A stretch of DNA of 64,000 nucleotides, taken from NCBI GenBank assembly GCA_035221665.1, contig CM069155.1:29636001-29700000 (forward strand), in the 5' to 3' direction. The notes under the pieces are model-generated. The model was given only the letters and a program-made list of their open reading frames with translations, did no database searches and was not told the origin of the DNA. Below are positions 1-64,000 of the stretch, one piece after another. How positions within the stretch are numbered: position 1 is the first letter of the stretch; the number at the start of each line of letters is the position of its first letter. Source of the stretch: Okamejei kenojei (taxonomy: Eukaryota). Both the position numbers and the translations under genes were made by a program.

Positions 1-221
1 CTTAGTACCTGAAGATTTCGAAGACATTTATTTCGCCGTAATCATGTGTGTCCTTATTGGTTCCATGAAGTCAACCAGAACTCGTAGGTCTTGCTGCCAT
101 TGAGAGATCAGGTGTTATTTAGGCACCAGGTTATGCGGTTTTCAATCTCCTTCCTGCGCTCCGTCTCCCCCTCGGATGGATAAACCTTTACAGTATAGCT
201 TGTGTTAATTCTACTCTACCC

Positions 222-3200
222 GCGAGGAGCGTTAATCTCCGCACAAGCCTTTCGAAATATAGAGAATCGTGCCAAACAACTGGTATTGGAAATGGAAGTA
301 AGGCAATTAGATATGGAAAACGCAATCGCGCCTTCTTTAATAATACATAATAAAATTGCTGCACTGAAATATAAGTTAAACCAAATATATGCAGACCAAA
401 TCATGAAATTTTATCAAAAGACTAAAGTTACACTTTGAATTTGGTGATAAACCACAAACATTACTGGCACACCAACTCCGGAAACAGGAAGGGAAAAAAA
501 CAATATATAAAATTAAATCAGATACGGGAGAAATATTAACACTACCCAAGGATATTAATGATAGATTATCTCACTATTATCAAACACTTTATTCAACCAA
601 AACGGCAGGGGGTTCTGTAGGAATGGAGTTATTCTTACAGAACTGTAACCTTACTGGTTTAGACTTGAAAGAGAGGGAATTATTAGGGGCCGAAATATCA
701 GTAAAAGATATTGAAGAATCTATTAATTTAAAAAAAATGGAAAAGCCACTGGCCCAGATGGTTTAAATAGTAATTTTATTTTAAAAAAATCATGAATTGA
801 TCTCGCCACGCCTACAGACATTATATACTCAAGCATTCATGCAACAGAAACTCCAAGAAACTTTAAATTAATCAACAATAATACTTATACCAAAACGGAT
901 AAGGACCTTGAAGACCCAGGTTCATACAGAGCAATTGCTCTATTAAACATCGATCAGAAAATATTAACCAAAATTTTAGCACATAGATTAAGCTTAGTGA
1001 TTCATAAATTAATACACCCCAATCAAACTGGCTTTATTCCAAAACGTTATTCATATTATAATCTGACACAATTATTCAACATTATATATTCAAATCGAAT
1101 AGCTAATGTAGACTTAGCAGTCATTTAGCTTGATGCTGAGAAAGCATTCGATCAAGTTGAATGGCCCTATTTACTTTCGGTGATGGAAAATTTCAATTAG
1201 GTGAGAAGTTTTGTACTTGGGTTAAGCTTCTATACACCAACCCAACAGCCAGAATAATGACAAATCAAATGTTATCAAAAAAATCGATTTATCTAAAGGT
1301 TGTAGACAAGGATGCCCGCTATCTCCGTTACTATTCGCCCTTGCTATAGAACCACTAGCAGAAAGAGTTCGAGCACATCCAGAAATAAATGGGTATAATA
1401 CTAAAAAGACAGTTAATACAATTTCTCTATATGCAGATGATGTATTACGATATATGACAAATCCAGAAATTAGCATCCTTAACCTGTTAAATCTTATAAC
1501 TCAATTTGGTTTATTCTCGGGATACACAATAAACTGGAATAAGAGTGAGATTATGCCAATAATGGAACCTAATTTATATATATTGCAACAATCACCATTT
1601 AAAATAGTGAATGAAAAATTAAAATACTTAGGAATCAATGTGACCAAGAAATATACTTCTTTATTTAACTCAAATTTCGTACCTTTACTTAGTAAATTGC
1701 ATATGAATATTCAATATTGGAAAACACTTCCTATTTCAATGCTCGGTAAAATCAATGCTATTAAAATGATTTTCCTTCCTCAACTTCTATACCTCTTCCA
1801 ATCAATTCCGATATATCTACCTAAAAAGTCTTTAAAAAAGTTGACTCTATTGTAACAAGTTTTATTTGGAATTATAAGAATCACAGAATAAGTAAAGAAC
1901 ACTTATGTAAATCCAAGACGAATGGAGGATTAGTCTTACCAAATTTCTTATTTTATTTCTGGGCAGTCAATGTCAAAAACTTAAATTTCTGGTTGAAAGA
2001 TATGGATCAACAACCAGACTGGTTAAAAATGGAAAAGGAGGATTGTCTGCCATTTGAAATTGACCCGATTTTCTTAACTCCTACAAAATTGAATAAAAAT
2101 ATTTATAGTGAAAACCCAATAATACATAGCGGTATTCGAATTTGGAAACAAATTAAAAAAACATTAAAATTGGATAATTTATCACTTTCGCTCCATATTG
2201 CAAATAACCCTTCATTTAAACCTTCAGTATTGGATAAAGGTTTTGCACAATGGAAAAACTATGGAATTAAAAAGATGGGACATCTTTATAGAAAAGGTGT
2301 GTCCTCTCGTTTCAGGAGGTTCAACAGAATTATGGATTACATTCAAATAATTTTTTTAGATTAATTCAACTGAAAGATTATGTTAAATCACATACACAAG
2401 AATATAGAATTAGAGAGCCAGAGATTCTAGATGAATGTTTGATTGAACATCCCAACACTGTCAAATTAATATCTTACATTTATAATATTCTTTTAGATAG
2501 TGAGAATCCGTCGATGGAATTACATAGACAAGCATGGGAAAATGAATTAGTTCAACCCATAACGAAAGATATTTGGGATGAAAGTACTACAACATATACA
2601 TCAATGTTCGTTAAAAAACGCCAGACATTCTTTAATACAATTTAAAATATTACATAGATTGCATTATTCTAAAACAAAATTAAATAGAATTTTTCCTGAT
2701 ATTTCTCCTATCTGCGACAAATGTCAATATTCCGAGGCTAACTTAACCCATACCTTTGTAAATTGCATACAAATTAAAACATTTTGGGTGTATATTTTTA
2801 AAATTATTTCCGTAGTGGTTAATACTCAATTGGAGCTCGATTCTAAATTAATAATATTGGGCATATCTGAACAAGACCTAAAACTTACAATAAACCGAAG
2901 AAATTTCCTTAATTATAGTATAATAACTGGGAAAAGATTAATATTAAAATTTTGGAAAAATCCTGCACCCCCACAATTAAAATGTAGATAATGGAGATGT
3001 CGGAGACCTTAAATCTGGAAAAAAATAGATTTGACTTAATTGACAAACCAGAATTATTTATTAGAATATGGTTTCCGTTCATAGATTATTTGAAGGGGTA
3101 GAATGGATCGGCGCTGATACCTGACGGAAGCTTGAATCCAGGACTAGATGAATAGTTATGTTTTCTTGCCTATGGACCTATCTCCTAAGTTGTATTATGG

Positions 3201-3295
3201 ATAGTTTACTCTATTTTTTCTAATTTTCTTTTCCTTTTCTTTATTTTTTCTATCTATTAAAAAATAAAAAAATTAAAAAAAATAAAAAAATTAAA
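222..3295 (+). mobile_element. 5'-truncated L1 (LINE-1 clade) retrotransposon: ORF2 3' two-thirds, 3'UTR and A-rich tail; decayed
   Basis: Fragmented ORF2 with RT motifs (DAEKAFD near 1132-1150, QGCPLSPLLF near 1308-1337, YADD near 1428-1442) and C-terminal CCHC-type region (CDKC...HTFVNC). A-rich tail 3259-3295. Perfect 15-bp TSD AATTCTACTCTACCC at 207-221 and 3296-3310. Confidence 0.95.
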
Positions 3296-3439
3296 AATTC
3301 TACTCTACCCATAGTGGCGCTCATTTGCAGACGTGATCATACCAGGATGTGCAGATTCCACGAGAGGTTGTGAATCGGTCCGCGTTTCGAACGTGAGCAC
3401 TTTGTGGTCTTTACTGTTTCTTTAATAAAGGCCATTTTT

Positions 3440-4022
3440 AAACATTTTGGTTTCACCATGTAGAAATTACAGCAGTGTTTATACATAGTCCCCCCATTTC
3501 AGGGCATCATAATATTTGGGACACAGCAATGTCATGTAAATTAAAATAGTCCAGTTTAGTATTTTGTTGCATGCATCCTTTGCATGCAATGACTGCTTGA
3601 AGTCTGCGATTCATGGACATCACCAGTTGCTGGGTGTCTTCTCTGGTAATGCTCTGCCAGGCTTGTATTGCAGCTATCTTTAGGTTATTTTTGTTTTCTG
3701 CACTAGTCCCCTTTAGTTTGAGCTTCAGCATGTAAAAGGCATGCTGAATTCGGTTCAGATCGGGTGATTGACTTTGCCACTCAAGAAGTGACAATTTGTT
3801 AGCTTTGAAAAACGAATTTGTTACTTTCGCAGTATATTTGGGATCATTTTCTTGCTGTAGAATGAACCGCCGGCCAATGAGTTTTGAGGCATTTGTTTGA
3901 ACATGAGCTGATAGAATGTGTCTATACACTTCAGAAATCATTATGATACTACCATCAGCAGTTGTAACATCAATGAAGATAAGTGAGCCAGTACCTTCAG
4001 CAGCCATACATGCGCAGGCCAT
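3440..4022 (-). mobile_element. Tc1/mariner transposon remnant (transposase C-terminal catalytic region and 3' end)
   Basis: ORF 3507-4064(-) contains FILQQENDPKYT (consensus QQDNDPKH) and WQSQSPDLNRIQH (consensus WPSQSPDLNPIE). Catalytic residues are mutated. Boundaries approximate. Confidence 0.85.
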
Positions 4023-4672
4023 ATGATTGATTGAGATTTTGAAGATGTGACCAAAAAGGTCCATGAAGGCATTTCTGTAGAATTGTATACATTAATTTTA
4101 GTAAGGCATTTGTTAAGGTTCGGCATGCAATGCTGCTCTAGAACGTTAGATCTCGTGGGTTTCAAGGAGAGGTAACTGAATTGATAGAACATTGGCTTCA
4201 TGGTAGGAAGCAGAGGGTGATGGTGGAAGATTCGTTTGCCGACGGAAGGACTCTGACAAGTGGTGTGCCTCGGGGTGCGGAGCTGGGCCCAATGCTGTTT
4301 GTAATCTCTGACAATGATTTGGATGAGATGGTACATGGCAAAGTCAGCAAGTTTGCAGGTGACATAAAGGTGATTGTATTGTAGATTGTAAAGATGTTTT
4401 TCAAAAATTGCAGCTGGAACTTGATCTTGTTCGGTTGCCTACTTTGGCCTTCATCAGTCACAGTATTGAGTATCGAGGTTGGGATGTCATGTTGCAGTTG
4501 CATAAGACATTGGTGTGGATGCAGTTAGAATATTATGTTCATTTTTGGCACCTTGTTACAAGAACATTGTTGTCAAGCCGGAAAGGGTGCAGATAAGGTT
4601 TATGAAGATGGGAACTCGAGGTCCCGAGCTATGGGGACTGGTTGAGCAGGCTAGGACTCAATTCCTTAGCAG
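4023..4672 (+). mobile_element. Degenerate CR1 LINE RT fragment
   Basis: WLHGRKQRVMV...SGVPRGAELGPMLF...KVSKFAGD and LQLHKTLV..QLEYYVHFW match CR1 ORF2 motifs. Confidence 0.85.
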
Positions 4673-5160
4673 GAGGCATTACACCGTTTCACCCTCTTAC
4701 TGGTCTTTGCCCTTCGCTTCCGACGTCTCCTGTTCCCTCCCGGTTATGCCGTCTGCCGAGCCTTCGGGCAGTTTCTGGATGCCCGTCGATCATCGAGCCT
4801 TCGGGCGGGCTCCCGCCGACCGCGAGATTTCCGGCGGACGCCGTTGAGCCTCTCAGTCGACGCTCGAACCCACCGGAAACCCCGGCGGGCGACCGGGTTT
4901 ACCGGTCGGGTCCTGAGATGGTCGGTCCACGGCCGGCGAGACGGGCCTGCTAGCCGCTGCTTGCCGGGTTCAAAATGCCCTTGAAACATTTATTCTCACT
5001 TCCGGTGGCGCTATGGAGCCCTAGAGGATAGCGCCAGCCAGCTTCGTAAAAACATCGGAAAAAAACGGGGTTTAAAAAGACTTACCGGCTGTCTGCTACA
5101 CACTGCCGTCCGTTTCTATACCGACTGTGCCGAGTGACGTCATCAGCCCTGCGACTAACT

Positions 5161-6300
5161 ATGTCGACGACACGGAGCCCTACCGACAAGAGTAAAACTC
5201 GTTCAACCCCGACAGAAAGCGGCAGAAGGCCGAGGTGAAGCCTCGGATTCGAGTAGGACTAGCTCCATGGAAGATGTTTCCAAGAAACCAGGCACAAAAA
5301 CGGAAAAGGTGAGGATTTGAAAACTTTTGATATCTCAACAGATGGCTAATTTAAAGCTAGAATTAAAGGAAGAAATGAAAGGTATAAAGGAAGAATTAAA
5401 GGAAGAAATATGTCCAAATAAACAATCAGATGGATCAGATGAAAAATCAATTGATTGAATTTCAAAAAGAAACAATGTTAAAAATTGAAAAAAAAGGTCA
5501 AGAAAGTATCGGAAGATTTGAAGAAAGAACTTATTGGAAATGCTTAAGGATATGGAAACTAAGATGGAGAAAAAACTTGAAAAGGTTAAAAAAAGAACTT
5601 TCAAAATAAGATTAATCCTATTGAGAATGTGCTGGAACAACAGGCAGCTGGCATGAAGAACCTTGAACAGATAGCGGGGCAAGTACTGAGTCTACATGCA
5701 AAGCTGATAACAGAACATGAACGTCTAATGACTTTGCTGACTAAAACAACAGAGAAATGTACTCAGCTAGAAGGCTATCAGAGAAGACAGAACTTGAGGA
5801 TCGCAAGGGATTCCCGGGGTCTCGAGAAACACGAAGATCCTCGAGAATTCACTGCTAAAACTACTTCAAAATGTTTTATCTCTGGATGAAATGCCTTTAT
5901 TAGCTCGTGCACATAGAGTCGGCAGACATCAAACCAGTATAAATTTTATAATGCCCCCCCAAGACAAATGATCATAAAGCTACAATATGATTTTGTCCTG
6001 GAGGAGATCATGCGGAAAGCTGCGAGAAATAGGAATTTGACATTTGAAGGACAAAGGATCAGTATCTATCGAGATTACCCTCCAGAGGTTGCTAGAAAAA
6101 CGAAGCTTTTAATGAAGCCAAAAGCCTAATGAGGGGTGTAGAAAATCTGAGATACGGTTTGAATTACCCAGCCATTCTAAGAGTTACTTTTAACAGTGGA
6201 GCATTTCTTTAAAACCCCAGAAGCAGCCTTGGATTTCGCAAAGCAGTTTTCAAGCCTTGAAAAGTATTTACAAGCAAACATACTGACTTTTACTATTTTT
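5161..6300 (+). pseudogene. L1 ORF1p (coiled coil, RRM, CTD), frameshifted
   Basis: K/E-rich coiled-coil segment, then LEGYQRRQNLRI (RRxNLRI motif), RAHR, IYRDYPPEV and FKTPEAA. Broken by 1-nt indels; ends approximate. Confidence 0.85.
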
Positions 6301-7244
6301 AAGAGACCCAAAATGGAGTCTCAACATTACCAGCAGCCTTGGATTTCGCAAAGCAGCTCGAGTCTTGAAAAGTATCTACAAGCAAACATACTGACTTTTT
6401 CTACTTTTAGAGACCAATACGGACACTCAACATTCGTGAGATTTCATATGATAATATGGGACTAGAAGTAATGGAAGTAATGACAATGCCGTACGGAATG
6501 AAGAGGAAAAAAACTGGATTGGAAGACGTTTTCTGGATACTGACAATTAGTCTTAACATATAACTAATATAAACAAATAACACACATATTAAATCACAAC
6601 GCGGTTTTATTTTCACTATGATTATTATTAATCAAGATTGCTCACTTTTGCTAATTAATATCACTAATAATTAATAACTAATGTCTCGTTAATGAATGGA
6701 GTTAAATTTAGCTATGGATCTCATTTGGAGATCCTTTTTTTCTAATAATAATTTTTATTTTGTACTTTAAATTATATTTTTTATGTTTAATACTGCTTAG
6801 ATTTCTAAGTTAATTTTAGATATAGATACCCTTATATGACGACTACCACCACTTTTTTCATTCCTTTAATATTACACCCCAGTTAAAAATATATTGATGG
6901 AATAATAATTCCTCAAATCTAGGAGCTGGCCAAGTTTAATAACAACAATGCCGGAAGTCCTTAGATGGATAGCCAAGTTAATATGGCTAACACAAACTAC
7001 AAATACTTTATTTGTAGTTTTTTTCCTTCTTTACACAAACTATTAATTTCTTTAACTATATCTTTACTATCCTTTTATATCTATTGTATTTTTCAGTTTG
7101 AATGGAGTTACACATTGGACCAATGGAGATATATTCGTGAGGTATATAAAAGAGATTTAAAATTCATCTATTCGGTATTCGGGTGTAAGGTTAGGTCTAC
7201 TGCGCTGACCCTTAGACTCTATTGCAGATTCCCACAAACTTAAA

Positions 7245-10200
7245 ATGCCAAACTTAAAAAGAAATACGGGAATGAGGGATTAACATTTTGCAGTTGGAAC
7301 GTTAAAGGTATTAATGAACCAATAAAGAGAGGAAAAATATTGACACATTTAAAGGCAATTAAAGCTGATGTAATTTATATTCAAGAAACCCACTTAAAAA
7401 TAGACGCTGAAAACAGGTTGAAAGCTAAATGGATAGACAAAATATATCATTCTTCTTTTACGCATAAATCAAGAGGTGTAGCAATATTATTTCGTAAAGG
7501 TACTTTATTTAAGCATACATCAACTATATCTGATAAAGATGGTAGATACATTATTGTGTTAGAAATAAACACAGAAAAAATGATTTTCGTTAATATATAT
7601 GGACCAAATTTTGATAGCCCTTTGTTTTTTAAGAAAGTACTTAACAATATTCCGGAATTAACACATTATAATTTGATAATTGGAGGAGATTTTAATTGTA
7701 CATTTAGACCCTTACCTAGACAGATCTTCAAAACAAAGAAAAACTAAATCACATTCAGTGATTTATTAAATGCATATATTCAAACGACTAATATTAAAGA
7801 TGTTTGGAGAATAGAAAACCCTACTGGTCGAGAATACTCTTTTTTCTCACCAGTACATAAAACTTACTCAAGAATAGATTATTTTCTGGTAGATGCAAAG
7901 CTTATCTCACTTACTTACGAACCCAAATATCATAATATTATAATCTCAGATCATGCACCATTAACATTTAAAATTAAAATAAATGGTAAAACAGAAAATT
8001 GTGGACAATGGAAACTTAATCCACAAATTTTAAAAAATAAAACCACTCAGGAATATATTATAACTCAAATTAAGATTTTTTTTGAAATAAATGATCAACC
8101 AGAAATATCTCGCTCTTTATTATGGGAAACATTTTAAAGCATATCTTCGAGGAATTATGATTTCTTCACAAGCATTCCATAATAAAAAGATTCGGAAGGA
8201 ACAACAGGACTTGGAAAGGGAGATTAAACAATTAGATATACAGAATGCAATAAAACCAGATATAATAATAAATAATAAAATTGTAGCATTGAAATATAAA
8301 TTAAATAAAATATATACTGATCAAGTTTTAAAATTTTATCAACATACTAAACAATTACAGTTTGAATTTGGAGACAAACCCCAAAAATTATTAGCTCGAC
8401 AATTAAGGAAAATTGAAGCTGAAAAAATTATACATAGGATTAAATCACAAAATGGTGATTTATTAATACAACCTAAAGATATTAATGAAAGATTTATGCA
8501 ATATTATAAAAAATCTATATACTGCTAAAGCGACAGTAAATAAAACAGAAATAGATGCCTTTTTTAAAAAAAAATGTAACTTAAAAGGTTTGGATTTACA
8601 AAATAAAGAACTATTAAATGCTGATATTTTCAATAAAAGAAATCCAAGAATCTATTAGATCATTAAAAAATGGTAAAACCCCGGGACCGGATGGTATAGG
8701 CTCGGAATTTTATAAAATTTTTCATGATCATATGGTCCCATATTGAAATCATCATATGAACAGTATATACACAACAGAAATTACCAGATACGCTGAACGA
8801 GTCTATTATAACACTTATACCTAAAATAAATAAAGACTTGGATGAACCAGGATCATATAGAGCAATAGCTCTATTAAATACGGATCAAAGATTTAACAAA
8901 AATATTAGCACAAAGAATTAAGTACAGTTGTCAATGAATTAATTCATCCCGATCAAACAGGATTTATATCTAAAAGATATTCCTCATATAATCTAAGACG
9001 TTATTTAATATTATATATTCGAAAAGAAGTGATAAAAAAGATTTAGTAGTTATCTCGCTGGATGCAGAAAAAGCTTTTGACCAAGTGGAATGGCCTTATC
9101 TATTTTCGGTGATGGAAGCTTTCAAGCTCGGTGAGAAGTTTACTACTTGGGTTAAATTGTTATATGCAAACCCAACAGCTAGAATAACAACAAACCGTAT
9201 GTTATCTACTAAATTTAGTTTATCTCGAGGTTGTAGACAAGGCTGTCCTCTATCACCTTTATTGTTCGCGCTAGCAATAGAACCTCTCGCCCAAAGGGTG
9301 AGATTACATCCGGAAATACATGGATATGATACTAAAGATACTAAGAATAAAATCTCCTTATATGCGGACGATGTATTACTTTATATCACTGAACCGGAAA
9401 TAAGTATCCGAAATTTGTTAAAACTAATAACGGAATTTGGATTAATCTCAGGATACAGTATCAATTGGAATAAAAGTGAACTTATGCCAATAACGATGAA
9501 TAATTTACAGATATTACAACAGTTTCCTTTCAAGATAACAAATGAAAATATTAAATATCTTGGCATTTTTCGTTACAAAAAGATTTGATTCTTTATTTAA
9601 ATCTAACTCCCGTTATTACTGAACAAATTAAATAAGAATATTTTTATACTGGAAGTTTACCTATTTCAATGTTAGGTAAAATCAACGCGATAAAAATGAT
9701 TTTTCTCCCACAATTATTATATTTATTTCAATTAATACCGATATATCTCCCTAAAAATTTTTTTTAAAAATTAGACTCCCTAGTTACTAACTTATTTGGG
9801 ATTATAAGAACCACAGAATAAATAAAAAACACTTATGTAAAGCTAAAATAAACGGGGGATTAGCATTACCAAATTTTATGTTTTATTATTGGGCAGTTTA
9901 ATATCAAAAACATGAATTTATTGGCTAGAAGACATAGATAATAAACCAAACTGGTTAAAAATGGAAAAAGAAGATTGTTCTCCATTTGAAATTAGTTCTA
10001 TAATAATTTGCTAATACTAACGTGACTAAGAAAATTTATAGTGAAAACCCGATAATAGAAAACGGAATCGGCATTTGGAAACAAATAAAGAAAACATTAA
10101 AATTAAAATCTATACCGTTAGGTCTTACCATTGCCAATAATTTTACGTTTAAAACTTCAACGATGGATAAGGCTTTTTTACAATGGAAAAATAAAGGAAT

Positions 10201-11059
10201 TTTAAACATAGGGGATCTTTATAAGGAAAGCTCTTTTCTTTCATTTCAAGAGTTACAACAAACTTATGGACTACAAAACAATGAATATTTTAGATATTTA
10301 CAAATCAGAAACTATATCTCTGCAAATACACAAAACTTAGAATAGAAAGACTGAAATTTTAGATGAATGCTTGAATAAACATCCAAATACAGAAAAAATG
10401 ATATCATATATTTATAATATTTTATTGGAAAGTGATATCCCATCAACGGAAATACATAGACAGATTTGGGAAAATGAATTTAGGTCAAATAATAAGCTCA
10501 GAAATATGGGACGAAAGCTTACAACACATACATCATTGTTCGTTTAAATGCTAAACATGTTCTTATACAGTTTAAAATTCTACATAGACTACATTATTCC
10601 AAATCTAAATTACATAATATATTTCCAAAATTATCGCCTATATGTGATAAATGTCAAATCTCAGAAGCAAATTTGTCACATTCATTCACTAATTGTATAA
10701 AGATTGTAGAATATTGGAACGAAATATTTAAGATAATTTCGAATGTTATTAATATTACTATGATTTCTGATCCAAAGTTAATAATACTTGGAATACTTGA
10801 AACGGACCAACTAGTTACAATGAACCAAAGAATTTTTATCGATTATTGTCTAATAATTGGGAAAAAATTAATACTAAAATTTTGGAAAGGCCCTGCATCC
10901 CCAACAATTAAAATGTGGAATACAGAAATGTCGGAGACACTTCATTTGGAGAGATTGAGGCTTGTCCTTATGGATAGGTTAGATCTCTTCAGAGAGATTT
11001 GGTCTCCATATATTAAATATTTACAGGGTCATAACGGTTCGGCGCGAAGACTTGACTGA
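7245..11059 (+). pseudogene. L1 ORF2p (APE endonuclease, reverse transcriptase, CCHC), frameshifted
   Basis: SWNVKG, IQETHL, GGDFN, SRIDY, SDH (EN); DAEKAFD, GCRQGCPLSPLLF, YADD, IKYLGI (RT); CDKC..HSFTNC. Breaks are mostly 1-nt indels in homopolymers. Confidence 0.92.
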
Positions 11060-11721
11060 GGCCTGAATATCTGAATGGATGAAGAAACATATATAATAAA
11101 TCATGAATATATCTCCAAGGACGAATTAATGAATAATATTTCAATCTCCATCAAACTTTCAACACTCTCTTTTCTATTTTCTATTCTTTATTTTTTTCTA
11201 TCCTTAATTAGAAAAAAAAGTATAGAAACACATTATATTAAATTTTTAATATTAATGCGAATATAGATATCATTACTTGTATGAAAATATTATTGATGTC
11301 CTGTATTTTTAATTACATAAAATTGTGTAGTTTCAACTATATAATAATTTAGAAATATAAAGTCAATAATAATACAAACACTCTTATTATTATGAAAATA
11401 TAATGAATATTATAGAAGTTCGGTTAATATTGTGTATTATACAATTATAACATGGGGGACTTGTATTTTGAAATCAGAGGAAATATGGATATTATGACTA
11501 GTATGAGTATATTGCTAATATTAGGAAGATACTATACACACTCCCAATTATACAAAATAATTAACCTTGATATGTATAATTGATAATATTATAAATAATA
11601 TAAACAGTATCAATTTATCATTAATATTATATAGTTTTTATCGTTGTATAAGAGTGTATTTTGTAATTACTTTGTTTCTATAATAAAAAAAAAAAAAAAA
11701 AAAAAAAGAAACATTTATTCT

Positions 11722-12260
11722 GTCCTCCCAATATCATTGCACAATAGAGCTCAGAGTAGAGTGCTTGCTTCAGCAGTTTGGTCTTGGATCTGGTCGTCAA
11801 GGATATGGACTCCAAATGACCAGCCCTGCCATCCCTTACTCACACACAGCTCCCAACAACGTTGAGCAACTGATCACAACGTGGATACTTTTAGTGTTGG
11901 CCTGTGAACCAATGTTTGCAAACCTTCACTTCTGGTGCCAATCGTTTTGGACGGTCTCAAGTACAACACATTGTCAACCTTGTCCGTTGATTCGTCAGGT
12001 TACATTAATGAGAGACATGTCAAGAATCTGTCAATTGCTGTTGTTGGTTAGCAGAAATTGTTTTTCATGCCATGTTCGAGGTATTGACCTTCCAACGTCA
12101 GTTTCCAAAATCTGCGTGAGGCTCTGTACAAGCATCACCTGTGATTTTTAGACATCAAAGCCTGCCTTGCTTGTGAGGACACATGGAATGTGATCCCCAA
12201 TTTTCAAAGTATGCTGTGTTCTTGAAATTTGATTTTTGAGGAGAGGTGCAGGGTGAGTGG
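11722..12260 (-). other. Possible highly decayed Crypton-type tyrosine recombinase fragment
   Basis: Minus-strand translation gives ordered QEHSIL, MSKNHR, C*PTTAIDRFL, LYLRP, WFTGQ and H-SLTTRSKTKL, resembling Crypton/DUF3504 YR motifs. Needs several stops and frameshifts; by-eye match only. Confidence 0.35.
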
Positions 12261-12614
12261 TATTCTTCTGTAGGGACAGTTATATGAAGCGCGATTGCTC
12301 GCTGCCATGTAGCGTCCAACATGGAGGGTAGCTACAATGCTCAGAAGAAAAGCTGACGACTATATGGAGCCCTGCCTCTACAATTACCCTTGCAATTGAA
12401 TTATACGCCTGTGCTTTCACCTCTTACCGTCGTCTTACCGTTCAGGGATCGTAAGACCCTTTCAGTGTTGTGTTCACGGTACACATTCCTTTACATACGA
12501 GGACACAAACATGCATGGCTTAATGGAGCACCCGTACTCAGTCCGTAAATTGAATCCGGAGCTTCAATTTCGGCCTTTCTGTGTGGCTTCTTATGATATT
12601 TTTGATAAGTGGAT

Positions 12615-12778
12615 CAGTAGAGATAGACGAATTCTTGATAAGAACGGTTTCAAGGGTTTTGGGGAGAAAGCAGGAAAATGAGACCAGGAGGCTTAGATCA
12701 GCCATGATTGAGTGCGCAGTAGACTCGATTGTCCGAACAGCCTAATTCTACTCCTATAACTTGTGAACGTGAACTTGT
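12615..12778 (+). mobile_element. CR1 3' end fragment
   Basis: ggggagaaagcagg...gatcagccatgattga...gcctaattctactccta matches the 3'UTR of the CR1 copies elsewhere in the window. Confidence 0.7.
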
Positions 12779-13231
12779 TATTGTAACGAGTTACAGCTAT
12801 CCCGATTCAGAATCAAATTTCCTAATTTTAGGCTAATCAGTCGTTTTTTCTGCTTCTATCAGAGCTGATCATTTATGCCCGTCCTCATTTGGCTCCTTTT
12901 TCTTTATTCTATACTTTTACTCCGTACCGCAGAACATGTTCCTCTGCCTCTCCATTAACAAGGAAATAGATCGATAATTAAATATACGGCAATGGACGTG
13001 CAACTGGCCGTTCATCCAGTTAAAATCTACCAGAGGAACTTTGTTCTCGACATCTCCCCCTCCACCCCCTTCCAACCTTTTCTGGCACTGACAACGAAAT
13101 AGTTTTTCTCTCTATCTCCGTGTGCCAGCTGAATTTGTTCTCTTTCCATGACGTTAGCTGACCTGTTGAGAGTTTTCAGTGTTTTTTTCCTGACTTTTTA
13201 ATTATTGTAACTAAAGTAGACATTACCTATC

Positions 13232-13393
13232 GTTTAAAGTAAGAACTGCAGTCGCTGGAAAAAAATATGGAGAATCTCAGCCGGTGAGGCAGCACCTATG
13301 GAGCGAAGGAATGGTTGAAGTTGCGAGATCAGTCTAAAGAAGGGTCTCGACCCGAAACGTCACCCATTCCTTCGCTCCATAGATGTTGCCCAT
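13232..13393. mobile_element. Short Penelope-derived hammerhead element, head-to-head form, with TSD
   Basis: 12-bp TSD ACATTACCTATC at 13220-13231 and 13394-13405. Core ctaaagaagggtctcgacccgaaacgtc at 13334-13361 has a G-to-A change in CTGA. Confidence 0.8.
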
Positions 13394-13529
13394 ACATTAC
13401 CTATCTGTTGGCCTTGCTCTTTCAAATTTGTTTCGCTGTTTCGACACTTTTATTCACATAAAATGATTTAAGTATTTTTATCTACCACATCCCATTAGTT
13501 ATCAATTTAATAATTTGCAAGGTTATGCG

Positions 13530-14385
13530 CTGATAGGAAAATAATAATTAATATTGTTCAATTACTTGTGTATCTGGGCATCTGTGATCTGAAATTGAGT
13601 GTGTTTTGTTTTTAATGTTCTTGTTTTGTCCATGCATTTGTTAATTTCTGTACTTTATATCGCCCTCACCGCTTTAAACTGAACGGTGTCCATTCCAATT
13701 CCTACACCGTTTTCCCTCACACCTTGCTTTCTCTTCCACTCTGACCCCGCTCTGTATTTTATTTTGTTTCCCGCCCTCATGGACATCCTTTCTTTGTTTC
13801 TCTCCACCACTCTGTTTCTCTGCAATTCTCTGTTTGTTGGCTTTACGCACCGGGAAATAGAGATTACCCCGAAGCAGAGCCAAAGACCGTTTGGGCATCA
13901 ATTTGTTAAACATTTGTGGATTATTCACATGGTGGAGCCAAACAAAAATAGCAGATGTTTCAGTAATCTTAGCTATTATTTGTATTATTTTATTTCTCAG
14001 GGCAACGTAAATTTACTTTTTAATAGTTTTTTTAAAATAATTTATTTCAATGTACCTACTACTTTGGAGTCTCACGGTGCAATTATTTACAATTCGCTAC
14101 CTATGTATCACCCCTATCAAAACGAATTACGACAACTAGCACTACATTAAAATAAATGTAGCTGTCAGCACTCTGTGCCTATGTTTTCAGAATAACGCCA
14201 ATTCTCCTCACTGCTTATATATTTTGAAATATCAGGACCTCTCTAAGCGGTGGAATTGTGCCCCGAACTTCCACAATCTTAACACATATCCAAAAGGTCG
14301 GTGTACCAAATAATGAATTTGCAGAAAAAAATAGATACTTCTCTCATGTAGAATGAAAACGAAACAGGAATTAACTAATACTGTA
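13530..14385 (+). repeat. Non-coding paralogous block, copy A (continues at 17558-17665)
   Basis: Colinear, roughly 70-75% similar by eye to 29250-29926 plus 33768-33926, e.g. gtactttatatcgccctcaccgctttaaact vs gtactttacatcgccctcattgctttaaact. Confidence 0.85.
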
Positions 14386-15420
14386 CTTCAAATTGAAGAA
14401 ATCAATGTTCATACCGTTGAGTTGTAAGCTGCGCAAGCGAAATATGAGGTGCTATTATTCCAATTTGCGCGTGGGCTCATTTTGAGCGATCCAGGACAGT
14501 AAACTCAGCGTGGAAATGGGATGGAGTTGTTAGGTATTCATGTTATCTGGCCTACACTTCTTCCTACCCTGTCACTTTCAAAATACCCTATTCCCTACTA
14601 CCAATTCCCCTGTCGCCGCTGCTTTTTCTCCCAAGATGAGATGTTCCAGACTAGAACATCAGAGATGTCCTAATTCTTTAGGGAACTAGAGTTCCGCCCT
14701 TTTATCATAAATTAGACCATCAGACGTGTCGCATTTGGATCCACCAGTTCCGCACTTGTTCCCAAGCCCCACAGTCGCGACAGGGACAGTGATTATCCTC
14801 CAAAATGTTCTTCACCTCCAAACTAGTCACAACTTCCCATCCCCCCCCCACCTTTCTGTGTTCCGCAGTGACCATTCCCTTCGAAACTCTGTGGTTCATT
14901 CATCAGTTCCCATCAAAACCACCCTCTCACCAGGGACTTCCCCTTGCAACCGCAGAAGAAGCAATCCTGTCCTTATACCTCCCACCTCGACTATATCCAG
15001 GGACCCCGGCAGTCGTTTCAGGGGTGGCAGAAGTTTACTTGCACCTTCTCCACCTCATCTATTGTTCGGTGTGGGCTCCTATAGATTGGCAAGATGAAAT
15101 ATGAACTTGGTGGTCGTTTCGCTGAACACGTATGCACAGTCCGCCATGGCTTACGGGATATTCTGGTTGCCGAAACATTGTCCATCCCATTGAAGAATGG
15201 TCTCGACACGAAACGTCACCCATTCCTTCTATCCAGAGATGCTGCCTCTCCCGCTGAGTTACTCCGGTTTTCTTTGATCTATCTTCCCGTACTGACTATT
15301 CTGTCCTGTCGTCGTCAGAGTGAGGCCACACGCAAATTGAAAGAACAGCACCTCATATTTCGCTTGGGCAACTTTCAACCCAGTGGTATGACTATTGATT
15401 TATCTAATTTCAAGCTACTC
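14385..15420 (+). mobile_element. Penelope-like element fragments (inverted 5' piece, RT C-terminus, GIY-YIG), with a nested hammerhead module at ~15190-15280
   Basis: FRSDHSLRNSVVHS, PCNRRR, LGGRFAEH and RKLKEQHLIFRLGNFQPSGMTID; same family as 37770-38768. Confidence 0.85.
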
Positions 15421-15743
15421 TTGCACCCCCCCCCCCCCATCCTTGTACCCTAAGCCGTTCCACTTGTGAGGCCCCTCCCAATCCCCTACCCCGACGACTT
15501 GAGGAAGATGGTCCACCAGATTGACACCGATTTGCAGCCGTGGCCAATGAAATAAAGGGCTGTAAAGCTGTGTTTATTTATTTATTTATTACCAGTGCCA
15601 GTGTCGAGTTATTGGCTTAAAACACTATTTTTCTGAAATGGAGGGCAAGGAAAATTACTGAAGTGTTGTTGAGAGACTACAGTGCGCTGTGACAGCATGT
15701 GTAAGAAAGGCCTATGACAGTGTCAGAAATATTATACACCTTT

Positions 15744-16100
15744 CAGGGCTCTCACTTAATTTTTTTTTCGGGGCAACCTTGGCAGCTTTTAAAGTTGCCA
15801 AATGACAGTTTAGGTGGTCATTTAAGACGGCTTCCATGACGCGTGCGATAATGTGCTCGGACGAAGTGCATAGTTACCAGTCCGAATTATGCTCAATGAA
15901 GTATTCACAAATTATTTCTACTTCAAATAAAGTCACAAACTAAACATATTCACCAATCAATACATGATATATACCACAATGACATGCAGCAAAATTATAA
16001 TGCAATACCTCAACTCTTTTACATGTTGCAATGAATGCGATTTCTACTATTTCTTTCAACTTCCAACCAAAAATGTGGTTGGATTATTCAGCGTATGATC
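15744..16100. mobile_element. Possible non-autonomous DNA transposon fragment
   Basis: Abrupt start CAGGGCTCTC resembles hAT-type termini. No matching TIR or ORF was found. Confidence 0.25.
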
Positions 16101-16540
16101 AACCTCGGTGAGACCAAGTGCTGGTTTGGCGATCGCTTCGCACAACACCTCCACTCAGTTCGCAATAACCAACCTGATCTCCCAGTGGCTCAGCACTTCA
16201 ACTCCCCCTCCCATTCCTATCCGATCTTTCTGTCCTGGGCCTCTTCCATGGTCAGTGTGAGGCCCACCATAAATTGGAGGAGCAGTACCTCATATTTCGT
16301 TTGGGCAGTTTACACCCCAGCGGTATGAATATTGAATTCTTCAACTTCAGGTAATCCCAGATTTCTCCTCCCCTTCCCAGCTCTCCCTCAGCCCACTGTC
16401 TCCGCCTCTTACTTTCTTCTACCCGTCCCCCCCACCCTCACATCAGTATGATGAAGGGTCTCGCCCCGAAATGTCGCTATTCCCTTCGCTCCATAGATGC
16501 TGCCTCACCCGTTGAGTTTCTCCAGCATTTTTGTCTACCC
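16100..16540 (+). mobile_element. Penelope 3' end (GIY-YIG C-terminus and pLTR with mutated hammerhead core at 16448-16475)
   Basis: GETKCWFGDRFAQHLHSVRNNQPDLPVAQHFNSPSH followed by the hammerhead module. Confidence 0.85.
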
Positions 16541-16599
16541 ATTCACACAAGTTCTGTTATCCCACTTTCCTCACCCACTCCCTACACATTAGGGTCAAT

Positions 16600-16764
16600 T
16601 TTACAGAGAGAAGTTAACCTACAAGGCCAACACGTCTTCTGGATGTGGGAGGAAACCCACACTCTTGCAGGGAGAATGTGCAAATGCAACAAAAACAGTG
16701 CTGGACGACAGGATCGAACACAGATCTCTGGCGTGTGAGGCAGCAAGTCTACCAGCTGTGCCAC
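16600..16764 (-). mobile_element. V-SINE-like tRNA-derived SINE
   Basis: Reverse complement reads gtggcacagctggtaga...gttcgatcc (A and B boxes), then tttgcacattctccc...gggtttcctcccacatcc (V domain). Confidence 0.75.
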
Positions 16765-16912
16765 TATATTTTGTTTTCCAACACACCAAAAATTATACGT
16801 TGATAACTTTGGTTACTAAAAAAATGAAAGTATTAATTTTCAGTTTTAAATCTCCAAGTGACGCTATGTCCCCTTTACAGCTACTGAATGTTTTAATTAA
16901 GTTCAAGACTAT

Positions 16913-17076
16913 GGGGCAGTACATTGGCCATAAAGTTCCTGCCTAAAAGTGACAGAGACCCGGAATTGGTCCTGAATATGGGTGCTGTGTTTATGGAGTT
17001 TGCTCCTTTTCCCTTTGATCGCATGGGTTTTCCCCGGGTGCTCTTGTTTCCTTCCACATTCCAAAGGTGTGCAGGA
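16913..17076 (+). mobile_element. V-SINE-like SINE, degenerate
   Basis: V-domain-like ggagtttgctcctt...gggttttccccgggtgctc...cacattccaaag. Confidence 0.7.
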
Positions 17077-17295
17077 ACCTATTTCAGACCCAAACCAAAA
17101 AGTTACATTTTCTTTTTGTCCAGAGATTCTGCCTGACCACCTCCACCTTTTTGTGTCTGTGTTCAGTTTAAACCAGCATCTGCAGTTCCTTCCTACACAC
17201 ACGATACTATACGATATAACTTTATTAATCCCAGGAGCGAAATTGTGTGCACGTGTATATAAATATCACACCCCCATAAATATCACACATAAATA

Positions 17296-17296
<1 letters not shown>

Positions 17297-17374
<78 letters not shown>
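17297..17374. repeat. (CA)n microsatellite, about 39 units
   Basis: Direct reading. Confidence 0.97.
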
Positions 17375-17377
<3 letters not shown>

Positions 17378-17984
17378 GTGAGCTCCATCCTTCCTAAAGT
17401 AATCTGTTGCCAGCCCTGATTTATTCTGGCCTTATCATTTACAGTTTCCACCCCCACCTCTTTCAGTCTGAAGAAGGCTTCCGATCCGAAATATCACCTA
17501 TTAATTTTCTCCAGAGATGCAGCCTGACTCGCTGAGTTATTCCAGCATTTTTGTGTCTACTGTCGGTTTATAGTTGCTTAGCTAAATTCCTCCCTATCCA
17601 TGTATTTATTTTTGGGATTAATGTATTGTTGGTCAGTCAATGCATCGATCGCCCATCCCTATCTGCCATTGAGAAGCTGCTGATAACCTACCTTGATGCT
17701 GTCTGACCTGCTGACCTACTTCGGCTTTTTATGTTTATCTTCAGCAACTATAATCCTGTGATGCCATTCATGTTAAATCCAAAGGTTGGATCAACGAAGT
17801 GTGAAAGATCATATAGTTCCAAGCCTTGATGTGCTTGTATGTTACATTGCCGACAACTACATTATTATGCAGAAGATAAACACAAAATGCTGAAGTAAAT
17901 CAACGGCCAGGCAGAAACTATGGACACATGGGATAGGCGGCAACTTCTGCATCAAGCACCCAATGCAAATAAGCACCTGTAGTT

Positions 17985-18660
17985 CCTGCGGAGGGATTTG
18001 GATATGTTGGGGGAGTGAGCTGAGTAGTGGGAGATGGAATACAGCACAGCAAAGTGTGCAGTCTTTGGGTAGCAGGAATAAAGGCATAGGCTATTTTCTA
18101 TGGTGAAATAATTCACAAATCGGAGATTCAAAGGGACTTGTGAGTGCTGTTGCAGGATAACCAAAAAGTTAATTTGCAAGTCGAATCAGTAGGAAGGAAT
18201 GTGAATGCTATGCTAGGATTTATTTGGAGAGGGCTAGAAGACAAAACATGAATGTAATGCTGAGGTTATAAGGAACTGCTCAGACTGAATTTGGATCATT
18301 ATGCACAGTTTTAGGCCCCGTATCTGAGGAAATATGTGTTGGCTTTGGAGAGGGTCCAGAGGAGCTTTATGAGAATGATCCCAGGAATAAATGGGTTAAT
18401 ATGTGCTGAGCGCACAGGGCTTGTCTGTATTCGCAGGAGTTTAGAAGGATGAAGGGGCACCTCATTGAAACTTACCGAATAGTGAAAGGCTTATATAGAG
18501 TAAACATGGAGAGGATGTTTCCACTGGTGGGAGAGTCTGGGGCCAGTGGCCATAGGCGCAGCATTAAAGGGCGTATCTTTAGAAAGGAGATGAGGAGGAA
18601 TGTTTTTAGTCATGGGGTGGTGAATCTTTGGAATTAATTCCCATAGAGAGGCGTGGATAT
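17985..18660 (+). mobile_element. Degenerate CR1 3' fragment
   Basis: MKGHLIETYRIVKGL...MRRNVFSHGVVNLWN. Confidence 0.85.
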
Positions 18661-18669
18661 TTTTACAGA

Positions 18670-19985
18670 GAAACATAGAAACATAGAAAATAGGAGCAGT
18701 AGAAAGCCATTCGGTCCTTGGAGCCTGCACCACCATCCAATATGATCATGCCTAATCATCCATAATCAGTACTCCATTCCTGAATTGTCCCCCATATCCC
18801 TTGATTCCGTTAGCCCTAACATCTATATCTAACTCTCTTGAAAACATCCAATGAATTGGCCCCGACTGCCTTCTATGGCAGAGAATTCCACAGATTCACA
18901 ACACACTTTGTGAAAACGTTTCTCCTCATCTCAGTCCCAAATGGCCTACCTCTTATTCTTAATCTGGTTCTGTTCACCCCCAACATCGGGGGGAAAAAAT
19001 CTGCATCTAGCCTGTCCAAACCCTTCAGAATTTTATATGTTTCTATAAGATCCCTTCTCATCCTTCTAATTTCAGTGAATTCAAGCCCAGTCGTCTCATT
19101 CTTTCATCATATGTCATTCCCACCATCCCGGAAATTACCCTGGTGAACTTACGCAGCACTCCCTCAATAGGAAGAATGTCCTTCCATACATTAGGGGATC
19201 AAAACTGCACACAATAGTCCAGTTGTGGTCTCATCAGGGCCCTGTACATCTGCAGTAGGACCTCCTTGCTCCTATACTCAAATCCTCTCGCTATGAAGGC
19301 CAACATGCCATTTCATTTCTTCACTGCCTGCAGTGAAGGATGTACAAGGAAATCCAGGCCTCGTTGCACCACACCTTTTCCTAATCTGATACAATTCAGA
19401 TTATAATCTGCCTTTTTGTTCTTGCCAGCAAAATGGATAACCTCACGTGTATCCACATTATACTGCATCTGCCATGTATCTGCCCACTCACCCAACCTAT
19501 CCAATTCAACCTACAGCCCCATACCACCCTCCTCGCAGCTCACACTGCCATCCAGCTTTGTGTCATCCGCAAACTTGGAGATGTTACTTTTAATTTCCTC
19601 ACCTAGATCGTTAATATATATTGTAAATAACTGGGGTTACAGCACTGAGCCTTGCAGCACCCCACCAATCATTGTCTGCCATTCTGAAAAGGACCCGTTA
19701 ATTCCTTCTCTTCGCTTCCTGCCTGCCAACCAGGTATCCATGTCAATACCCTGCTCCCAAAACCATGTGCTCTAATTTTGACCACTAATCTCTTGTGTGG
19801 GACCTTGTCCCAGGCGTTTTGAATGCCCAGATACAACACATCAACTGGCTCTCCCTTTTCCATTCTACTTGTTACATCCTCAAAAGTTTCCAGAAGATTA
19901 GTCAAGCATGATTTCCCCTTCATAAATCCCTGCTGACTTTGTCCGATCCCTTCATTGCTTTCCAAATACGCGGCAATTACATATT
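18670..19985 (-). mobile_element. CR1 LINE 3' portion (RT to tail)
   Basis: QGFMKGKSCLTNLLE, DKVPH, WQMQYNVD and RRDLIETYKILKG on the minus strand. Microsatellite tail (gaaacata)n at the left end. Confidence 0.9.
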
Positions 19986-20449
19986 TTATAATTTAATAAT
20001 TTTAAAGTGGAGGTTGACAGATCCTTGATTGGTACAGGAGTACGGATATAAGATGAGAATGGTGTTGAGAGGTTAAGATAGATCGGCCATGATAGAATGG
20101 CGGAGTAGCTTTGATGGGCCGAATGGCATAATTCTGCTCCTAGAACAATGAATTTATGAACTTATGAATTATGTGTCTGGTTCTTGAATGCCTTGGTGAC
20201 CATTTTGTTGAGGATATATGTAAGGGGACCGATTAGAATGCATTCTGTAGACGGCACAGACCGTGGGCTTGTTGCACTTGTGGCAAAGAGAGACAAAGGA
20301 TGGGATTATGTCATTGAAATAAAAACTTAATCCTGTAAAATGTCGGACTTCTTGAATGTTGTCGGAGCAGAAACCATCACGTGTGGCAAGGATATCATCA
20401 CAGCCATATTGCTCTTTTTTGAGCAATATCAGACAAGTCTTGAGAATTT

Positions 20450-20708
20450 GGTATTGAGTGGGGAACTGTAATGAGATTGAATGGAGATAGATTATTTTGG
20501 TTCCAACACGATCTTTATTGTAGAAAATACGAGAAAATATTAATGAAGCAGTAAATCTCACGCCTTTACGCTCATTAAACCTGAACTGATATAAACGGCG
20601 GTTAATAATAAGAAGTCATATGAATTTCTGCTCTTCCAGGTTTCTGTTTGCTGCAGCTGGTCTGGGGAACTCGAGTCCTGGCACCTTTCGGGGTCATGAT
20701 CTAATGTG

Positions 20709-20777
<69 letters not shown>

Positions 20778-20992
20778 GAAGGTGAGTTCTGTGAGCTGGA
20801 TCGAAACATTCATTTATACAATCAATAAATCTGATCTCGACACAAAAGTAAACTCCGCTTTAAAACTAATTTTCTTCTTTGTACTCAAGAAACAGTGAGC
20901 TATTTATTAAATCAAGGGCCGAGCTAGTCTCGTATATCTCATGAATTTAGATATCCTAATAGACATCTGGAAGTGTAGTGGGGTCAACGCTG
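20450..20992 (+). repeat. Non-coding block duplicated at 22725-23270
   Basis: tattgagtggggaactg / tattgagtggggagctg, atgaatttctgct and taaatcaagggccgagcta / taaatcaagtgcccagcta occur colinearly in both copies. Confidence 0.85.
20712..20775. repeat. (TC)n microsatellite, about 32 units
   Basis: Direct reading. Confidence 0.97.
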
Positions 20993-22716
20993 AAACAAAG
21001 AGTAGGAATAAATGGCGAGTGTACTGCCGAAAGGCTCCGTGCTAGGACCGCAACTATTTACAATATGTATTAATGATTTAGATGATGGGATTAAAAGTAA
21101 CACTTACAAATTTGCAGATGCACAAAGTTGGGTGGCAGTGTGAAGTGGAAGAGTATGCTCGGATGTTCCAGGGTGACTTAGACAGGTTGAGTGAGTGGGC
21201 AGATGCATGGCAGATGCAGTATAATGTAGATAATTGTGAGTTTATCCACTTTTAGCCACAAGGAGGCAGATTATTATCTCAATTGTGTCATATTAGGAAA
21301 AAGGGAGTGCAGCGAGACCTGGGTTTCCTTGTACACCAGGTAGTGGAGCAGGCAGTGAAGAAAGCTAATGGCATGTTGCCCTTCATAACGAGAGGATTTG
21401 AGAAGAGGAGGAAAGAGGTCCTTCTGCAGTTGCACAGGGCCCTGGTGAGACCACATCTCGAGTATTGTGTGCAGTTTTGGTCTCCTAATTTGAGGAAGGA
21501 CATCCTTGCTATTGAGGCAGTGCAGCGTAGGTTCAATCCCAGAACCAGGGGCCACAGTCTAAGAATAAAGGGTGGGGGGGGGGGGGGTGAATTTAAAAGT
21601 TAGATAGAGCTCTCGGGGCTAGTGTAATCAAGGGATATGGGGAGAAGGCAGGCACGGGTTACTGATGAGAAACAAAGAGTAGGGATTAACGGGTCCCTTT
21701 CAGAATGGCAGGCAGTGACTAGTGGGGTACCGCAAGGCTCAGTGCTGGGACCGCAACTATTTACAATATACATAAATGATTTGGATGAAGGGATTCAAAG
21801 TAAACATTAGCACATTTGCAGATGACACAAAGCTGGGTGGCAGTGTGAGCTGTGAGGAGGATGCTATGAGAATGCAGCATGACTTGGACAGGTTGGGGGA
21901 GTGGGCAGATACATGGCAGATCCAGTTTAATGTGGATAAATGTGAGGTTATCCACTTTGGTAGCAAAAACAGGAAGGCCGATTATTATCTAAATGGTGTC
22001 AAGTTGGGAAAAGGGGAAGTACAACGGGATCTGGAGGTCCTTGTTCATCACTCAATGAAAGTAAGCATGCAGATACAGCAGCAGGCAGTGAAGAAAGCGA
22101 ATGTCATGTTGGCCTTCATATCAAGAGGAGTTGTGTATAGTAGTCTGCAGTTGTACAGGGCCCTAGTAAGACCTCACCTGGAGTATTGTGTGCGGTTTTG
22201 GGCCACTAATTTGAGGAAGGACATTCTTGCTATTGAGGGAGTGCTGCGTAGGTTTACAAAGTTAATTCCCAGGATTTCAGGACTGTCATATGCTGAGGGA
22301 ATGGAGCGGGTGGGCTTGTATACTCTGGAATTTAGAAGGATAATGGGGAATCTGATTGAAACATATAAGATTATTGAGGGTTTGGCCACGCTAGAGGCAG
22401 GAAACATGTTCGCGATGTTGGGGCCAGGGCCAGAACCAGGGGCCACAATTTTAAAAATAAGGGGTAAGCCACTTAGAACGGAGATGAGGAGACACATTTT
22501 TACACAGAGAGTTGTGAGTGTGGAATTCCTCTGCCTCAGAGGGTGGTGGAGGCCGGTTTTCTGGATACTTTCCAGATAGAGCTAGATAGGGCTCTTAAAG
22601 ATAGCGGGGTCAGGGGATATGGGGAGAAAGCAGGAACGGGGTACTGATTGGGAATGATCAACCGTTGTCACTTTGAATGGCTCCGGCACCTATCGTCTAT
22701 TGTCTATTGTCTATTA
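20993..22716 (+). mobile_element. Two tandem CR1 3' fragments (20993-21665, internally deleted; 21668-22716)
   Basis: ORF 21776-22579 has [27 protein letters not shown] and GLYTLEFRR. Tail (ctattgt)n near 22697-22715. Confidence 0.92.
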
Positions 22717-22724
22717 CAATTTAA

Positions 22725-23270
22725 TATTGAGTGGGGAGCTGAAATGAGATGGAATTGAGATAGATATTTTTGTTTCCAAGACCATCTTTATCATAGCAAA
22801 ATACGAAAAAAATACTCATAAAGGAACAGATCTTACGCCCTTTTGCTCATTAAGTCTTAACTGCTAATAACAATGAGTCACATGAATTTCTGCTTTTCTT
22901 GATTCCTGTTTGCTATGGCTAGTCTGGAGCACACTCCGTTCCTGGAATGTCTTCTTCTTATCGAGTCCACACACAAGATTAGAGGTTGTATACAATGGTG
23001 TCTGTCTTGTCGCTTCTTGTGCTTCTTGTGCGTGGTGGTGGAAAGATTGGTGGAAACAGGGCCGCGGCGTGAACGCTCTTTCCTTGACCCCAATGAATAA
23101 GTATGATCTAGAGAGAAAGGGTAAATATGTTATAGAATTAGCCGTTTATCATGGTACCCAAATGGCGAGGGTTATTGATTAAATCAAGTGCCCAGCTAAT
23201 CGCAGACGTCTCTAGGAAAGAAATAGGGATATACCAATACACATCTGGGCGTGCAGTGGTGTCAACACTG
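22725..23270 (+). repeat. Second copy of the 20450-20992 block, about 2 kb upstream of IgL cluster A
   Basis: Colinear similarity by eye to 20450-20992. Confidence 0.85.
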
Positions 23271-25034
23271 TTTTATCGGTACACTGTGTCCACTTTCCAC
23301 GAATGTGAAATATGAAACAATCATGCAGCAGTGCCCTCTGCTCGCTCATATCTATTTCTCCAACATTTGTGGAATGTGTGCATTTCTGGGAACGCAGTAT
23401 TCATTGTTCATTCAAAACTGAGAACGCAAGGAACTGCGGATACTGGAATCTTGAGTAAAGCACAAACTGCTGGAGTAACTGAGGGGATCAAGCAGCATCT
23501 GTGGATAGGCATTTGGGGAGATAATGACGAACAACCTTCAGCCACTGCCATCGTTCGCGTGTTCATTTACTTACAGCATTGCACGTTGCAAAGTGAAGAA
23601 CGGCAGCAGTGAGAGCAATGCGAGATATTTACAAACCTGGATACTATGTACTAGAGAGACTCTTGGAGGGGATTCTGCGAATAAGCATTTGATAAAAATG
23701 CCTGTCGTAGTGGCATGCATACGTTTACAGTGGCTTACGCGCGCAATTGCAACTAATTCTGTAACATTGTGTTCCCGTCCAGCCGTGCTGGAAAGAATGA
23801 ACGGTTATGTTAATGGATGTCCGAGCAATAAAGACGGCTGCTAAATTAATCTGGTTTAACGGCAATTTACGCTACATGCATTCATGTTAGTTGCCAGGTC
23901 GTAATTTATATTAAGGAGTATTCAGGAATTTTAAAGGATATTCAGGACAGTGATATTGTCGGGTGTAAATCAATGCCTCCGATTGATATCAATGTCTGAA
24001 CAACCATTAACGTTGTCCCGCTTCTTTGCATGTGGCCCCCTGTGCGTAGGGAGCAATGTTTGACTGTGTGACCTTCGTCTGCTCTCCCCCGGATGGAAAG
24101 AAACAGTGGCGCGCGCGCACCCAAAATCTAACTCCGGTTACTGGAGTTTAATTTCGAAAAAACAAATATCCCGAACAATTTCCAGATGTTAAATTTGGAT
24201 CTTTTGTTGTTGATCAAATGGAAGGGAAATGTCGTCCAAATTCGGGGATGATGCGAAGATGACACAACGACTACCACGATCGATTCGTGGGTGCCCCGGC
24301 AGACGTCGTTTCTTATTGCTGATGCTCATCATCGACTGGTGCTGTTTGGAATATACAAACACTGCATCAACTGTACATAAAATTAGTTATCAATGATACG
24401 TATGTAATATATCAACATGTTGTCAAACATATCACCAATTTTAAACTTCATTAAAGACAGATGCAACACCTCTGTTTTTCTACATGCAGGTACCCTTCTT
24501 TGGACAAGGATCTACTGTGCATTGCAGTATTAGAGTAGGCAGGCAGCTCTTCGAAGCAACATATGCACCATGTAGTCTGAATTGCTTCCAAAAACTGCAA
24601 CTGCACTAACATGTGTTAGTGTTAATGTTAGTTAACATTCTCACACAAGAAGAATGATGGTCTGTGGGATTTATGATTTCGAAAATTCCGAAAATATATC
24701 GATTTAAGATGATACTGAATAAAAACGGGGCAGTGGAGAGTGGCTGCCATCACGTTATATTCATGGATACGGTTTTAATTTGACCGTTTCGCTTCCCTGT
24801 CCACTGGCGATTAAACATTTACAAAATATAATATTGAAAACTCTCAGATAATATCTTCATTATCTTTTTGCATAGGGATCATGCAGAAAAGGACAGATTG
24901 TTTAATATCAGGAAGGGGCTACTGCGCCAATCCCTTTTATTCCACGATATGTGTGAGAACGCGTCAAGCTATTTACAAATATCGAAAATAAGACCTCCAT
25001 GCTTCACAGTGGCGGATTATTTCAACGAAGGATG

Positions 25035-25130
25035 AATCTGGCAATTTCTGATTGGCCTCGGCGAGCATTCTGGTTTGATTGGTTTGCATAGTTAAACACG
25101 CGGTGCCAACTCGTCATCCCATTTATAAAG
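25035..25130 (+). promoter_or_regulatory. IgL cluster A promoter: inverted CCAAT, variant octamer, TATA
   Basis: CTGATTGG at 25048-25055, GTTTGCAT at 25082-25089 (7/8 to ATTTGCAT), TATAAA at 25124-25129; ATG at 25206. Confidence 0.8.
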
Positions 25131-25205
25131 AGAACTCTAAAGCAAATTTAGACGCCACTTAATCAGGAAACTGACGTCCTATCGAAGTTCAGCAGTTTAA
25201 TTAAA

Positions 25206-25254
25206 ATGGCTTGCTCGATCTGTGTGGTTGGTGCGTTGGTGTTATGCGCAGTTT
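25206..25254 (+). CDS. IGL: Ig light chain cluster A, leader exon (MACSICVVGALVLCAV)
   Basis: 16 hydrophobic codons plus 1 nt, then GTGAGT donor at 25255. Same 49-nt length as the other two leaders. Confidence 0.93.
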
Positions 25255-25374
25255 GTGAGTATTATACGTGCCCGGACAATCGATTTATTTCCGTGCACCA
25301 TTAAATTGTGATCTTCTCTCACACTTCAACTATCTTATTGATTTTATATTTTTCTGATCTTGATCTTTTCTCAG

Positions 25375-25716
25375 ATGTAAACGCGGCAATTACTATAAGT
25401 CAACCGACTTCGATGTCCACCTCTACGGGACAGAACATGCAAATAACCTGCACCATATCGGGCTCCAGTTCAGGTGGTAACTATGTCTCCTGGTACCAAC
25501 AGATCCCTGGCAAAACTCCAAAGTATTTAATGTACTATTATTCCGGCAGCATTGACAAAGGCACGGACATTCCAGACCGTTTCTCCGTCTCAATGTCAGG
25601 CAACACTGCAACATTCGCAATATCTAACGTTCAAGCGGGTGATGCTGCAGACTATTACTGTGCAAAATGGGATAGTGGTTTACATTTCGGTAAAGGAACG
25701 AGGCTGGGTATTGGTG
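25375..25716 (+). CDS. IGL: Ig light chain cluster A, germline-joined VJ exon
   Basis: Acceptor ttttctcag. Reads ITC, WYQQ, DYYC-AKWDSGLH-FGKGTRL. GTAAGT donor at 25717. No RSS or spacer between V and J. Confidence 0.97.
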
Positions 25717-27218
25717 GTAAGTGAAATATATTATTTGAGTGGCGCCATGGATTATTTTGTAAATTTAAGTGAAGTGTTTGCTGAATTAACGTCGTAATTC
25801 ACGCAAAATGGAGGAACAGCAACTCATATTTCATTTGACCAGCTTACAATCCAGCTGTAAGACTACTGATTTCTCTAACTTCAAGTAACTTTGAAGTTAG
25901 TCGTTGTAATAGTTTCAATGTTTTCCTGGTGAGTTGCATTGTCTGTAACTCGTTTTCACCGAGGCCACAGTTAAACATGGGTTAATTCCTTTATCGTCGT
26001 TATTTTTTTGCATATCTTTCTATCATTTTTCCTTATCTCTTATATCACCGTCTATATATCTCGCGTTCCTTTCCCCTGAATCTCAATCTGAGTAAGGGTC
26101 TCGACCCGAAACGTCGCCTATTCCTTTTCTCCAAAGATCCGCTAAGTTACTCCAGCGTTTTGTGCCTATCTTGATTTTGCCAGGTTTATCTCGATGTACT
26201 TGGTGCAGTGTATAGATTCCTGCTTTACAGACGCTCAGGCTCCGAGTTCACTAGCTCATAGCTCCGTGAAATAACTGGAAAAGGGAGCTAAAAATCAATT
26301 TCTCAACTCGGCACCCAGTGAACCTTTCGCAGATGAGAGCCACATTTCTACCTCAGAGCCATTTCAAATTATTCAGGACCCGAACAAGACTAGGCCATTC
26401 GGGCCCTACGCCCTCAATATTAGAGAAGAAATCGCGCACCTGTGATTCCAAGCTTTATGTGTGTTTACAGTTCACATTTTACCAATTTATTTAGGCTGTA
26501 CTTCAAGAACTTGAATGTTCTCGAAAATGTGAGGCGACTCTCCAATTTTTCATTCCCGACCATTAATTATCGCGTGTTTCCCAATGCTAATTATTGGCAC
26601 TATTTTTCTGGATTTTAGCGTAGTCATGTATATTGGGATTGACGTAGAATTGAAGTGCCCCCTAAATAAAATGCGGGTTGTTAAATAATTTGCAGAAGTA
26701 TTCACAGCGAAATTTTTCAACTCGCGAAAATAATTGTCCAGATTGCTTGGTTAATGGGGGTCAGCAACGTTGACATTCAACTTTGCTGAAATTCTGGTTG
26801 ACATGTCTAACGGGTATATCGTTTCTCCTCAAAATGTGAAAAGAGAACGTTTCGCACATTTCCCTCAGGAAATAGGTTGCTTTTGTTTAAACTGGAGACG
26901 TGTAGTGAAAATCACTTTTATAAAGTTATATTAATGTGTTCTATTTTATAAAACTGTACAGCCATAATATATCACAATTGTTTCCGTGTTGTTTATGGAT
27001 AGGACAGACAGCATCTATCCTAGTTGCTTTCACGTTGTTTATTCATTGTTTATCCGATTTTAAGAAACACACACACATACACAATTGTTTGAAATGGGTC
27101 GAGAATAAAACGATTTTCTACAAATGAATAAATTAATGCTCTAATGTGATGAATTTTCTGAAATATGATATCTCGACGATAGCAATTCTCCAATTAAACG
27201 TGACTTCTTGTTAAACAG

Positions 27219-27542
27219 ATCCTCGAGCACCGATCGTGACGGTTCTCCCGCCTTCCGCTGATGAAGTTACCTCAAAGGGCACCGCCACTCTGGTTTGTTT
27301 GGTGAGCGGCTTTAACCCGGGTTCGGTGGTCGTTGAGTGGACAGTCGACGGCGGTACAAAAAATAGCGGCGTTGAGACCAGCCCGATCCAGCAGGATAAG
27401 GACAACACGTTCAGTCTTAGCAGTTACCTGACTCTGCCAGCCTCAGACTGGAATTTACACGAGCTTTACTCCTGTGTGGTTAAAACACCAGACTCAGGCA
27501 AACCCACTTAAGACAAATATCGTGAGATCCAGCTGTATCTGA
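27219..27542 (+). CDS. IGL: Ig light chain cluster A, constant exon (lambda-like type II); +1 frameshift at 27482-27485 as written
   Basis: ag|AT CCT gives DPRAPIVTVLPPS...ATLVCLVSGFNPG...YSCVVK. Removing one A from TAAAAC restores HQTQANPLKTNIVRSSCI-stop (TGA 27540-27542). AATAAA at 27807-27812. Confidence 0.9.
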
Positions 27543-28963
27543 TGTTGGAAACGTGAGGCTGACCTGACAAAGTTAGTTTATCATCATTGGGTTCGTCCAT
27601 GTGACAAAGTTAGTAATGTATTGGACTTTGGTGCTTTCGTTCAGAAATGCCATTTGTAGTTGACACTTCGATTTTTACGATTTGTTCACTTTAAATGTAG
27701 TTCTTTCGAAAGAATAACGTTTTTGAATGAACATCAAGTAGATTCAATTGCGTTAGCCAAAAGCATGGATGTTGCTATTGTACCCATTGTATATTTGCAG
27801 CCGTTGAATAAAGTTTTAAAACGCATTTCAAATGCATTGTTGATTTCCTTTGTTATACTTCTGACCCGAACCATGATGGCTTAACATGGGTTGTGTTCTC
27901 TCGTAGATTTGAGCTACCAACACTGATTTTTGTTTCTCTATTTCGATCGCTAATTACAATCACACAACAGTAGTGAACCACTCGTCGATTTATACCATGC
28001 GTTCTACAGCGCTTTGTCAGTTCGTGTGCAACATTAATCAGACAAAGATCCGTGTAAACCAAGCATGGCAAACGTGGTCTTAATGCGAAAAATATCACAG
28101 AAATAAACAGAAAATACTATTAATTCTCAGTAAGTCGGGCGGCACGTGGGAAGTGAGAAATAGATTAGACGTTTCAGTCTGTTGTTAGACATAATTTAAA
28201 AATTATGTCCTTACCAGCATTCAGGGATTGTCAAATATGTCTTCGTTCATACACCGTTATATAATTAAATAAAATGCGTGTGCATACCTGGAAATCTGGA
28301 AATTTGAAAACGCCATTAATTCCCAACATATTAGCAAGTTTCTGTAAACGGATGGGTTGTTTCGCACCTCCACTTTACACTCCTCGCACCGAGCATGGCA
28401 CCTCCATCCTTTATCACAGAAGACTGTCACTTTCACACTAATCGGTGACGCGGTTTGTATTTAAATATTTACAAACATTACACTTTATTTCTTCCGATTG
28501 TCAGCTTTAACGAAACAGGGTGATTATTGGCGTTAGCAGAACAGGTACTGAGTTTGTATGTGGCGTGCACGTGTCTCACGGTGGTATCACACTGGAAATG
28601 GGCAACAACACTCTCAATAAAGCAGGATAATGTCTTCAGAAAGATGCGATGAGTGCACGGCAGCTTCATATAGACACGTGAGAAAAAGAGAGAGAGAGAG
28701 AGAGAGGAGGGGGGGGGGTGAGAATAGAACGGGGGCGGGGTTAAGAGCGAACAATAAGGGAACTATTTGCTATAGTAAGAGGACAAGCAGACACGGACAA
28801 ACCCCTACCTCTGTCACAAATCGCTTTTCACTTATTCCAAGACTTATTCCCAATTATTTTCACGTTACATGAGCAACCTGGGCTTAGGTCTTAATGAATC
28901 GGAAGAATCGGAATGCAGATGCTGGTTTAAACCAAAGATAGACGATTTATTCGAATCAGCAAA

Positions 28964-29215
28964 AAATGCCTACAATCCGGATCATTTAGAAAAGGTAAGA
29001 CACAAACAGCTGGAGCAACTCAGCGGGTCAGAAAGCATCTCTGGAGAAAAGGAATCGGTGACGTTTTGGGTCAAGGCCCTTCTTCAGACTGTCTGAAGAA
29101 GAATCTCGATCCGAAATGTCACCTATTCATTTTCTTCACAGATACTGTCTGACCCGCTAAGTTACACCAGCTTTATGTGTCTACCTTTTCTAAATGATCC
29201 GGATTGTAGACATTT
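28964..29215. mobile_element. Palindromic head-to-head pair of hammerhead modules with inverted outer 34-bp arms
   Basis: Minus core 29060-29087 and plus core 29093-29120. 28964-28997 is the reverse complement of 29182-29215 (33/34). Confidence 0.85.
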
Positions 29216-29249
29216 ACAGCCCCGCTATCAGGATTAGTACTAATCAATA

Positions 29250-29926
29250 CTAATAAGAATTAGTATTGTTTACCCATTAATTACATATCTGCATGGACGC
29301 CTGTCATCTGCAAATTGTATGTTTTTTATTTTAATTGCCGTTTTGTCCATGAATCTTTTAAATTATGTACTTTACATCGCCCTCATTGCTTTAAACTTCA
29401 CCTCCTCCTCCGTTGCTCTCTACCCTTGCTTTTCCTTTCTCTCTGATCCCCGCTGTATCTCTCATTTTGTTCCTCTCCCTCATTTACATAATGCCCCTGT
29501 TTCTCTACACCACTCTTTGTAATTCTCTGTCTGTTGGCTTTACGCGTCAGGAAAATAAATTACTCGGATACACAGCCAAAGACAACCTGGGCATCAATTT
29601 TCTGAAACTTGTTGATTATTCACATGTTGGAGCCAAAGAAAAATAGCAGAGGGTTCTGTGATCTTTGCTTTTATTTGCATTCTGTTATTTCTTAGGTCAA
29701 TGTAAATTGATATTTTAATTGTTTTTCAATCGTCTATTTGAATACCCATGTAACTATTTGATTGCGGCTCTCTGACGGTGCTATTAAAATTTAATACCTG
29801 TGTATCATTCTAACAAAACCGAATTACCACAACTAGAACGACATAGAAAAACGACTGTCACCAGTCTGTGGTTATGTTTCCGGAATAATGACTATTCCCC
29901 TCACTGCTTATGCATTTGGAAACATC
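29250..29926 (+). repeat. Non-coding paralogous block, copy B (continues at 33768-33926 and 34124-34227)
   Basis: Colinear with 13530-14385 and 17558-17665; interrupted by a CR1 and a hammerhead element. Confidence 0.85.
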
Positions 29927-32900
29927 GAAACATAGAAAATAGCTGCAGGAGGAGGCCATTCGGCCCTTCGAGTCAGCACCGCCATTCATTATGATCATGG
30001 CTGATCGTACCCTATCAATTACCCGTGCCTGCCTTCTCCCCATATCCCTTCATTCCACTAGCTCCTAGAGATCTATCTAACTCTCTCTTAAATCCATCCA
30101 GTGATTTGGCCTCCACTGCCCTCTGTGGCAGGGAATTCCATAAATTCACAACTCTCTGGGAGAAAACGTTTTTTTCTCACCATAGTCTTAAACGACCTCC
30201 CCTTATTCTAAGACTGTGGCCCCTGGTTCTTCACTCGCCCAACATTGGGAACAATTTTCCTGCATCTAGCTTGTCCTGTCCTTTTATAATTTTTGATGTT
30301 TCTCTAAGATCCACCCTCATCCTTCTAAACTCGAGTGATCACAAGCCTAGTCTTTTCAATCTTTCCTCATATGACAGTCCCGCCATCCCAGGGATCTATC
30401 TCGTGAACCTACGCTACACTGCCTCAATCACAAGGATGTCCTTCCTCAAATTAGGAGACCAAAACTGTACACAATACTCCAGATGTGGTCTCACCAGAAC
30501 CCTATACAACTGCAGAAGAAAATTCTTTACTTCTGTACTGAAATCCTCCTGTTATGAAGGCCAACATTCCATTAGCTTTCTTCACTGCCTGCTGTACCTG
30601 CACGCCAACTTTCAGTGATTGGTGTACAAGGACACCCAGGTCTCGCTGTACCTCCCCCTTACCTAACCTAACCCCATTAAGCTAATAATCTGCCCCTTGT
30701 TTTTGCCGCCAAAATGGATAACCGCACAGTTATCTTATTATACTGCATCTGCCACGCATCTGCCCACTCACTCAACCTGTCCAGGTCACCCAGCAAGCTC
30801 CCAACATCCTCTTCACAGTTCACACTGTCACCCAACTTTGTGTCATCCGCAAACTTGCCAGTGTTGCTCCTAATTCCCTCTTCCAAATCATTAATATATA
30901 TGGTAAGCAGTTGCGTCCCCAACACCGAGCCTTGCGGCACTCTACTCGCCACTGCCTGCCATTCTGCCGTTCACTCCTACTCTTTGCCAACCAATTTTCT
31001 ATCCATGTCAACACCCTACCCCCAATACCACCTGCTCTAATTTTAGTCACCAGTCTCCCGTGCGGGACCTTATCAAAGGCTTTCTGAAAGTCTAGATACA
31101 CAACATCCACTGGCACCCCTTCATCCATTTTACTTGTCACATCCTCAAAAAATTCCAGAACATTAGTCAAGCATGATTTCCCTTTCATAAATCCATGTTG
31201 ACTTGGACTAATCCTTTTATTGCTATCCAAATGCCCCATTATTACCTCTTTAATAATTGACTCCAGCATCTTTCCCACCACCGAAGTCAGGCTAACTGGT
31301 CTGTAGTTCCCCGTTTTCTCTCTCGCTCCTTTCTTGAAAAGTGGGATAACATTAGCTATCCTCGAATCCACAGGAACCGATCCTGAATCTATTGAACATT
31401 GGAAAACGATCACCAATGCGTCCACTATTTCTAGAGCCACCTCCCTGAGGACCCTGGGATGCAGACCATCAGGCCCAGGGGATTTATCACCCTTCAGTCC
31501 CATTAGCCTACCCAATACTATTTCTCGCCTAATGAAAATTTCTTTCAGTTCCTCTACCCCCTTAGATCCTCTCTCCTCCAGTACATCAGGGAGATTGTTT
31601 GTGTCTTCCTTAGTGAAGACAGATCCGAAGTACCTATTCAACTCTTCTTCCATTTCCTTGTTGCCCATAATAATTTCACCCGTGACTGTCTTCAAGGGAC
31701 CCACATTTTACTTTGCTACTCTTTTTCCCTTAAAATATCTAAAGAAGCTTTTACTGTACTTCTTTATATTCCTGGCCAGCTTCCCTTCATGCTCAATATT
31801 TTCAGCCCGTATTGCCCGTTTTGTTTCCTTCTGTTGTCCAACGTGTTGCCCATTTTGTTTCCTTCTGTTCCCAATCCTCTGGCTTCCGGCTACTCTTTGC
31901 TGTGTTATTCACCTTTTCTTTTCGTATTATTCTATCCCTCACTTCTCTTGTCAGCCACGGTTGCTTCATACTCTCCTTAGAATCTGTCTTCCTTTTTGGA
32001 ATGAAATGATCATGCGTCTTCCGGATTATGCCCAGAAATTCCTGCCATTGCTGTTCCACCGTCATTCCTGCTAGGATCCCTTTCCAGTCTACTTTGGCCA
32101 GCTCCCCTCTCATGCCTTCATAGTCACTTTTGTTCAACTGCATCACTGCCAATTCCGATGTATCGTTCTCCTTCTCAAATTGCAGGTTAAAACTAATCAT
32201 ATTATGATCACTGCCTTCAAGCGGTTCTTTTACCTCGAGTTCTCTTATCATATCAGGTTAATTGGACCACACTATATCCAGAATTGCCTTTTCTCTGGTT
32301 GGCTCCATTACAAGCTACTCTAAGAATCCATCTCGGAGGAATTCTACAAACTCTCTTTCTTGGGGTCCTGAACCAACCTGATTTTCCCAGTCTACCTGCA
32401 TATTGAAATCCCCCATCACCACAGCGGTATTACCTGTGTTACATGCCAGTTTTAACTTCTGCTGCAACGTACAACATACATCCGGGCTACTATTTGGGGC
32501 TCTGTAAATAAAACCAATTAGCGTCTTCTTGCCTTTACAATTCCTCAACTCAATCCACGGTGACTCTACCTCGTCAGTCCCCATGTCTTCCCTCGCAAGG
32601 GACTGAATTTCATCCCTCACCAGCAGAGCTACCCCGCCTCCTCTGCCAACCTGCCTGTCCTTTCTATAGGATGTATAACCCTGAATATTAAGTTCCCAGG
32701 CCTGATCCTCCTGCAGCCACGTCTCAGTAATCCCCTCAATGTCATATCTACCAACCTCTAACTGAGCCTCAAGCTCATCTACTTTACTTCTTATACTTTG
32801 CGCACTCATGTACAATAATTTTAATTCCTTACGCATCTCACCTTTCACATCGATCCCTATTACACTTGGCCATACTCTCCTATCCCTTTGTGAGCTTCCT

Positions 32901-33767
32901 TTCCCGTTGATTCAGGGGGTCATTAAACATCCCTTTACTCTCTTTCCCTTTAACTCCATCATCGACTGTCCCATTTGACACCCCACCCCCCCTTATTCAG
33001 TTTAAAACCACCAGTGTAGCAGTGGCTAAACCCTAAACCCTGCCTGCCAGAATGCTGGTTCCCCACCTGTTCAGATGCAATACGTCCCTTTTATGCAGTC
33101 CCCCCTTACACCCCAGTGATCTAAGAATCTAAATCCCTGCCCTCTGCACCAGTTGGTCAGCCACACATTCAGGACCCGTATCTCCCTGTTCCTGCTCTCG
33201 CCAGCACGAGGAACTGGAAGCAAACCGGAGATAACAACCTTGGAGGTCCTGCTTTTCAGCATTTTTCCGAGCTCTCTAAGGTCACGCTGCAGAATATTCA
33301 TCCCCTTCTTTCCGACATCATTTGTGCCAACATGCGCTACCACTTCCGGCTGTTCACCTTCGCCCTTGAGGATTTTCTGCATTCTGTCCGTGATATCCTG
33401 GATCCTGGCACCAGGAAAGCAGCGCACCATGCTCGAATCCCGTCTAATCCCGCACAATGGAGACTCCAACTACGATGGCGTTGCCTGACGTTGGCCTCTT
33501 TGGTTTTGGGTGAACAGCCCTTTTAGCGTCGCAAGCCAGTCCGCCACTCAGTGTGATAACGTCTTCTGTCCCGACAGCTTCTGAGTGGGTGAACCTGTTC
33601 ACAAGAGGTACAACACCCGGAGACATTTGCATTCCATGTTTCCCTCTCTTTCTCACCGTCACCCGCCTTCTCTCTTCCAGTACCTTAGGCGTAACAATCT
33701 TACTGTAGGACTTGTCGAGGAACGACTCAGTTTCTCGGACGAACCTGAGGTCATCCACTTGCTTCTC
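29927..33767 (-). mobile_element. Near-full-length CR1 LINE (ORF1 SGNH-esterase part, ORF2 APE and RT), 5'-truncated
   Basis: ORF1: CFPGARIQD, AHVGTNDV. ORF2: GITETWL, MGDFN, SDHN, KSPGPDG, QHGFMKGKSCLTN, FADDTKL. Imperfect TSD AAACATC 29920-29926 / AAATATC 33768-33774; flanks rejoin colinearly with 14225-14260. Confidence 0.93.
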
Positions 33768-33926
33768 AAATATCATGTCGCCTGCCAGCGGCGTAATTGT
33801 GCCTTGCCCTTCCATGATTTTGACATATATCGAAACGTTCAGTGGACTCAATAACTATATTGCAGGAAAACAAATCCATATTTCTCTTAGACCGGAAAAA
33901 GAACGAAACAGGCGTTAACCAACACT

Positions 33927-34110
33927 AGATACAACATGCTAGAGCAACTCAGCGGGATAGAGAGCATATCTGGACAGAAGGAATTTGTGACCTTTCCGGT
34001 CGAGATCCTTCTTCAGACCCGAATCGAGAGATGCTTCCTGTCCCGCTGCGTTACCCGAGCATTTTGTGACTATCTTAGATTTAAACCAGCATCTGCAGTT
34101 CCTTCCTACA
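33927..34110. mobile_element. Short hammerhead element, head-to-head form, with TSD
   Basis: TSD CGTTAAC(C/T)AACACT at 33913-33926 and 34111-34124. Degenerate minus core at about 33989-34016. Confidence 0.8.
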
Positions 34111-34927
34111 CGTTAACTAACACTGTCGGTGTATGTTTTTTTAGCTAAATCAATCCCTATCCATTGATTTATTTGGGGGATTAATGTATTGTTGGCCAGA
34201 CAATGCATCGATTTCCCATCCCTATCTATTGCTCTAATACCCATAGTGAAGATACATCGCAAAGTGAATCAAACGGAGATTAAATATCCAGGAGAGAGAG
34301 AGAAAATTACAAGAAAATAAAGACGGGGGTGGGGGAGGCCGCATTTTTTCCTGTGTCGTAATGTAATTACATTATTTTAGCGTTGCCTTCCGAAGATTTC
34401 TAGATGTGTGCGCCAGGACCGGCGAGAAAATCATGCACTTACACTCATGCCACACATAAATGCTGTCGGCCTCTCTTGCTCATCATCCGCGTGAATGCTG
34501 TAAAACACGATGTCAGGGCCATAACTTCATTCCTATCCACGATGGCCCACGATGTCTGTGCGAACCAATTGCCAATTTACACTAATGCAGTCTGCCTGAG
34601 ATAAATAATGTCTATATCCCTCCATTCACTATCTGTTCACGTGCTTGCCTAAACGCCTCTTGGACCTTGCTGGGTATCTACTTCCACCGCTTCTTCTACC
34701 AAAGCGTTCCACACTTTCTGTTTAAAAAAGACATGCAAAGTGTACCCCATTCAAACTCTCCTACCTTAAAGCTAGAAAATATATAATACAATACATCGGC
34801 CTGGAAAGGAAACTCTGAGTATCAACCGCTGATAGAGAGAGAGAGACGTGTGATAATGATATCGCAAAGCGTAATGTTTCTGGAGAAGTTTTCCAACTTA
34901 TATTGAACTGGTCCATTTTATAACCAG

Positions 34928-35213
34928 ATCCTAAGGTCGGTTCTGCCACCTTCGCCGAACGAAGTCACGGTAAATGGACCCGCTACCCTGGTGTGTTCGG
35001 TAAGCGGGCTTAATTCGCGGGATGTAAACATTGAGTGGACTGCAGACAAAACTGCGAGAAGGAATGGCGTTGAGACCAACCGGGTCCAGCAGGAGACGGG
35101 CAGCCCTCTGCCAGCCTCAGATTGGAAACTACACACGCTTTCCTCCTGAGTGGTTAAATACGAGACTAAAGACAAATCCCATTACGTAAAACATCGCGAT
35201 CCATTTTATTTGA
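34928..35213 (+). pseudogene. Orphan Ig light chain constant-exon pseudogene
   Basis: Acceptor aaccag|ATCCT as in cluster B. Reads SVLPPSPNEVTVNGPATLVCSVSGLN...EWT...GVETNRVQQETG. Has a frameshifting 5' deletion, loss of the FSxSSYL strand, and TGA in place of the second Cys (35147-35149). No V exon seen upstream. Confidence 0.9.
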
Positions 35214-35486
35214 TGGTGAAAAACTTGCGCGCTGAACTGGGAAACTTGGATCATGCATTTCTTCCAGGTGACAACAGATCGAAATGTTACACAAATTAGG
35301 GGGGAACCCTCGGGAGAACATGGATAGGTGACGTTTAGAGTCGGGACCTCTCTTCTGACTGATTGTGGTGGGGGTGGAGGAGAAAGCTGGAAAAGAGGTG
35401 GGGTATGACTAAGCCTCACAAGTAGGTGGATACAGTGGGGCGGCGGGTGATTGGCTGATGGATAAGATAAGAAAAGACAAAATAAG

Positions 35487-36637
35487 AAATTAGTATACAA
35501 ACTTAATGCATACGGTATTAGGGGTTCAGTATTGATGTGGATAGAGAACTGGCTGGCAAACAGGAAGCAAAGAGTAGGAGTAAACGGGTCCTTTTCACAA
35601 TGGCAGGCAGTGACTAGTGGGGTACCGCAGGGCTCAGTGCTGGGACCCCAACTATTTACAATATATATTAATGATCTGGATGAGGGAATTGAAGGCAATA
35701 TCTCCAAGTTTGCGGATGACACTAAGCTGGGGGGCAGTGTTCGCTGTGAGGAGGATGCTAGGAGACTGCAAGGTGACTTGGATAGGCTGGGTGAGTGGGC
35801 AAATGTTTGGCAGATGCAGTATAATGTGGATAAATGTGAGGTTATCCACTTTGGTGGCAAAAACAGGAAAGCAGACTATTATTTAAATGGTGGCCGATTA
35901 GGAAAAGGGGAGATGCAGCGAGACCTGGGTGTCATGGTACACCAGTCATTGAAAGTAGGCATGCAGGTGCAGCAGGCAGTGAAAAAAGCGAATGGTATGT
36001 TAGCTTTCATAGCAAAAGGATTTGAGTACAGGAGCAGGGAGGTTCTACTTCAGTTGTACAGGGTCTTGGTGAGACCACACCTGGAGTATTGCGTACAGTT
36101 TTGGTCTCCAAATCTGAGGAAGGACATTATTGCCATAGAGGGAGTGCAGAGAAGGTTCACCAGACTGATTCCTGGGATGTCAGGACTGTCTTATGAAGAA
36201 AGACTGGATAGACTCGGTTTATACTCTCTGGAATTTAGGAGATTGAGAGGGGATCTTATAGAAACTTACAAAATTCTTAAGGGGTTGGACAGGCTAGATG
36301 CAGGAAGATTGTTCCCGATGTTGGGGAAGTCCAGGACAAGGGGTCACATCTTAAGGATAAGGGAGAAATCCTTTAAGACCGAGATGAGAAAGACTTTTTT
36401 CACACAGAGAGTGGTGAGTCTCTGGAACTCTCTGCCCCAGAGGGTAGTTGAGGCCAGTTCATTGGCTATATTTAAGAGTGAGTTGGATGTGGCCCTTGTG
36501 GCTAAGGGGATCAGAGGGTATGGAGAGAAGGCAGGTACGGGATACTGAGTTGGATGATCAGCCATGATCATATTGAATGGCGGTGCAGGCTCGAAGGGCT
36601 GAATGGCCTACTCCTGCACCTAATTTCTATGTTTCTA
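35487..36637 (+). mobile_element. Young 5'-truncated CR1 with an uninterrupted ORF2 C-terminus (35532-36548)
   Basis: 338-aa open ORF with [25 protein letters not shown] and YSLEFRRLRGDLIETYK. Tail tttctatgtttcta. Sits inside a minus-strand Penelope pLTR remnant. Confidence 0.95.
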
Positions 36638-37769
36638 AAAGTTGTGATCTAAGGATAGCAGTTCGAATCGTGAAGACAGAAGAAGGAATATAGGGGGAAG
36701 GGGAGGGAGAGTGGGGATAAATAGTGTGTCAATACGGGTGGGGCACAAGCAGGGGAGGGGAAGGAAGAAAAGAAATCAAAAACAACAAATAAATCAATCA
36801 ATAAATAAATAAATAAATACGCAACTAAGGACATAAACGAATACACGAGTAGATAAATAAATAGAAAAATAAAAAAATATATAAAATAGATGGGCAAATA
36901 GGCGAATATGTAAATAAATAAACGGAACGGTGGATAGATACATAAATAAATAACCAAAAACTTCGCAGTTTTAATTTTCATCAAATATTATGTATTGGAA
37001 ACTCTGTTATTGTAAACGCTGTCTATCCAAATAATGTACTGGTTCAAGTTTAATTGACTTTAGTGCTGCGTGTTCAACAACATTGAATAAAGGCAAATAA
37101 GTGATTCGTGCTTCCTCGTTTTTTTTTGGTCTTTTTTCCATGAGTCAATGTACTCAATGAATTGATCTCGGATGCAATGTTTTTTCCGTTTCATTTTATT
37201 ATGATGCAAAGTTCTTGAACAGGAATTTAACTGGTGTTGATTCCCCACGCTGTTTAAATATTGGCACTAATTTCCTCCCATTTTTTTTTACCATGAATCG
37301 GGATGTGCAACAGTCTGGATTTCCGATTGGTTGTCCGTGTCCACAGTGCGGCTTTCGTGGTCGAGCGAATGCAGCGACGGTAATTGGCGATGTCATTGCG
37401 CAAGGGCGATTTGATAGCAGCCCTTCCAACACGCTTTGCGTCATCCAGGGAAAGCATCGAGCGTCCGCACTGGACAATTGGGCAGGATGAACAAAATCCA
37501 AATCTCGATTGTCCATCCCTGAACACCTGCATAAAATAATGAGTTTGACACTAAAAGCTGGAGCAACTCAGCGGGTCAAACAACGTATCTAGAGAAAGGG
37601 ATAGAGCCATAGAGTCATACAGTCATACAGTCAAACAGTATGGAAACTGGCCCGACGGCCCAATTTCCCCACACCGGGCCTAACCAGCCCCACCTGCCCG
37701 CAGTAACCCCTCAGATTCCTATTAAATATTTTTCCCTTAACCGTAAACCTATTTTACTCCTCCTGTTTC

Positions 37770-38768
37770 CTCCAAACACAAGGCGTAGCTATGGGCACAT
37801 GCATGGGCCCCAGCTACGCTTGCCTCTTTGTCGGGCACGTCGAACACTCCTTGTTCTCGGCGTACCAGGGCCACATCCCCGACCTCTACCTCCTTTACAT
37901 CGACGATTGCTTTGGTGTCATCTCCTGCACCCACACACAACTGACTGACTTCATCCATTTCACCACCAACTTCCATCCGGCACTCAAATACACTTGGACC
38001 ATTTCCGACATTTCCCTACCATTCCTTGACCTCACCATCTCTATTGCAGGTGATACACTCCTGACCGACATCCACTACAAACCAACTGACTCCCACAGCT
38101 ACCTGGACTACTCTTCCTCCCACCCTGCTTCCTGTAAGGACTCCATCCCCTATTCCCAATTCCTCCGTCTACGCCGCATCTACTTCCAGGATGAGGTGTT
38201 CCACACCAGGTCATCACAAATGGCCTCATTCTTCAGAGAACGGGGATTCCCCTCACCCACTATAGATGAGGCTCGCACCAGGGTCTCCTCCATATCCCGC
38301 AACACTGCCCTCGCTGCCCATTCCCCCACTGGCAACAAGGGCAGAGTCCCCCTGGTCCTCACCTTTCACCCCACCAGCCAGCAAATGCAACACATAGTCC
38401 TCCGCCAGTTTCGCCACCTCCAACGTGACCCCTCCACTCGCCACATCTTCCCATCTCCCCCCCCTGTCTGCCTTCCGCAAAGACCGCTCCCTCCGCAACT
38501 CCCTTGTCAATTCTTCCCTTCCCTCCCGCTCTACCCCTTCCCTTGCAACCGCAAGAAATGCTACACTTGTCCCTTCACCTCCCCCCTCCACTCCTTTCAG
38601 GGACCCAAGCAGTCCTTCCAGGTCCAACAGAGGTTCACCTGCACCTCCTCCAACCTCATCTACTGCATCCGCTGCTCCAGATGCCAGATGATCTATATCG
38701 GTGAGACCAAGCGGAGGCTTGGCGATCGTTTCGCCGAACACCTCCGCTCGGTCCGCAAAAACCAACCC
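37770..38768 (+). mobile_element. Penelope-like element, RT C-terminal half and GIY-YIG endonuclease
   Basis: GVAMGTCMGPSYACLF, YIDD, FLDL, YKPTDSHSYLDYSSSHP, CTSSNLIYCIRC and YIGETKRRLGDRFAEH in the open 332-aa ORF 37791-38789. Confidence 0.95.
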
Positions 38769-39044
38769 AAGCATGGTGCCCAGAACTGAACACAATACTC
38801 TAAATGCGGCTTCACCAACATCTATATAACTGCAACATGACCTCACAGGGTCTACACTAAATACTCTGATTGATGGCCAATTTGCCAAAAGCCTTTTTGA
38901 CCAGCTGTCTACCACTCCACGTTCAAGGAACCATGCACCTGAACTCCAGAATCCTTCTGCCTTCTGTACCAGAGAAGCTTAGGAGCAACTTTTATTTGGT
39001 AAATTCACATCTCATGTGTTGGATTTTAAAAGGCCATCTGGTCA

Positions 39045-39745
39045 TAATTCAGGACTAACTTGTTCCTCAGAACACCAAGGATCGGACTGTTCTGCGACCT
39101 CTGATGAAGGGAGATGTTGCAAAAAAAATAAAAGGACGCAAGTGAATGGTTCAGGAAGCTGAAATCCATCTGTGCCATTGAAGAAGATACACCAAACGGA
39201 GCGTACGTAAACAGGGAATTAGAAGGGCCAAGAAGGCCGTAGCAGGACCTTAGTATGTAGGATTGAGGAGAAACGTGAGACATGTTATACATATATTACA
39301 AAGAAAATAGCAAAACAACTCAAGACAAAGGAGCCGGATGAAATTGGCGAAATACTAAACGAGAAGAAGGACAAGCAGGATAGCGAAATCAAGGAGAGGT
39401 ATGTTAATAGTCCAGGGCATGTTGACATCAAGAAGGATGATTTTGTTGTCTCTTGAAAAATGTCAGCTTAGATAAGTCACCATAGCCTAATAGAATCTAT
39501 CCCACGTTATTGAGAGACGCAAGAGAGTAGAATACTGGGTTTTTGGCGGTGACCTTTGTTTGCTCTTCAGCCATAGGCCAGGTGCCAAAGAACCGGAGAA
39601 TATTCAATTGTGTTTCCCTGTTTCTGAAGGACATCGGAGAGAAACCAGAAAAGTATATACCAGTGAGCCTTTCATTAGTGGTTGCGAAAATATGAAGAAA
39701 GCTTCTTCCGTATCAGATCTACTCGCCATCTGGAAAACATTGACT
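39045..39745 (+). mobile_element. Old degenerate CR1 ORF2 fragment
   Basis: Remnants resembling EILNE, KSP-P-GIYP-LL and YTPVSL-LVV-K. No long ORF. Confidence 0.5.
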
Positions 39746-40114
39746 TATTGGCGATGGCACAAGAGACTGCAGAGGCTTCATGGAGGGGCTGATTGGTGGA
39801 TAACATTCAAGTTTGGGGGAGGGGGTGGAAGGGTGAAGATGTCAACAACGGCTGTGAGATGATATGGAAATACATCTGTAGGTTCTGTCATCTGAAAGGA
39901 AGTGTAGGCGAGGAATGGAACAAAATGAGGAAGGTTGGTAGCTGGGAACTGAAGAGGGAAGGGAAGGGGAGCAATGGGGGAAGGAGATGGAGAGTGTCGG
40001 GGAGGAGGAAGAAACTGGTGGAGAACTGGGGGTTGAGGTGGGAATAAGAGGTGTCAGAAAGGGCCGGGATAGATAGGATGAGATGGAAAGGGGTAGCGGT
40101 GTTTAGGGTAATCA

Positions 40115-40585
40115 TAAAATTGAAAATTCAATGTTCAAGCCGTTGGGTTGTGGACTACCCGGATGGAATACGAGCTCCTGTTGCAACAGTTTGACTTTAG
40201 CTTCACTCCGGACGTGGAAGACAGAAACATCCTTGTGGAAATGCGATGGAGAATTAAAATGACTGATAACCAGACGATCCGTGTGGCCGCAGCAGATTGA
40301 GAGCAGATGCTCAACAAAGCTGTCACCTAATCTGCTTTGGTTTTACTGATGTATATGTGGCCATATCGGAAACACCAGATGCAGATTTACACAAAAGGAC
40401 ACAGAGAGCTGGAGTAACTCAGCGGGGCAAGCAGCATCTCTGGAATACATTGATAGATGATGTTTCGGGTCGAGAAACTTCTTCAGGTCTGAAAAAGAGA
40501 TCAGGGCCGAAACGTTACCTGTCCACGTGCTCAAGGAATACTGCATGTACTGCTGGTGTACTCCAGGAGTTTGTGTCTTTCCTAG
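40115..40585. mobile_element. Minus-strand Penelope tail fragment followed by a head-to-head hammerhead pair (~40459-40516)
   Basis: aaattcaatgttcaagccgttgggttgt is the reverse of the PLE QPNG-NI-F end. gatgtttcgggtcgagaaacttcttcag then gtctgaaaaagagatcagggccgaaacgtt. Confidence 0.7.
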
Positions 40586-40899
40586 GTTTGTTCTTGCTTG
40601 TTTCCCTATTATTTTCTTATCATGTTTCTTCTAATAGGCATTACATTTTCCATTAACAGAGTTACTTCAACGATTTGTATTGCCGCAGATTTGTTTCAGT
40701 GATGTGCGATTCTATGTTGTTTATTCTATATAAGTTGTGTTTGTGGTGAAGGATGTGAATTGTAGATGCATCACTAATCCGTTAAGCCATTTTTTCCTTC
40801 ATGATGCCACTCTTTCTGAATCATATTGCAGCTGCACATCAGATGAGACGAAGGGTATCCAAGTACAGTTGAATTGTGCATTTATAAAATTTACACATG

Positions 40900-42218
40900 C
40901 AATAAGATCATAAGGGATAGGAGTAGAATTAAGCCATTTGGCCCATCAAGTCTAATCTGCCATTCAATCATGGCTGATCTATCTCTCCACCATAACCCTA
41001 TTCTCCTGCCTTCTCAACATAACTTCAAACACCTGTACTAATCAAGAATTTATCTATCTCTGCCTTAAAAATATCCATAGGCAGCCTCCACAGCCTTCTC
41101 TGGCAAGGAATTCCACAGATTCACCACTCTTTGACCAAATATCTTTCACCTCCCCTCCTTCCTAAAAAAACGTCCTTTAATTCTGAGGTTAAGACCTCTA
41201 GTCCTCGACTCCCACTGGTGGAAACATCCTCTCCACGTGTACTCTATCCAAGCCTTTCACTATTCTGTACTTTTCAATGAGGTCCCCCCTCATTCTTCTA
41301 AACTCCAGCATGTAAGGCCCAGTGCCTACAAACGCTCAACATATGTTAACCTACTAATTCCTGGGATTATTCTTGCAAACCTCCTCCAGACCCTCCTCAG
41401 CCAGCACATCCTCCCCCAGATATCGTGCCCAAAATTGCTCACAATATTCTAAATGCGGCCATACCAGCATCTTATAGAGCCTCAACATGACATCTCTGTT
41501 TTATATACGAGACCTCTTCAAATTAATGCTAGCATTGAGTTTGTTTTCTTTACAACTGATTCGACTTGCAGATGAACTGCACCAGCACTACCAATTCCCT
41601 TAGCACCTCCGATTTCTGGATTCTCACCCCATTTAGAAAATAGTATATGCCTTTAATCCTATTACAAAAATTCATAACTCCACACTTTGCTACACTATAT
41701 TCCATCTCCCACTTCCCTGCCCACTCTCCCAAGCTGCCAAGTCCTTCTTTAGTGTCCCTACTATCTCTACACAACCTGCCCCTCCACCTAATTTTGTATC
41801 ATCCGCAAACTTGGCCGCAAATCCTTCAATTCCCTCGTCCAGATTATTACTATACAACGTGAAGATTAGCGGCCCCAGCACCGACCCTTGCGGAACTCCA
41901 CTAGTCACTTGCAAGCAACCAGAACAAGTCCGCTTTATTGCCACTCGTTGTCTTCTGCCATCCAGCCAACCTGCTATCCTTTGATACGTGGACTCTCGTC
42001 TTCCTCTGCAGCCTAACGAGTGGCGCGTTATCAAAGGCTTCTGAAAATCGAATTAAACACATCTACTGCCTCTCCTTTGTCTATCCTGCTATTTACTTTT
42101 TCAAAGAATTCCAGCAAATTTGTCAAGTGAGACCTTCCCTTCACAAAGCCATGCTGACTTCGGCCTATTTTATCGTGAAATTCTAAGTACTCCGTAACCT
42201 CATCCTTTATAACGGACT
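40900..42218 (-). mobile_element. CR1 3' portion
   Basis: [23 protein letters not shown] and WEMEYSVAKC on the minus strand; tail at the left end. Confidence 0.9.
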
Positions 42219-42593
42219 CTTATGACCTTATGGCCTTATGGCAGGTGTATATTTAAAAAATGCACAATCCAACTGTAATTGAATAACCGTTGTCTCTCTG
42301 GATCAGTGCAGCTGCAATATGATTCTGAAAGATCGGCATCATCGACATTTGTTTAACAAATGTATTTCGGTTGATCTTTATTAAATTATATATATCCGGC
42401 GGCAATTAATTTTGCAAACTATTTCAATACAATTATCTCCTTCGTTCTGTTCCGCTTATCTCTGCCATGCTTACAAATCTGTATTTCGTTGTTGATTCTT
42501 ACCTCATTACCTTTGTTTGAATAGAATTATACTATTGGGAGTCAGGCCGTTGCAGTAAAAAATAACTTTGCAAGGTCGTGGAAAGGATCACCT

Positions 42594-42621
42594 CTGAAGA
42601 AGGGGCTCGACCCGAAACGTC
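42594..42621 (+). ncRNA. Minimal hammerhead ribozyme motif (Penelope pLTR type)
   Basis: CTGAAGA-A-GGGGCTCGACCC-GAAACGTC: conserved CUGANGA, GAAA and UH boxes are intact. Confidence 0.7.
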
Positions 42622-44654
42622 CCCCATTCCTTCTCTTCTGAGATGCTGCCTATCCCGCTGTTACTCCAGCTTTTTGTGTTTATCTTCGGTTTAAACCAGC
42701 ATCTGCAGTTCCTTCCTGTACACACGACCTTCATTTTTGCAAAAGGTGCTAACTATTTGATTTTTTTTTACAGTTACAGCGCATGCGAAGATGTAAGTGC
42801 TTTCTTTGTGTGCTTCATCCCATCCTATTTTAATAAAGCGCGTTGTTTATGTTGGGGCAAAGGCCACAACTTCTTATTCATGCATAGAAATGTGTTTCGC
42901 ATTTAGTGCAGCAGGCCCCTCACATGCTTTGTCCTCGTTTATCAGTGTCAGCTTTATTTTCTTATCATTTGTGCTGTATAGAATTCTCCTTCTATGTCCA
43001 TTTTCGGACAATGTATTTGTGTCTTGAGTAACACAACAGGAAAAGGATTTTAAAAAAAGTAGAGACAAGGAACTACAGATGATGATTTATAGATTACAAG
43101 ATATAAGATGCTGATGCACCTCAGCAAGTCAGGAAGCATCCCTGAAGAATATGGATAGATCACGATTTGGATATTAATGGCCTGTTGCAACCTATTCATC
43201 ACCCGATGCTTACTAACCATTACATGTTCTATTAAATTGCATGTCTTGAAGATCAATTCTTCGGTGTATTTTCATGATGCACTCAGTGCTTCAGGCTCCA
43301 CGGGTCGAACTTAATATACGCACCACGTTCAAATTATGTCATTTTGTGGATTTACCAATTGAACATATTTTCCATTGTGCGAAAGATACCCTCGGATAAA
43401 TTCCTTTCATCTGGGATGAAACATGTATGCCTATGTGCCTATTTAATACCCTCAATACCATAAATACAATCATTGAAGGTGTGTCCTACTGTATTGACAA
43501 GCAGGTAAGTATTTTCCTGACAATAATAATGTAAACGTAAATGTGATGCTTGTAAGTTATATGGAAGTCTGCATAACCGTTCTCAGGGATCCTTGCAAAA
43601 GTAGCCCCGCTTTTTTGTGACCTGTGTCTGTTGAATTGCTCGCGTATTTCATTTCTGCCAATAGGTCATAGCTAACACACGTTAAAAAAACCCAAAGAAT
43701 TTCTGAATATCATGATTGGAACTCATATATTAACACGATGAAAAGGAAGAAAATATTTGTCCTTGAATCTCGGAATCAGGGCACAGCGGGCAGAAGCCTT
43801 GGTATGCAGTACATGTCGGCATTTATTGAGGTGTATTTTGAGCCCCCCCTGCTCGCGCACATCACCGGAAGCGTTCGGCTTGTGCTATATATTTTAAATA
43901 TATACAACGTATATGTAATATTATTATTTATTTATTAATATTGTAATGCTGCTCCAGTATAGGAATCACACTGTATGGCAGTTCAGGTTCTCGTATTTAC
44001 AGCAGAGGCACCAGACTTTCTTCCGTTGGGTAAAATAAAGTTACCAGCACCACGTCAGTTAAACTTATCTTCGTTTTCACTGACATCAAATGCTATGGTA
44101 TGATGTATGCGTTTTCTCCAAGGACCGATATTGCAGGCGCATATTGGGTCATGGTTTGCTTCACGACAGTACGGTCAAAGTAGACAATATACATTGGTGC
44201 AATTGTAATCAAAACTATTGTGTAATTTTCAACCTGATGTATCTGTGAAGCGAGAGTAAAAGCAACGGTCCAAGTGCAGAAAAATAGGATTAATGTAGAT
44301 GAGTACTTGAGAGTCGGCATGGACTTGATCGCCTCCGCGGGGCCTGTTCACCTTCGGCAAGGACAAAATGACTATAAACCTCAGATCTGCAATCTGCAAT
44401 TATGTCTCATCCAATATGCGAATCGTCAGAGTAAGAAAATCTAGCTTTTTACTTTGACCGGACATTTGCTGAATAAACTCGTGGAACCCTATCTTCCACA
44501 ACAGCACCATGGGAATTGATATATAAAAATGGAAAATAAAACAGTGATGTTCTTTATTCCTTATTATGTTTTATGTTTAAAAATGTTTCGAAGTAACCAG
44601 AGATACAGAATTCGAAACCTATTCCGGTTCGAATAGGCCACAGGGAAAACCATT

Positions 44655-44730
44655 GACATTTCTGATTGGCGCTAAGCAGCAATATCATTTGCATTAATAA
44701 GGTGACACCTCACCGCACTATTCAAAAGCG
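44655..44730 (+). promoter_or_regulatory. IgL cluster B promoter: inverted CCAAT and perfect octamer/decamer
   Basis: CTGATTGG at 44662-44669; TCATTTGCAT at 44685-44694 fits the light-chain decamer TNATTTGCAT; about 105 bp upstream of ATG 44798. Confidence 0.88.
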
Positions 44731-44797
44731 AGACTAAAATACGTTAGAAGCCATTGGGAAACTGTTGCCTTGCCTGAACACCGGTCAGTAAAATAAA

Positions 44798-44846
44798 ATG
44801 ACTTACTGGATCCGACTACTCTGTGCGCTTGCTCTTTGCGCGACTT
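44798..44846 (+). CDS. IGL: Ig light chain cluster B, leader exon (MTYWIRLLCALALCAT)
   Basis: 49 nt, phase 1, GTGAGT donor at 44847. Confidence 0.93.
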
Positions 44847-44960
44847 GTGAGTTCCTTTTTTCATCAAAATTAGTTTTCTCCTCGAGTGCTTCTCAGCGGG
44901 AGGTTTCTCTCGTGTTTTAATTACAAATCATTGTTATCACTGTACTCTTTATTTCCCCAG

Positions 44961-45308
44961 ATTTACGCGCAGAAGTTACAGTGAGCCAGCCGCTTTCGAT
45001 GTCCATCACTCCGGGGCAGAATTTAGAAATAACATGCACCATGTCCGGCGCTACTTTAGGGAATGACAATGTTTACTGGTATCAGCAGATTCCTGGACGT
45101 ACTCCGCGGCTTTTAGTCTATTATTGGTCCAGCAAGGACACTCCTGGTCGAGGTCCGGGAGTTTCAGAGAGGTTTTCCGGATCAGTGTCAGGCAACACGG
45201 GGACTTTCACACTATCTAACGTTCAATCAGACGACGCTGCCGATTATTACTGCGCTATGTGGAAAAACGTTTTAAGATTTGCAAAAGGAACACGAGTGGC
45301 TGTTGGCA
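44961..45308 (+). CDS. IGL: Ig light chain cluster B, germline-joined VJ exon
   Basis: Acceptor tttccccag. Reads ITC, WYQQ, DYYC-AMWKNVLR-FAKGTRV. GTAAGT donor at 45309. No RSS. Confidence 0.97.
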
Positions 45309-47046
45309 GTAAGTAAAATATTTCTTTCTAACGTTCTGTAAGTTCTTATTAACAATAATTAATTGCGTTATCTTTCAATCGGGTGAGAATATCGATGATT
45401 ATCCTTCATATGTTTACTTGTGTACTTCTATTGTAAGCTCCCACCCCTCCTTACCACTTCCCCCCTCAGAATATTGTATTCTGTCCTGATGCAAAACTCA
45501 TAGTGGTCCTGAGATAGATTGCATTAGCTATTAGTGTCATGCGTGTCATATGTTGAACCGAGTTTATTTTCAGCACTTGCTCGTACAAGTTCAATCGAAC
45601 AAAGCCAGTTGCACCCTTTATTATCGGGTTGACATTGCCGAACAAACATAATTATTTTACCTATTTACGGAGAGCATGCGCCCCAGTAAAAACTGATGAT
45701 TTTGACAAGACTCTTTGAAGCCAGTCACATTATACGGGTTGTAGTCACCATCACCCCGTCCCACAAATACCCCAGATTACTAGCTGGTCGTTTTTTTTTA
45801 AAAGTCCAATTGGAATGGAAACTGACTGCTCTTGACGACCCTGTAACATAGCAATACACCCATCAGTCAATCTGCGCATTGAGAGGAAACGTTTGGTTGA
45901 AGGAAATGAACCACTGGAGCTGACCAGACAATCGAGTGCTCGCTTTCACACAATTAAAATTCATTATTTGCGGAGAGCGGAACAAGCATATTGTTTCAGC
46001 TCCACACGTCAGAGCTAGCCTGTTTTGTTAACTGTTTTATCTCCCCTGAAGCTGCCTATTCGGTTGGGTAACCCCAGCGTTTTCAGTTTTTATATCTGGT
46101 TTCTAGTATATACAGGGTTTTCTTTGTTGATCAGAAAGGGTTTTATTCTGCTACGACCGACTATTGAAAGTTTTTTTCTCAAATATCTGAAATTTATGAT
46201 TTAATCTGAACCATCTAATCTCTCTGTGAGCTATGAAAAGATCACTGCATCACCTTGTAAATTTAAAAAATCAACTGTATATTTTAGCTTCAATGTATTC
46301 TCAAATCTTCGGCCAGGAAAAAGATCTGGTGGTCTTCTGACATGAAAACAGTAAAGGGCAATTAACCCTTGCAATAGTGATCATGCGCATCTGCAAACAT
46401 TAAATATGTTGCGTTGCTAATAGTAGTTCTGTACTATATCTGGTTGATATAGTGCTGCCCGAACTGTTTCCCTATTCAGACAATGAAAGAAGCAGTTCCC
46501 TTTCAAAAACGTCAGATCGTTTAGGATGGAGCAACACGTCGAGAGATGAATGAGGTTAGATATAACTAAGATTATAGTTTAAAATGTGTACAACACTGCA
46601 CAGATCACTGGTATAACCCGGTGCAGCAGGCTACGTCACAGCTCCAATATTTGCGACCGCGTTCAATCCCCTCCTAGGGTACTGTCTGTTGGGTTTGCAA
46701 GTTATTTCGTCACAAAATCAATTTCCTTGCACTGCTCCAAGACATGATGTAAGGCTAATAGGCAACTCTAAGTAATCTCTTACTGCAGCAAACTGTCGTA
46801 AGAAGAGGTGTTGAGAGAAGTAGCTAGACTGCAGTCAAATAATGGCGAGGAAGTTCATACCGAAGATAGACATAGAATGGAGGGGCAGTATGACTGAATT
46901 ATCTGCTACGAGTTGGCACGGACCCGACCGCCCGTTTTTCCTCAAACGGCCTAATAAGTACACAAATCCACCTTTGCGTGAGAGCGCAACGGAAATCGAG
47001 ATCAATCCCTTTCTTGTCTCGAATGAAGCAAAATGAGATTTTATTA

Positions 47047-47228
47047 GACCGAAGATAGACACAAATGCCGGAGTAAATCAGTGGACCAGAGAATCCGCAT
47101 CTCCGGAGAGAAGGAATGGGTGACGTTTCGAGTCGAGAATAGTTCTGATGCCTGTCCCGCTGAGTTACTCCAGCATTTTGTCTATCTTCGGTATAAACCA
47201 GCATCTGCAGATCCTCCCTACATATTAC
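47047..47228. mobile_element. Short head-to-head Penelope-tail element in the J-C intron of cluster B, with TSD
   Basis: 13-bp TSD TGAGATTTTATTA at 47034-47046 and 47229-47241; partial minus-strand hammerhead (gacgtttcgagtcgag). Confidence 0.8.
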
Positions 47229-47426
47229 TGAGATTTTATTAAGGTAATGTTTGATTTATCCCGAAATCCTCATTGTAAATTATATTTCAGTAGCTAGATA
47301 CACGATGTGAATGTATTATTTTGAAGCGGGTGGACGTAAAGGCTATTACATTGGTTATTACATTGACCTTTGATCCGAAAGTAGTGCTTCAATTATTATT
47401 TAGCTGCGATCTTTTTTTAAAACCAG

Positions 47427-47749
47427 ATCCTCGTCCCCCTGCCGCATCCGTTTTACCACCTTCAGCAGATGAGATGAGAGTAAAGGGCACCGCCACCCTG
47501 GTGTGTTTGGTGAGCGGGTTTAATCCGGGTGCTGTGGAAATTCAGTGGACTGTGGACGGCAGTGCGAGAAGTGATGGCATTGAGACCAGCCGGATCCAGC
47601 AGGAGACGGACAACACGTTCAGTGCGAGCAGTTACCTGACTCTACCAGTCTCAGACTGGAAATTACACGAGCTGTACTCCTGTGTGGTTAAACACGAGAC
47701 TCAGGCAAACCCAATTCGGGTGGATATCGCGAAATCCAGCTGTATGTGA
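47427..47749 (+). CDS. IGL: Ig light chain cluster B, constant exon (lambda-like type II), intact
   Basis: aaccag|AT. Reads PRPPAASVLPPS...ATLVCLVSGFNPGAVEIQW...YSCVVKHETQANPIRVDIAKSSCM-stop, with both domain Cys and the penultimate interchain Cys. AATAAA at 48025-48030. Confidence 0.97.
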
Positions 47750-50022
47750 AATGGAAATGTGCTAATCGAGAGAGTTTGTTTATCATGATTATTTTCTTTT
47801 ATTTGATGCAATGTGGAAATGTATTGGTCTCTGGAGTATTACATTTACCAGCTACATTTCGCACGTAAAGCTTATTTTTTATGACTTGCTCACTTTAAAG
47901 CTATTCTGTCGACAAAATACCAGTACTATTTACAGCCTCAAGTTTAATTAATATGAGTTTAGTACATCCAAATACTTGGCAAATGCCAATATGTGACCTT
48001 AGTGTTGTTTGCAGCCTTTGCGAAAATAAATAAACGAATCTTAAATGCAATGCAATAGCCTTTTTTTTCTAATGCAAAATATGTTGACCGGGAATTAGAA
48101 TACTTTTGATGTTTCCACCCTTTTTTCTTTGGAACCGATCTCCTCCCAATGTACAGTGGATGATTAATTTGAATCCTGTAATTATAATCAGCCTCGGTTA
48201 GTTGTAATGCGATACCGCGTACGACTGTGGGTACCAGGAAATGTGGGAAAGGTATTTGACGATGGCAGTCATTAAACAACATCAGTTTGATAGCAGCCCT
48301 GCCAACATGTTCTACGTCAACACAGATGAAGCACTGAATCCACAGAACACTTAGTCTTAGTAGGAAAAAGAACCACAATCTTATTTTTCCTGCATCGCAT
48401 TCTCCTATTCGTCCAGAGACTCAAATTCGCACCAAATACCTCCAAAGATTAGTTTTTGAAATAAGTATTTTCTGCCCATTGACGTTTTAACACAATCCAT
48501 TTGTACATTTACAATTAGCCAATGAGACTCAATTCAATTTAAAAAAGATGAAGATTAACTAGTCAATAAAATTCAATCGATCCAGATAACACTTTTTTTT
48601 AATATAGCAGAAGAGATAGAATCCACGGAAGATACACAGAGCAGGAGCAGTATAATTTTTCAGTGAGTGGAGGACAGGTCATGTAAATGTTGTGCACATC
48701 ACACTCAGTTATTTACAGCGCTGTGGCTATAAGCTCGATTGATCAAATAATTAGGGAACGGCCACCACTATGTCCGTCTAATACGCTATTGTTGCTACAC
48801 GCACGTTTAAATTAACTTTACATTAATTTGCATGCTGGTTAACATCTTTAGGATTGCCTATATTTTCATTATGCGGAGGTCCCGTGTTGGGCTTAGGAGG
48901 AAGGAATACGAAGATGATCATCGCCTATGAGAACCAGGGACATAGTACATTTGTAAAAATACATTTTGAAGGAATCATACAGTCATAGTTATGCAGCATG
49001 AAAACATAGTTCAACCCGTTCATGCCATTCAATACATCCATCGAAGCTCCTCCAATTTGCCCGGTTTCAATCTAGACCTTTCCTGTCTGGATATAATGAA
49101 TGCAAAGAAAGCACTGCCGATTAATCTGGTAGGAGAACTATGCACTTGTAATAAAACACAGGATACCAGAAGGACGTCTCCGTTCTCTGAATGGATGTTA
49201 TAAAGTGAAACATGGCAGTAACGGAAAGAATTAGCAGAATAGCACGCTGACAGAAAATAATGATTAGAAATTGGCACAACATATCTTCCGCTTAATGTGA
49301 AAAGACAATGTTTCAACTAAAATAACGTGTTTTTTAATTTTCAAGCTCGTCTGCTTCTTCGGCAAAACTGGGCGGCAACTTCCCAATAGTCGTCAAGAAA
49401 GGAGTCTCACAGAGTCTCTGACCAGAAGGGTCCATTCGCATACCGTCGGGAGGTAGAGAATGCTTCGCCACAACACCACTTGTCCCAATACACAGAGCAT
49501 TAACATGCATTTACGATTCATCTGTACGAATACAACGCACAATGATCTTTAATTTATTTTGCCTGTAGGTAATTCAGTGGGGCACATATTAAACAAACCT
49601 TTCGATTTGCAGGCTGGTTCGCTCTCCACGTGTAGCTGGTTTGATCTACTCGGGATAAAAGCCAGAGGAGCAAACTGCGTGATTATAGATGGGAGGGGCG
49701 AGGTTTCACCAGTGCAGTGCGTCATTGTGTGGATTATCTATCAATATATCTTCTATGATAGAGAAGAGTCGAATAGCTCAAATGTAGTATTAAATGCTCT
49801 AAATAGTAGCGTAAAGCCACATAATCAGCGAACTCGCGAAAGTTAAAGCTGACTGGACAACTGGTTGACATTTGCTAATTCACCGTATCAGATAGCATCA
49901 TTGAGACATACGGAGAACCGACGGTTAGGGTCGGGATCTTACTTCAAACTGATTGTCGTGCGCGGGGGGGGGGGGGGTGGTCTGACAGAAACGTGGGATT
50001 GGTGCTGCAAAGCTAGGTAAGT

Positions 50023-51348
50023 CATAGAAACATAGAAACATAGAAAATAGGTGCAGGGGTAGGCCATTCGGCCCTTCGAGCCGACTCAGTATCCTGTACC
50101 TGCCTTCTCTCCATACCCCCTGCCTGATCCCTTTAGCCGCAAGGGCGACATCTAACTCCCTCTTAAATATATCCAATGAACTGGCCTCAACTACTTTCTG
50201 TGGCAGATAATTCCACACACTTCACCACTTTGTGTGAAAAAAAAATCTCATCTCGGTCCCAAAAGACTCCCCCCTTATCCTTAAGCTGTGACTCCTTGTT
50301 CTGGACTTCCCCAACATCGGGAACAATCTTCCTGCATCTAGCCTGTCCAACCCCTTAAGAATTTTGTAAGTTTCTAGATCATCCCCCTACAATCTTCTAA
50401 ATTCTAGCGAGTACAAGCCGCGTCTATCCAGTCTTTCTCATTATGAAAGTCCTGCCATCACAGGAATCAGTTTGGTGAACCTTTTCTGTACTCCCTCTAT
50501 GGCAAGAATGTCTTTCTTCAGGTTAGGAGACCAAAACTGTACGCAATACTCCAGGTGTGGTCTCACTAAGGCCCTGTATAACTGCAGTGGAACCTCCCTG
50601 CTCCTATACTCAAATCATTTACTATGAATGCTAACATACCATTCGCTTTCTTCACCGCCTGCTGCACCTGCATGCTTACTTTCAATGACTGGTGTACCAT
50701 GACACCCAGGTCTCGTTGCATCTCCCCTTTTCCTAATCGGCCACAATTCAGATAGTAGTCAACTTTCCTGTTCTTGCCACCAAAGTGGATAACCTCACAT
50801 TTATCCACATTCTACTGCATCTGCCATGCATTTGCCCATTCACGCAGCCTATCCAAGCCCTTGCAGCCTCCTAGCATCCTCCTCACACCTAACACTACCC
50901 CCCAGCTTCGTGTCATCCGCAAGCTTGGAGATGTTGCATTCAATTCCCTCGTCCAAATCATTAATATATATTGTAAATATCTGGGGTCCCACAACTGAGC
51001 CTTGCGCTGCCCCACCAGTCACTGCCTGCCATTCTGAAAAGGACCCGTTTACTCCTACTCTTTGCTTCCTGTCTGCCAGCCAGTTCTCTATCCACATCAA
51101 TACTGAACTTCCAATACCGTGTGCTTTAAGTTTGCACATTAATCTCTAATGTGGGACCTTGTCGAAAGCCTTCAAAAATTCCAGATATAACACATCCACA
51201 TGTTCTCCCTTATCCACTCTACTAGTTACATCCTCGCAAAATGCTATAAGATTCGTTAGACATGATTTACTTTTCAAAAATCCATGCTGACTTTGTCCAA
51301 TGATTTCACTACTTTCCAAATGTGCTGCTATCCCATCTTTAATTACTG
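50023..51348 (-). mobile_element. CR1 3' portion
   Basis: QHGFLKSKSCLTNL, KAFDKVPH, LADDTKLGG; (catagaaa)n tail at the left end. Same subfamily as 35487-36637. Confidence 0.92.
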
Positions 51349-52027
51349 ATAGATGCATACATGTGAATGAGTTTGAATTGCAGCTAGTTGGACATGTGCT
51401 AGGGATGAATACAGACAGACGGCTGTGAGATAATAAGGAAGGCGTGAAATGTTGAGCCAGAGGAAGGAACAGCGGTGGATGGGGGCAAGGAGAGGAAGGG
51501 GAGGCGGGATAGAGGGTGAAATTAGCGTGAATTCAGGTGGAGCATAGCAACCGGGTGGGTGGTAGAGGGAGGGGGGTTTGGTGACGGGGGCGGGGGATGG
51601 GGTATGTGTATGGAGGAACTGCCGATGCTGGTTTAAACCGAAAACAATCACAACAAGAAGTAACTCAGGGGTCGGGCAGCATCTCTGGAGAAGAAAAATA
51701 GAGGACGCTTCCGTTCGAGACCCTTCTTCAGACTGACATTCAGGGAAAAGGGTAACTTATATTTGGATAATTCAATGTTCATACAGTTGAGTTGGTAAGC
51801 ACCAACGAGAAATGTAAGATGTTCTTCCTCTATTATGCGTATGGCCTCACTCTTGCAATGGAGGAGTCTCAGGACTGATAGAAAGGCATAGGAATGAGAA
51901 TATGACCCATCTGGGTGTACACCCATTTCTCCCACTATTCCATGTGCCCCGAAGATGCTGCCTCACCAGCTGAGTTACTGCATCACTTACTTTTTATGCA
52001 AACCAGCATGTGCTGTTCATTGTCATC

Positions 52028-52348
52028 AGTTGCCAACGGGAAGAAGGTATAGGAGCTTGAAATCTGGAAAATCCAGGTTCAAGTACAACTTATTCCCCAC
52101 AACCATCAGGCTATTAAACTCGCCATCAAACAAACTCTGAACAATAACAGCCTATTGCACTTTATCTGTTTATGTATTGTATATATATAAATATATATAT
52201 ATATATGGTCTATGGTATATAAGGCACACTGAACTTTTATCTCCTGTTCCATATTATGTTTACATATTTTATTGTGCTGCAGCAAGCAAGAATTTCATTG
52301 TACTATCTGGGACACATGACAATAAAACTCGCTTGACTCTTGACTCTT
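52028..52348 (+). mobile_element. Rex1/Babar-type LINE 3' end
   Basis: LPTGRRYRSLKSGKSRFKYNLFPTTIRLLN (consensus LPSGRRYRS..RF..SFFP.AIRLLN), then AATAAA and a (cttgact)n tail. Confidence 0.75.
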
Positions 52349-52499
52349 GTGTATGTAATTAGATAATACCTGTCACAATTGCTTGCTGCCAGCAAATAGT
52401 GAACCAACACTTTAAGAAGGTGAGGACATCAGAACGGGGTAGCGAGAGGTCAAAGCTGTCTAAATAGCTCTGCAGGCTGTTCAGCACGTCCAGGATATA

Positions 52500-52702
52500 G
52501 CATATGATACGATATGATATAACTTTATTAATCCCAGGAGCGAAAATGATCTGCCAACAGTCATAAAAACACAAAATACATGAAACATGAAATTAAAGTG
52601 ACGAGTAGAAAGGATTGGGGGATATGCAAAGATCGGGGGGGAGGGGGGGAGTTGAAAAGTTTGATAGCCACAGGGAAGAAGAATCTGCTGTGGCGTTCTG
52701 TG
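52500..52702 (-). mobile_element. Second Rex1/Babar-like LINE 3' end
   Basis: Minus strand reads FFPVAIKL, then aataaagt and an (atcgt/atcat)n tail. The same tail occurs at about 17200-17245. Confidence 0.6.
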
Positions 52703-54261
52703 GCGTATACGTTCGGAACTATTCACTTTCGCAACTGTTATATCCTTACTCCTTATCGCACACATTTTGTAGTTTCCACACAGACCTTTGTCCAACCATT
52801 TGCCAATCAACCCACCCCGCCTTATCTATATCCACCAATCCTTGCCAGATTCTGTCCCGCCAACAGCCCTCTTCCAACGTAAAGTGGAGATTGACAGGTT
52901 CTTAGAGAATGGAGGTGAGAGGTAAAATAGATCAGCGATTATAGAATAGCGAAGCAGGTTCGATGGACCGAATGGACTAATTCTGCTGCCACGTCTTATG
53001 AATTAATCACCCCCCATCCCCACTACAATCCGAAATTTGAAGAAGGGTCCAGACCCAAAACGTCGCATATCCATGTTCTCTAGATGTGATGGTTCACCCA
53101 CTGATCTACTTCAGCACTTGTGTCTTTTATTTGTAAGGATTTATGCCGGTCGTAAGGATTTGGGAATAACCCCGATTCTGCTTTTGTTTGCACCCATGAT
53201 TCTGATAAACGCTTATCTCTGACAATAGCACGAATTGTGTACCAAGCAATTACTAGATTCTGTATGAATTTTAAAATGCAATAAACATGCATATCTGATT
53301 GACGTAAAGTCTTCAAGATTAGTTTTCAAATCCAATAACCTGCAAACTATCTAAAGCTTCTATGTTAATTAGTCAATTTCCGACGCCCAAATTTGTTTTA
53401 TGTGATTCTTAAAAACAGTAATAACCTTAAGTAAAATTGTATAACATTCATTTGGTTTGGTTCTACTTTCCCTGGCGTATTATGCACCCTCCGGAAACAA
53501 TCATCTGCAGCAAACAAACCACCACGCGTTTTGTGGAGTAGCACTCGGATATTGGAGCCGAGATTCTCAATTATCTTGAGCCGATGCTTCGATCGCTAGA
53601 AATCATGTTCCCTGAATTATTTCCCTCGAAGTTCCTTTTTGTGGAGTAACAAAAATGCATAGGTGAAACTTTGTCATGTTTGTGTCCAGTTCCCATAGTG
53701 ATCAAGGACACCTTTTGGTATTTTTATGTATACAATCTATTTGCCAGATCTGTGTCGTCTTAATTGACCATTGGCTGTCACATCTGGTCTCCTTAAGTAT
53801 CATCAGCACTGATTTCCGGTCAAATTCGAGCCTTCATTAAAGTCATTTAAAGGTATGTAAAAGAGTTCAGGGCACACACCCATACCCGCGACGGAACAGT
53901 TTGCATTACAAACCAGAACCAGACCTGATTATGCCTAGTCTCGGTTACCGGACAGCTGGCTTTCGATTCACCATAGATATGACCTCTGCACCGCGCGCTT
54001 TGATTTTTCTGCAACACGTTGTTGCTCCGGCACGTTATCCTAGAAAATCTGAGTGCATGCACCACTATTCTTATTTTGACAATGCACATCAATTCTTCAA
54101 ACAATTCTAATACATTAGTCAAGCGTAACCTTACGCCAACGTAAAGGACAGCTTTAAGGACTGCATCGGTGCTTTTCATCCTGCACTCAAATTTATTTGG
54201 ACCATCTCCGGCACCTCCCTCCCCTTTCTTGATGTCACAATCTCCATCACAGGAAATAGAC

Positions 54262-54358
54262 CAGTCTGAAGAAGGGTCTCGACCCGAAACGTCGCCTATC
54301 TCATTCGCTCCTTAGATGCTGCTGCACCCGCTGAGTTTCTCCAGCTTTTTGTGTAACC
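54262..54358 (+). mobile_element. 97-bp solo hammerhead mini-element nested in a Penelope ORF
   Basis: Perfect 14-bp TSD CACAGGAAATAGAC at 54248-54261 and 54359-54372. Confidence 0.9.
54266..54293 (+). ncRNA. Minimal type I hammerhead ribozyme motif, consensus copy
   Basis: CUGAAGA-A-[GGGU CUCG ACCC]-GAAA-CG-UC, with a palindromic ACGU helix III and a GUC cleavage triplet. Confidence 0.78.
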
Positions 54359-55649
54359 CACAGGAAATAGACTATTGACTGACGTCTATTACAAACTCAC
54401 TGACTCACACAACTATCTCGACTACATTTCTTCCCAACCTGCTTCCTGCAAAGGCTCTATGCCCTACTCCCTATTCCCCTATCTACGCCGCATCTGCGCC
54501 CAAGATGAGGTATTCTATACCAGGGCATCCGAGATGTCCTCATTCTTTTGAGAACGGTGGTTCCCCTCTTCCATCAAAGATGAGGCTCTGACTGGTGACT
54601 CCTCGGTACCCCGCAGCTCCACCCTTGCTCCCCCTCCCCCTAGCCACAACAGAGACAGAGTCCCGCTAGTCCTTACCTTCCACCCCATCAGCTGTCGCAT
54701 ACAACACATAATGCTCCGATATTTCCACCAGCTCCAACGGGATCCCTCCACTAACCACATTATCCTATCTCCACCGCTTCCACCTTCCGCAGAGACCGTT
54801 CCCTCCGCAACTCCCTGGTTAACTTATCCTTTCCCAGCCAAACCATCCTCTCCCCAGATACCTTACCCTGTAATCGCAGAAGATGCAACACCTGTCCCCT
54901 ATACCTCCTCCCTCGTCTCTGTCGAGGGCCCCCCACAGTCCTTTCAGGTCAGGCAAAGTTTCACTTGCACCTCCTCCAACCTCATCTACTGTATCCGTTG
55001 TTCAAGATGTGGACTCTTATACATCGGTGAGACCAAATGTAGACTGGGTCATCTTTTCACAGAACACTTTCACTCAGCCCGCCTGAACCGACCTGATCTC
55101 CCGATTACCGGACACTTTAATTCTCTTTCCCATTCCTACACAGAACTCTCTGTCCTAGGCCTCCTCCATTGTCAGATTGAGGCTAAACACAAATTGGATG
55201 AACAGCATCTCATAATCCGCTTGGGCAGCTTACAGCCCAGTGGTATGAATATTGATTTATCTCACTTCAGGTAGCCCCGGCATTCCCTATCTCGCTATCC
55301 CTCCCTACCCAAGTCGCACTAGCTTCTCGTATTCACCCGACAAACAGCTAACAATGGAATACATGTTTCCTTTATCATCTTTACTTTTTTGCATATATTT
55401 TATTCATTGTTCTTTATCTCTCCACATCATCTTCTATATCTCTCGTTTCCCCTATCCCTAACCAGAAGAAGGGTCTCGTCCCGAAATTGCAAGTCAGTTA
55501 ATCCAACGTCAGAGGTAGGGGATTTAAAAAGGCTTTCCTTTCCAATTGATGATCAGCATGACTTGTTGGTGGCAGATTTTTGTCTGACGATGTGAAATTT
55601 AAAAACTGATAATTAACATATTCATGAAGGCAGTGGCGTTAACGCCGTT

Positions 55650-56190
55650 TGCCAAAGCTCCAGTAAAACGGATGACAAGATTACATTTCGTAAATTGGTG
55701 CAAAAGATTCGAGCCCATTGTATCCAAGGCAAATGAGCGAATTTGATCTAAATTGGCCTAGGTTTTACGAGGCAGTAGATAATTGTGGGCAATTCCTTTT
55801 GTGAGTGGAAAACATTCGCAAAATGTAAACAACGACCAATGAAGGCTATTTGCTATTTGTTATATGACGTCTATAATTCAGCCGGGAATGTAGGAGGTAT
55901 GATTAATAAGTTGCACGACAAGCGATGGTTGATCCCGAGAGTGTCAGTCTGCAAAATGATATCAATCATCGGGTAAAATGTGAAAGATAATTACATGTGG
56001 AATTTAATTCTGATGATTATGCGGTGATGCATATTGGAATTTTACATAATGGTAGGCTGTATACCATGGATGGTCGGCCCTGTGGCGTTGAAGAACAAAG
56101 GGTTTGCAGTCTACGGTTGGAAAGTTCCATGGACATAGCAGGGCATCTATGAATGTAATAAATAAGGCTTATGAAGTATTGTCTTCATTA
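55650..56190 (+). mobile_element. Old degenerate CR1 fragment
   Basis: Remnants resembling DK..F.KLVQKIRAH and W...FN..; no long ORF. Confidence 0.5.
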
Positions 56191-56276
56191 GCACGTGCAT
56201 AAAATATAAAAGGGTGCACAAAAGACTGGAGAAACTCGTCGGGTGCAGCAGCATCTAAGGAGCGAAGGAGATAGGC

Positions 56277-56304
56277 AACGTTTCGGGCCGAAACCCTTCT
56301 TCAG
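56277..56304 (-). ncRNA. Hammerhead motif on the minus strand within a mini-element (~56212-56305)
   Basis: Reverse complement CTGAAGA-A-GGGTTTCGGCCC-GAAACGTT; helix II is kept through a G-U pair; GUU triplet. Confidence 0.7.
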
Positions 56305-56549
56305 AACCCTTCTACGTGCCCTCCACTCCCGACCCTCATAAAATAAATGATCATCTGGTAGTTCTAAATCTATGTTGAGCCTTACTATCTTACTCCGGCT
56401 ATTATGTTCTGTGTTTTTCATGCCGCTGCTTTGAAGTATGCACGTTCCAGCGCCAGGCGGGGCTTCTTCACGTAATCCTTCATCGTTACTCCTCATAAAA
56501 TAACGATCAAACTTCGAACTGGTAAGTTCTCGTTTAATCTTACTATTAT

Positions 56550-57125
56550 ATAAAAAAAATTAAAAATTTAAAAAAGAAAAAAGATTAAAACAAAGAAAAA
56601 TTATAAAAATTAACAAATAAAAGATTTTTTAAAAAATTATATAATAAAATATAAGGAATACATCTTAACAATGAATGGAGCAATTTCACATGACAATATC
56701 TATAGAGACGTGTATACAGATCCCAGAATACATATTTTCATCTAATCCTACACCAGGGTACTTATTGAGTTACGATGCTGAGCTCAGTTACCCCTTTAAA
56801 TAATCAATGAATGGAGACCATATTTGACAAAAAGTTCGTATTTGTCCATTAGGACAAACCTAATTCTCTCCAAATGCAACGTCTCCGACATTTCCACAGT
56901 CCACATTTTGATTGTGGGGGATAATGTTCCCTTCCAGAATTCTAATATTATTTTTTTTCCAATTATCAAACAGTAATCAAGAACATGTCTTTGACTTACT
57001 GTTAATATTAAGCTTGAATCAGGAACTCCTAATATTATTAGCTTTAGATCGGGGTCCAATTTAGTTTTAAGAACTTCAGAAATGATTCTAAAAATATCAG
57101 CACAATAACTATTAAGTTTTATGCA
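56550..57125 (-). mobile_element. L1 3' fragment
   Basis: ORF 56796-57059(-), DPDLKLIILG...GKKIILEFWKG..PTIKMW..EMSETLHLE, matches the ORF2 C-termini of the two other L1s. Confidence 0.88.
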
Positions 57126-57149
57126 TTATTTCTACGTCTCAATCAACAT

Positions 57150-59510
57150 AGGAGCAGCTGGACATTTTCCAGTCCTCTTGGTGCTCGCCTGTGGCAAGAG
57201 AAGAAGCAAAGATTCTTGTTAAGACCCCTGGAATCGCCTCTCTTGCCTCCACTCAATCAATTGGGATGGATACCAACGGGTGCAGGGGACCTATCCAACC
57301 CAATGTTCCTCAAGAGCCTCACTGCCGTTTTTACAACCTCAATCCCCAGCATATGTGCCCTAGCATACTTGTTTTCTCGGCACTGATCCCACCGTCATCC
57401 ACGTCTTTCTCCTTGGCGAATACAGATGGAAAACACACTCATTTAACAATTCCGCTACATCCTTTATCCTTGATCAAACCTACCGTATCACTTGGCACCC
57501 TTCTTGTTTCTAACATATGTATAAAAAGCCGCAGGATTTTCCTTAACCCAATTCATCAATTACATTTCATGACCAATTTGGCCCTACTATTCACCCGGTT
57601 GACCTCTTTGCTACTTGCCATTCCTCATAATCCCCGTATGAGGCCACTTTGTTAAATCTGACATATGCTTCGGTTTTGTTTCTGGAAAGGTTTATAAACT
57701 CGGTAGTCATTCACGGATCCCTTACCATGATTCATGGATCCTCCTTACTGGAACATGCTGATCCTGTACTTGGGTCAGCTGGCCTTGAAATAATTCCCAT
57801 ATGTTAGCTGTGGACATACTCCATAACAACTGCTCCCAAGCTCCTGACTAATGACATTTTAATCTGTTTTGCTTTGACAACATCCAGACCAATCCTTATT
57901 CATACCAATATTAAACATTGTAAAGTTTTGGTCACTACCCCCAAGTACACTTCCAGCATACCACCAGTCACCTGGCCAAGCTCATTTCCCAACACAAGGT
58001 CCAGTATCGACCCTCCTGGATTCAGACTATCCATACACCGTTCAAGGCAATTTTCTTCGATATACTTCATACATAACCCCCTGGCACTGAACAAAATAAG
58101 TCAATATTGGGGAGTTTGACGATACCCACTGTAATTCATGCATCTGTATGCACATCCGATCCATCTCCCGCTGATTATTGGGTGTCCCATAATATAATCC
58201 CGTTAGAGAGACTGTTCCTTTCTTATTTTTACGCACAACCCATATGCCTCAATAGATGTCCGCTCCAGTATGTCCCCTCTGAGTACCGCCATCTCAAATA
58301 TAGAAGCCCTGATACATGTCTCTCCCACAAGCAGGTTTTCATAATGGCCACGACATTATTATTCCAAACACTGATCTCGACTATCTACGTTCATTTAGCG
58401 TTATCCACAATACTCCTTGCATTGAAGTAAACATTTCATCCCTTACTTGCCCCATAATCATGAATCACTCCCTGCCCATCTTTTCTTTGAGAGTTACTTG
58501 TTATAACCTCCACTTTCTCATCAGCCTTCCCATTTGCAGACTTGCTCCTTTCGTTCCCATTCTCTGTGCATTCTACCTTAAATTCTCCAGATTAGTACGA
58601 GCAAACTTCACTGCAAGGATGTTGGAGCCCCTTCCGTTCAAATGCAACCTGTCCCTCTTGTGCAGGTTGCCTTTGCGGTAAAAGAAATCTCAATGCTCTA
58701 CAATAGGAATCATTTCCCATGCATCAACTCCTCAGCCATGCATTCATATGTCCCATCCTCCTATTGCTACCCTCACTAACACGTGGCAAATGTAGTAATC
58801 AGAGATTTTAACCTTTTACCTAAATCCCAATAGACACTCCGTAGGACCTTATTGTTCTTCGTTATATTTAGCTGATCTCCCTATATTCACTCCACAGTCC
58901 CACATCCCTTCTCCTAACTCTTTTCCCATCTCTTTATACTGACTCTATAGGACCTCATCCAGTTTCCTACATATCATTTGTGCGGACATGCACAACGACT
59001 ACTGTCTGTTAACCCACCAGCACTTCAGTCGTTCCAGGACATCCTAGATCCTTGCACCAGGGAGGCAACAGTCCATCCATGAGCTCTAATTCCTCCTGTC
59101 TGTCTGCCGCACTAATGTGTTATATCACAAGCACTGCCTGACTTCATACCGCTGCACATCAGAAACAGGCCCAGTGCCACAGACCTGACTACAGCTGCTG
59201 TCCCCTGAACGGTTACCCCCTCAACAGTTGCAAAAGAACATAGCTGTTTCACAGGGAAATGCCTACAGGGGATTCCTGAACCCACAGCCTACTCCCTTTG
59301 CTGGTGTTCACTCTTCTATTCTTTGCCCCAATCACAGGTGTGAGCACCTCACGATGACTCCTAACTATGACTTGCTCACTCTCTGGACGAACACGAGGTC
59401 ATCCAATTGCAACTGCAGTTCACTAAAGGGGTCATTCAGCAGCTGCACCTAGCCACGCATCCTGCAGATATAATGTTCAGAGACATTACGGCTTCTTCAA
59501 TTTCCAACAT
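57150..59510 (-). mobile_element. Old, heavily decayed CR1 (ORF1 and endonuclease remnants)
   Basis: Minus-strand GSILDLVLGNELGQVT, GLYYGTPN and a CLPGARI-like segment near 59045-59070. Confidence 0.65.
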
Positions 59511-60044
59511 CCCACAGGCTGACGACACTAGACTCCATCTCTAGGTCACCAAGACCAGGTTGTGCTGCAAAGCAAACATAAAGTGACAGACCAAACCTTA
59601 TCCTAAGGTAACCCTCACAGAAGCCTCTTGAGCTTAAGTCTCAATAAACCAATCTTACTATGGCCGCTCCACTTATGTTTACCTTCATTTTATTGGCAAT
59701 TGTTATTTAACCAAATAAACAAGTGTGACACTTGCCCGCAACTAACGATAGAGAAGGTGAACCAATATTCAAATAAGCATAACTCTGAAAAGAAATATAT
59801 TCTGGACTATAGTAAGTTAATGTGGAAAACAACTTAAGGGATGGTCGAATTTTTTGTTGCTAAAAAAAACAATCAACAGAACAATCAATGGTAAAAATAA
59901 AGGAATATGACTGTGTATGCTACATCAGAGATCAGATCATATGAAATTAAAAATTATTGTAGGAAACCGAAGCTGAGGTTGTTGGCAAACACCCTTACTT
60001 GCAACACGACAGTTGTAGTCCTTACAAATCAGACAATGTGCCTG

Positions 60045-60048
<4 letters not shown>

Positions 60049-60101
<53 letters not shown>

Positions 60102-60149
60102 CCCCTCTCTCGCTCTCTCTCTGTATCTCTCTCTACCTCCCCCTCTCTC
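60049..60149. repeat. (CT)n microsatellite, imperfect toward the 3' end
   Basis: Direct reading. Confidence 0.95.
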
Positions 60150-60474
60150 GTTGTTCTTACCATAATGCTCGCACGTAGAGTTACACTATAGCTCAAGCAG
60201 AAATAATATTCTTAAAACTCCAACAAGACGACTGGAACAGCTCTACTACCCTATCCTCTGTTTTTGGTTCAAAACCAAATGTTCCTTCAATACGCCGAAT
60301 TTTAATCGACATTGATAGCAAGGTGAGCATTAGTATGCACTGGTGAGCTTCTTGAATCAGGGAAGTGTTCTAGCGATAGGACCCAAATACTGCTATTGGA
60401 AAGGGATTTCCAACACATTGGCCCAGCAATCGCAAAGCATAGCAATGTATTTCGCACTCATCACTCTTGCTAGA

Positions 60475-60562
60475 TATAAGGGTCACGATCCGAAACGTCG
60501 CCCATTCCTTCTCTCCATAGATGCTGCCTCACCCGCTGAGTTCCTCCAGCATTTTTGTCTAC
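60475..60562 (+). mobile_element. 5'-truncated solo hammerhead mini-element with TSD
   Basis: 14-bp TSD TCACTCTTGCTAGA at 60461-60474 and 60563-60576; contains aagggtcacgatccgaaacgtc. Confidence 0.88.
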
Positions 60563-61829
60563 TCACTCTTGCTAGACAAGTCACAGCCGATGACGAGTGT
60601 GCATTATGCACACCCTTTGCTCTTATCCTGATCAGGCACGGAGTTGTTGTCCGTGTGTTCGAGGTAAATAATTGGAATGTATTTTGCGTATGGCCAAGAG
60701 AGTCGTCGCTATATATTGTTACTTGGAGGGGATGAATATTTAGAGTGAGAAGAGTATCAAACAGCGGATTATTTTCTTTTGGATGTAGTTCAACTATTGA
60801 TTTTTGTTTGAGCTGCATGAAAACAGGCAGGGAATTGTCCAGTGTATCCAGTTTATCATGATAAAGCGTTCATGTGGAGAGATCGGAGGAGAAATTAGCC
60901 AAGGCAAGGCACATTGGTAATAGGCTATATGGCAATATTTTGAAATTTTCGACATTCTTTTGCCTTTTTTTTTGTTGATAGCTTTGAGCACTGATTCATC
61001 TGGCGTTACTACTCAACATAAAGAGAAAAGAGCGCTGCCGATACAACTAGAGCGATTTAAGTTGCTATATAAAATCTGCGTTCATCAGATCAAATAGATG
61101 GCAACGCTGGATGCGTATAAATATAATTTCAGATGTCGGTTGAAGTTAGACAGAATTTATACCATAGCAATCCAAGCACGTGCAGCCCACGACGTATTTA
61201 ATATATAAAAATCACCAGCAGATCCTTGGTCGATTAAACATATTTCTCATTGTTTCTACTCAATTTAAGTGAATTGCCCGTGCAAAGTCAGTGAACAGTT
61301 GTGCAGCTAGCTAGCATGCTTTCCAGAGTTACAGCGGTTTTGACGGTGCACAATCCGAATTGACACCCAAATTTGCAAATTCGTAAATAATTTAGCAGAC
61401 AATTGATTCTTCGCATTGTGCTTTCAAAGATTTCCTACACACCATCTTCACCAGAATATTTACCATTTTTAAATACAATGTGCAACTAAAAGGGTGAAGG
61501 TACATGTCGCGTACAGTAGGTCGTGCACAGTAGTGCGACACCATTTTGTTCAGCACCTGCTGCAATGTATCCCTTCATTTTTCAAGAGTGAATGAACAGT
61601 CTATAGAAATTAGGTTGAGGTTATTCGATGAATTGAATTTAGGACGCATGCCGTGCAACTGCACAGCAAAAGATTCAGAATATATTACAAAGAATTATTG
61701 TGCATCTCCTTTCAAATGAAACAACATCTTTTGTGTGCTTAAGACCATATTAAATTGGCCCGAGATAAACAACGACTCGACACCAAATCCTTATTTACTC
61801 GAAAGTATGGAAATAACTTGACACAGAAG

Positions 61830-61930
61830 GAATCTGGCAACTTCTGATTGGCGCAACGCGCATTCTGATTTGTCTGTTGACTGGATACATAAGGAACACG
61901 CGGTGACGCCTTGTCACACGGTTCATAAGC
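61830..61930 (+). promoter_or_regulatory. IgL cluster C promoter: CCAAT retained, octamer degenerate
   Basis: GAATCTGGCAACTTCTGATTGGC and AACACGCGGTG are shared with promoter A; the octamer position reads GGATACAT. Confidence 0.7.
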
Positions 61931-61984
61931 GACCGGGAGACAAGCAGTTTACCAGGGGTCCTCCGCTCAATCAATTACTGTACA

Positions 61985-62033
61985 ATGTCTTGTCGGATCT
62001 TGGCACTCTATGCGTTAGCTTTCTCCGCAGTTT
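61985..62033 (+). CDS. IGL: Ig light chain cluster C, leader exon (MSCRILALYALAFSAV)
   Basis: 49 nt, phase 1, GTGAGT donor at 62034. Confidence 0.93.
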
Positions 62034-62158
62034 GTGAGTATTTTACTTCCACCGACATAATATTTAATCTCGAATACGATTAAAAGTTTCTATTGCTGAT
62101 ACTTCTGTTGTTTATCTAATAATAGTTAATGCTCTATATTTTCTGGTTTGTTTTCCAG

Positions 62159-62503
62159 GCATAAATGCGCTAGTTACACTAAATCAGCCACCTTCAATGT
62201 CCACGTCTCCGGGGCAAAACGTGGAAATATCCTGTATCGTGACTGGTGGCAATTTAGGTAGTAATTATGCTTCCTGGTACCAGCAGATTCCCGGAGCGGT
62301 TCCGCGGTTTCTGTTCTACTATTACTCGGGCAGCAGCATTACTAGAGGCTCGGGAGTTTCTGACCGTTTCTCCGGATCAGTGTCAGGCAACACTGCAACA
62401 TTGACAATAGCGAATGTGCAGTCTGCGGACGCTGCGGACTACTACTGTGCTGCGTGGATAAGTGCTTTATTCTTCGGCAAAGGAACGAGGCTGGGTATTG
62501 GCA
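62159..62503 (+). CDS. IGL: Ig light chain cluster C, germline-joined VJ exon (C exon presumably beyond the window)
   Basis: Acceptor ttttccag. Reads ISC, WYQQ, DYYC-AAWISALF-FGKGTRL. GTAAGT donor at 62504. The J-C introns of A and B are 1502 and 2118 bp; only about 1497 bp remain in the window. Confidence 0.97.
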
Positions 62504-62794
62504 GTAAGTAAACTATCTTCTACCTATGGTTTATTGATACAGCTATGATTTTTTTTTTTTTGTCGCTGATTGATGTTTCCATTAAAAGGCGTTTAAAGCT
62601 GATTTTTAAAGAATACCCGACTAAGATCGAATCTCCTTTGGCAAATTTGTTGACAACATCAATGAAAGGACGAAATGACTGTGCAGCTGTTATCTTTTTA
62701 TTTCTTAATTACTTTTCGGACGATGAGCTAACAATGACCAAGCCAGGGTACGAATAAAACCGACCGTATGGAAACGCGAATTGACAATAGAGTG

Positions 62795-63249
62795 ACAAGG
62801 AGTTTGTACGTTCTCCCCGTGACTGCGTGGGGTTTCTCCGAGATCTTCACTTTTCTCCCACGCTCCAAAGACGTACAGACGTGTACGTCTGTATACCAGA
62901 GATGCTGCCTGACCCACTGAGGCACTCCAATGCTTTTTGGGTGTTTTGTTTTGCAAATCAGCATCTGCAGTTCCTTGTCACTGAAGGGTCTCGACCCGAA
63001 ACGTCGCCTATCTCCTTCGCTCCTTAGATGCTGCTGCACCCGCTGAGTTTCTCCAGCCTTTTGTGTACCCACTCTAATGTGAATTCGCGTTTCCATACGG
63101 TCGGTTTTATTCGTACCCTGGCTTGGCTCGGTATAAATGTAAATTGTCCCTAGTGTGTGTAGGGTAGCGTTAATGTGCGGGGATCGCTGGTCGGTGCGGA
63201 TTCGGTGGGCCGAATGTCCTGTTTCCGCGCTGTATTTCTAAACTAAACC
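62795..63249 (+). mobile_element. V-SINE split by Penelope-tail/hammerhead modules and an inverted copy of upstream intron DNA
   Basis: V domain 62798-62880; CR1-type SINE tail 63127-63249 ending in (taaac)n; truncated core gaagggtctcgacccgaaacgtc at 62983-63005. Confidence 0.8.
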
Positions 63250-64000
63250 AAGAAGACACCTGAAGCTTCGGCATTAACGCGTTCGGATTTTAAAAACCCG
63301 TATTAAGCTTAATCACAAGCCTGGAACTGCTGCAACAATTCATGAGAGTTTATTGTATTTACCTTACTTTGTTTTCGATATCGAAAGAGTTCAACTAGAA
63401 AATATTACAATAAAATTAATTATCCGTGCAAGCGTTCGCCACCTTCTGCAAGTTCTTTCGTGCCCTTAGATTTTTTCCTAAACTAGCAGTATAGAATATA
63501 TTCTTGTAATGTTCGCGACCTGACAAGAGTTTTATGGCAAAGAATGAAACAGAGGAAATTAAACAAAATTATGATTTAGCCGAGTAATTAGAACAGTCCT
63601 CTTCATAGAAGTTAAGAAATATTATGTTAGTTTCACACGCTCACGAGTTGTCGGAATATAATTAGGCCGTTCGGCCCATCGAGTCTACTCCGCCATTCAA
63701 ACATGTCTGATCTCTTCCTCCTAATCTAATGTTTCCTGTCTTCTCCCCTTAACATCCATGCTAATCAAAACATTTTCTGAAATCACTGAATCTGCCTCAA
63801 AAATATCAACTGATTTTCAAATAAATCAAATCATATTTCGAGAGGACTAACTGCCAAATTTATTTTTATCCTGTGTTATACTTTTAAAGCTGCTTAAAAA
63901 TTGCCTGTATGCTTTTTTTGTAAGTGTTAAAGAATGACCAATATTTAGCCGGGATAACCATCGGAAGCAAACAATAACGCCGGGCAGCGACATTGGATTT

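Follow-up and report, generated by a model that had tools for sequence, protein, structure and literature searches.

Motif copies in the window

The 64-kb window (the whole stretch of DNA analysed here) was annotated in a first pass as carrying about 20 minimal hammerhead ribozyme motifs, which raises the question of where these motifs come from and whether they act as ribozymes. The window sequence bears this count out, with one 28-nt motif, whole or as a remnant, at all 21 annotated coordinates; minus-strand sites are cited by their leftmost positions, and 60478 and 62983 mark the start of the surviving part, the core register lying at 60472 and 62978. At most seven mismatches to the 28-mer are found at 19 of the 21 sites, against none in each of eight shuffles, and the sites at 40489 and 47122(-) have nine mismatches each. 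The copies are as follows.

13327-13389, plus: stub, core at 13334 with G5 mutated; head-to-head inverted arm at 13261-13310
14581-15411, plus: old Penelope ORF remnant
15191-15271, plus: stub with broken core, within an old Penelope ORF remnant
16092-16540, plus: Penelope 3' end, with ORF end (16092-16348), 93-nt 3' UTR, motif at 16448 (broken core) and 65 nt to the element end
17464-17556, plus: old stub, core broken
25977-26164, plus: copy retaining 3' UTR, motif at 26088, core broken
29000-29091, minus: left arm of a head-to-head pair, core broken
29091-29180, plus: right arm of a head-to-head pair, core broken
33931-34018, minus: stub, core broken, inverted arm at ~34029-34105
35323-35361, minus: remnant of the motif, preceded by the 3' UTR of a different subfamily and lacking its downstream part
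37752-38768, plus: fragment of a Penelope RT-endonuclease, 86% identical to the intact protein, own 3' end absent
40399-40486, minus: left arm of a head-to-head pair, core broken
40487-40576, plus: right arm of a head-to-head pair, highly degenerate (9 mismatches)
42593-42715, plus: stub with 35-nt tail; core intact, helix II 3 bp, no helix I
47050-47138, minus: partial stub without CUGANGA; inverted arm at ~47156-47215
49919-49951, minus: old motif remnant
51614-51905, minus: copy comprising the end of the ORF (51759-51905), a shortened 3' UTR, the motif (at 51731, core broken) and a tail
53038-53123, plus: old stub, core broken
54174-55486, plus: older Penelope copy whose ORF remnant (54174-55268) is 55% identical to the intact protein; 3' UTR of 188 nt, broken inside the motif (55463-55486)
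54259-54358, plus: young stub nested in the RT region of an older copy of Penelope; core (54266-54293) intact and followed by 65 nt; 14-bp target duplication
56211-56305, minus: stub, core intact, helix II closed by U-G, cut-site triplet GUU, helix I 1 bp
60478-60562, plus: stub from +6 (CUGA missing), target duplication of at least 11 bp
62983-63070, plus: young stub from +5, immediately behind another copy's tail

The catalytic core is intact at just three of the 21 sites (42594, 54266 and 56277-56304 on the minus strand) and broken in the other 18. These three had been called intact copies, which holds for their cores; core, 4-bp helix II and 2-bp helix I occur together at 54266 only, helix II being reduced to 3 bp and helix I absent at 42594, and helix I to 1 bp in the copy at 56304(-). 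The 54266 copy is a separate young stub, flanked by a 14-bp target duplication and nested in the coding region of an older copy, and the earlier prediction of a cut after 54293 is in the correct register, as the position of a cleavage that is itself predicted. The motif had also been said to end Penelope copies at 16448 and 55463, which is not what we find: at 16448 the element continues to 16540, 65 nt past the cut site, and the 55463 copy is broken off within the motif. A search with hammerhead models had been proposed as a check, and a scan of the window with Rfam gave five matches at E up to 1, none of them to a hammerhead model. Three Rfam miRNA matches in the window were set aside as chance or as head-to-head hairpins, and a CPEB3 match at 23040-23103 reached 24 bits, the gathering cut-off being 35.

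Genome-wide, the exact 28-mer occurs 48,215 times, with recognisable copies at ~240 per Mb and intact motifs at ~32 per Mb, and therefore the window shows no enrichment. A local concentration of copies, or a function in the Ig locus, was considered and rejected (19 window matches against 15.4 expected at 240 per Mb). The window motifs are confirmed as mostly decayed stubs of a known retrotransposon class, the Penelope-like elements (PLEs), with a minimal hammerhead, and the window copies are probably inert.

The parent element

Intact elements with a pLTR-ORF-pLTR structure (L061 and L062) are present in the genome. Each has a single 1,185-aa ORF with an RT, a C-terminal GIY-YIG endonuclease (EN), a CCHH motif and a CX4CxxC linker between RT and EN; the RVT_1 and GIY-YIG matches fall below the curated cut-offs, the motifs were read directly, and homologues carry both domains. 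The pLTRs of the intact elements are 99.8% identical, and the motif lies 235 nt past the stop codon and ~160 nt ahead of the ATG. It is likewise found 93-237 nt downstream of the ORF end in 19 of the 23 ORF-linked copies listed, and its position in both sets of copies upholds the Penelope pLTR origin put forward in the first-pass annotation. The core (CUGANGA, GAAA, UH and the palindromic 15.2-16.2) is intact in the pLTRs of the active family. Partial tandem pLTRs, inverted 5' copies and a 30-40-bp tail are all present, as described for EN+ PLEs in PMC8557442, where a CX2-5CxxC RT-EN linker is given as common to Neptune and Nematis. Sequence features thus support an EN+ PLE, probably of Neptune type, Neptune being favoured over Nematis by the linker and the vertebrate distribution. 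The 3' UTR is retained in 42 of 247 copies of all ages (~51 after correction). The stubs, mostly decayed, are 90-130 bp long. Of 136 plain stubs, 27 have target duplications of at least 8 bp, compared with 0-6 when pairs were shuffled. No relative was found in the viral contigs searched.

Structure and conservation of the hammerhead

For a minimal PLE hammerhead, a helix I of ~4-5 bp was expected; among 32 intact copies it has 2 bp in 22, 3 bp in four and fewer in six, and a third pair forms in 17% of 216 copies. Helix II has 4 bp, with a bulge and a G-C closing pair. Across subfamilies the 28-mer hardly varies, whereas 40 of the 68 downstream columns are variable (two noisy clusters included), and therefore the comparison suggests that the hammerhead fold is still under selection. 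Helix II had been described as varying while keeping its pairing, which overstates the case: within this genome we found a one-sided change from U-A to U-G and loop changes, with no covariation, and RNAalifold returned no consensus structure for 107 copies. Real covariation was seen only across related elements, with two-sided changes in 8 of 10 pairs. In 80 related loci elsewhere, 21 distinct sense hammerhead matches were found and none in decoys; helix II pairing was required by the search descriptor, and helix I, which it did not demand, has at least 3 bp in 20 of the 21 (range 3-6 bp). These sense matches and two-sided pair changes sustain the proposed homology to minimal type I hammerheads.

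All fold figures are nearest-neighbour predictions. In 68 copies, the median helix II probability is 0.93 with the RNA stopping at +31 and 0.00-0.02 at +45 or beyond; the predicted folds have the core trapped by the sequence that follows it and the hammerhead folding poorly in this fish lineage. Double-hammerhead energies overlap between host copies and relatives and do not discriminate. Same-strand neighbours are rare, with 12 gaps of at most 300 nt among 240 matches and no regular period, and no tandem array of the non-LTR retrozyme type, with a hammerhead per unit, was found among these matches.

Ends of the copies and the origin of the stubs

The element 3' ends lie 65 or ~100 nt beyond the cut site: 32 of 59 young copies end at +90 to +97 and 19 at +126 to +134, with preferred ends at +93 and at +126 to +130, two clusters that match the two RT starts and the 30-40-bp tail reported for the green anole element (PMC11167929). 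At the other end, 10,779 of 21,573 exact 50-mers keep 11 upstream bases. These bases are lost in 49 of 100 young copies among the matches listed, five by point mutation and 44 by 5' truncation, and all 44 truncated copies have their 5' end no more than 9 nt upstream of the core, 37 of them at 0-4 nt. In plain stubs the 5'-end mode is -1, with ends spread over several bases and no sharp -3, and in several the target duplication directly abuts the core. Copies starting at -3 number 3,580, and those starting at +29 (the cut), +33 and +25 number 176, 144 and 49, counts from patterns of unequal stringency (one test base at -3, four at the others). Genome counts and 12 inspected copies show no clear excess of 5' ends at the cut site, the 12 comprising five indels in full copies, five fold-back arms, one partial core and one clean start. 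A check for an extra G, counted by hand in 100 copies among the matches listed, gave 36 G, 42 A and 22 T, with no clear extra-G cap signature.

We favour, with a probability of roughly 0.6, a reading that identifies the motifs as the minimal hammerhead in the pLTR of a Neptune-type Penelope-like element and the stubs as cDNA copies of uncut RNA, with synthesis likely running off an RNA 5' end near the core. By analogy with the anole element in vitro, the element protein would nick target DNA and RT would then start internally, at two positions 65 and ~100 nt beyond the cut site, on a template that is likely uncut element RNA. The cDNA would end just upstream of the core, most likely since the RNA begins there, at an initiator-like YCAGTCT; a start in the 5' pLTR would yield stubs, and one in the 3' pLTR long copies. 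The ribozyme would be off by default, with a rare cut after GUC predicted for a protein-assisted dimer. Several points count against this reading: the spread of 5' ends, the lack of a clear cap G, the near-invariance of the 28-mer, which suggests continued selection on the hammerhead fold, and the absence of CAGT ahead of the core in all 21 matches from related loci. The Drosophila virilis element also differs, with a start further upstream and an intron that ends at helix I, as described in PMC2377424 and PMC4209133. A bolder extension, which we advance tentatively, is that the RNA starts 1-4 nt ahead of the core, which would make the 93- and 130-bp stubs complete RNA front ends with promoter, hammerhead and RT start signals, re-mobile as SINE-like elements; the hammerhead, having lost most of helix I in this fish lineage and being locked off by downstream sequence, would then act, in several hundred thousand copies, as a signal that is either switched by protein or non-catalytic.

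With the same origin, the 5' pile-up might instead reflect an RT stop or fold-back at the near-palindrome TCAG-N-CTGA, or at a bound protein. This is a possible but unlikely account, which fits the spread of 5' ends, the first-base counts without a cap G and the inverted arm carried by 69 of 247 copies of all ages, most within 15 nt of the core and some joined via the palindrome; however, the arm is missing in 136 of 205 truncated copies, and many young stubs end at 0 to -2, where the palindrome is incomplete. We consider it improbable that CAG/TCTGA is a splice acceptor as in D. virilis Penelope, with a donor at the stop codon or over the ATG being spliced or back-spliced to it, bringing two hammerheads into proximity and yielding retrozyme-like circles. 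A pyrimidine tract and CAG do stand immediately before -1, donor-like sequences overlie the ATG and, in several subfamilies, occur at the stop, an exact ATG-donor junction exists in two genomic loci, and PMC4209133 describes the D. virilis precedent. Yet these two loci compare with 1,330 unspliced starts and lie among many imprecise joins of like kind, the ORF end is joined to the core in none of the 205 truncated copies, the target duplications abutting the core argue against splicing, and splicing would not lengthen helix I. Both donors were dropped as candidates, the stop-codon donor on the 0 of 205 and the ATG donor on its two loci, with the 5' UTR joined at the donor in none of 27 further mismatch loci inspected. 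In sequencing-run contigs, mostly of uncertain RNA or DNA nature, no donor-acceptor joint occurs in the 15 shown of 206 joints.

The least probable reading, implied by the first-pass annotation, is that the copies are active ribozymes cutting host or element RNA in vivo as dimers. Its appeal lies in the invariance of core and helix II across subfamilies, the density of intact motifs, the likewise 2-bp helix I of D. virilis (PMC4209133) and the protein-assisted cutting reported for the anole ribozyme (PMC11167929); against it stand the broken core in 18 of 21 window copies, the predicted off fold, the 2-bp helix I, the rarity of same-strand neighbours within 300 nt and the single clean start, with no excess, among the 12 inspected cut-site starts.

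Relation to known hammerhead-bearing elements

Hammerhead-bearing PLEs are a published class, and the present family is a member of it. With intact young elements and near-identical insertions in the tens of thousands, it allows Penelope transposition to be read out from the genome. These copies support internal RT initiation and an uncut RNA template, for which evidence has so far come from a single in vitro system, and they define a hot spot of 5' ends that can be tested. As a very successful family with a weakened, predicted-off yet conserved hammerhead, it is also a good test case for the role of PLE hammerheads.

The motif resembles the metazoan minimal type I hammerheads of Xena, Poseidon and Neptune, as described in PMC4209133, in the CUGANGA/GAAA core, the unpaired base before helix II, the G10.1-C11.1 pair, the palindromic loopless helix III, the pLTR location and the mostly solo, truncated copies. 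It differs from them, by the same account, in a 2-bp helix I (4-5 bp in schistosome families, 2 bp only in D. virilis), in one uniform 28-mer instead of many covarying families, and in copy number, its exact copies comparing with ~4,000 coelacanth and ~9,000 Xenopus motifs. With the green anole Poseidon element PAc (PMC11167929) it shares two 3' ends separated by the tail, a presumably uncut RNA template and no ends at the cut site; the PAc ORF is reported to start inside helix II, whereas the ATG here lies downstream of the motif, and the protein, unlike that of PAc, carries the Neptune/Nematis zinc-finger linker. D. virilis Penelope (PMC2377424, PMC4209133) is described with a similar partial tandem structure, 2-bp helix I and acceptor-like sequence at the helix I 5' end; the genomic copies here gave no evidence of intron use as in that species. 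The animal non-LTR retrozymes described in bioRxiv 10.64898/2026.07.22.740005 are similar as short, non-coding, hammerhead-bearing PLE derivatives; they form tandem arrays, whereas the present family is dispersed as single copies or head-to-head pairs, with target duplications. Short local tandems of the motif were also seen at a few places in the genome.

Hammerhead motifs in the window and genome

The first-pass annotation had proposed about 20 minimal hammerhead ribozyme motifs in the window, derived from the pseudo-LTRs (pLTRs) of Penelope-like elements (PLEs). Taking 54266-54293 (CUGANGA...GAAA) as the 28-nt reference, we recovered 19 of the 21 sites at up to seven mismatches (none in eight shuffled windows), the remaining two being weaker remnants with nine mismatches each. 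However, the core is intact at only three of the 21, and 54266 alone combines it with a 4-bp helix II and a 2-bp helix I. The motifs are real and of a kind already known; most copies in the window are presumably inert. Searching with hammerhead models had been suggested as a check; Rfam returned no hammerhead in the window. A structure descriptor found 32 intact motifs and no decoys in a genome sample (100 stretches of 10 kb at round coordinates).

The same sample held 16 exact 28-mers, 240 matches at up to seven mismatches and 432 segments downstream of the motif (no decoys), which extrapolates genome-wide to some 660,000 recognisable motifs; the descriptor matches scale to about 90,000 intact ones. 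The exact 28-mer occurs 48,215 times in the 2.76-Gb genome, and the reversed 28-mer nowhere in it. With 19 motifs per 64 kb against 15.4 expected, the window is ordinary in motif density. A young stub (a short truncated pLTR copy; 54245-54372) with a 14-bp target duplication lies inside an older Penelope copy, and the 15190 stub is also located within an old Penelope ORF. At 28964-29215, a head-to-head pair and its inverted flanks of about 35 bp form a 253-bp palindrome. The window also contains:

25305-25724, 44921-45316, 62068-62511 (+): Ig light-chain-like clusters
47294-47749, about 27208-27716 (+): Ig light-chain-like clusters
242-3137 (+), 8167-11068 (+): LINE remnants, RT and APE endonuclease domains
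18666-22681, 29919-31260, 35482-36637, 50023-51349: LINE remnants, RT and APE endonuclease domains
33071-33469 (-): SGNH/OSK-like ORF piece
23040-23103 (-): weak match to the CPEB3 ribozyme (24 bits; gathering score 35), probably due to chance

The Ig clusters recur every 17-20 kb, with three V exons germline-joined to J and followed by a splice donor, and with C1-set exons; germline-joined VJ light-chain exons are typical of cartilaginous fish.

The parent element

With the RT-EN fragment of the window as query, 137 matches were scored; of 20 long-ORF loci fetched, 13 were read for element structure. Intact among these are L061 and L062: each has an ORF of 1,185 aa, an exact motif on either side and pLTRs at 99.8% identity; another retrieved locus, L068, is a tandem. 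The flanking exact copies support the Penelope pLTR origin of the motif, which lies 235 nt 3' of the stop and about 160 nt 5' of the ATG, and recurs in several subfamilies whose 3' UTRs measure 93-237 nt. The encoded protein combines a CX4CxxC linker with a CCHH motif, marks of Neptune or Nematis (PMC8557442), and a bamboo shark protein is 70% identical to it. This similarity and the germline-joined VJ exons suggest a cartilaginous fish as host. The L061 protein (3815-7369) exceeds most relatives in length (650-1,130 aa), and its N-terminal half contains a long proline-rich insert (about 300 aa).

Minimal hammerheads are known in PLE pLTRs, fish Neptune elements included, with solo dispersal and low dimer activity (PMC4209133); two reviews touch on them (PMC6765202, PMC8969392), a PLE-retrozyme link has been drawn with one chondrichthyan sampled (bioRxiv 10.64898/2026.07.22.740005), and the D. 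virilis Penelope promoter and intron have been treated (PMC2377424). Among the papers listed in literature searches, no title or abstract opening describes this family or an accumulation of 5' ends next to the core; Repbase or Dfam may already include the family.

Homology and predicted fold

The 28-mer hardly varies among copies of this genome (eight clusters, 217 copies): changes fall at loop or CpG sites, helix I ends at 2 bp and no two-sided change occurs. The claim that helix II varies while keeping pairing is overstated for these copies. Among 80 metagenome loci with related elements, 29 have sufficient sequence 3' of the ORF, and 14 of these carry the motif within 700 nt. The 80 loci yielded 21 distinct sense matches, five antisense and no decoy; helix I reaches 3-6 bp in 20 of the 21, unrequired by the descriptor. 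In a set of four host and 12 related sequences (picked from the 21 for alignable helix II length), with helices II and III selected for, 90.6% of cells pair, against 23-38% when slid, and two-sided changes affect eight of ten pairs. These relatives settle the hammerhead homology. L325, a related element, has a U3-A8 core variant in both pLTRs (1675 and 5099), as reported for schistosomes (PMC4209133).

Folded with 40 nt of downstream sequence, 14 of 18 relatives reach a predicted helix II probability of 0.5 or more, versus none of eight host copies, because the host core and GGG would pair with a run of pyrimidines that follows the cut site. By this modelling, the host family is a weak hammerhead relative to related elements.

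Copy ends and the template RNA

Core-bearing copies (247) comprise 42 with a 3' UTR, 69 with a head-to-head arm (an adjoining inverted copy) and 136 plain stubs, about nine of which have UTRs absent from the library used. In the youngest subfamily, 11 upstream bases are retained in 10,779 of 21,573 copies. Among its first 100 listed copies, those lacking these bases were fetched and compared by eye: five are point mutants and 44 are truncations, 37 of them 0-4 nt from the core. Target duplications of at least 8 bp flank 16 of 28 plain stubs in this sample (one locus pair may be a duplicate). Starts number 176 at the predicted cut site (after +28 from the C of CUGA, window 54293); shifted by four bases, the counts are 144 on the downstream and 49 on the upstream side, and one of 12 inspected cut-site starts is clean. 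No clear cleavage footprint is seen at the cut site, which points to uncut RNA as the usual template, resembling what the anole element work describes (PMC11167929). A few symmetric fold-back insertions (L230-L234), for which the control is not comparable, have arms joined at the predicted cut site via a short palindrome.

We infer that target-primed reverse transcription would begin at two internal sites and the cDNA terminate just 5' of the core; joining to the target would then yield stubs with target duplications, and joining of two cDNAs head to head would yield hairpins. As the cause of the cDNA end we favour an RNA start just 5' of the core, since it accounts for the arm-less stubs, the short helix I and the fit of the adjacent sequence to the initiator pattern, YYANWYY. 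Against it, the ends are spread, no clear cap G was seen at the copies' 5' ends, and CAGT is absent 5' of the core in the 21 related sense matches. The main rival is a cDNA stop at the palindrome; splicing onto a core-adjacent acceptor has little support. At two loci (L184:1422-1639 and L186:1453-1599) the ORF is skipped, and the 5' UTR runs into the motif at an exact donor/acceptor-like junction.

At the other end, 32 of 59 young copies stop at +90 to +97 and 19 at +126 to +134. The motif therefore lies 65-100 nt inside the element's end, rather than ending Penelope copies as had been supposed. The gap between the two ends corresponds to an optional 30-40-bp tail, comparable to that located between two internal RT start sites in the anole element (PMC11167929). 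In L061 (3700-3770), the sequence 3' of the motif is predicted to fold into a hairpin, with an 8-9-bp helix between the tail and bases around +50, a candidate RT-binding structure.

Follow-up and report, generated by a model that had tools for sequence, protein, structure and literature searches.

The 64,000-nucleotide window analysed here (G000:C25:29636001-29700000) is very probably part of a skate lambda light-chain locus, in which tandem, pre-fused leader-VJ-C genes descend from a few ancient joins made in germ cells, have been duplicated into two blocks and have had their C exons homogenised. The window holds three of about 37 ready-joined lambda genes on one chromosome, 1.49 Mb of which was analysed around it. 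Genes of this type have long been known in sharks and skates; a full map of the locus is a useful addition. A limited literature search yielded no description of the two-block layout, of HIRA linkage in elasmobranchs or of the octamer difference described below, which is weak evidence of novelty.

The three leader-VJ units of the window lie on the plus strand and start at positions 25206, 44798 and 61985. Their ATG-to-ATG distances (19,592 and 17,187 bp) match the same-strand trio spaced at 19.6 and 17.2 kb that was described in a sequence-only reading of this DNA. Each unit consists of a 49-nt leader exon, an intron of 114-125 nt and a single VJ exon, in which V is fused in frame to J and the CDR3 has eight residues (3/3 units); introns are kept, and all are GT-AG. 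Unit 1 comprises a putative promoter (25048..25140), with a CTGATTGG box, an octamer with one mismatch and a TATA-like box, followed by a leader exon (25206..25254), a fused VJ exon of V lineage A (25375..25716) and a C exon that carries a +1 frameshift as assembled (27219..27542). In unit 2, a CTGATTGG box and a perfect octamer at 44687 (together 44662..44730) precede the leader exon (44798..44846), the fused VJ exon (44961..45308) and an intact C-lambda exon (47427..47749) with an AATAAA at 48025; when spliced in silico, this unit gives an open chain of 239 amino acids. Unit 3 has a CTGATTGG box without a canonical octamer (61844..61930), a leader exon (61985..62033) and a fused VJ exon (62159..62503), and its intact C exon lies about 1 kb past the window end (C25:29701012). 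An orphan pseudo-C exon, also on the plus strand (34928..35210), has no V or J upstream and carries an in-frame stop and a 24-nt deletion common to three copies within the locus; it is a real relic. Retroelements are plentiful around the units. With three complete gene anatomies in the window, a chance origin is excluded.

The locus as a whole spans 1.35 Mb and contains 37 VJ exons and 42 C exons, including 24 complete intact units. It is arranged in two blocks: block A (C25 29.31-29.87 Mb), with 24 VJ exons, 21 of them on the plus strand, and block B (C25 30.40-30.66 Mb), with 13 VJ exons, all on the minus strand. The 530-kb gap between them is free of V, J or C pieces. Every one of the 37 VJ exons is joined, as expected from the germline-joined array first proposed: 29 read in frame, and the eight broken ones align across the whole of an intact VJ exon. 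Moreover, no recombination signal sequence (RSS) was found in the 64,000-nt window when up to one heptamer mismatch and up to two nonamer mismatches were allowed, and exon anatomy and scan together bear out the earlier claim of in-frame V-J fusion without an RSS. As a control, the scan recovered a 23-bp RSS immediately after each of the two TCR-gamma-like V segments of L100. Six V exons of block B are preceded by RSS-like matches, which were rejected as copies of one chance match, lying on the opposite strand and overlapping the leader region, with leader codons forming the nonamer part; five weak matches in block A were likewise rejected, being located away from V ends. No split lambda gene was found in the 1.49 Mb around the window. 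The lambda genes of cartilaginous fish treated in PMC4279169 and PMC5192425 are all germline-joined, in agreement with the generalisation made in the sequence-only reading.

Two origins of the fused exons other than inherited germline joins were weighed. Processed retrocopies of a rearranged mRNA would also have V fused to J, and retroelements are abundant nearby, yet each of the 24 intact units retains its leader and J-C introns with their splice sites, and conserved promoter boxes upstream. The introns refute retrocopying, as was argued from the outset for the window units, and leave it a negligible probability. The joins might instead be somatic rearrangements captured from lymphocyte-rich DNA, as the tissue of neither the assembly nor the DNA runs is on record. 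Against such capture stand the joined state of every VJ exon in the locus, the identical joint in neighbouring paralogues and the presence of the same joints in proteins predicted from the genomes of other species. Furthermore, the unit 1 joint is found in DNA contigs of two samples, which align without gaps to positions 25409-25694, with 0-1 differences, and reach about 15-25 nt into J, less than the 31-letter bridging threshold. Somatic capture is hence close to refuted, and we regard it as very unlikely.

The two blocks carry different V lineages. V regions of block A, including those of the window, belong to lineage A, which has a long CDR2, four residues longer than that of human V-lambda. 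Those of block B are of the sandbar-shark type (clade support 99/94), and the window V regions fall outside this clade and lack the marks of lineage B, namely a WYWQKP framework and a short CDR2; the V lineage of the window is not the textbook shark type. V regions of the two lineages are about 50% identical, and their J sequences differ. The VJ of unit 2 clusters with single proteins from three other batoids (tree support 99), and a CDR3 of eight residues occurs in 19 of 19 readable lineage-A exons of the locus. Among homologues matched by two word-based searches, which are not a census, A-type sequences from batoids, sharks and a chimaera (n = 48) had a CDR3 of eight residues in 29 cases, nine in 18 and six in one, and B-type sequences had one of 5, 9 or 11 residues in 69 of 73 and none of 7 or 10. 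Such discrete, shared lengths suggest a few old joins that were later copied and shuffled. In V trees built on 95 columns, where the chimaera sequence was unplaced (it is assigned to lineage A by motifs only), V regions of both lineages group with mammalian V-lambda and are separated from sigma and sigma-2 (support 94/89), and the AU test does not reject a single clade of chondrichthyan lambda (p-AU 0.49). We do not claim a split of A and B before the bony vertebrates: mammalian V sat beside B in a preliminary tree (support 90), but a more careful tree and the AU test do not decide the order.

The distance between the V lineages raises the alternative that lineage A is a separate isotype, or a specialised chain with a borrowed lambda C exon, which would fit their low V identity, their separate blocks and their differences in CDR2 length, J and promoter. 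Nonetheless, A and B draw on a single C pool, share a locus at the lambda position and group with mammalian V-lambda in the above trees, and the length of the lambda CDR2 is known to vary (PMC5985310), which makes a separate isotype very improbable. A lambda-2 identity was rejected on the same feature, as lambda-2 has a short CDR2 of 2-3 residues (PMC5985310) and that of the window is long.

Assignment of the locus to lambda (type II) is supported by both the C domain and the neighbouring genes. The closest proteins to the window units come from skates and rays, with V 84% identical to Amblyraja, in keeping with the cartilaginous-fish origin first suggested. Units 2 and 3 have C domains that share 70-74% identity with three chains named as sandbar-shark lambda and only 40-45% with C domains of the same genome that, from their motifs, we take to be sigma-like and sigma-2-like, which led us to reject a sigma or sigma-2 identity. 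This agrees with the call of type II rather than type I in the sequence-only reading, whose quoted C motif is that of unit 2. In the C tree, the window sequences likewise group with the sandbar-shark chains, apart from sigma and sigma-2 of the same genome, so that the comparison it proposed, made here against lambda, sigma and sigma-2 in V and C trees containing no kappa sequence, places C with lambda. Published trees mix C-kappa and C-lambda (PMC5985310), and with no kappa row in ours, chromosomal position matters for the isotype. HIRA lies about 37 kb beyond the last block A unit, and an MRPL40-family gene about 124 kb beyond it, both within the gap between the blocks. A scan of the 150 longest of 455 candidate frames in this gap also revealed genes that we take to be a claudin and a GP1BB-like gene. 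The same 43-Mb chromosome, which makes up 1.6% of the genome, also carries TOP3, BCR, SMARCB1 and YDJC; BCR and YDJC are known as neighbours of lambda loci. In tetrapods, lambda loci are flanked by HIRA and MRPL40 (PMC4762898), and TOP3B and SMARCB1 are markers of the lambda region (PMC9614664). The genes that adjoin the locus are lambda markers, not RPIA, the marker of kappa.

The C exons appear to have been homogenised across V lineages. C domains of shark A-type and shark B-type chains are 82.5% alike, compared with 68.4% for shark A-type and batoid A-type chains, and V regions show the reverse pattern. C domains therefore sort by species and not by V lineage, a pattern that suggests that linked units have converted or exchanged their C exons. 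Estimates of dN/dS in three subfamilies (6, 8 and 6 units), from pairs that are not independent and with unit 29835227 and two divergent B units left out, were 0.13-0.36 for C, 0.36-0.80 for frameworks and 0.95-1.67 for CDRs. These values fit frameworks and C domains held under purifying selection and CDRs freer to vary, as would be expected of working antibody genes.

Taken as inherited germline joins, the fused exons would go back to a few V-J joins that became fixed in germ cells before sharks and rays split. Tandem duplication may then have expanded the joined genes into two blocks that flank the HIRA-to-GP1BB-like stretch, and their C exons may have been homogenised by conversion or exon swapping. 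With no split lambda relative in this assembly, we infer that RAG made the joins by analogy with nurse-shark kappa (PMC2193156, PMC2193153). The joined kappa gene NS4 of nurse shark is a model for such germ-cell joining by RAG, although in that case split genes persist beside the joined ones and some of the joins are of recent date (PMC2193156), whereas the skate locus has no split form and its joints look ancient. Alternatively, the VJ exons may never have been split, descending directly from a single-exon VJ gene that predates RAG; neither an RSS remnant nor a split lambda gene was found in the 1.49 Mb, and joint length is frozen across distant species. However, the syntenic tetrapod lambda locus is split and carries RSSs (PMC4762898), lineages A and B differ in their J and CDR3 classes, which fits separate joins, and the joined form of nurse-shark kappa derives from the split form (PMC2193156, PMC2193153). 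Descent from a gene that was never split is accordingly very improbable, and we retain ancient germ-cell joining as the favoured origin.

The frameshift of unit 1 lies in an A run (27482-27485) of the C exon and, as assembled, removes the last Cys-bearing residues. Among the matches listed (28 of 30; four DNA runs, two samples), the extra base is absent from all contigs that cross the site, and contigs that agree with the frameshift end there, although these contigs are short and partly derive from paralogues. Hence, the frameshift is probably an assembly error, which is likelier than a private allele. Live and dead units had been read as interleaved in the window; for unit 1 this reading lacks read support, and the dead piece that does stand is the orphan pseudo-C exon, which was overlooked at that stage. 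Across the locus, in 12 of 22 broken or orphan exons, gap openings against the nearest intact exon number at least three-quarters of the mismatches (e.g., 10 gaps and 1 mismatch), compared with 0-2 gaps in pairs of intact exons above 95% identity, and most of the apparently dead units are likely consensus errors. Furthermore, positions 36637-50080 of the window recur in inverted orientation at 93-99% identity, mostly with indel differences, up to an assembly gap. Some units may therefore be false duplicates, and the unit counts given here may include them. Frameshifts in such tandem arrays are often assembly errors, which is a warning for annotation.

Each unit is self-contained and, with V and J already fused, would probably need only transcription and splicing, and no RAG, to yield a light chain. 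Promoters differ between the lineages: a perfect octamer is present in 8 of 8 intact B units and in only 1 of 16 intact A units (unit 2), with one mismatch in a further 2 of 16, and the CTGATTGG box is found upstream of 16 of 16 intact A units. As most A promoters, that of unit 3 included, are without a canonical octamer, some lineage-A units may be weak or silent. Light-chain diversity would then arise from the choice among about 24-35 working units, from germline differences in the CDRs, from hypermutation, which nurse-shark lambda undergoes, and from pairing with heavy chains. Isotypes in which all genes are joined are expressed in other species, with cDNAs isolated from sandbar shark, skate and nurse shark (PMC2193156), and lambda is dominant in adult clearnose skate (PMC5192425).

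The locus resembles the joined type II/lambda clusters of sandbar shark, nurse shark (NS3), horn shark, skate and ratfish in its leader-VJ-C organisation with all genes joined, and the V regions of block B group with those of sandbar shark. The window V regions, by contrast, are 43-54% identical to the sandbar-shark V, and differ from it in their longer CDR2, 8-residue CDR3 and, for the most part, missing octamer; the roughly 37 units here also compare with six in nurse shark (PMC5192425). Type I (sigma-2) of Raja erinacea is similar in that all of its clusters are joined, differences are concentrated in the CDRs and there is no junctional diversity (PMC2192082), although it is another isotype, with C 40-44% identical. 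The likeness to the tetrapod Ig-lambda locus lies in the neighbouring HIRA and MRPL40, in TOP3, BCR, SMARCB1 and YDJC on the chromosome and in the best solved V matches, which are lambda-type. The tetrapod locus is, however, a split translocon that RAG rearranges, unlike the fixed skate genes, each with its own C.

Other light chains in the assembly were also considered. No kappa C was found with three C-domain queries (150 of 189, 150 of 178 and 140 of 140 candidates) or via the C1-set family (150 of 269 candidates), and 16 single C-domain matches presumably represent IgM, TCR, MHC or other domains, judging from their motifs. Around the RPIA match, which is weak (one exon, E 3.7e-5), no Ig piece occurs within 30 kb. 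For little skate, kappa is given as "ND" in Table 2 of PMC5985310. Both open sigma-like VJ exons are joined (erosion of a third sigma cluster prevents a call), as are 3 of 3 sigma-2-like VJ exons, and the assembly yielded no split light-chain gene. It is possible, though doubtful, that all light chains of this skate are RAG-free, with kappa lost and lambda, sigma and sigma-2 pre-joined. The main repertoire would then consist of two ancient lambda lineages flanking the HIRA-GP1BB block, the one driven by octamers and the other mostly lacking them, and promoter choice alone would decide which single light chain a B cell uses. The three sigma-2-like clusters of this assembly compare with at least 89 in Raja erinacea (PMC2192082), and clusters may thus be missing from it.

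The positional evidence indicates that tetrapod lambda and chondrichthyan type II are orthologous, a point that C trees alone do not resolve. If the assembly is complete, this skate would be an animal without any rearranging light chain. With at least 24 ready-made and mutually distinguishable genes side by side, the array would allow single-cell RNA-seq to address directly how a B cell selects its light chain without the limit set by rearrangement.

The promoters of the two V lineages on chromosome C25 were compared. The octamer is absent from most lineage-A promoters (block A, C25:29.31-29.87 Mb), where the CTGATTGG box is retained (e.g., window 61844-61930); lineage-B promoters carry a perfect octamer in all eight intact cases (8/8; block B, C25:30.40-30.66 Mb).

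The segment from unit 1 to unit 2 (window 24999-50080) recurs in inverted orientation at C25:29330295-29356000. Identity falls and indels increase in this copy toward an assembly gap, which suggests that the duplication is false in part. Additional C exons with no upstream V lie at C25:29633015, 29714662, 29369062, 29360045, and 29344344, and the first of these, 3 kb ahead of the window, is fully open. Retroelement remains lie between units (window 1-12000, 19000-22600, 30000-39000, and 50000-55300). Reverse-transcriptase frames between the units are presumably L1-like, CR1-like, and Penelope-like, a transposase piece (3510-4091) is presumably Tc1-like, and numerous copies of one repeat are, we assume, SINE-like.

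Other features flank the blocks. A Hairy-orange domain gene lies ~70 kb left of block A (L148:6860-7180, minus strand, C25:29.243 Mb), and the inter-block gap holds an integrase-core fragment of an LTR-type element (L112:4840-5163, minus strand, C25:30.035 Mb). Immediately past block B are two near-identical, mutually inverted single-exon V-set genes with J-like ends (L082:7304-7645, minus strand, C25:30.677 Mb; L083:2093-2434, plus strand, C25:30.682 Mb). Their Atlas neighbors are PD-1- and CTLA-4-like clusters, and they could be relatives of NKp30 or the CD28 family.

Light-chain types labeled by motif occur on two other chromosomes. At C28:17.99-18.04 Mb (stretches L084, L085, and L086), two sigma-like genes, each joined and each with a CDR3 of 11 residues, point in opposite directions, and a third cluster there is eroded; the CDR2 region of the L084 gene looks like two compensating frameshifts. 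Sigma-2-like clusters lie at C26:39.98 Mb and 41.74 Mb, and 1.5 Mb separates a sigma-2-like cluster from a partial BCR-type oligomerisation match (G000:C26:38478404). This match parallels BCR on the lambda chromosome, C25, and the C26 sigma-2-like and C25 lambda regions may be old paralogous loci.

Follow-up and report, generated by a model that had tools for sequence, protein, structure and literature searches.

Short hammerhead-bearing insertions in the Okamejei kenojei genome are probably 3′ ends of a Neptune-type Penelope-like element

A stretch of 64,000 nucleotides of Okamejei kenojei DNA (hereafter the window) holds pieces of roughly 100 bp that carry a hammerhead motif and lie between short direct repeats. 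Are such pieces a mobile family in their own right, or the ends of something larger? The sequence-only reading had described five single hammerhead-plus-tail units, each with its own target-site duplication (TSD), and offered two origins for them: a non-autonomous, retrozyme-like module or extreme 5′ truncations of Penelope. The insertions are real and belong to a known kind of element, not a new class. We favor, at a probability of roughly 0.6, the reading that the units are 3′ terminal-repeat (pLTR) ends of a Neptune-type Penelope-like element (PLE), primed inside the repeat and ended by run-off at the 5′ end of the RNA. That they are by-products of an autonomous family is very probable; the run-off step itself, judged from the copies alone, has somewhat better than even odds.

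Positions below refer to a model in which position 1 is window 54262, the hammerhead boxes occupy positions 5–32, and the predicted cut falls after position 32. The TSDs claimed for the five places are real in every case (Table 1), but the description as single hammerhead-plus-tail units holds for the first of them only: the second is a solo that begins inside the motif, and the remaining three each consist of two partial copies, placed head to head within one TSD. The reported lack of a tRNA-like head and of poly(A) is borne out, with no tRNA gene and no such Rfam match in the window and no poly(A) in the cited units. The first unit shows 100% identity, across all 97 bp, with the ends of long copies L001, L002, and L004, and it splits the ORF remnant of an older Penelope copy identified by blastn and tblastn.

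Table 1. Features of the Penelope-derived insertions in the window
Feature	Window positions	Strand	Remarks
Left TSD	54248..54261	.	14 bp; microhomology of its last 3 bases to the sequence naturally upstream of the element
Solo pLTR end, young subfamily 'A'	54262..54358	+	Positions 1–97, short 3′ site
Right TSD	54359..54372	.	14 bp, exact
Predicted minimal type I hammerhead motif	54266..54293	+	CUGAAGA box, unpaired A, helix II, GAAA, palindromic ACGU; predicted cut after 54293
Older Penelope copy	54174..55486	+	72–75% DNA identity to subfamily A
Solo unit	60475..60562	+	Positions 11–97, without CUGANGA box; 14-bp TSD at 60461–60474 and 60563–60576
Head-to-head double	13232..13393	.	Minus arm 22–128, plus arm 2–61; 12-bp TSD
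Head-to-head double	47047..47228	.	Minus arm position 16 to short site, plus arm 55–132; 13-bp TSD
Head-to-head double	33927..34110	.	Minus arm position 3 to short site, plus arm 47–132; 14-bp TSD, 1 mismatch
Subfamily A ORF fragment, RT thumb to GIY-YIG	37752..38768	+	94% DNA identity to ORF-linked copies

Searching the 64-kb window with a profile made from 257 sampled copies yields 30 matches to the module. Additional head-to-head doubles, with both arms reaching positions 2–5, lie at 29000–29190 and 40370–40592; neither has an exact TSD longer than 9 bp. TSDs occur above chance: an exact repeat of at least 11 bp flanks 78 of 467 module matches in 115 sampled 10-kb stretches, versus 60 of 1379 with swapped flanks (only 11 of 1379 for control repeats within 500 nt). 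TSD length is 11–17 bp in 53 well-bounded matches, where 11 is the floor of the search and doubles are counted twice.

The window also contains three repeated immunoglobulin light-chain clusters at a spacing of 17–20 kb, in each of which an open V exon is prejoined to J (25368–25721, 44957–45313, and 62152–62508; mutual identity 60–63%). C1-set (C) exons follow at about 27200–27500, 34900–35150, and 47381–47719, one of which looks decayed. Cartilaginous fishes typically have such joined V-J light-chain exons with C exons nearby. Both strands also hold many decayed RT-coding repeats of other kinds (1226–2991, 8992–11059, 19068–22681, 29995–31707, 35466–36548, and 50228–51347).

To what element do the units belong? 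A similarity search of the 2.76-Gb assembly with the 97-bp unit gave 43 matches, with 40 of 384 candidates scored, and the best 30 were fetched. Among these 30, 20 reach from 28 bp to more than 1.4 kb upstream, seven begin within 3 nt of position 1 (one being the window itself), and three are doubles; the non-self matches identical over the full 97 bp number three, all of them long copies. Walking upstream leads to a parent unit of ∼4.1 kb that codes for an RT and a GIY-YIG endonuclease. One 740-aa frame contains DKG and YIDD motifs and matches both RVT_1 (E = 1.1e-5) and GIY-YIG (E = 0.0016), with scores that do not reach the curated Pfam cut-offs. It has 1315 homologues at E ≤ 1e-20, the closest named ones coming from Chiloscyllium, Mobula, and Rhincodon at 62–74% identity. 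Ahead of the endonuclease is a CX4CxxC linker, and two cysteines lie between GIY and YIG. A CX2-5CxxC linker is given as the mark of Neptune or Nematis in PMC8557442, so we place the parent with these clades. It appears to be a Neptune-type EN+ PLE, though the linker is shared by Neptune and Nematis.

The first in-frame ATG of the parent ORF is ∼30 nt downstream of the tail. In one long copy (L216:1103–1280) this ATG, behind the tail, sits in a splice-donor-like sequence, and a 41-codon upstream frame begins inside the module. A direct 5′ pLTR, i.e., a partial tandem, is present in nine of the 24 loci examined, and in eight of these nine the sequence continues beyond position 1 of this repeat, which means that many templates reach further upstream. 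We did not count L182 as a partial tandem, as other copies carry ∼500 bp behind the pLTR that it lacks; its pLTR runs on into natural downstream sequence, and it is probably an internally deleted tandem. The family is very abundant. Sampling contigs 1–30 at round coordinates (115 stretches of 10 kb, 1.15 Mb) gives 474 matches to the module, which cover 3.9% of bases and extrapolate to ∼1.1 million matches genome-wide.

Several of these features recur in the EN+ PLEs of the Neptune clade as described in the relevant parts of PMC8557442: a single ORF with RT, CX2-5CxxC linker, and C-terminal GIY-YIG, partial tandems, 5′ truncation, an inverted 5′ copy, a pLTR hammerhead, and a 30–40-bp tail that is often on one end only. 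Here, in contrast to that description, a large share of copies is reduced to the last ∼97–133 bp with a fixed 5′ start. The Adineta Penelope elements in PMC3846280 likewise have solo pLTRs, head-to-head junctions, an optional tail, and TSDs; several of the solos described there lack TSDs and are ascribed to recombination or deletion, whereas the solos here have TSDs of their own.

The 3′ ends of TSD-bounded copies fall at about 93–99 or 133–137, i.e., at ∼97 and ∼133, ∼36 nt apart. Non-inverted matches divide into 133 with the short end, 124 with the long end, and 35 others. This two-site difference is the known PLE 'tail', whose origin PMC11167929 links to a pair of internal starts of the RT. 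The head-to-head pairs number 70, of which 52 can be classified: 41 long+short, six short+short, and five long+long. The long+short class exceeds the 26 expected (p = 1.8e-5). Such doubles would arise by priming from both nicks at different sites; alternatively, they may form by fold-back self-priming that is resolved at the short site.

At the 5′ end, all-against-all BLAST extents are blurred by chance extension and by doubles, so we replaced them with TSDs, one natural reference copy, and exact counts. TSD-bounded matches that start at −5 to 9 make up 19 of 78, one of them doubtful. Among 51 young matches (127 stretches), 12 start at −164 or further upstream, none between −163 and 0, 20 at 1–9 (four belong to another subfamily and three to one passenger insertion), and 19 at 13–86. 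Of the first 30 exact matches on contig 1, 19 start at −26 or further upstream and the other 11 at −4 to 2 (two of these being the two arms of a single insertion), with no start between. When exact matches to nested patterns, all ending at position 41, are counted across the genome, the number falls from 31,879 (start at 13) to 25,394 (5), 18,736 (2), 16,475 (1), 12,658 (−6), and 10,170 (−22), or 2.8, 9.6, 12.1, 3.7, and 1.4% per base over the successive intervals; these counts combine truncation, mutation, and subfamily variation, most of all from 1 to −6. Copy loss is 10–12% per base at positions 1–4 versus 1.4% upstream, a 7- to 9-fold spike. The excess loss between positions 5 and −6 amounts to ∼42%, and the remaining copies continue upstream. 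The boundary is spread over about −4 to 9 and is not a single base. Extreme 5′ truncation of Penelope near the hammerhead, one of the two origins proposed earlier, is supported by these data, and the stop is sharper than had been guessed: it lies at positions 1–5, the 5′ edge of the motif. Our search of the published literature, as distinct from Repbase and Dfam, found no account of this family or of a fixed 5′ start.

The boundary lies on a YCAGTC motif that most subfamilies keep despite otherwise different upstream DNA. The motif fits an initiator consensus, and it also makes a good splice acceptor when a pyrimidine tract precedes it. We rejected a spliced template: the last 300 nt upstream contain no donor consensus, the solo 5′ ends share no exon, and none of the 15 joints listed is GT-AG (193 others lie outside that list). 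Immediately before position 2, G accounts for 1,007 of 2,261 non-C bases (44.5%), versus ∼28% expected by base composition, and for 5.4% of all 18,736 copies. This excess is possibly the trace of a cap. In a random sample, the preceding base is G in eight copies, A in ten, and T in four, and the excess is not clear; among 13 TSD-resolved copies there are three G-type extra stretches, two of them from loci chosen for G.

Run-off at an RNA 5′ end would bring these ends together. The endonuclease would make staggered nicks, leaving the TSD of 11–17 bp; the element's own RT would prime at ∼97 or ∼133 inside the repeat and copy as far as the 5′ end of the RNA, which would lie close to position 2 at the hammerhead edge. 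Suppose that partial-tandem mRNA starts close to position 2 of the 5′ pLTR. An RT primed in that repeat would then produce a run-off copy of ∼97 or ∼133 nt, and one primed in the 3′ pLTR the usual longer, truncated copies; head-to-head doubles would result where both nicks prime, each at a different site. A promoter in the pLTR of PLEs has been published. Poseidon_Ac of Anolis is among the closest known counterparts: PMC11167929 describes two internal RT starts that define its tail, nicking and extension of both strands, and no need of cleavage. Its ORF starts within the hammerhead, as far as that account goes, whereas the first ATG here follows the tail, and it belongs to a different clade. 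The sharpness of the boundary, the conservation of its motif, and the G excess make run-off likely as judged from the genomic copies; the tandems that extend past position 1 weaken it.

The main rival keeps the same parent and the same priming but has the RT stall, in ∼40% of copies, at a protein that occupies the pyrimidine tract and the AG just upstream of the hammerhead. We consider such a barrier possible but doubtful. It would account for the excess loss at the boundary while the rest continue, for the passage of eight of nine tandems beyond the point, and for the retention of the pyrimidine tract and YAG across subfamilies; the D. virilis intron end, which PMC4209133 maps to helix I, is in keeping with it. 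It does not predict the G excess before position 2, and neither the missing donor consensus nor the unshared solo 5′ ends speak for it. The unit folds no better than its shuffles (z = 0.85), so no barrier of RNA structure is evident.

Do the solos form a lineage of their own? In subfamily A we compared 50 solo and 54 long copies over 83 columns, omitting seven duplicate loci and mixing random stretches with similarity-fetched loci. The three commonest haplotypes are shared (solo/long 12/13, 6/9, and 6/5), and the one solo-only haplotype has two copies and differs at a CpG. A nearest-neighbor test gives slight clustering of labels (0.548 versus 0.497, reached by 28 of 1000 shuffles; site 42, p = 0.03), which may reflect the bias of the first query. 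Across subfamilies, a tree of 67 solo and 53 long copies (55 inverted, 20 intermediate, and three passenger copies omitted; three relabelled solo by eye) requires 43 label changes versus 39.0 ± 2.8 when shuffled, i.e., the two kinds are mixed. The tests cover 104 and 120 copies over 83–100 columns, and such short alignments limit their power. Within them we find no separate solo family: solos share haplotypes with long copies and intermix with them. One apparent solo subfamily (L147, L048, and L094) proved to be a single insertion carried inside another repeat. This insertion is small, inverted, and flanked by a 12-bp TSD; the RT-coding repeat that carries it as a passenger (L094:6302–10000, L147:96–4937, L048:9564–10000) is present in three copies in 1.15 Mb, 95–96% identical over up to 3.7 kb.

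The sequence-only reading had named two findings that would speak against an independent module. One of them, intermixing without subfamilies of their own, is what we observe; the other, a smooth truncation distribution, is not, as the curve has its spike at positions 1–4. The proposal of a separate, non-autonomous retrozyme-like module is not supported, given the shared haplotypes and tree, the ends that lie off the cut site, and the lack of tandem arrays among the units.

The same comparison bears on a SINE-like origin, in which solos are transcribed from an internal promoter and re-copied in trans by the Penelope protein. Fixed ends and sheer numbers would suit such a family, pLTRs are described as able to act in trans in PMC3846280, and the slight label clustering points the same way; internal priming would moreover leave no copied flank to mark a solo source. 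Set against this are the single solo-only haplotype among 50 solos, the mixing of solo and long copies on the tree, the absence of any own lineage with diagnostic changes among the 104 and 120 copies, and the lack of a tRNA-like Pol III head. We regard this origin as quite improbable. Also unlikely is the specific version in which each solo retains an internal promoter, transcription begins at position 2, and re-copying through internal priming loses any read-through flank. If true, it would describe a ∼100-nt polymerase II parasite of Penelope with no poly(A), tRNA head, or ribozyme cut, making up a few percent of the genome and hidden since its parent also sheds new solos continually.

The hammerhead was recognized by its core boxes. 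CUGANGA, GAAA, NUH, G10.1-C11.1, and a palindromic helix III are all present in 54262–54358 but not in 60475–60562. By inspection helix I has only 2 contiguous bp, short of the usual 4–5 bp. One helix II pair reads U-A in 36, U-G in eight, C-G in one, and a mismatch in one of the sampled copies, and the core is retained in 58 of 240. An Rfam scan of the window gives no hammerhead family match and five weak chance matches, and the fold of the unit alone contains no hammerhead. Minimal metazoan PLE hammerheads, as portrayed in the pertinent sections of PMC4209133, have the same core boxes, unpaired base before helix II, G10.1-C11.1 pair, and palindromic helix III. Most lie dispersed, either singly or in close pairs on opposite strands, an arrangement which that paper attributes to truncated PLEs. 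Their helix I is usually 4–5 bp and their helix II 7–8 bp, whereas here helix II has 4–5 bp; a D. virilis variant in the same source has a helix I of 2 bp. Apart from helix I, the motif is a predicted minimal PLE hammerhead of this type.

Hammerhead-cut monomers that are circularized and re-inserted, as in non-LTR retrozymes, should end at the 32/33 cut, but the ends observed are at 1–5 and 97/133. In genome-wide exact counts, only 285 of 40,643 copies (0.7%) have a purine just before position 33. With no peak at the cut site, a retrozyme origin is largely refuted, and we hold it to be very unlikely. The units have a type I hammerhead motif, and animal retrozymes are reported to derive from pLTRs (10.64898/2026.07.22.740005); they resemble the non-LTR retrozymes outlined there and in PMC7229834 in being non-coding, in their relation to pLTRs, and in their longer TSDs. 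Those elements are tandem repeats processed by the ribozyme, whereas the units here lie dispersed, have ends that ignore the cut, and fall into no separate lineage. Of the five cited units, two are single and three are inverted doubles, and the short helix I and the frequent loss of the core likewise tell against this origin. Separately, we observed a short tandem array (G000:C2:137651884–137652107) of four matches, spaced 63–64 bp apart, to the module sequence that follows the cut site, beginning near position 33.

Ordinary random 5′ truncation with no preferred point, although PLEs are mostly 5′-truncated (as set out in PMC8557442) and 19 of the 51 young matches start scattered at 13–86, is scarcely credible given the spike in loss at positions 1–4 and the gap between the 20 starts at 1–9 and the 12 far upstream.

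The copies described here bear on how PLEs integrate and on what their hammerheads do. They display two apparent priming sites, one per arm in the doubles, together with a fixed 5′ stop at the hammerhead edge and no trace of ribozyme-cut templates. This genomic record supports what in vitro work showed for the anole element and gives a precise candidate for the RNA start site. Pieces of this kind are prone to misfiling as SINEs or retrozymes. With tens of thousands of near-identical young copies, the family offers a base-level record of integration.
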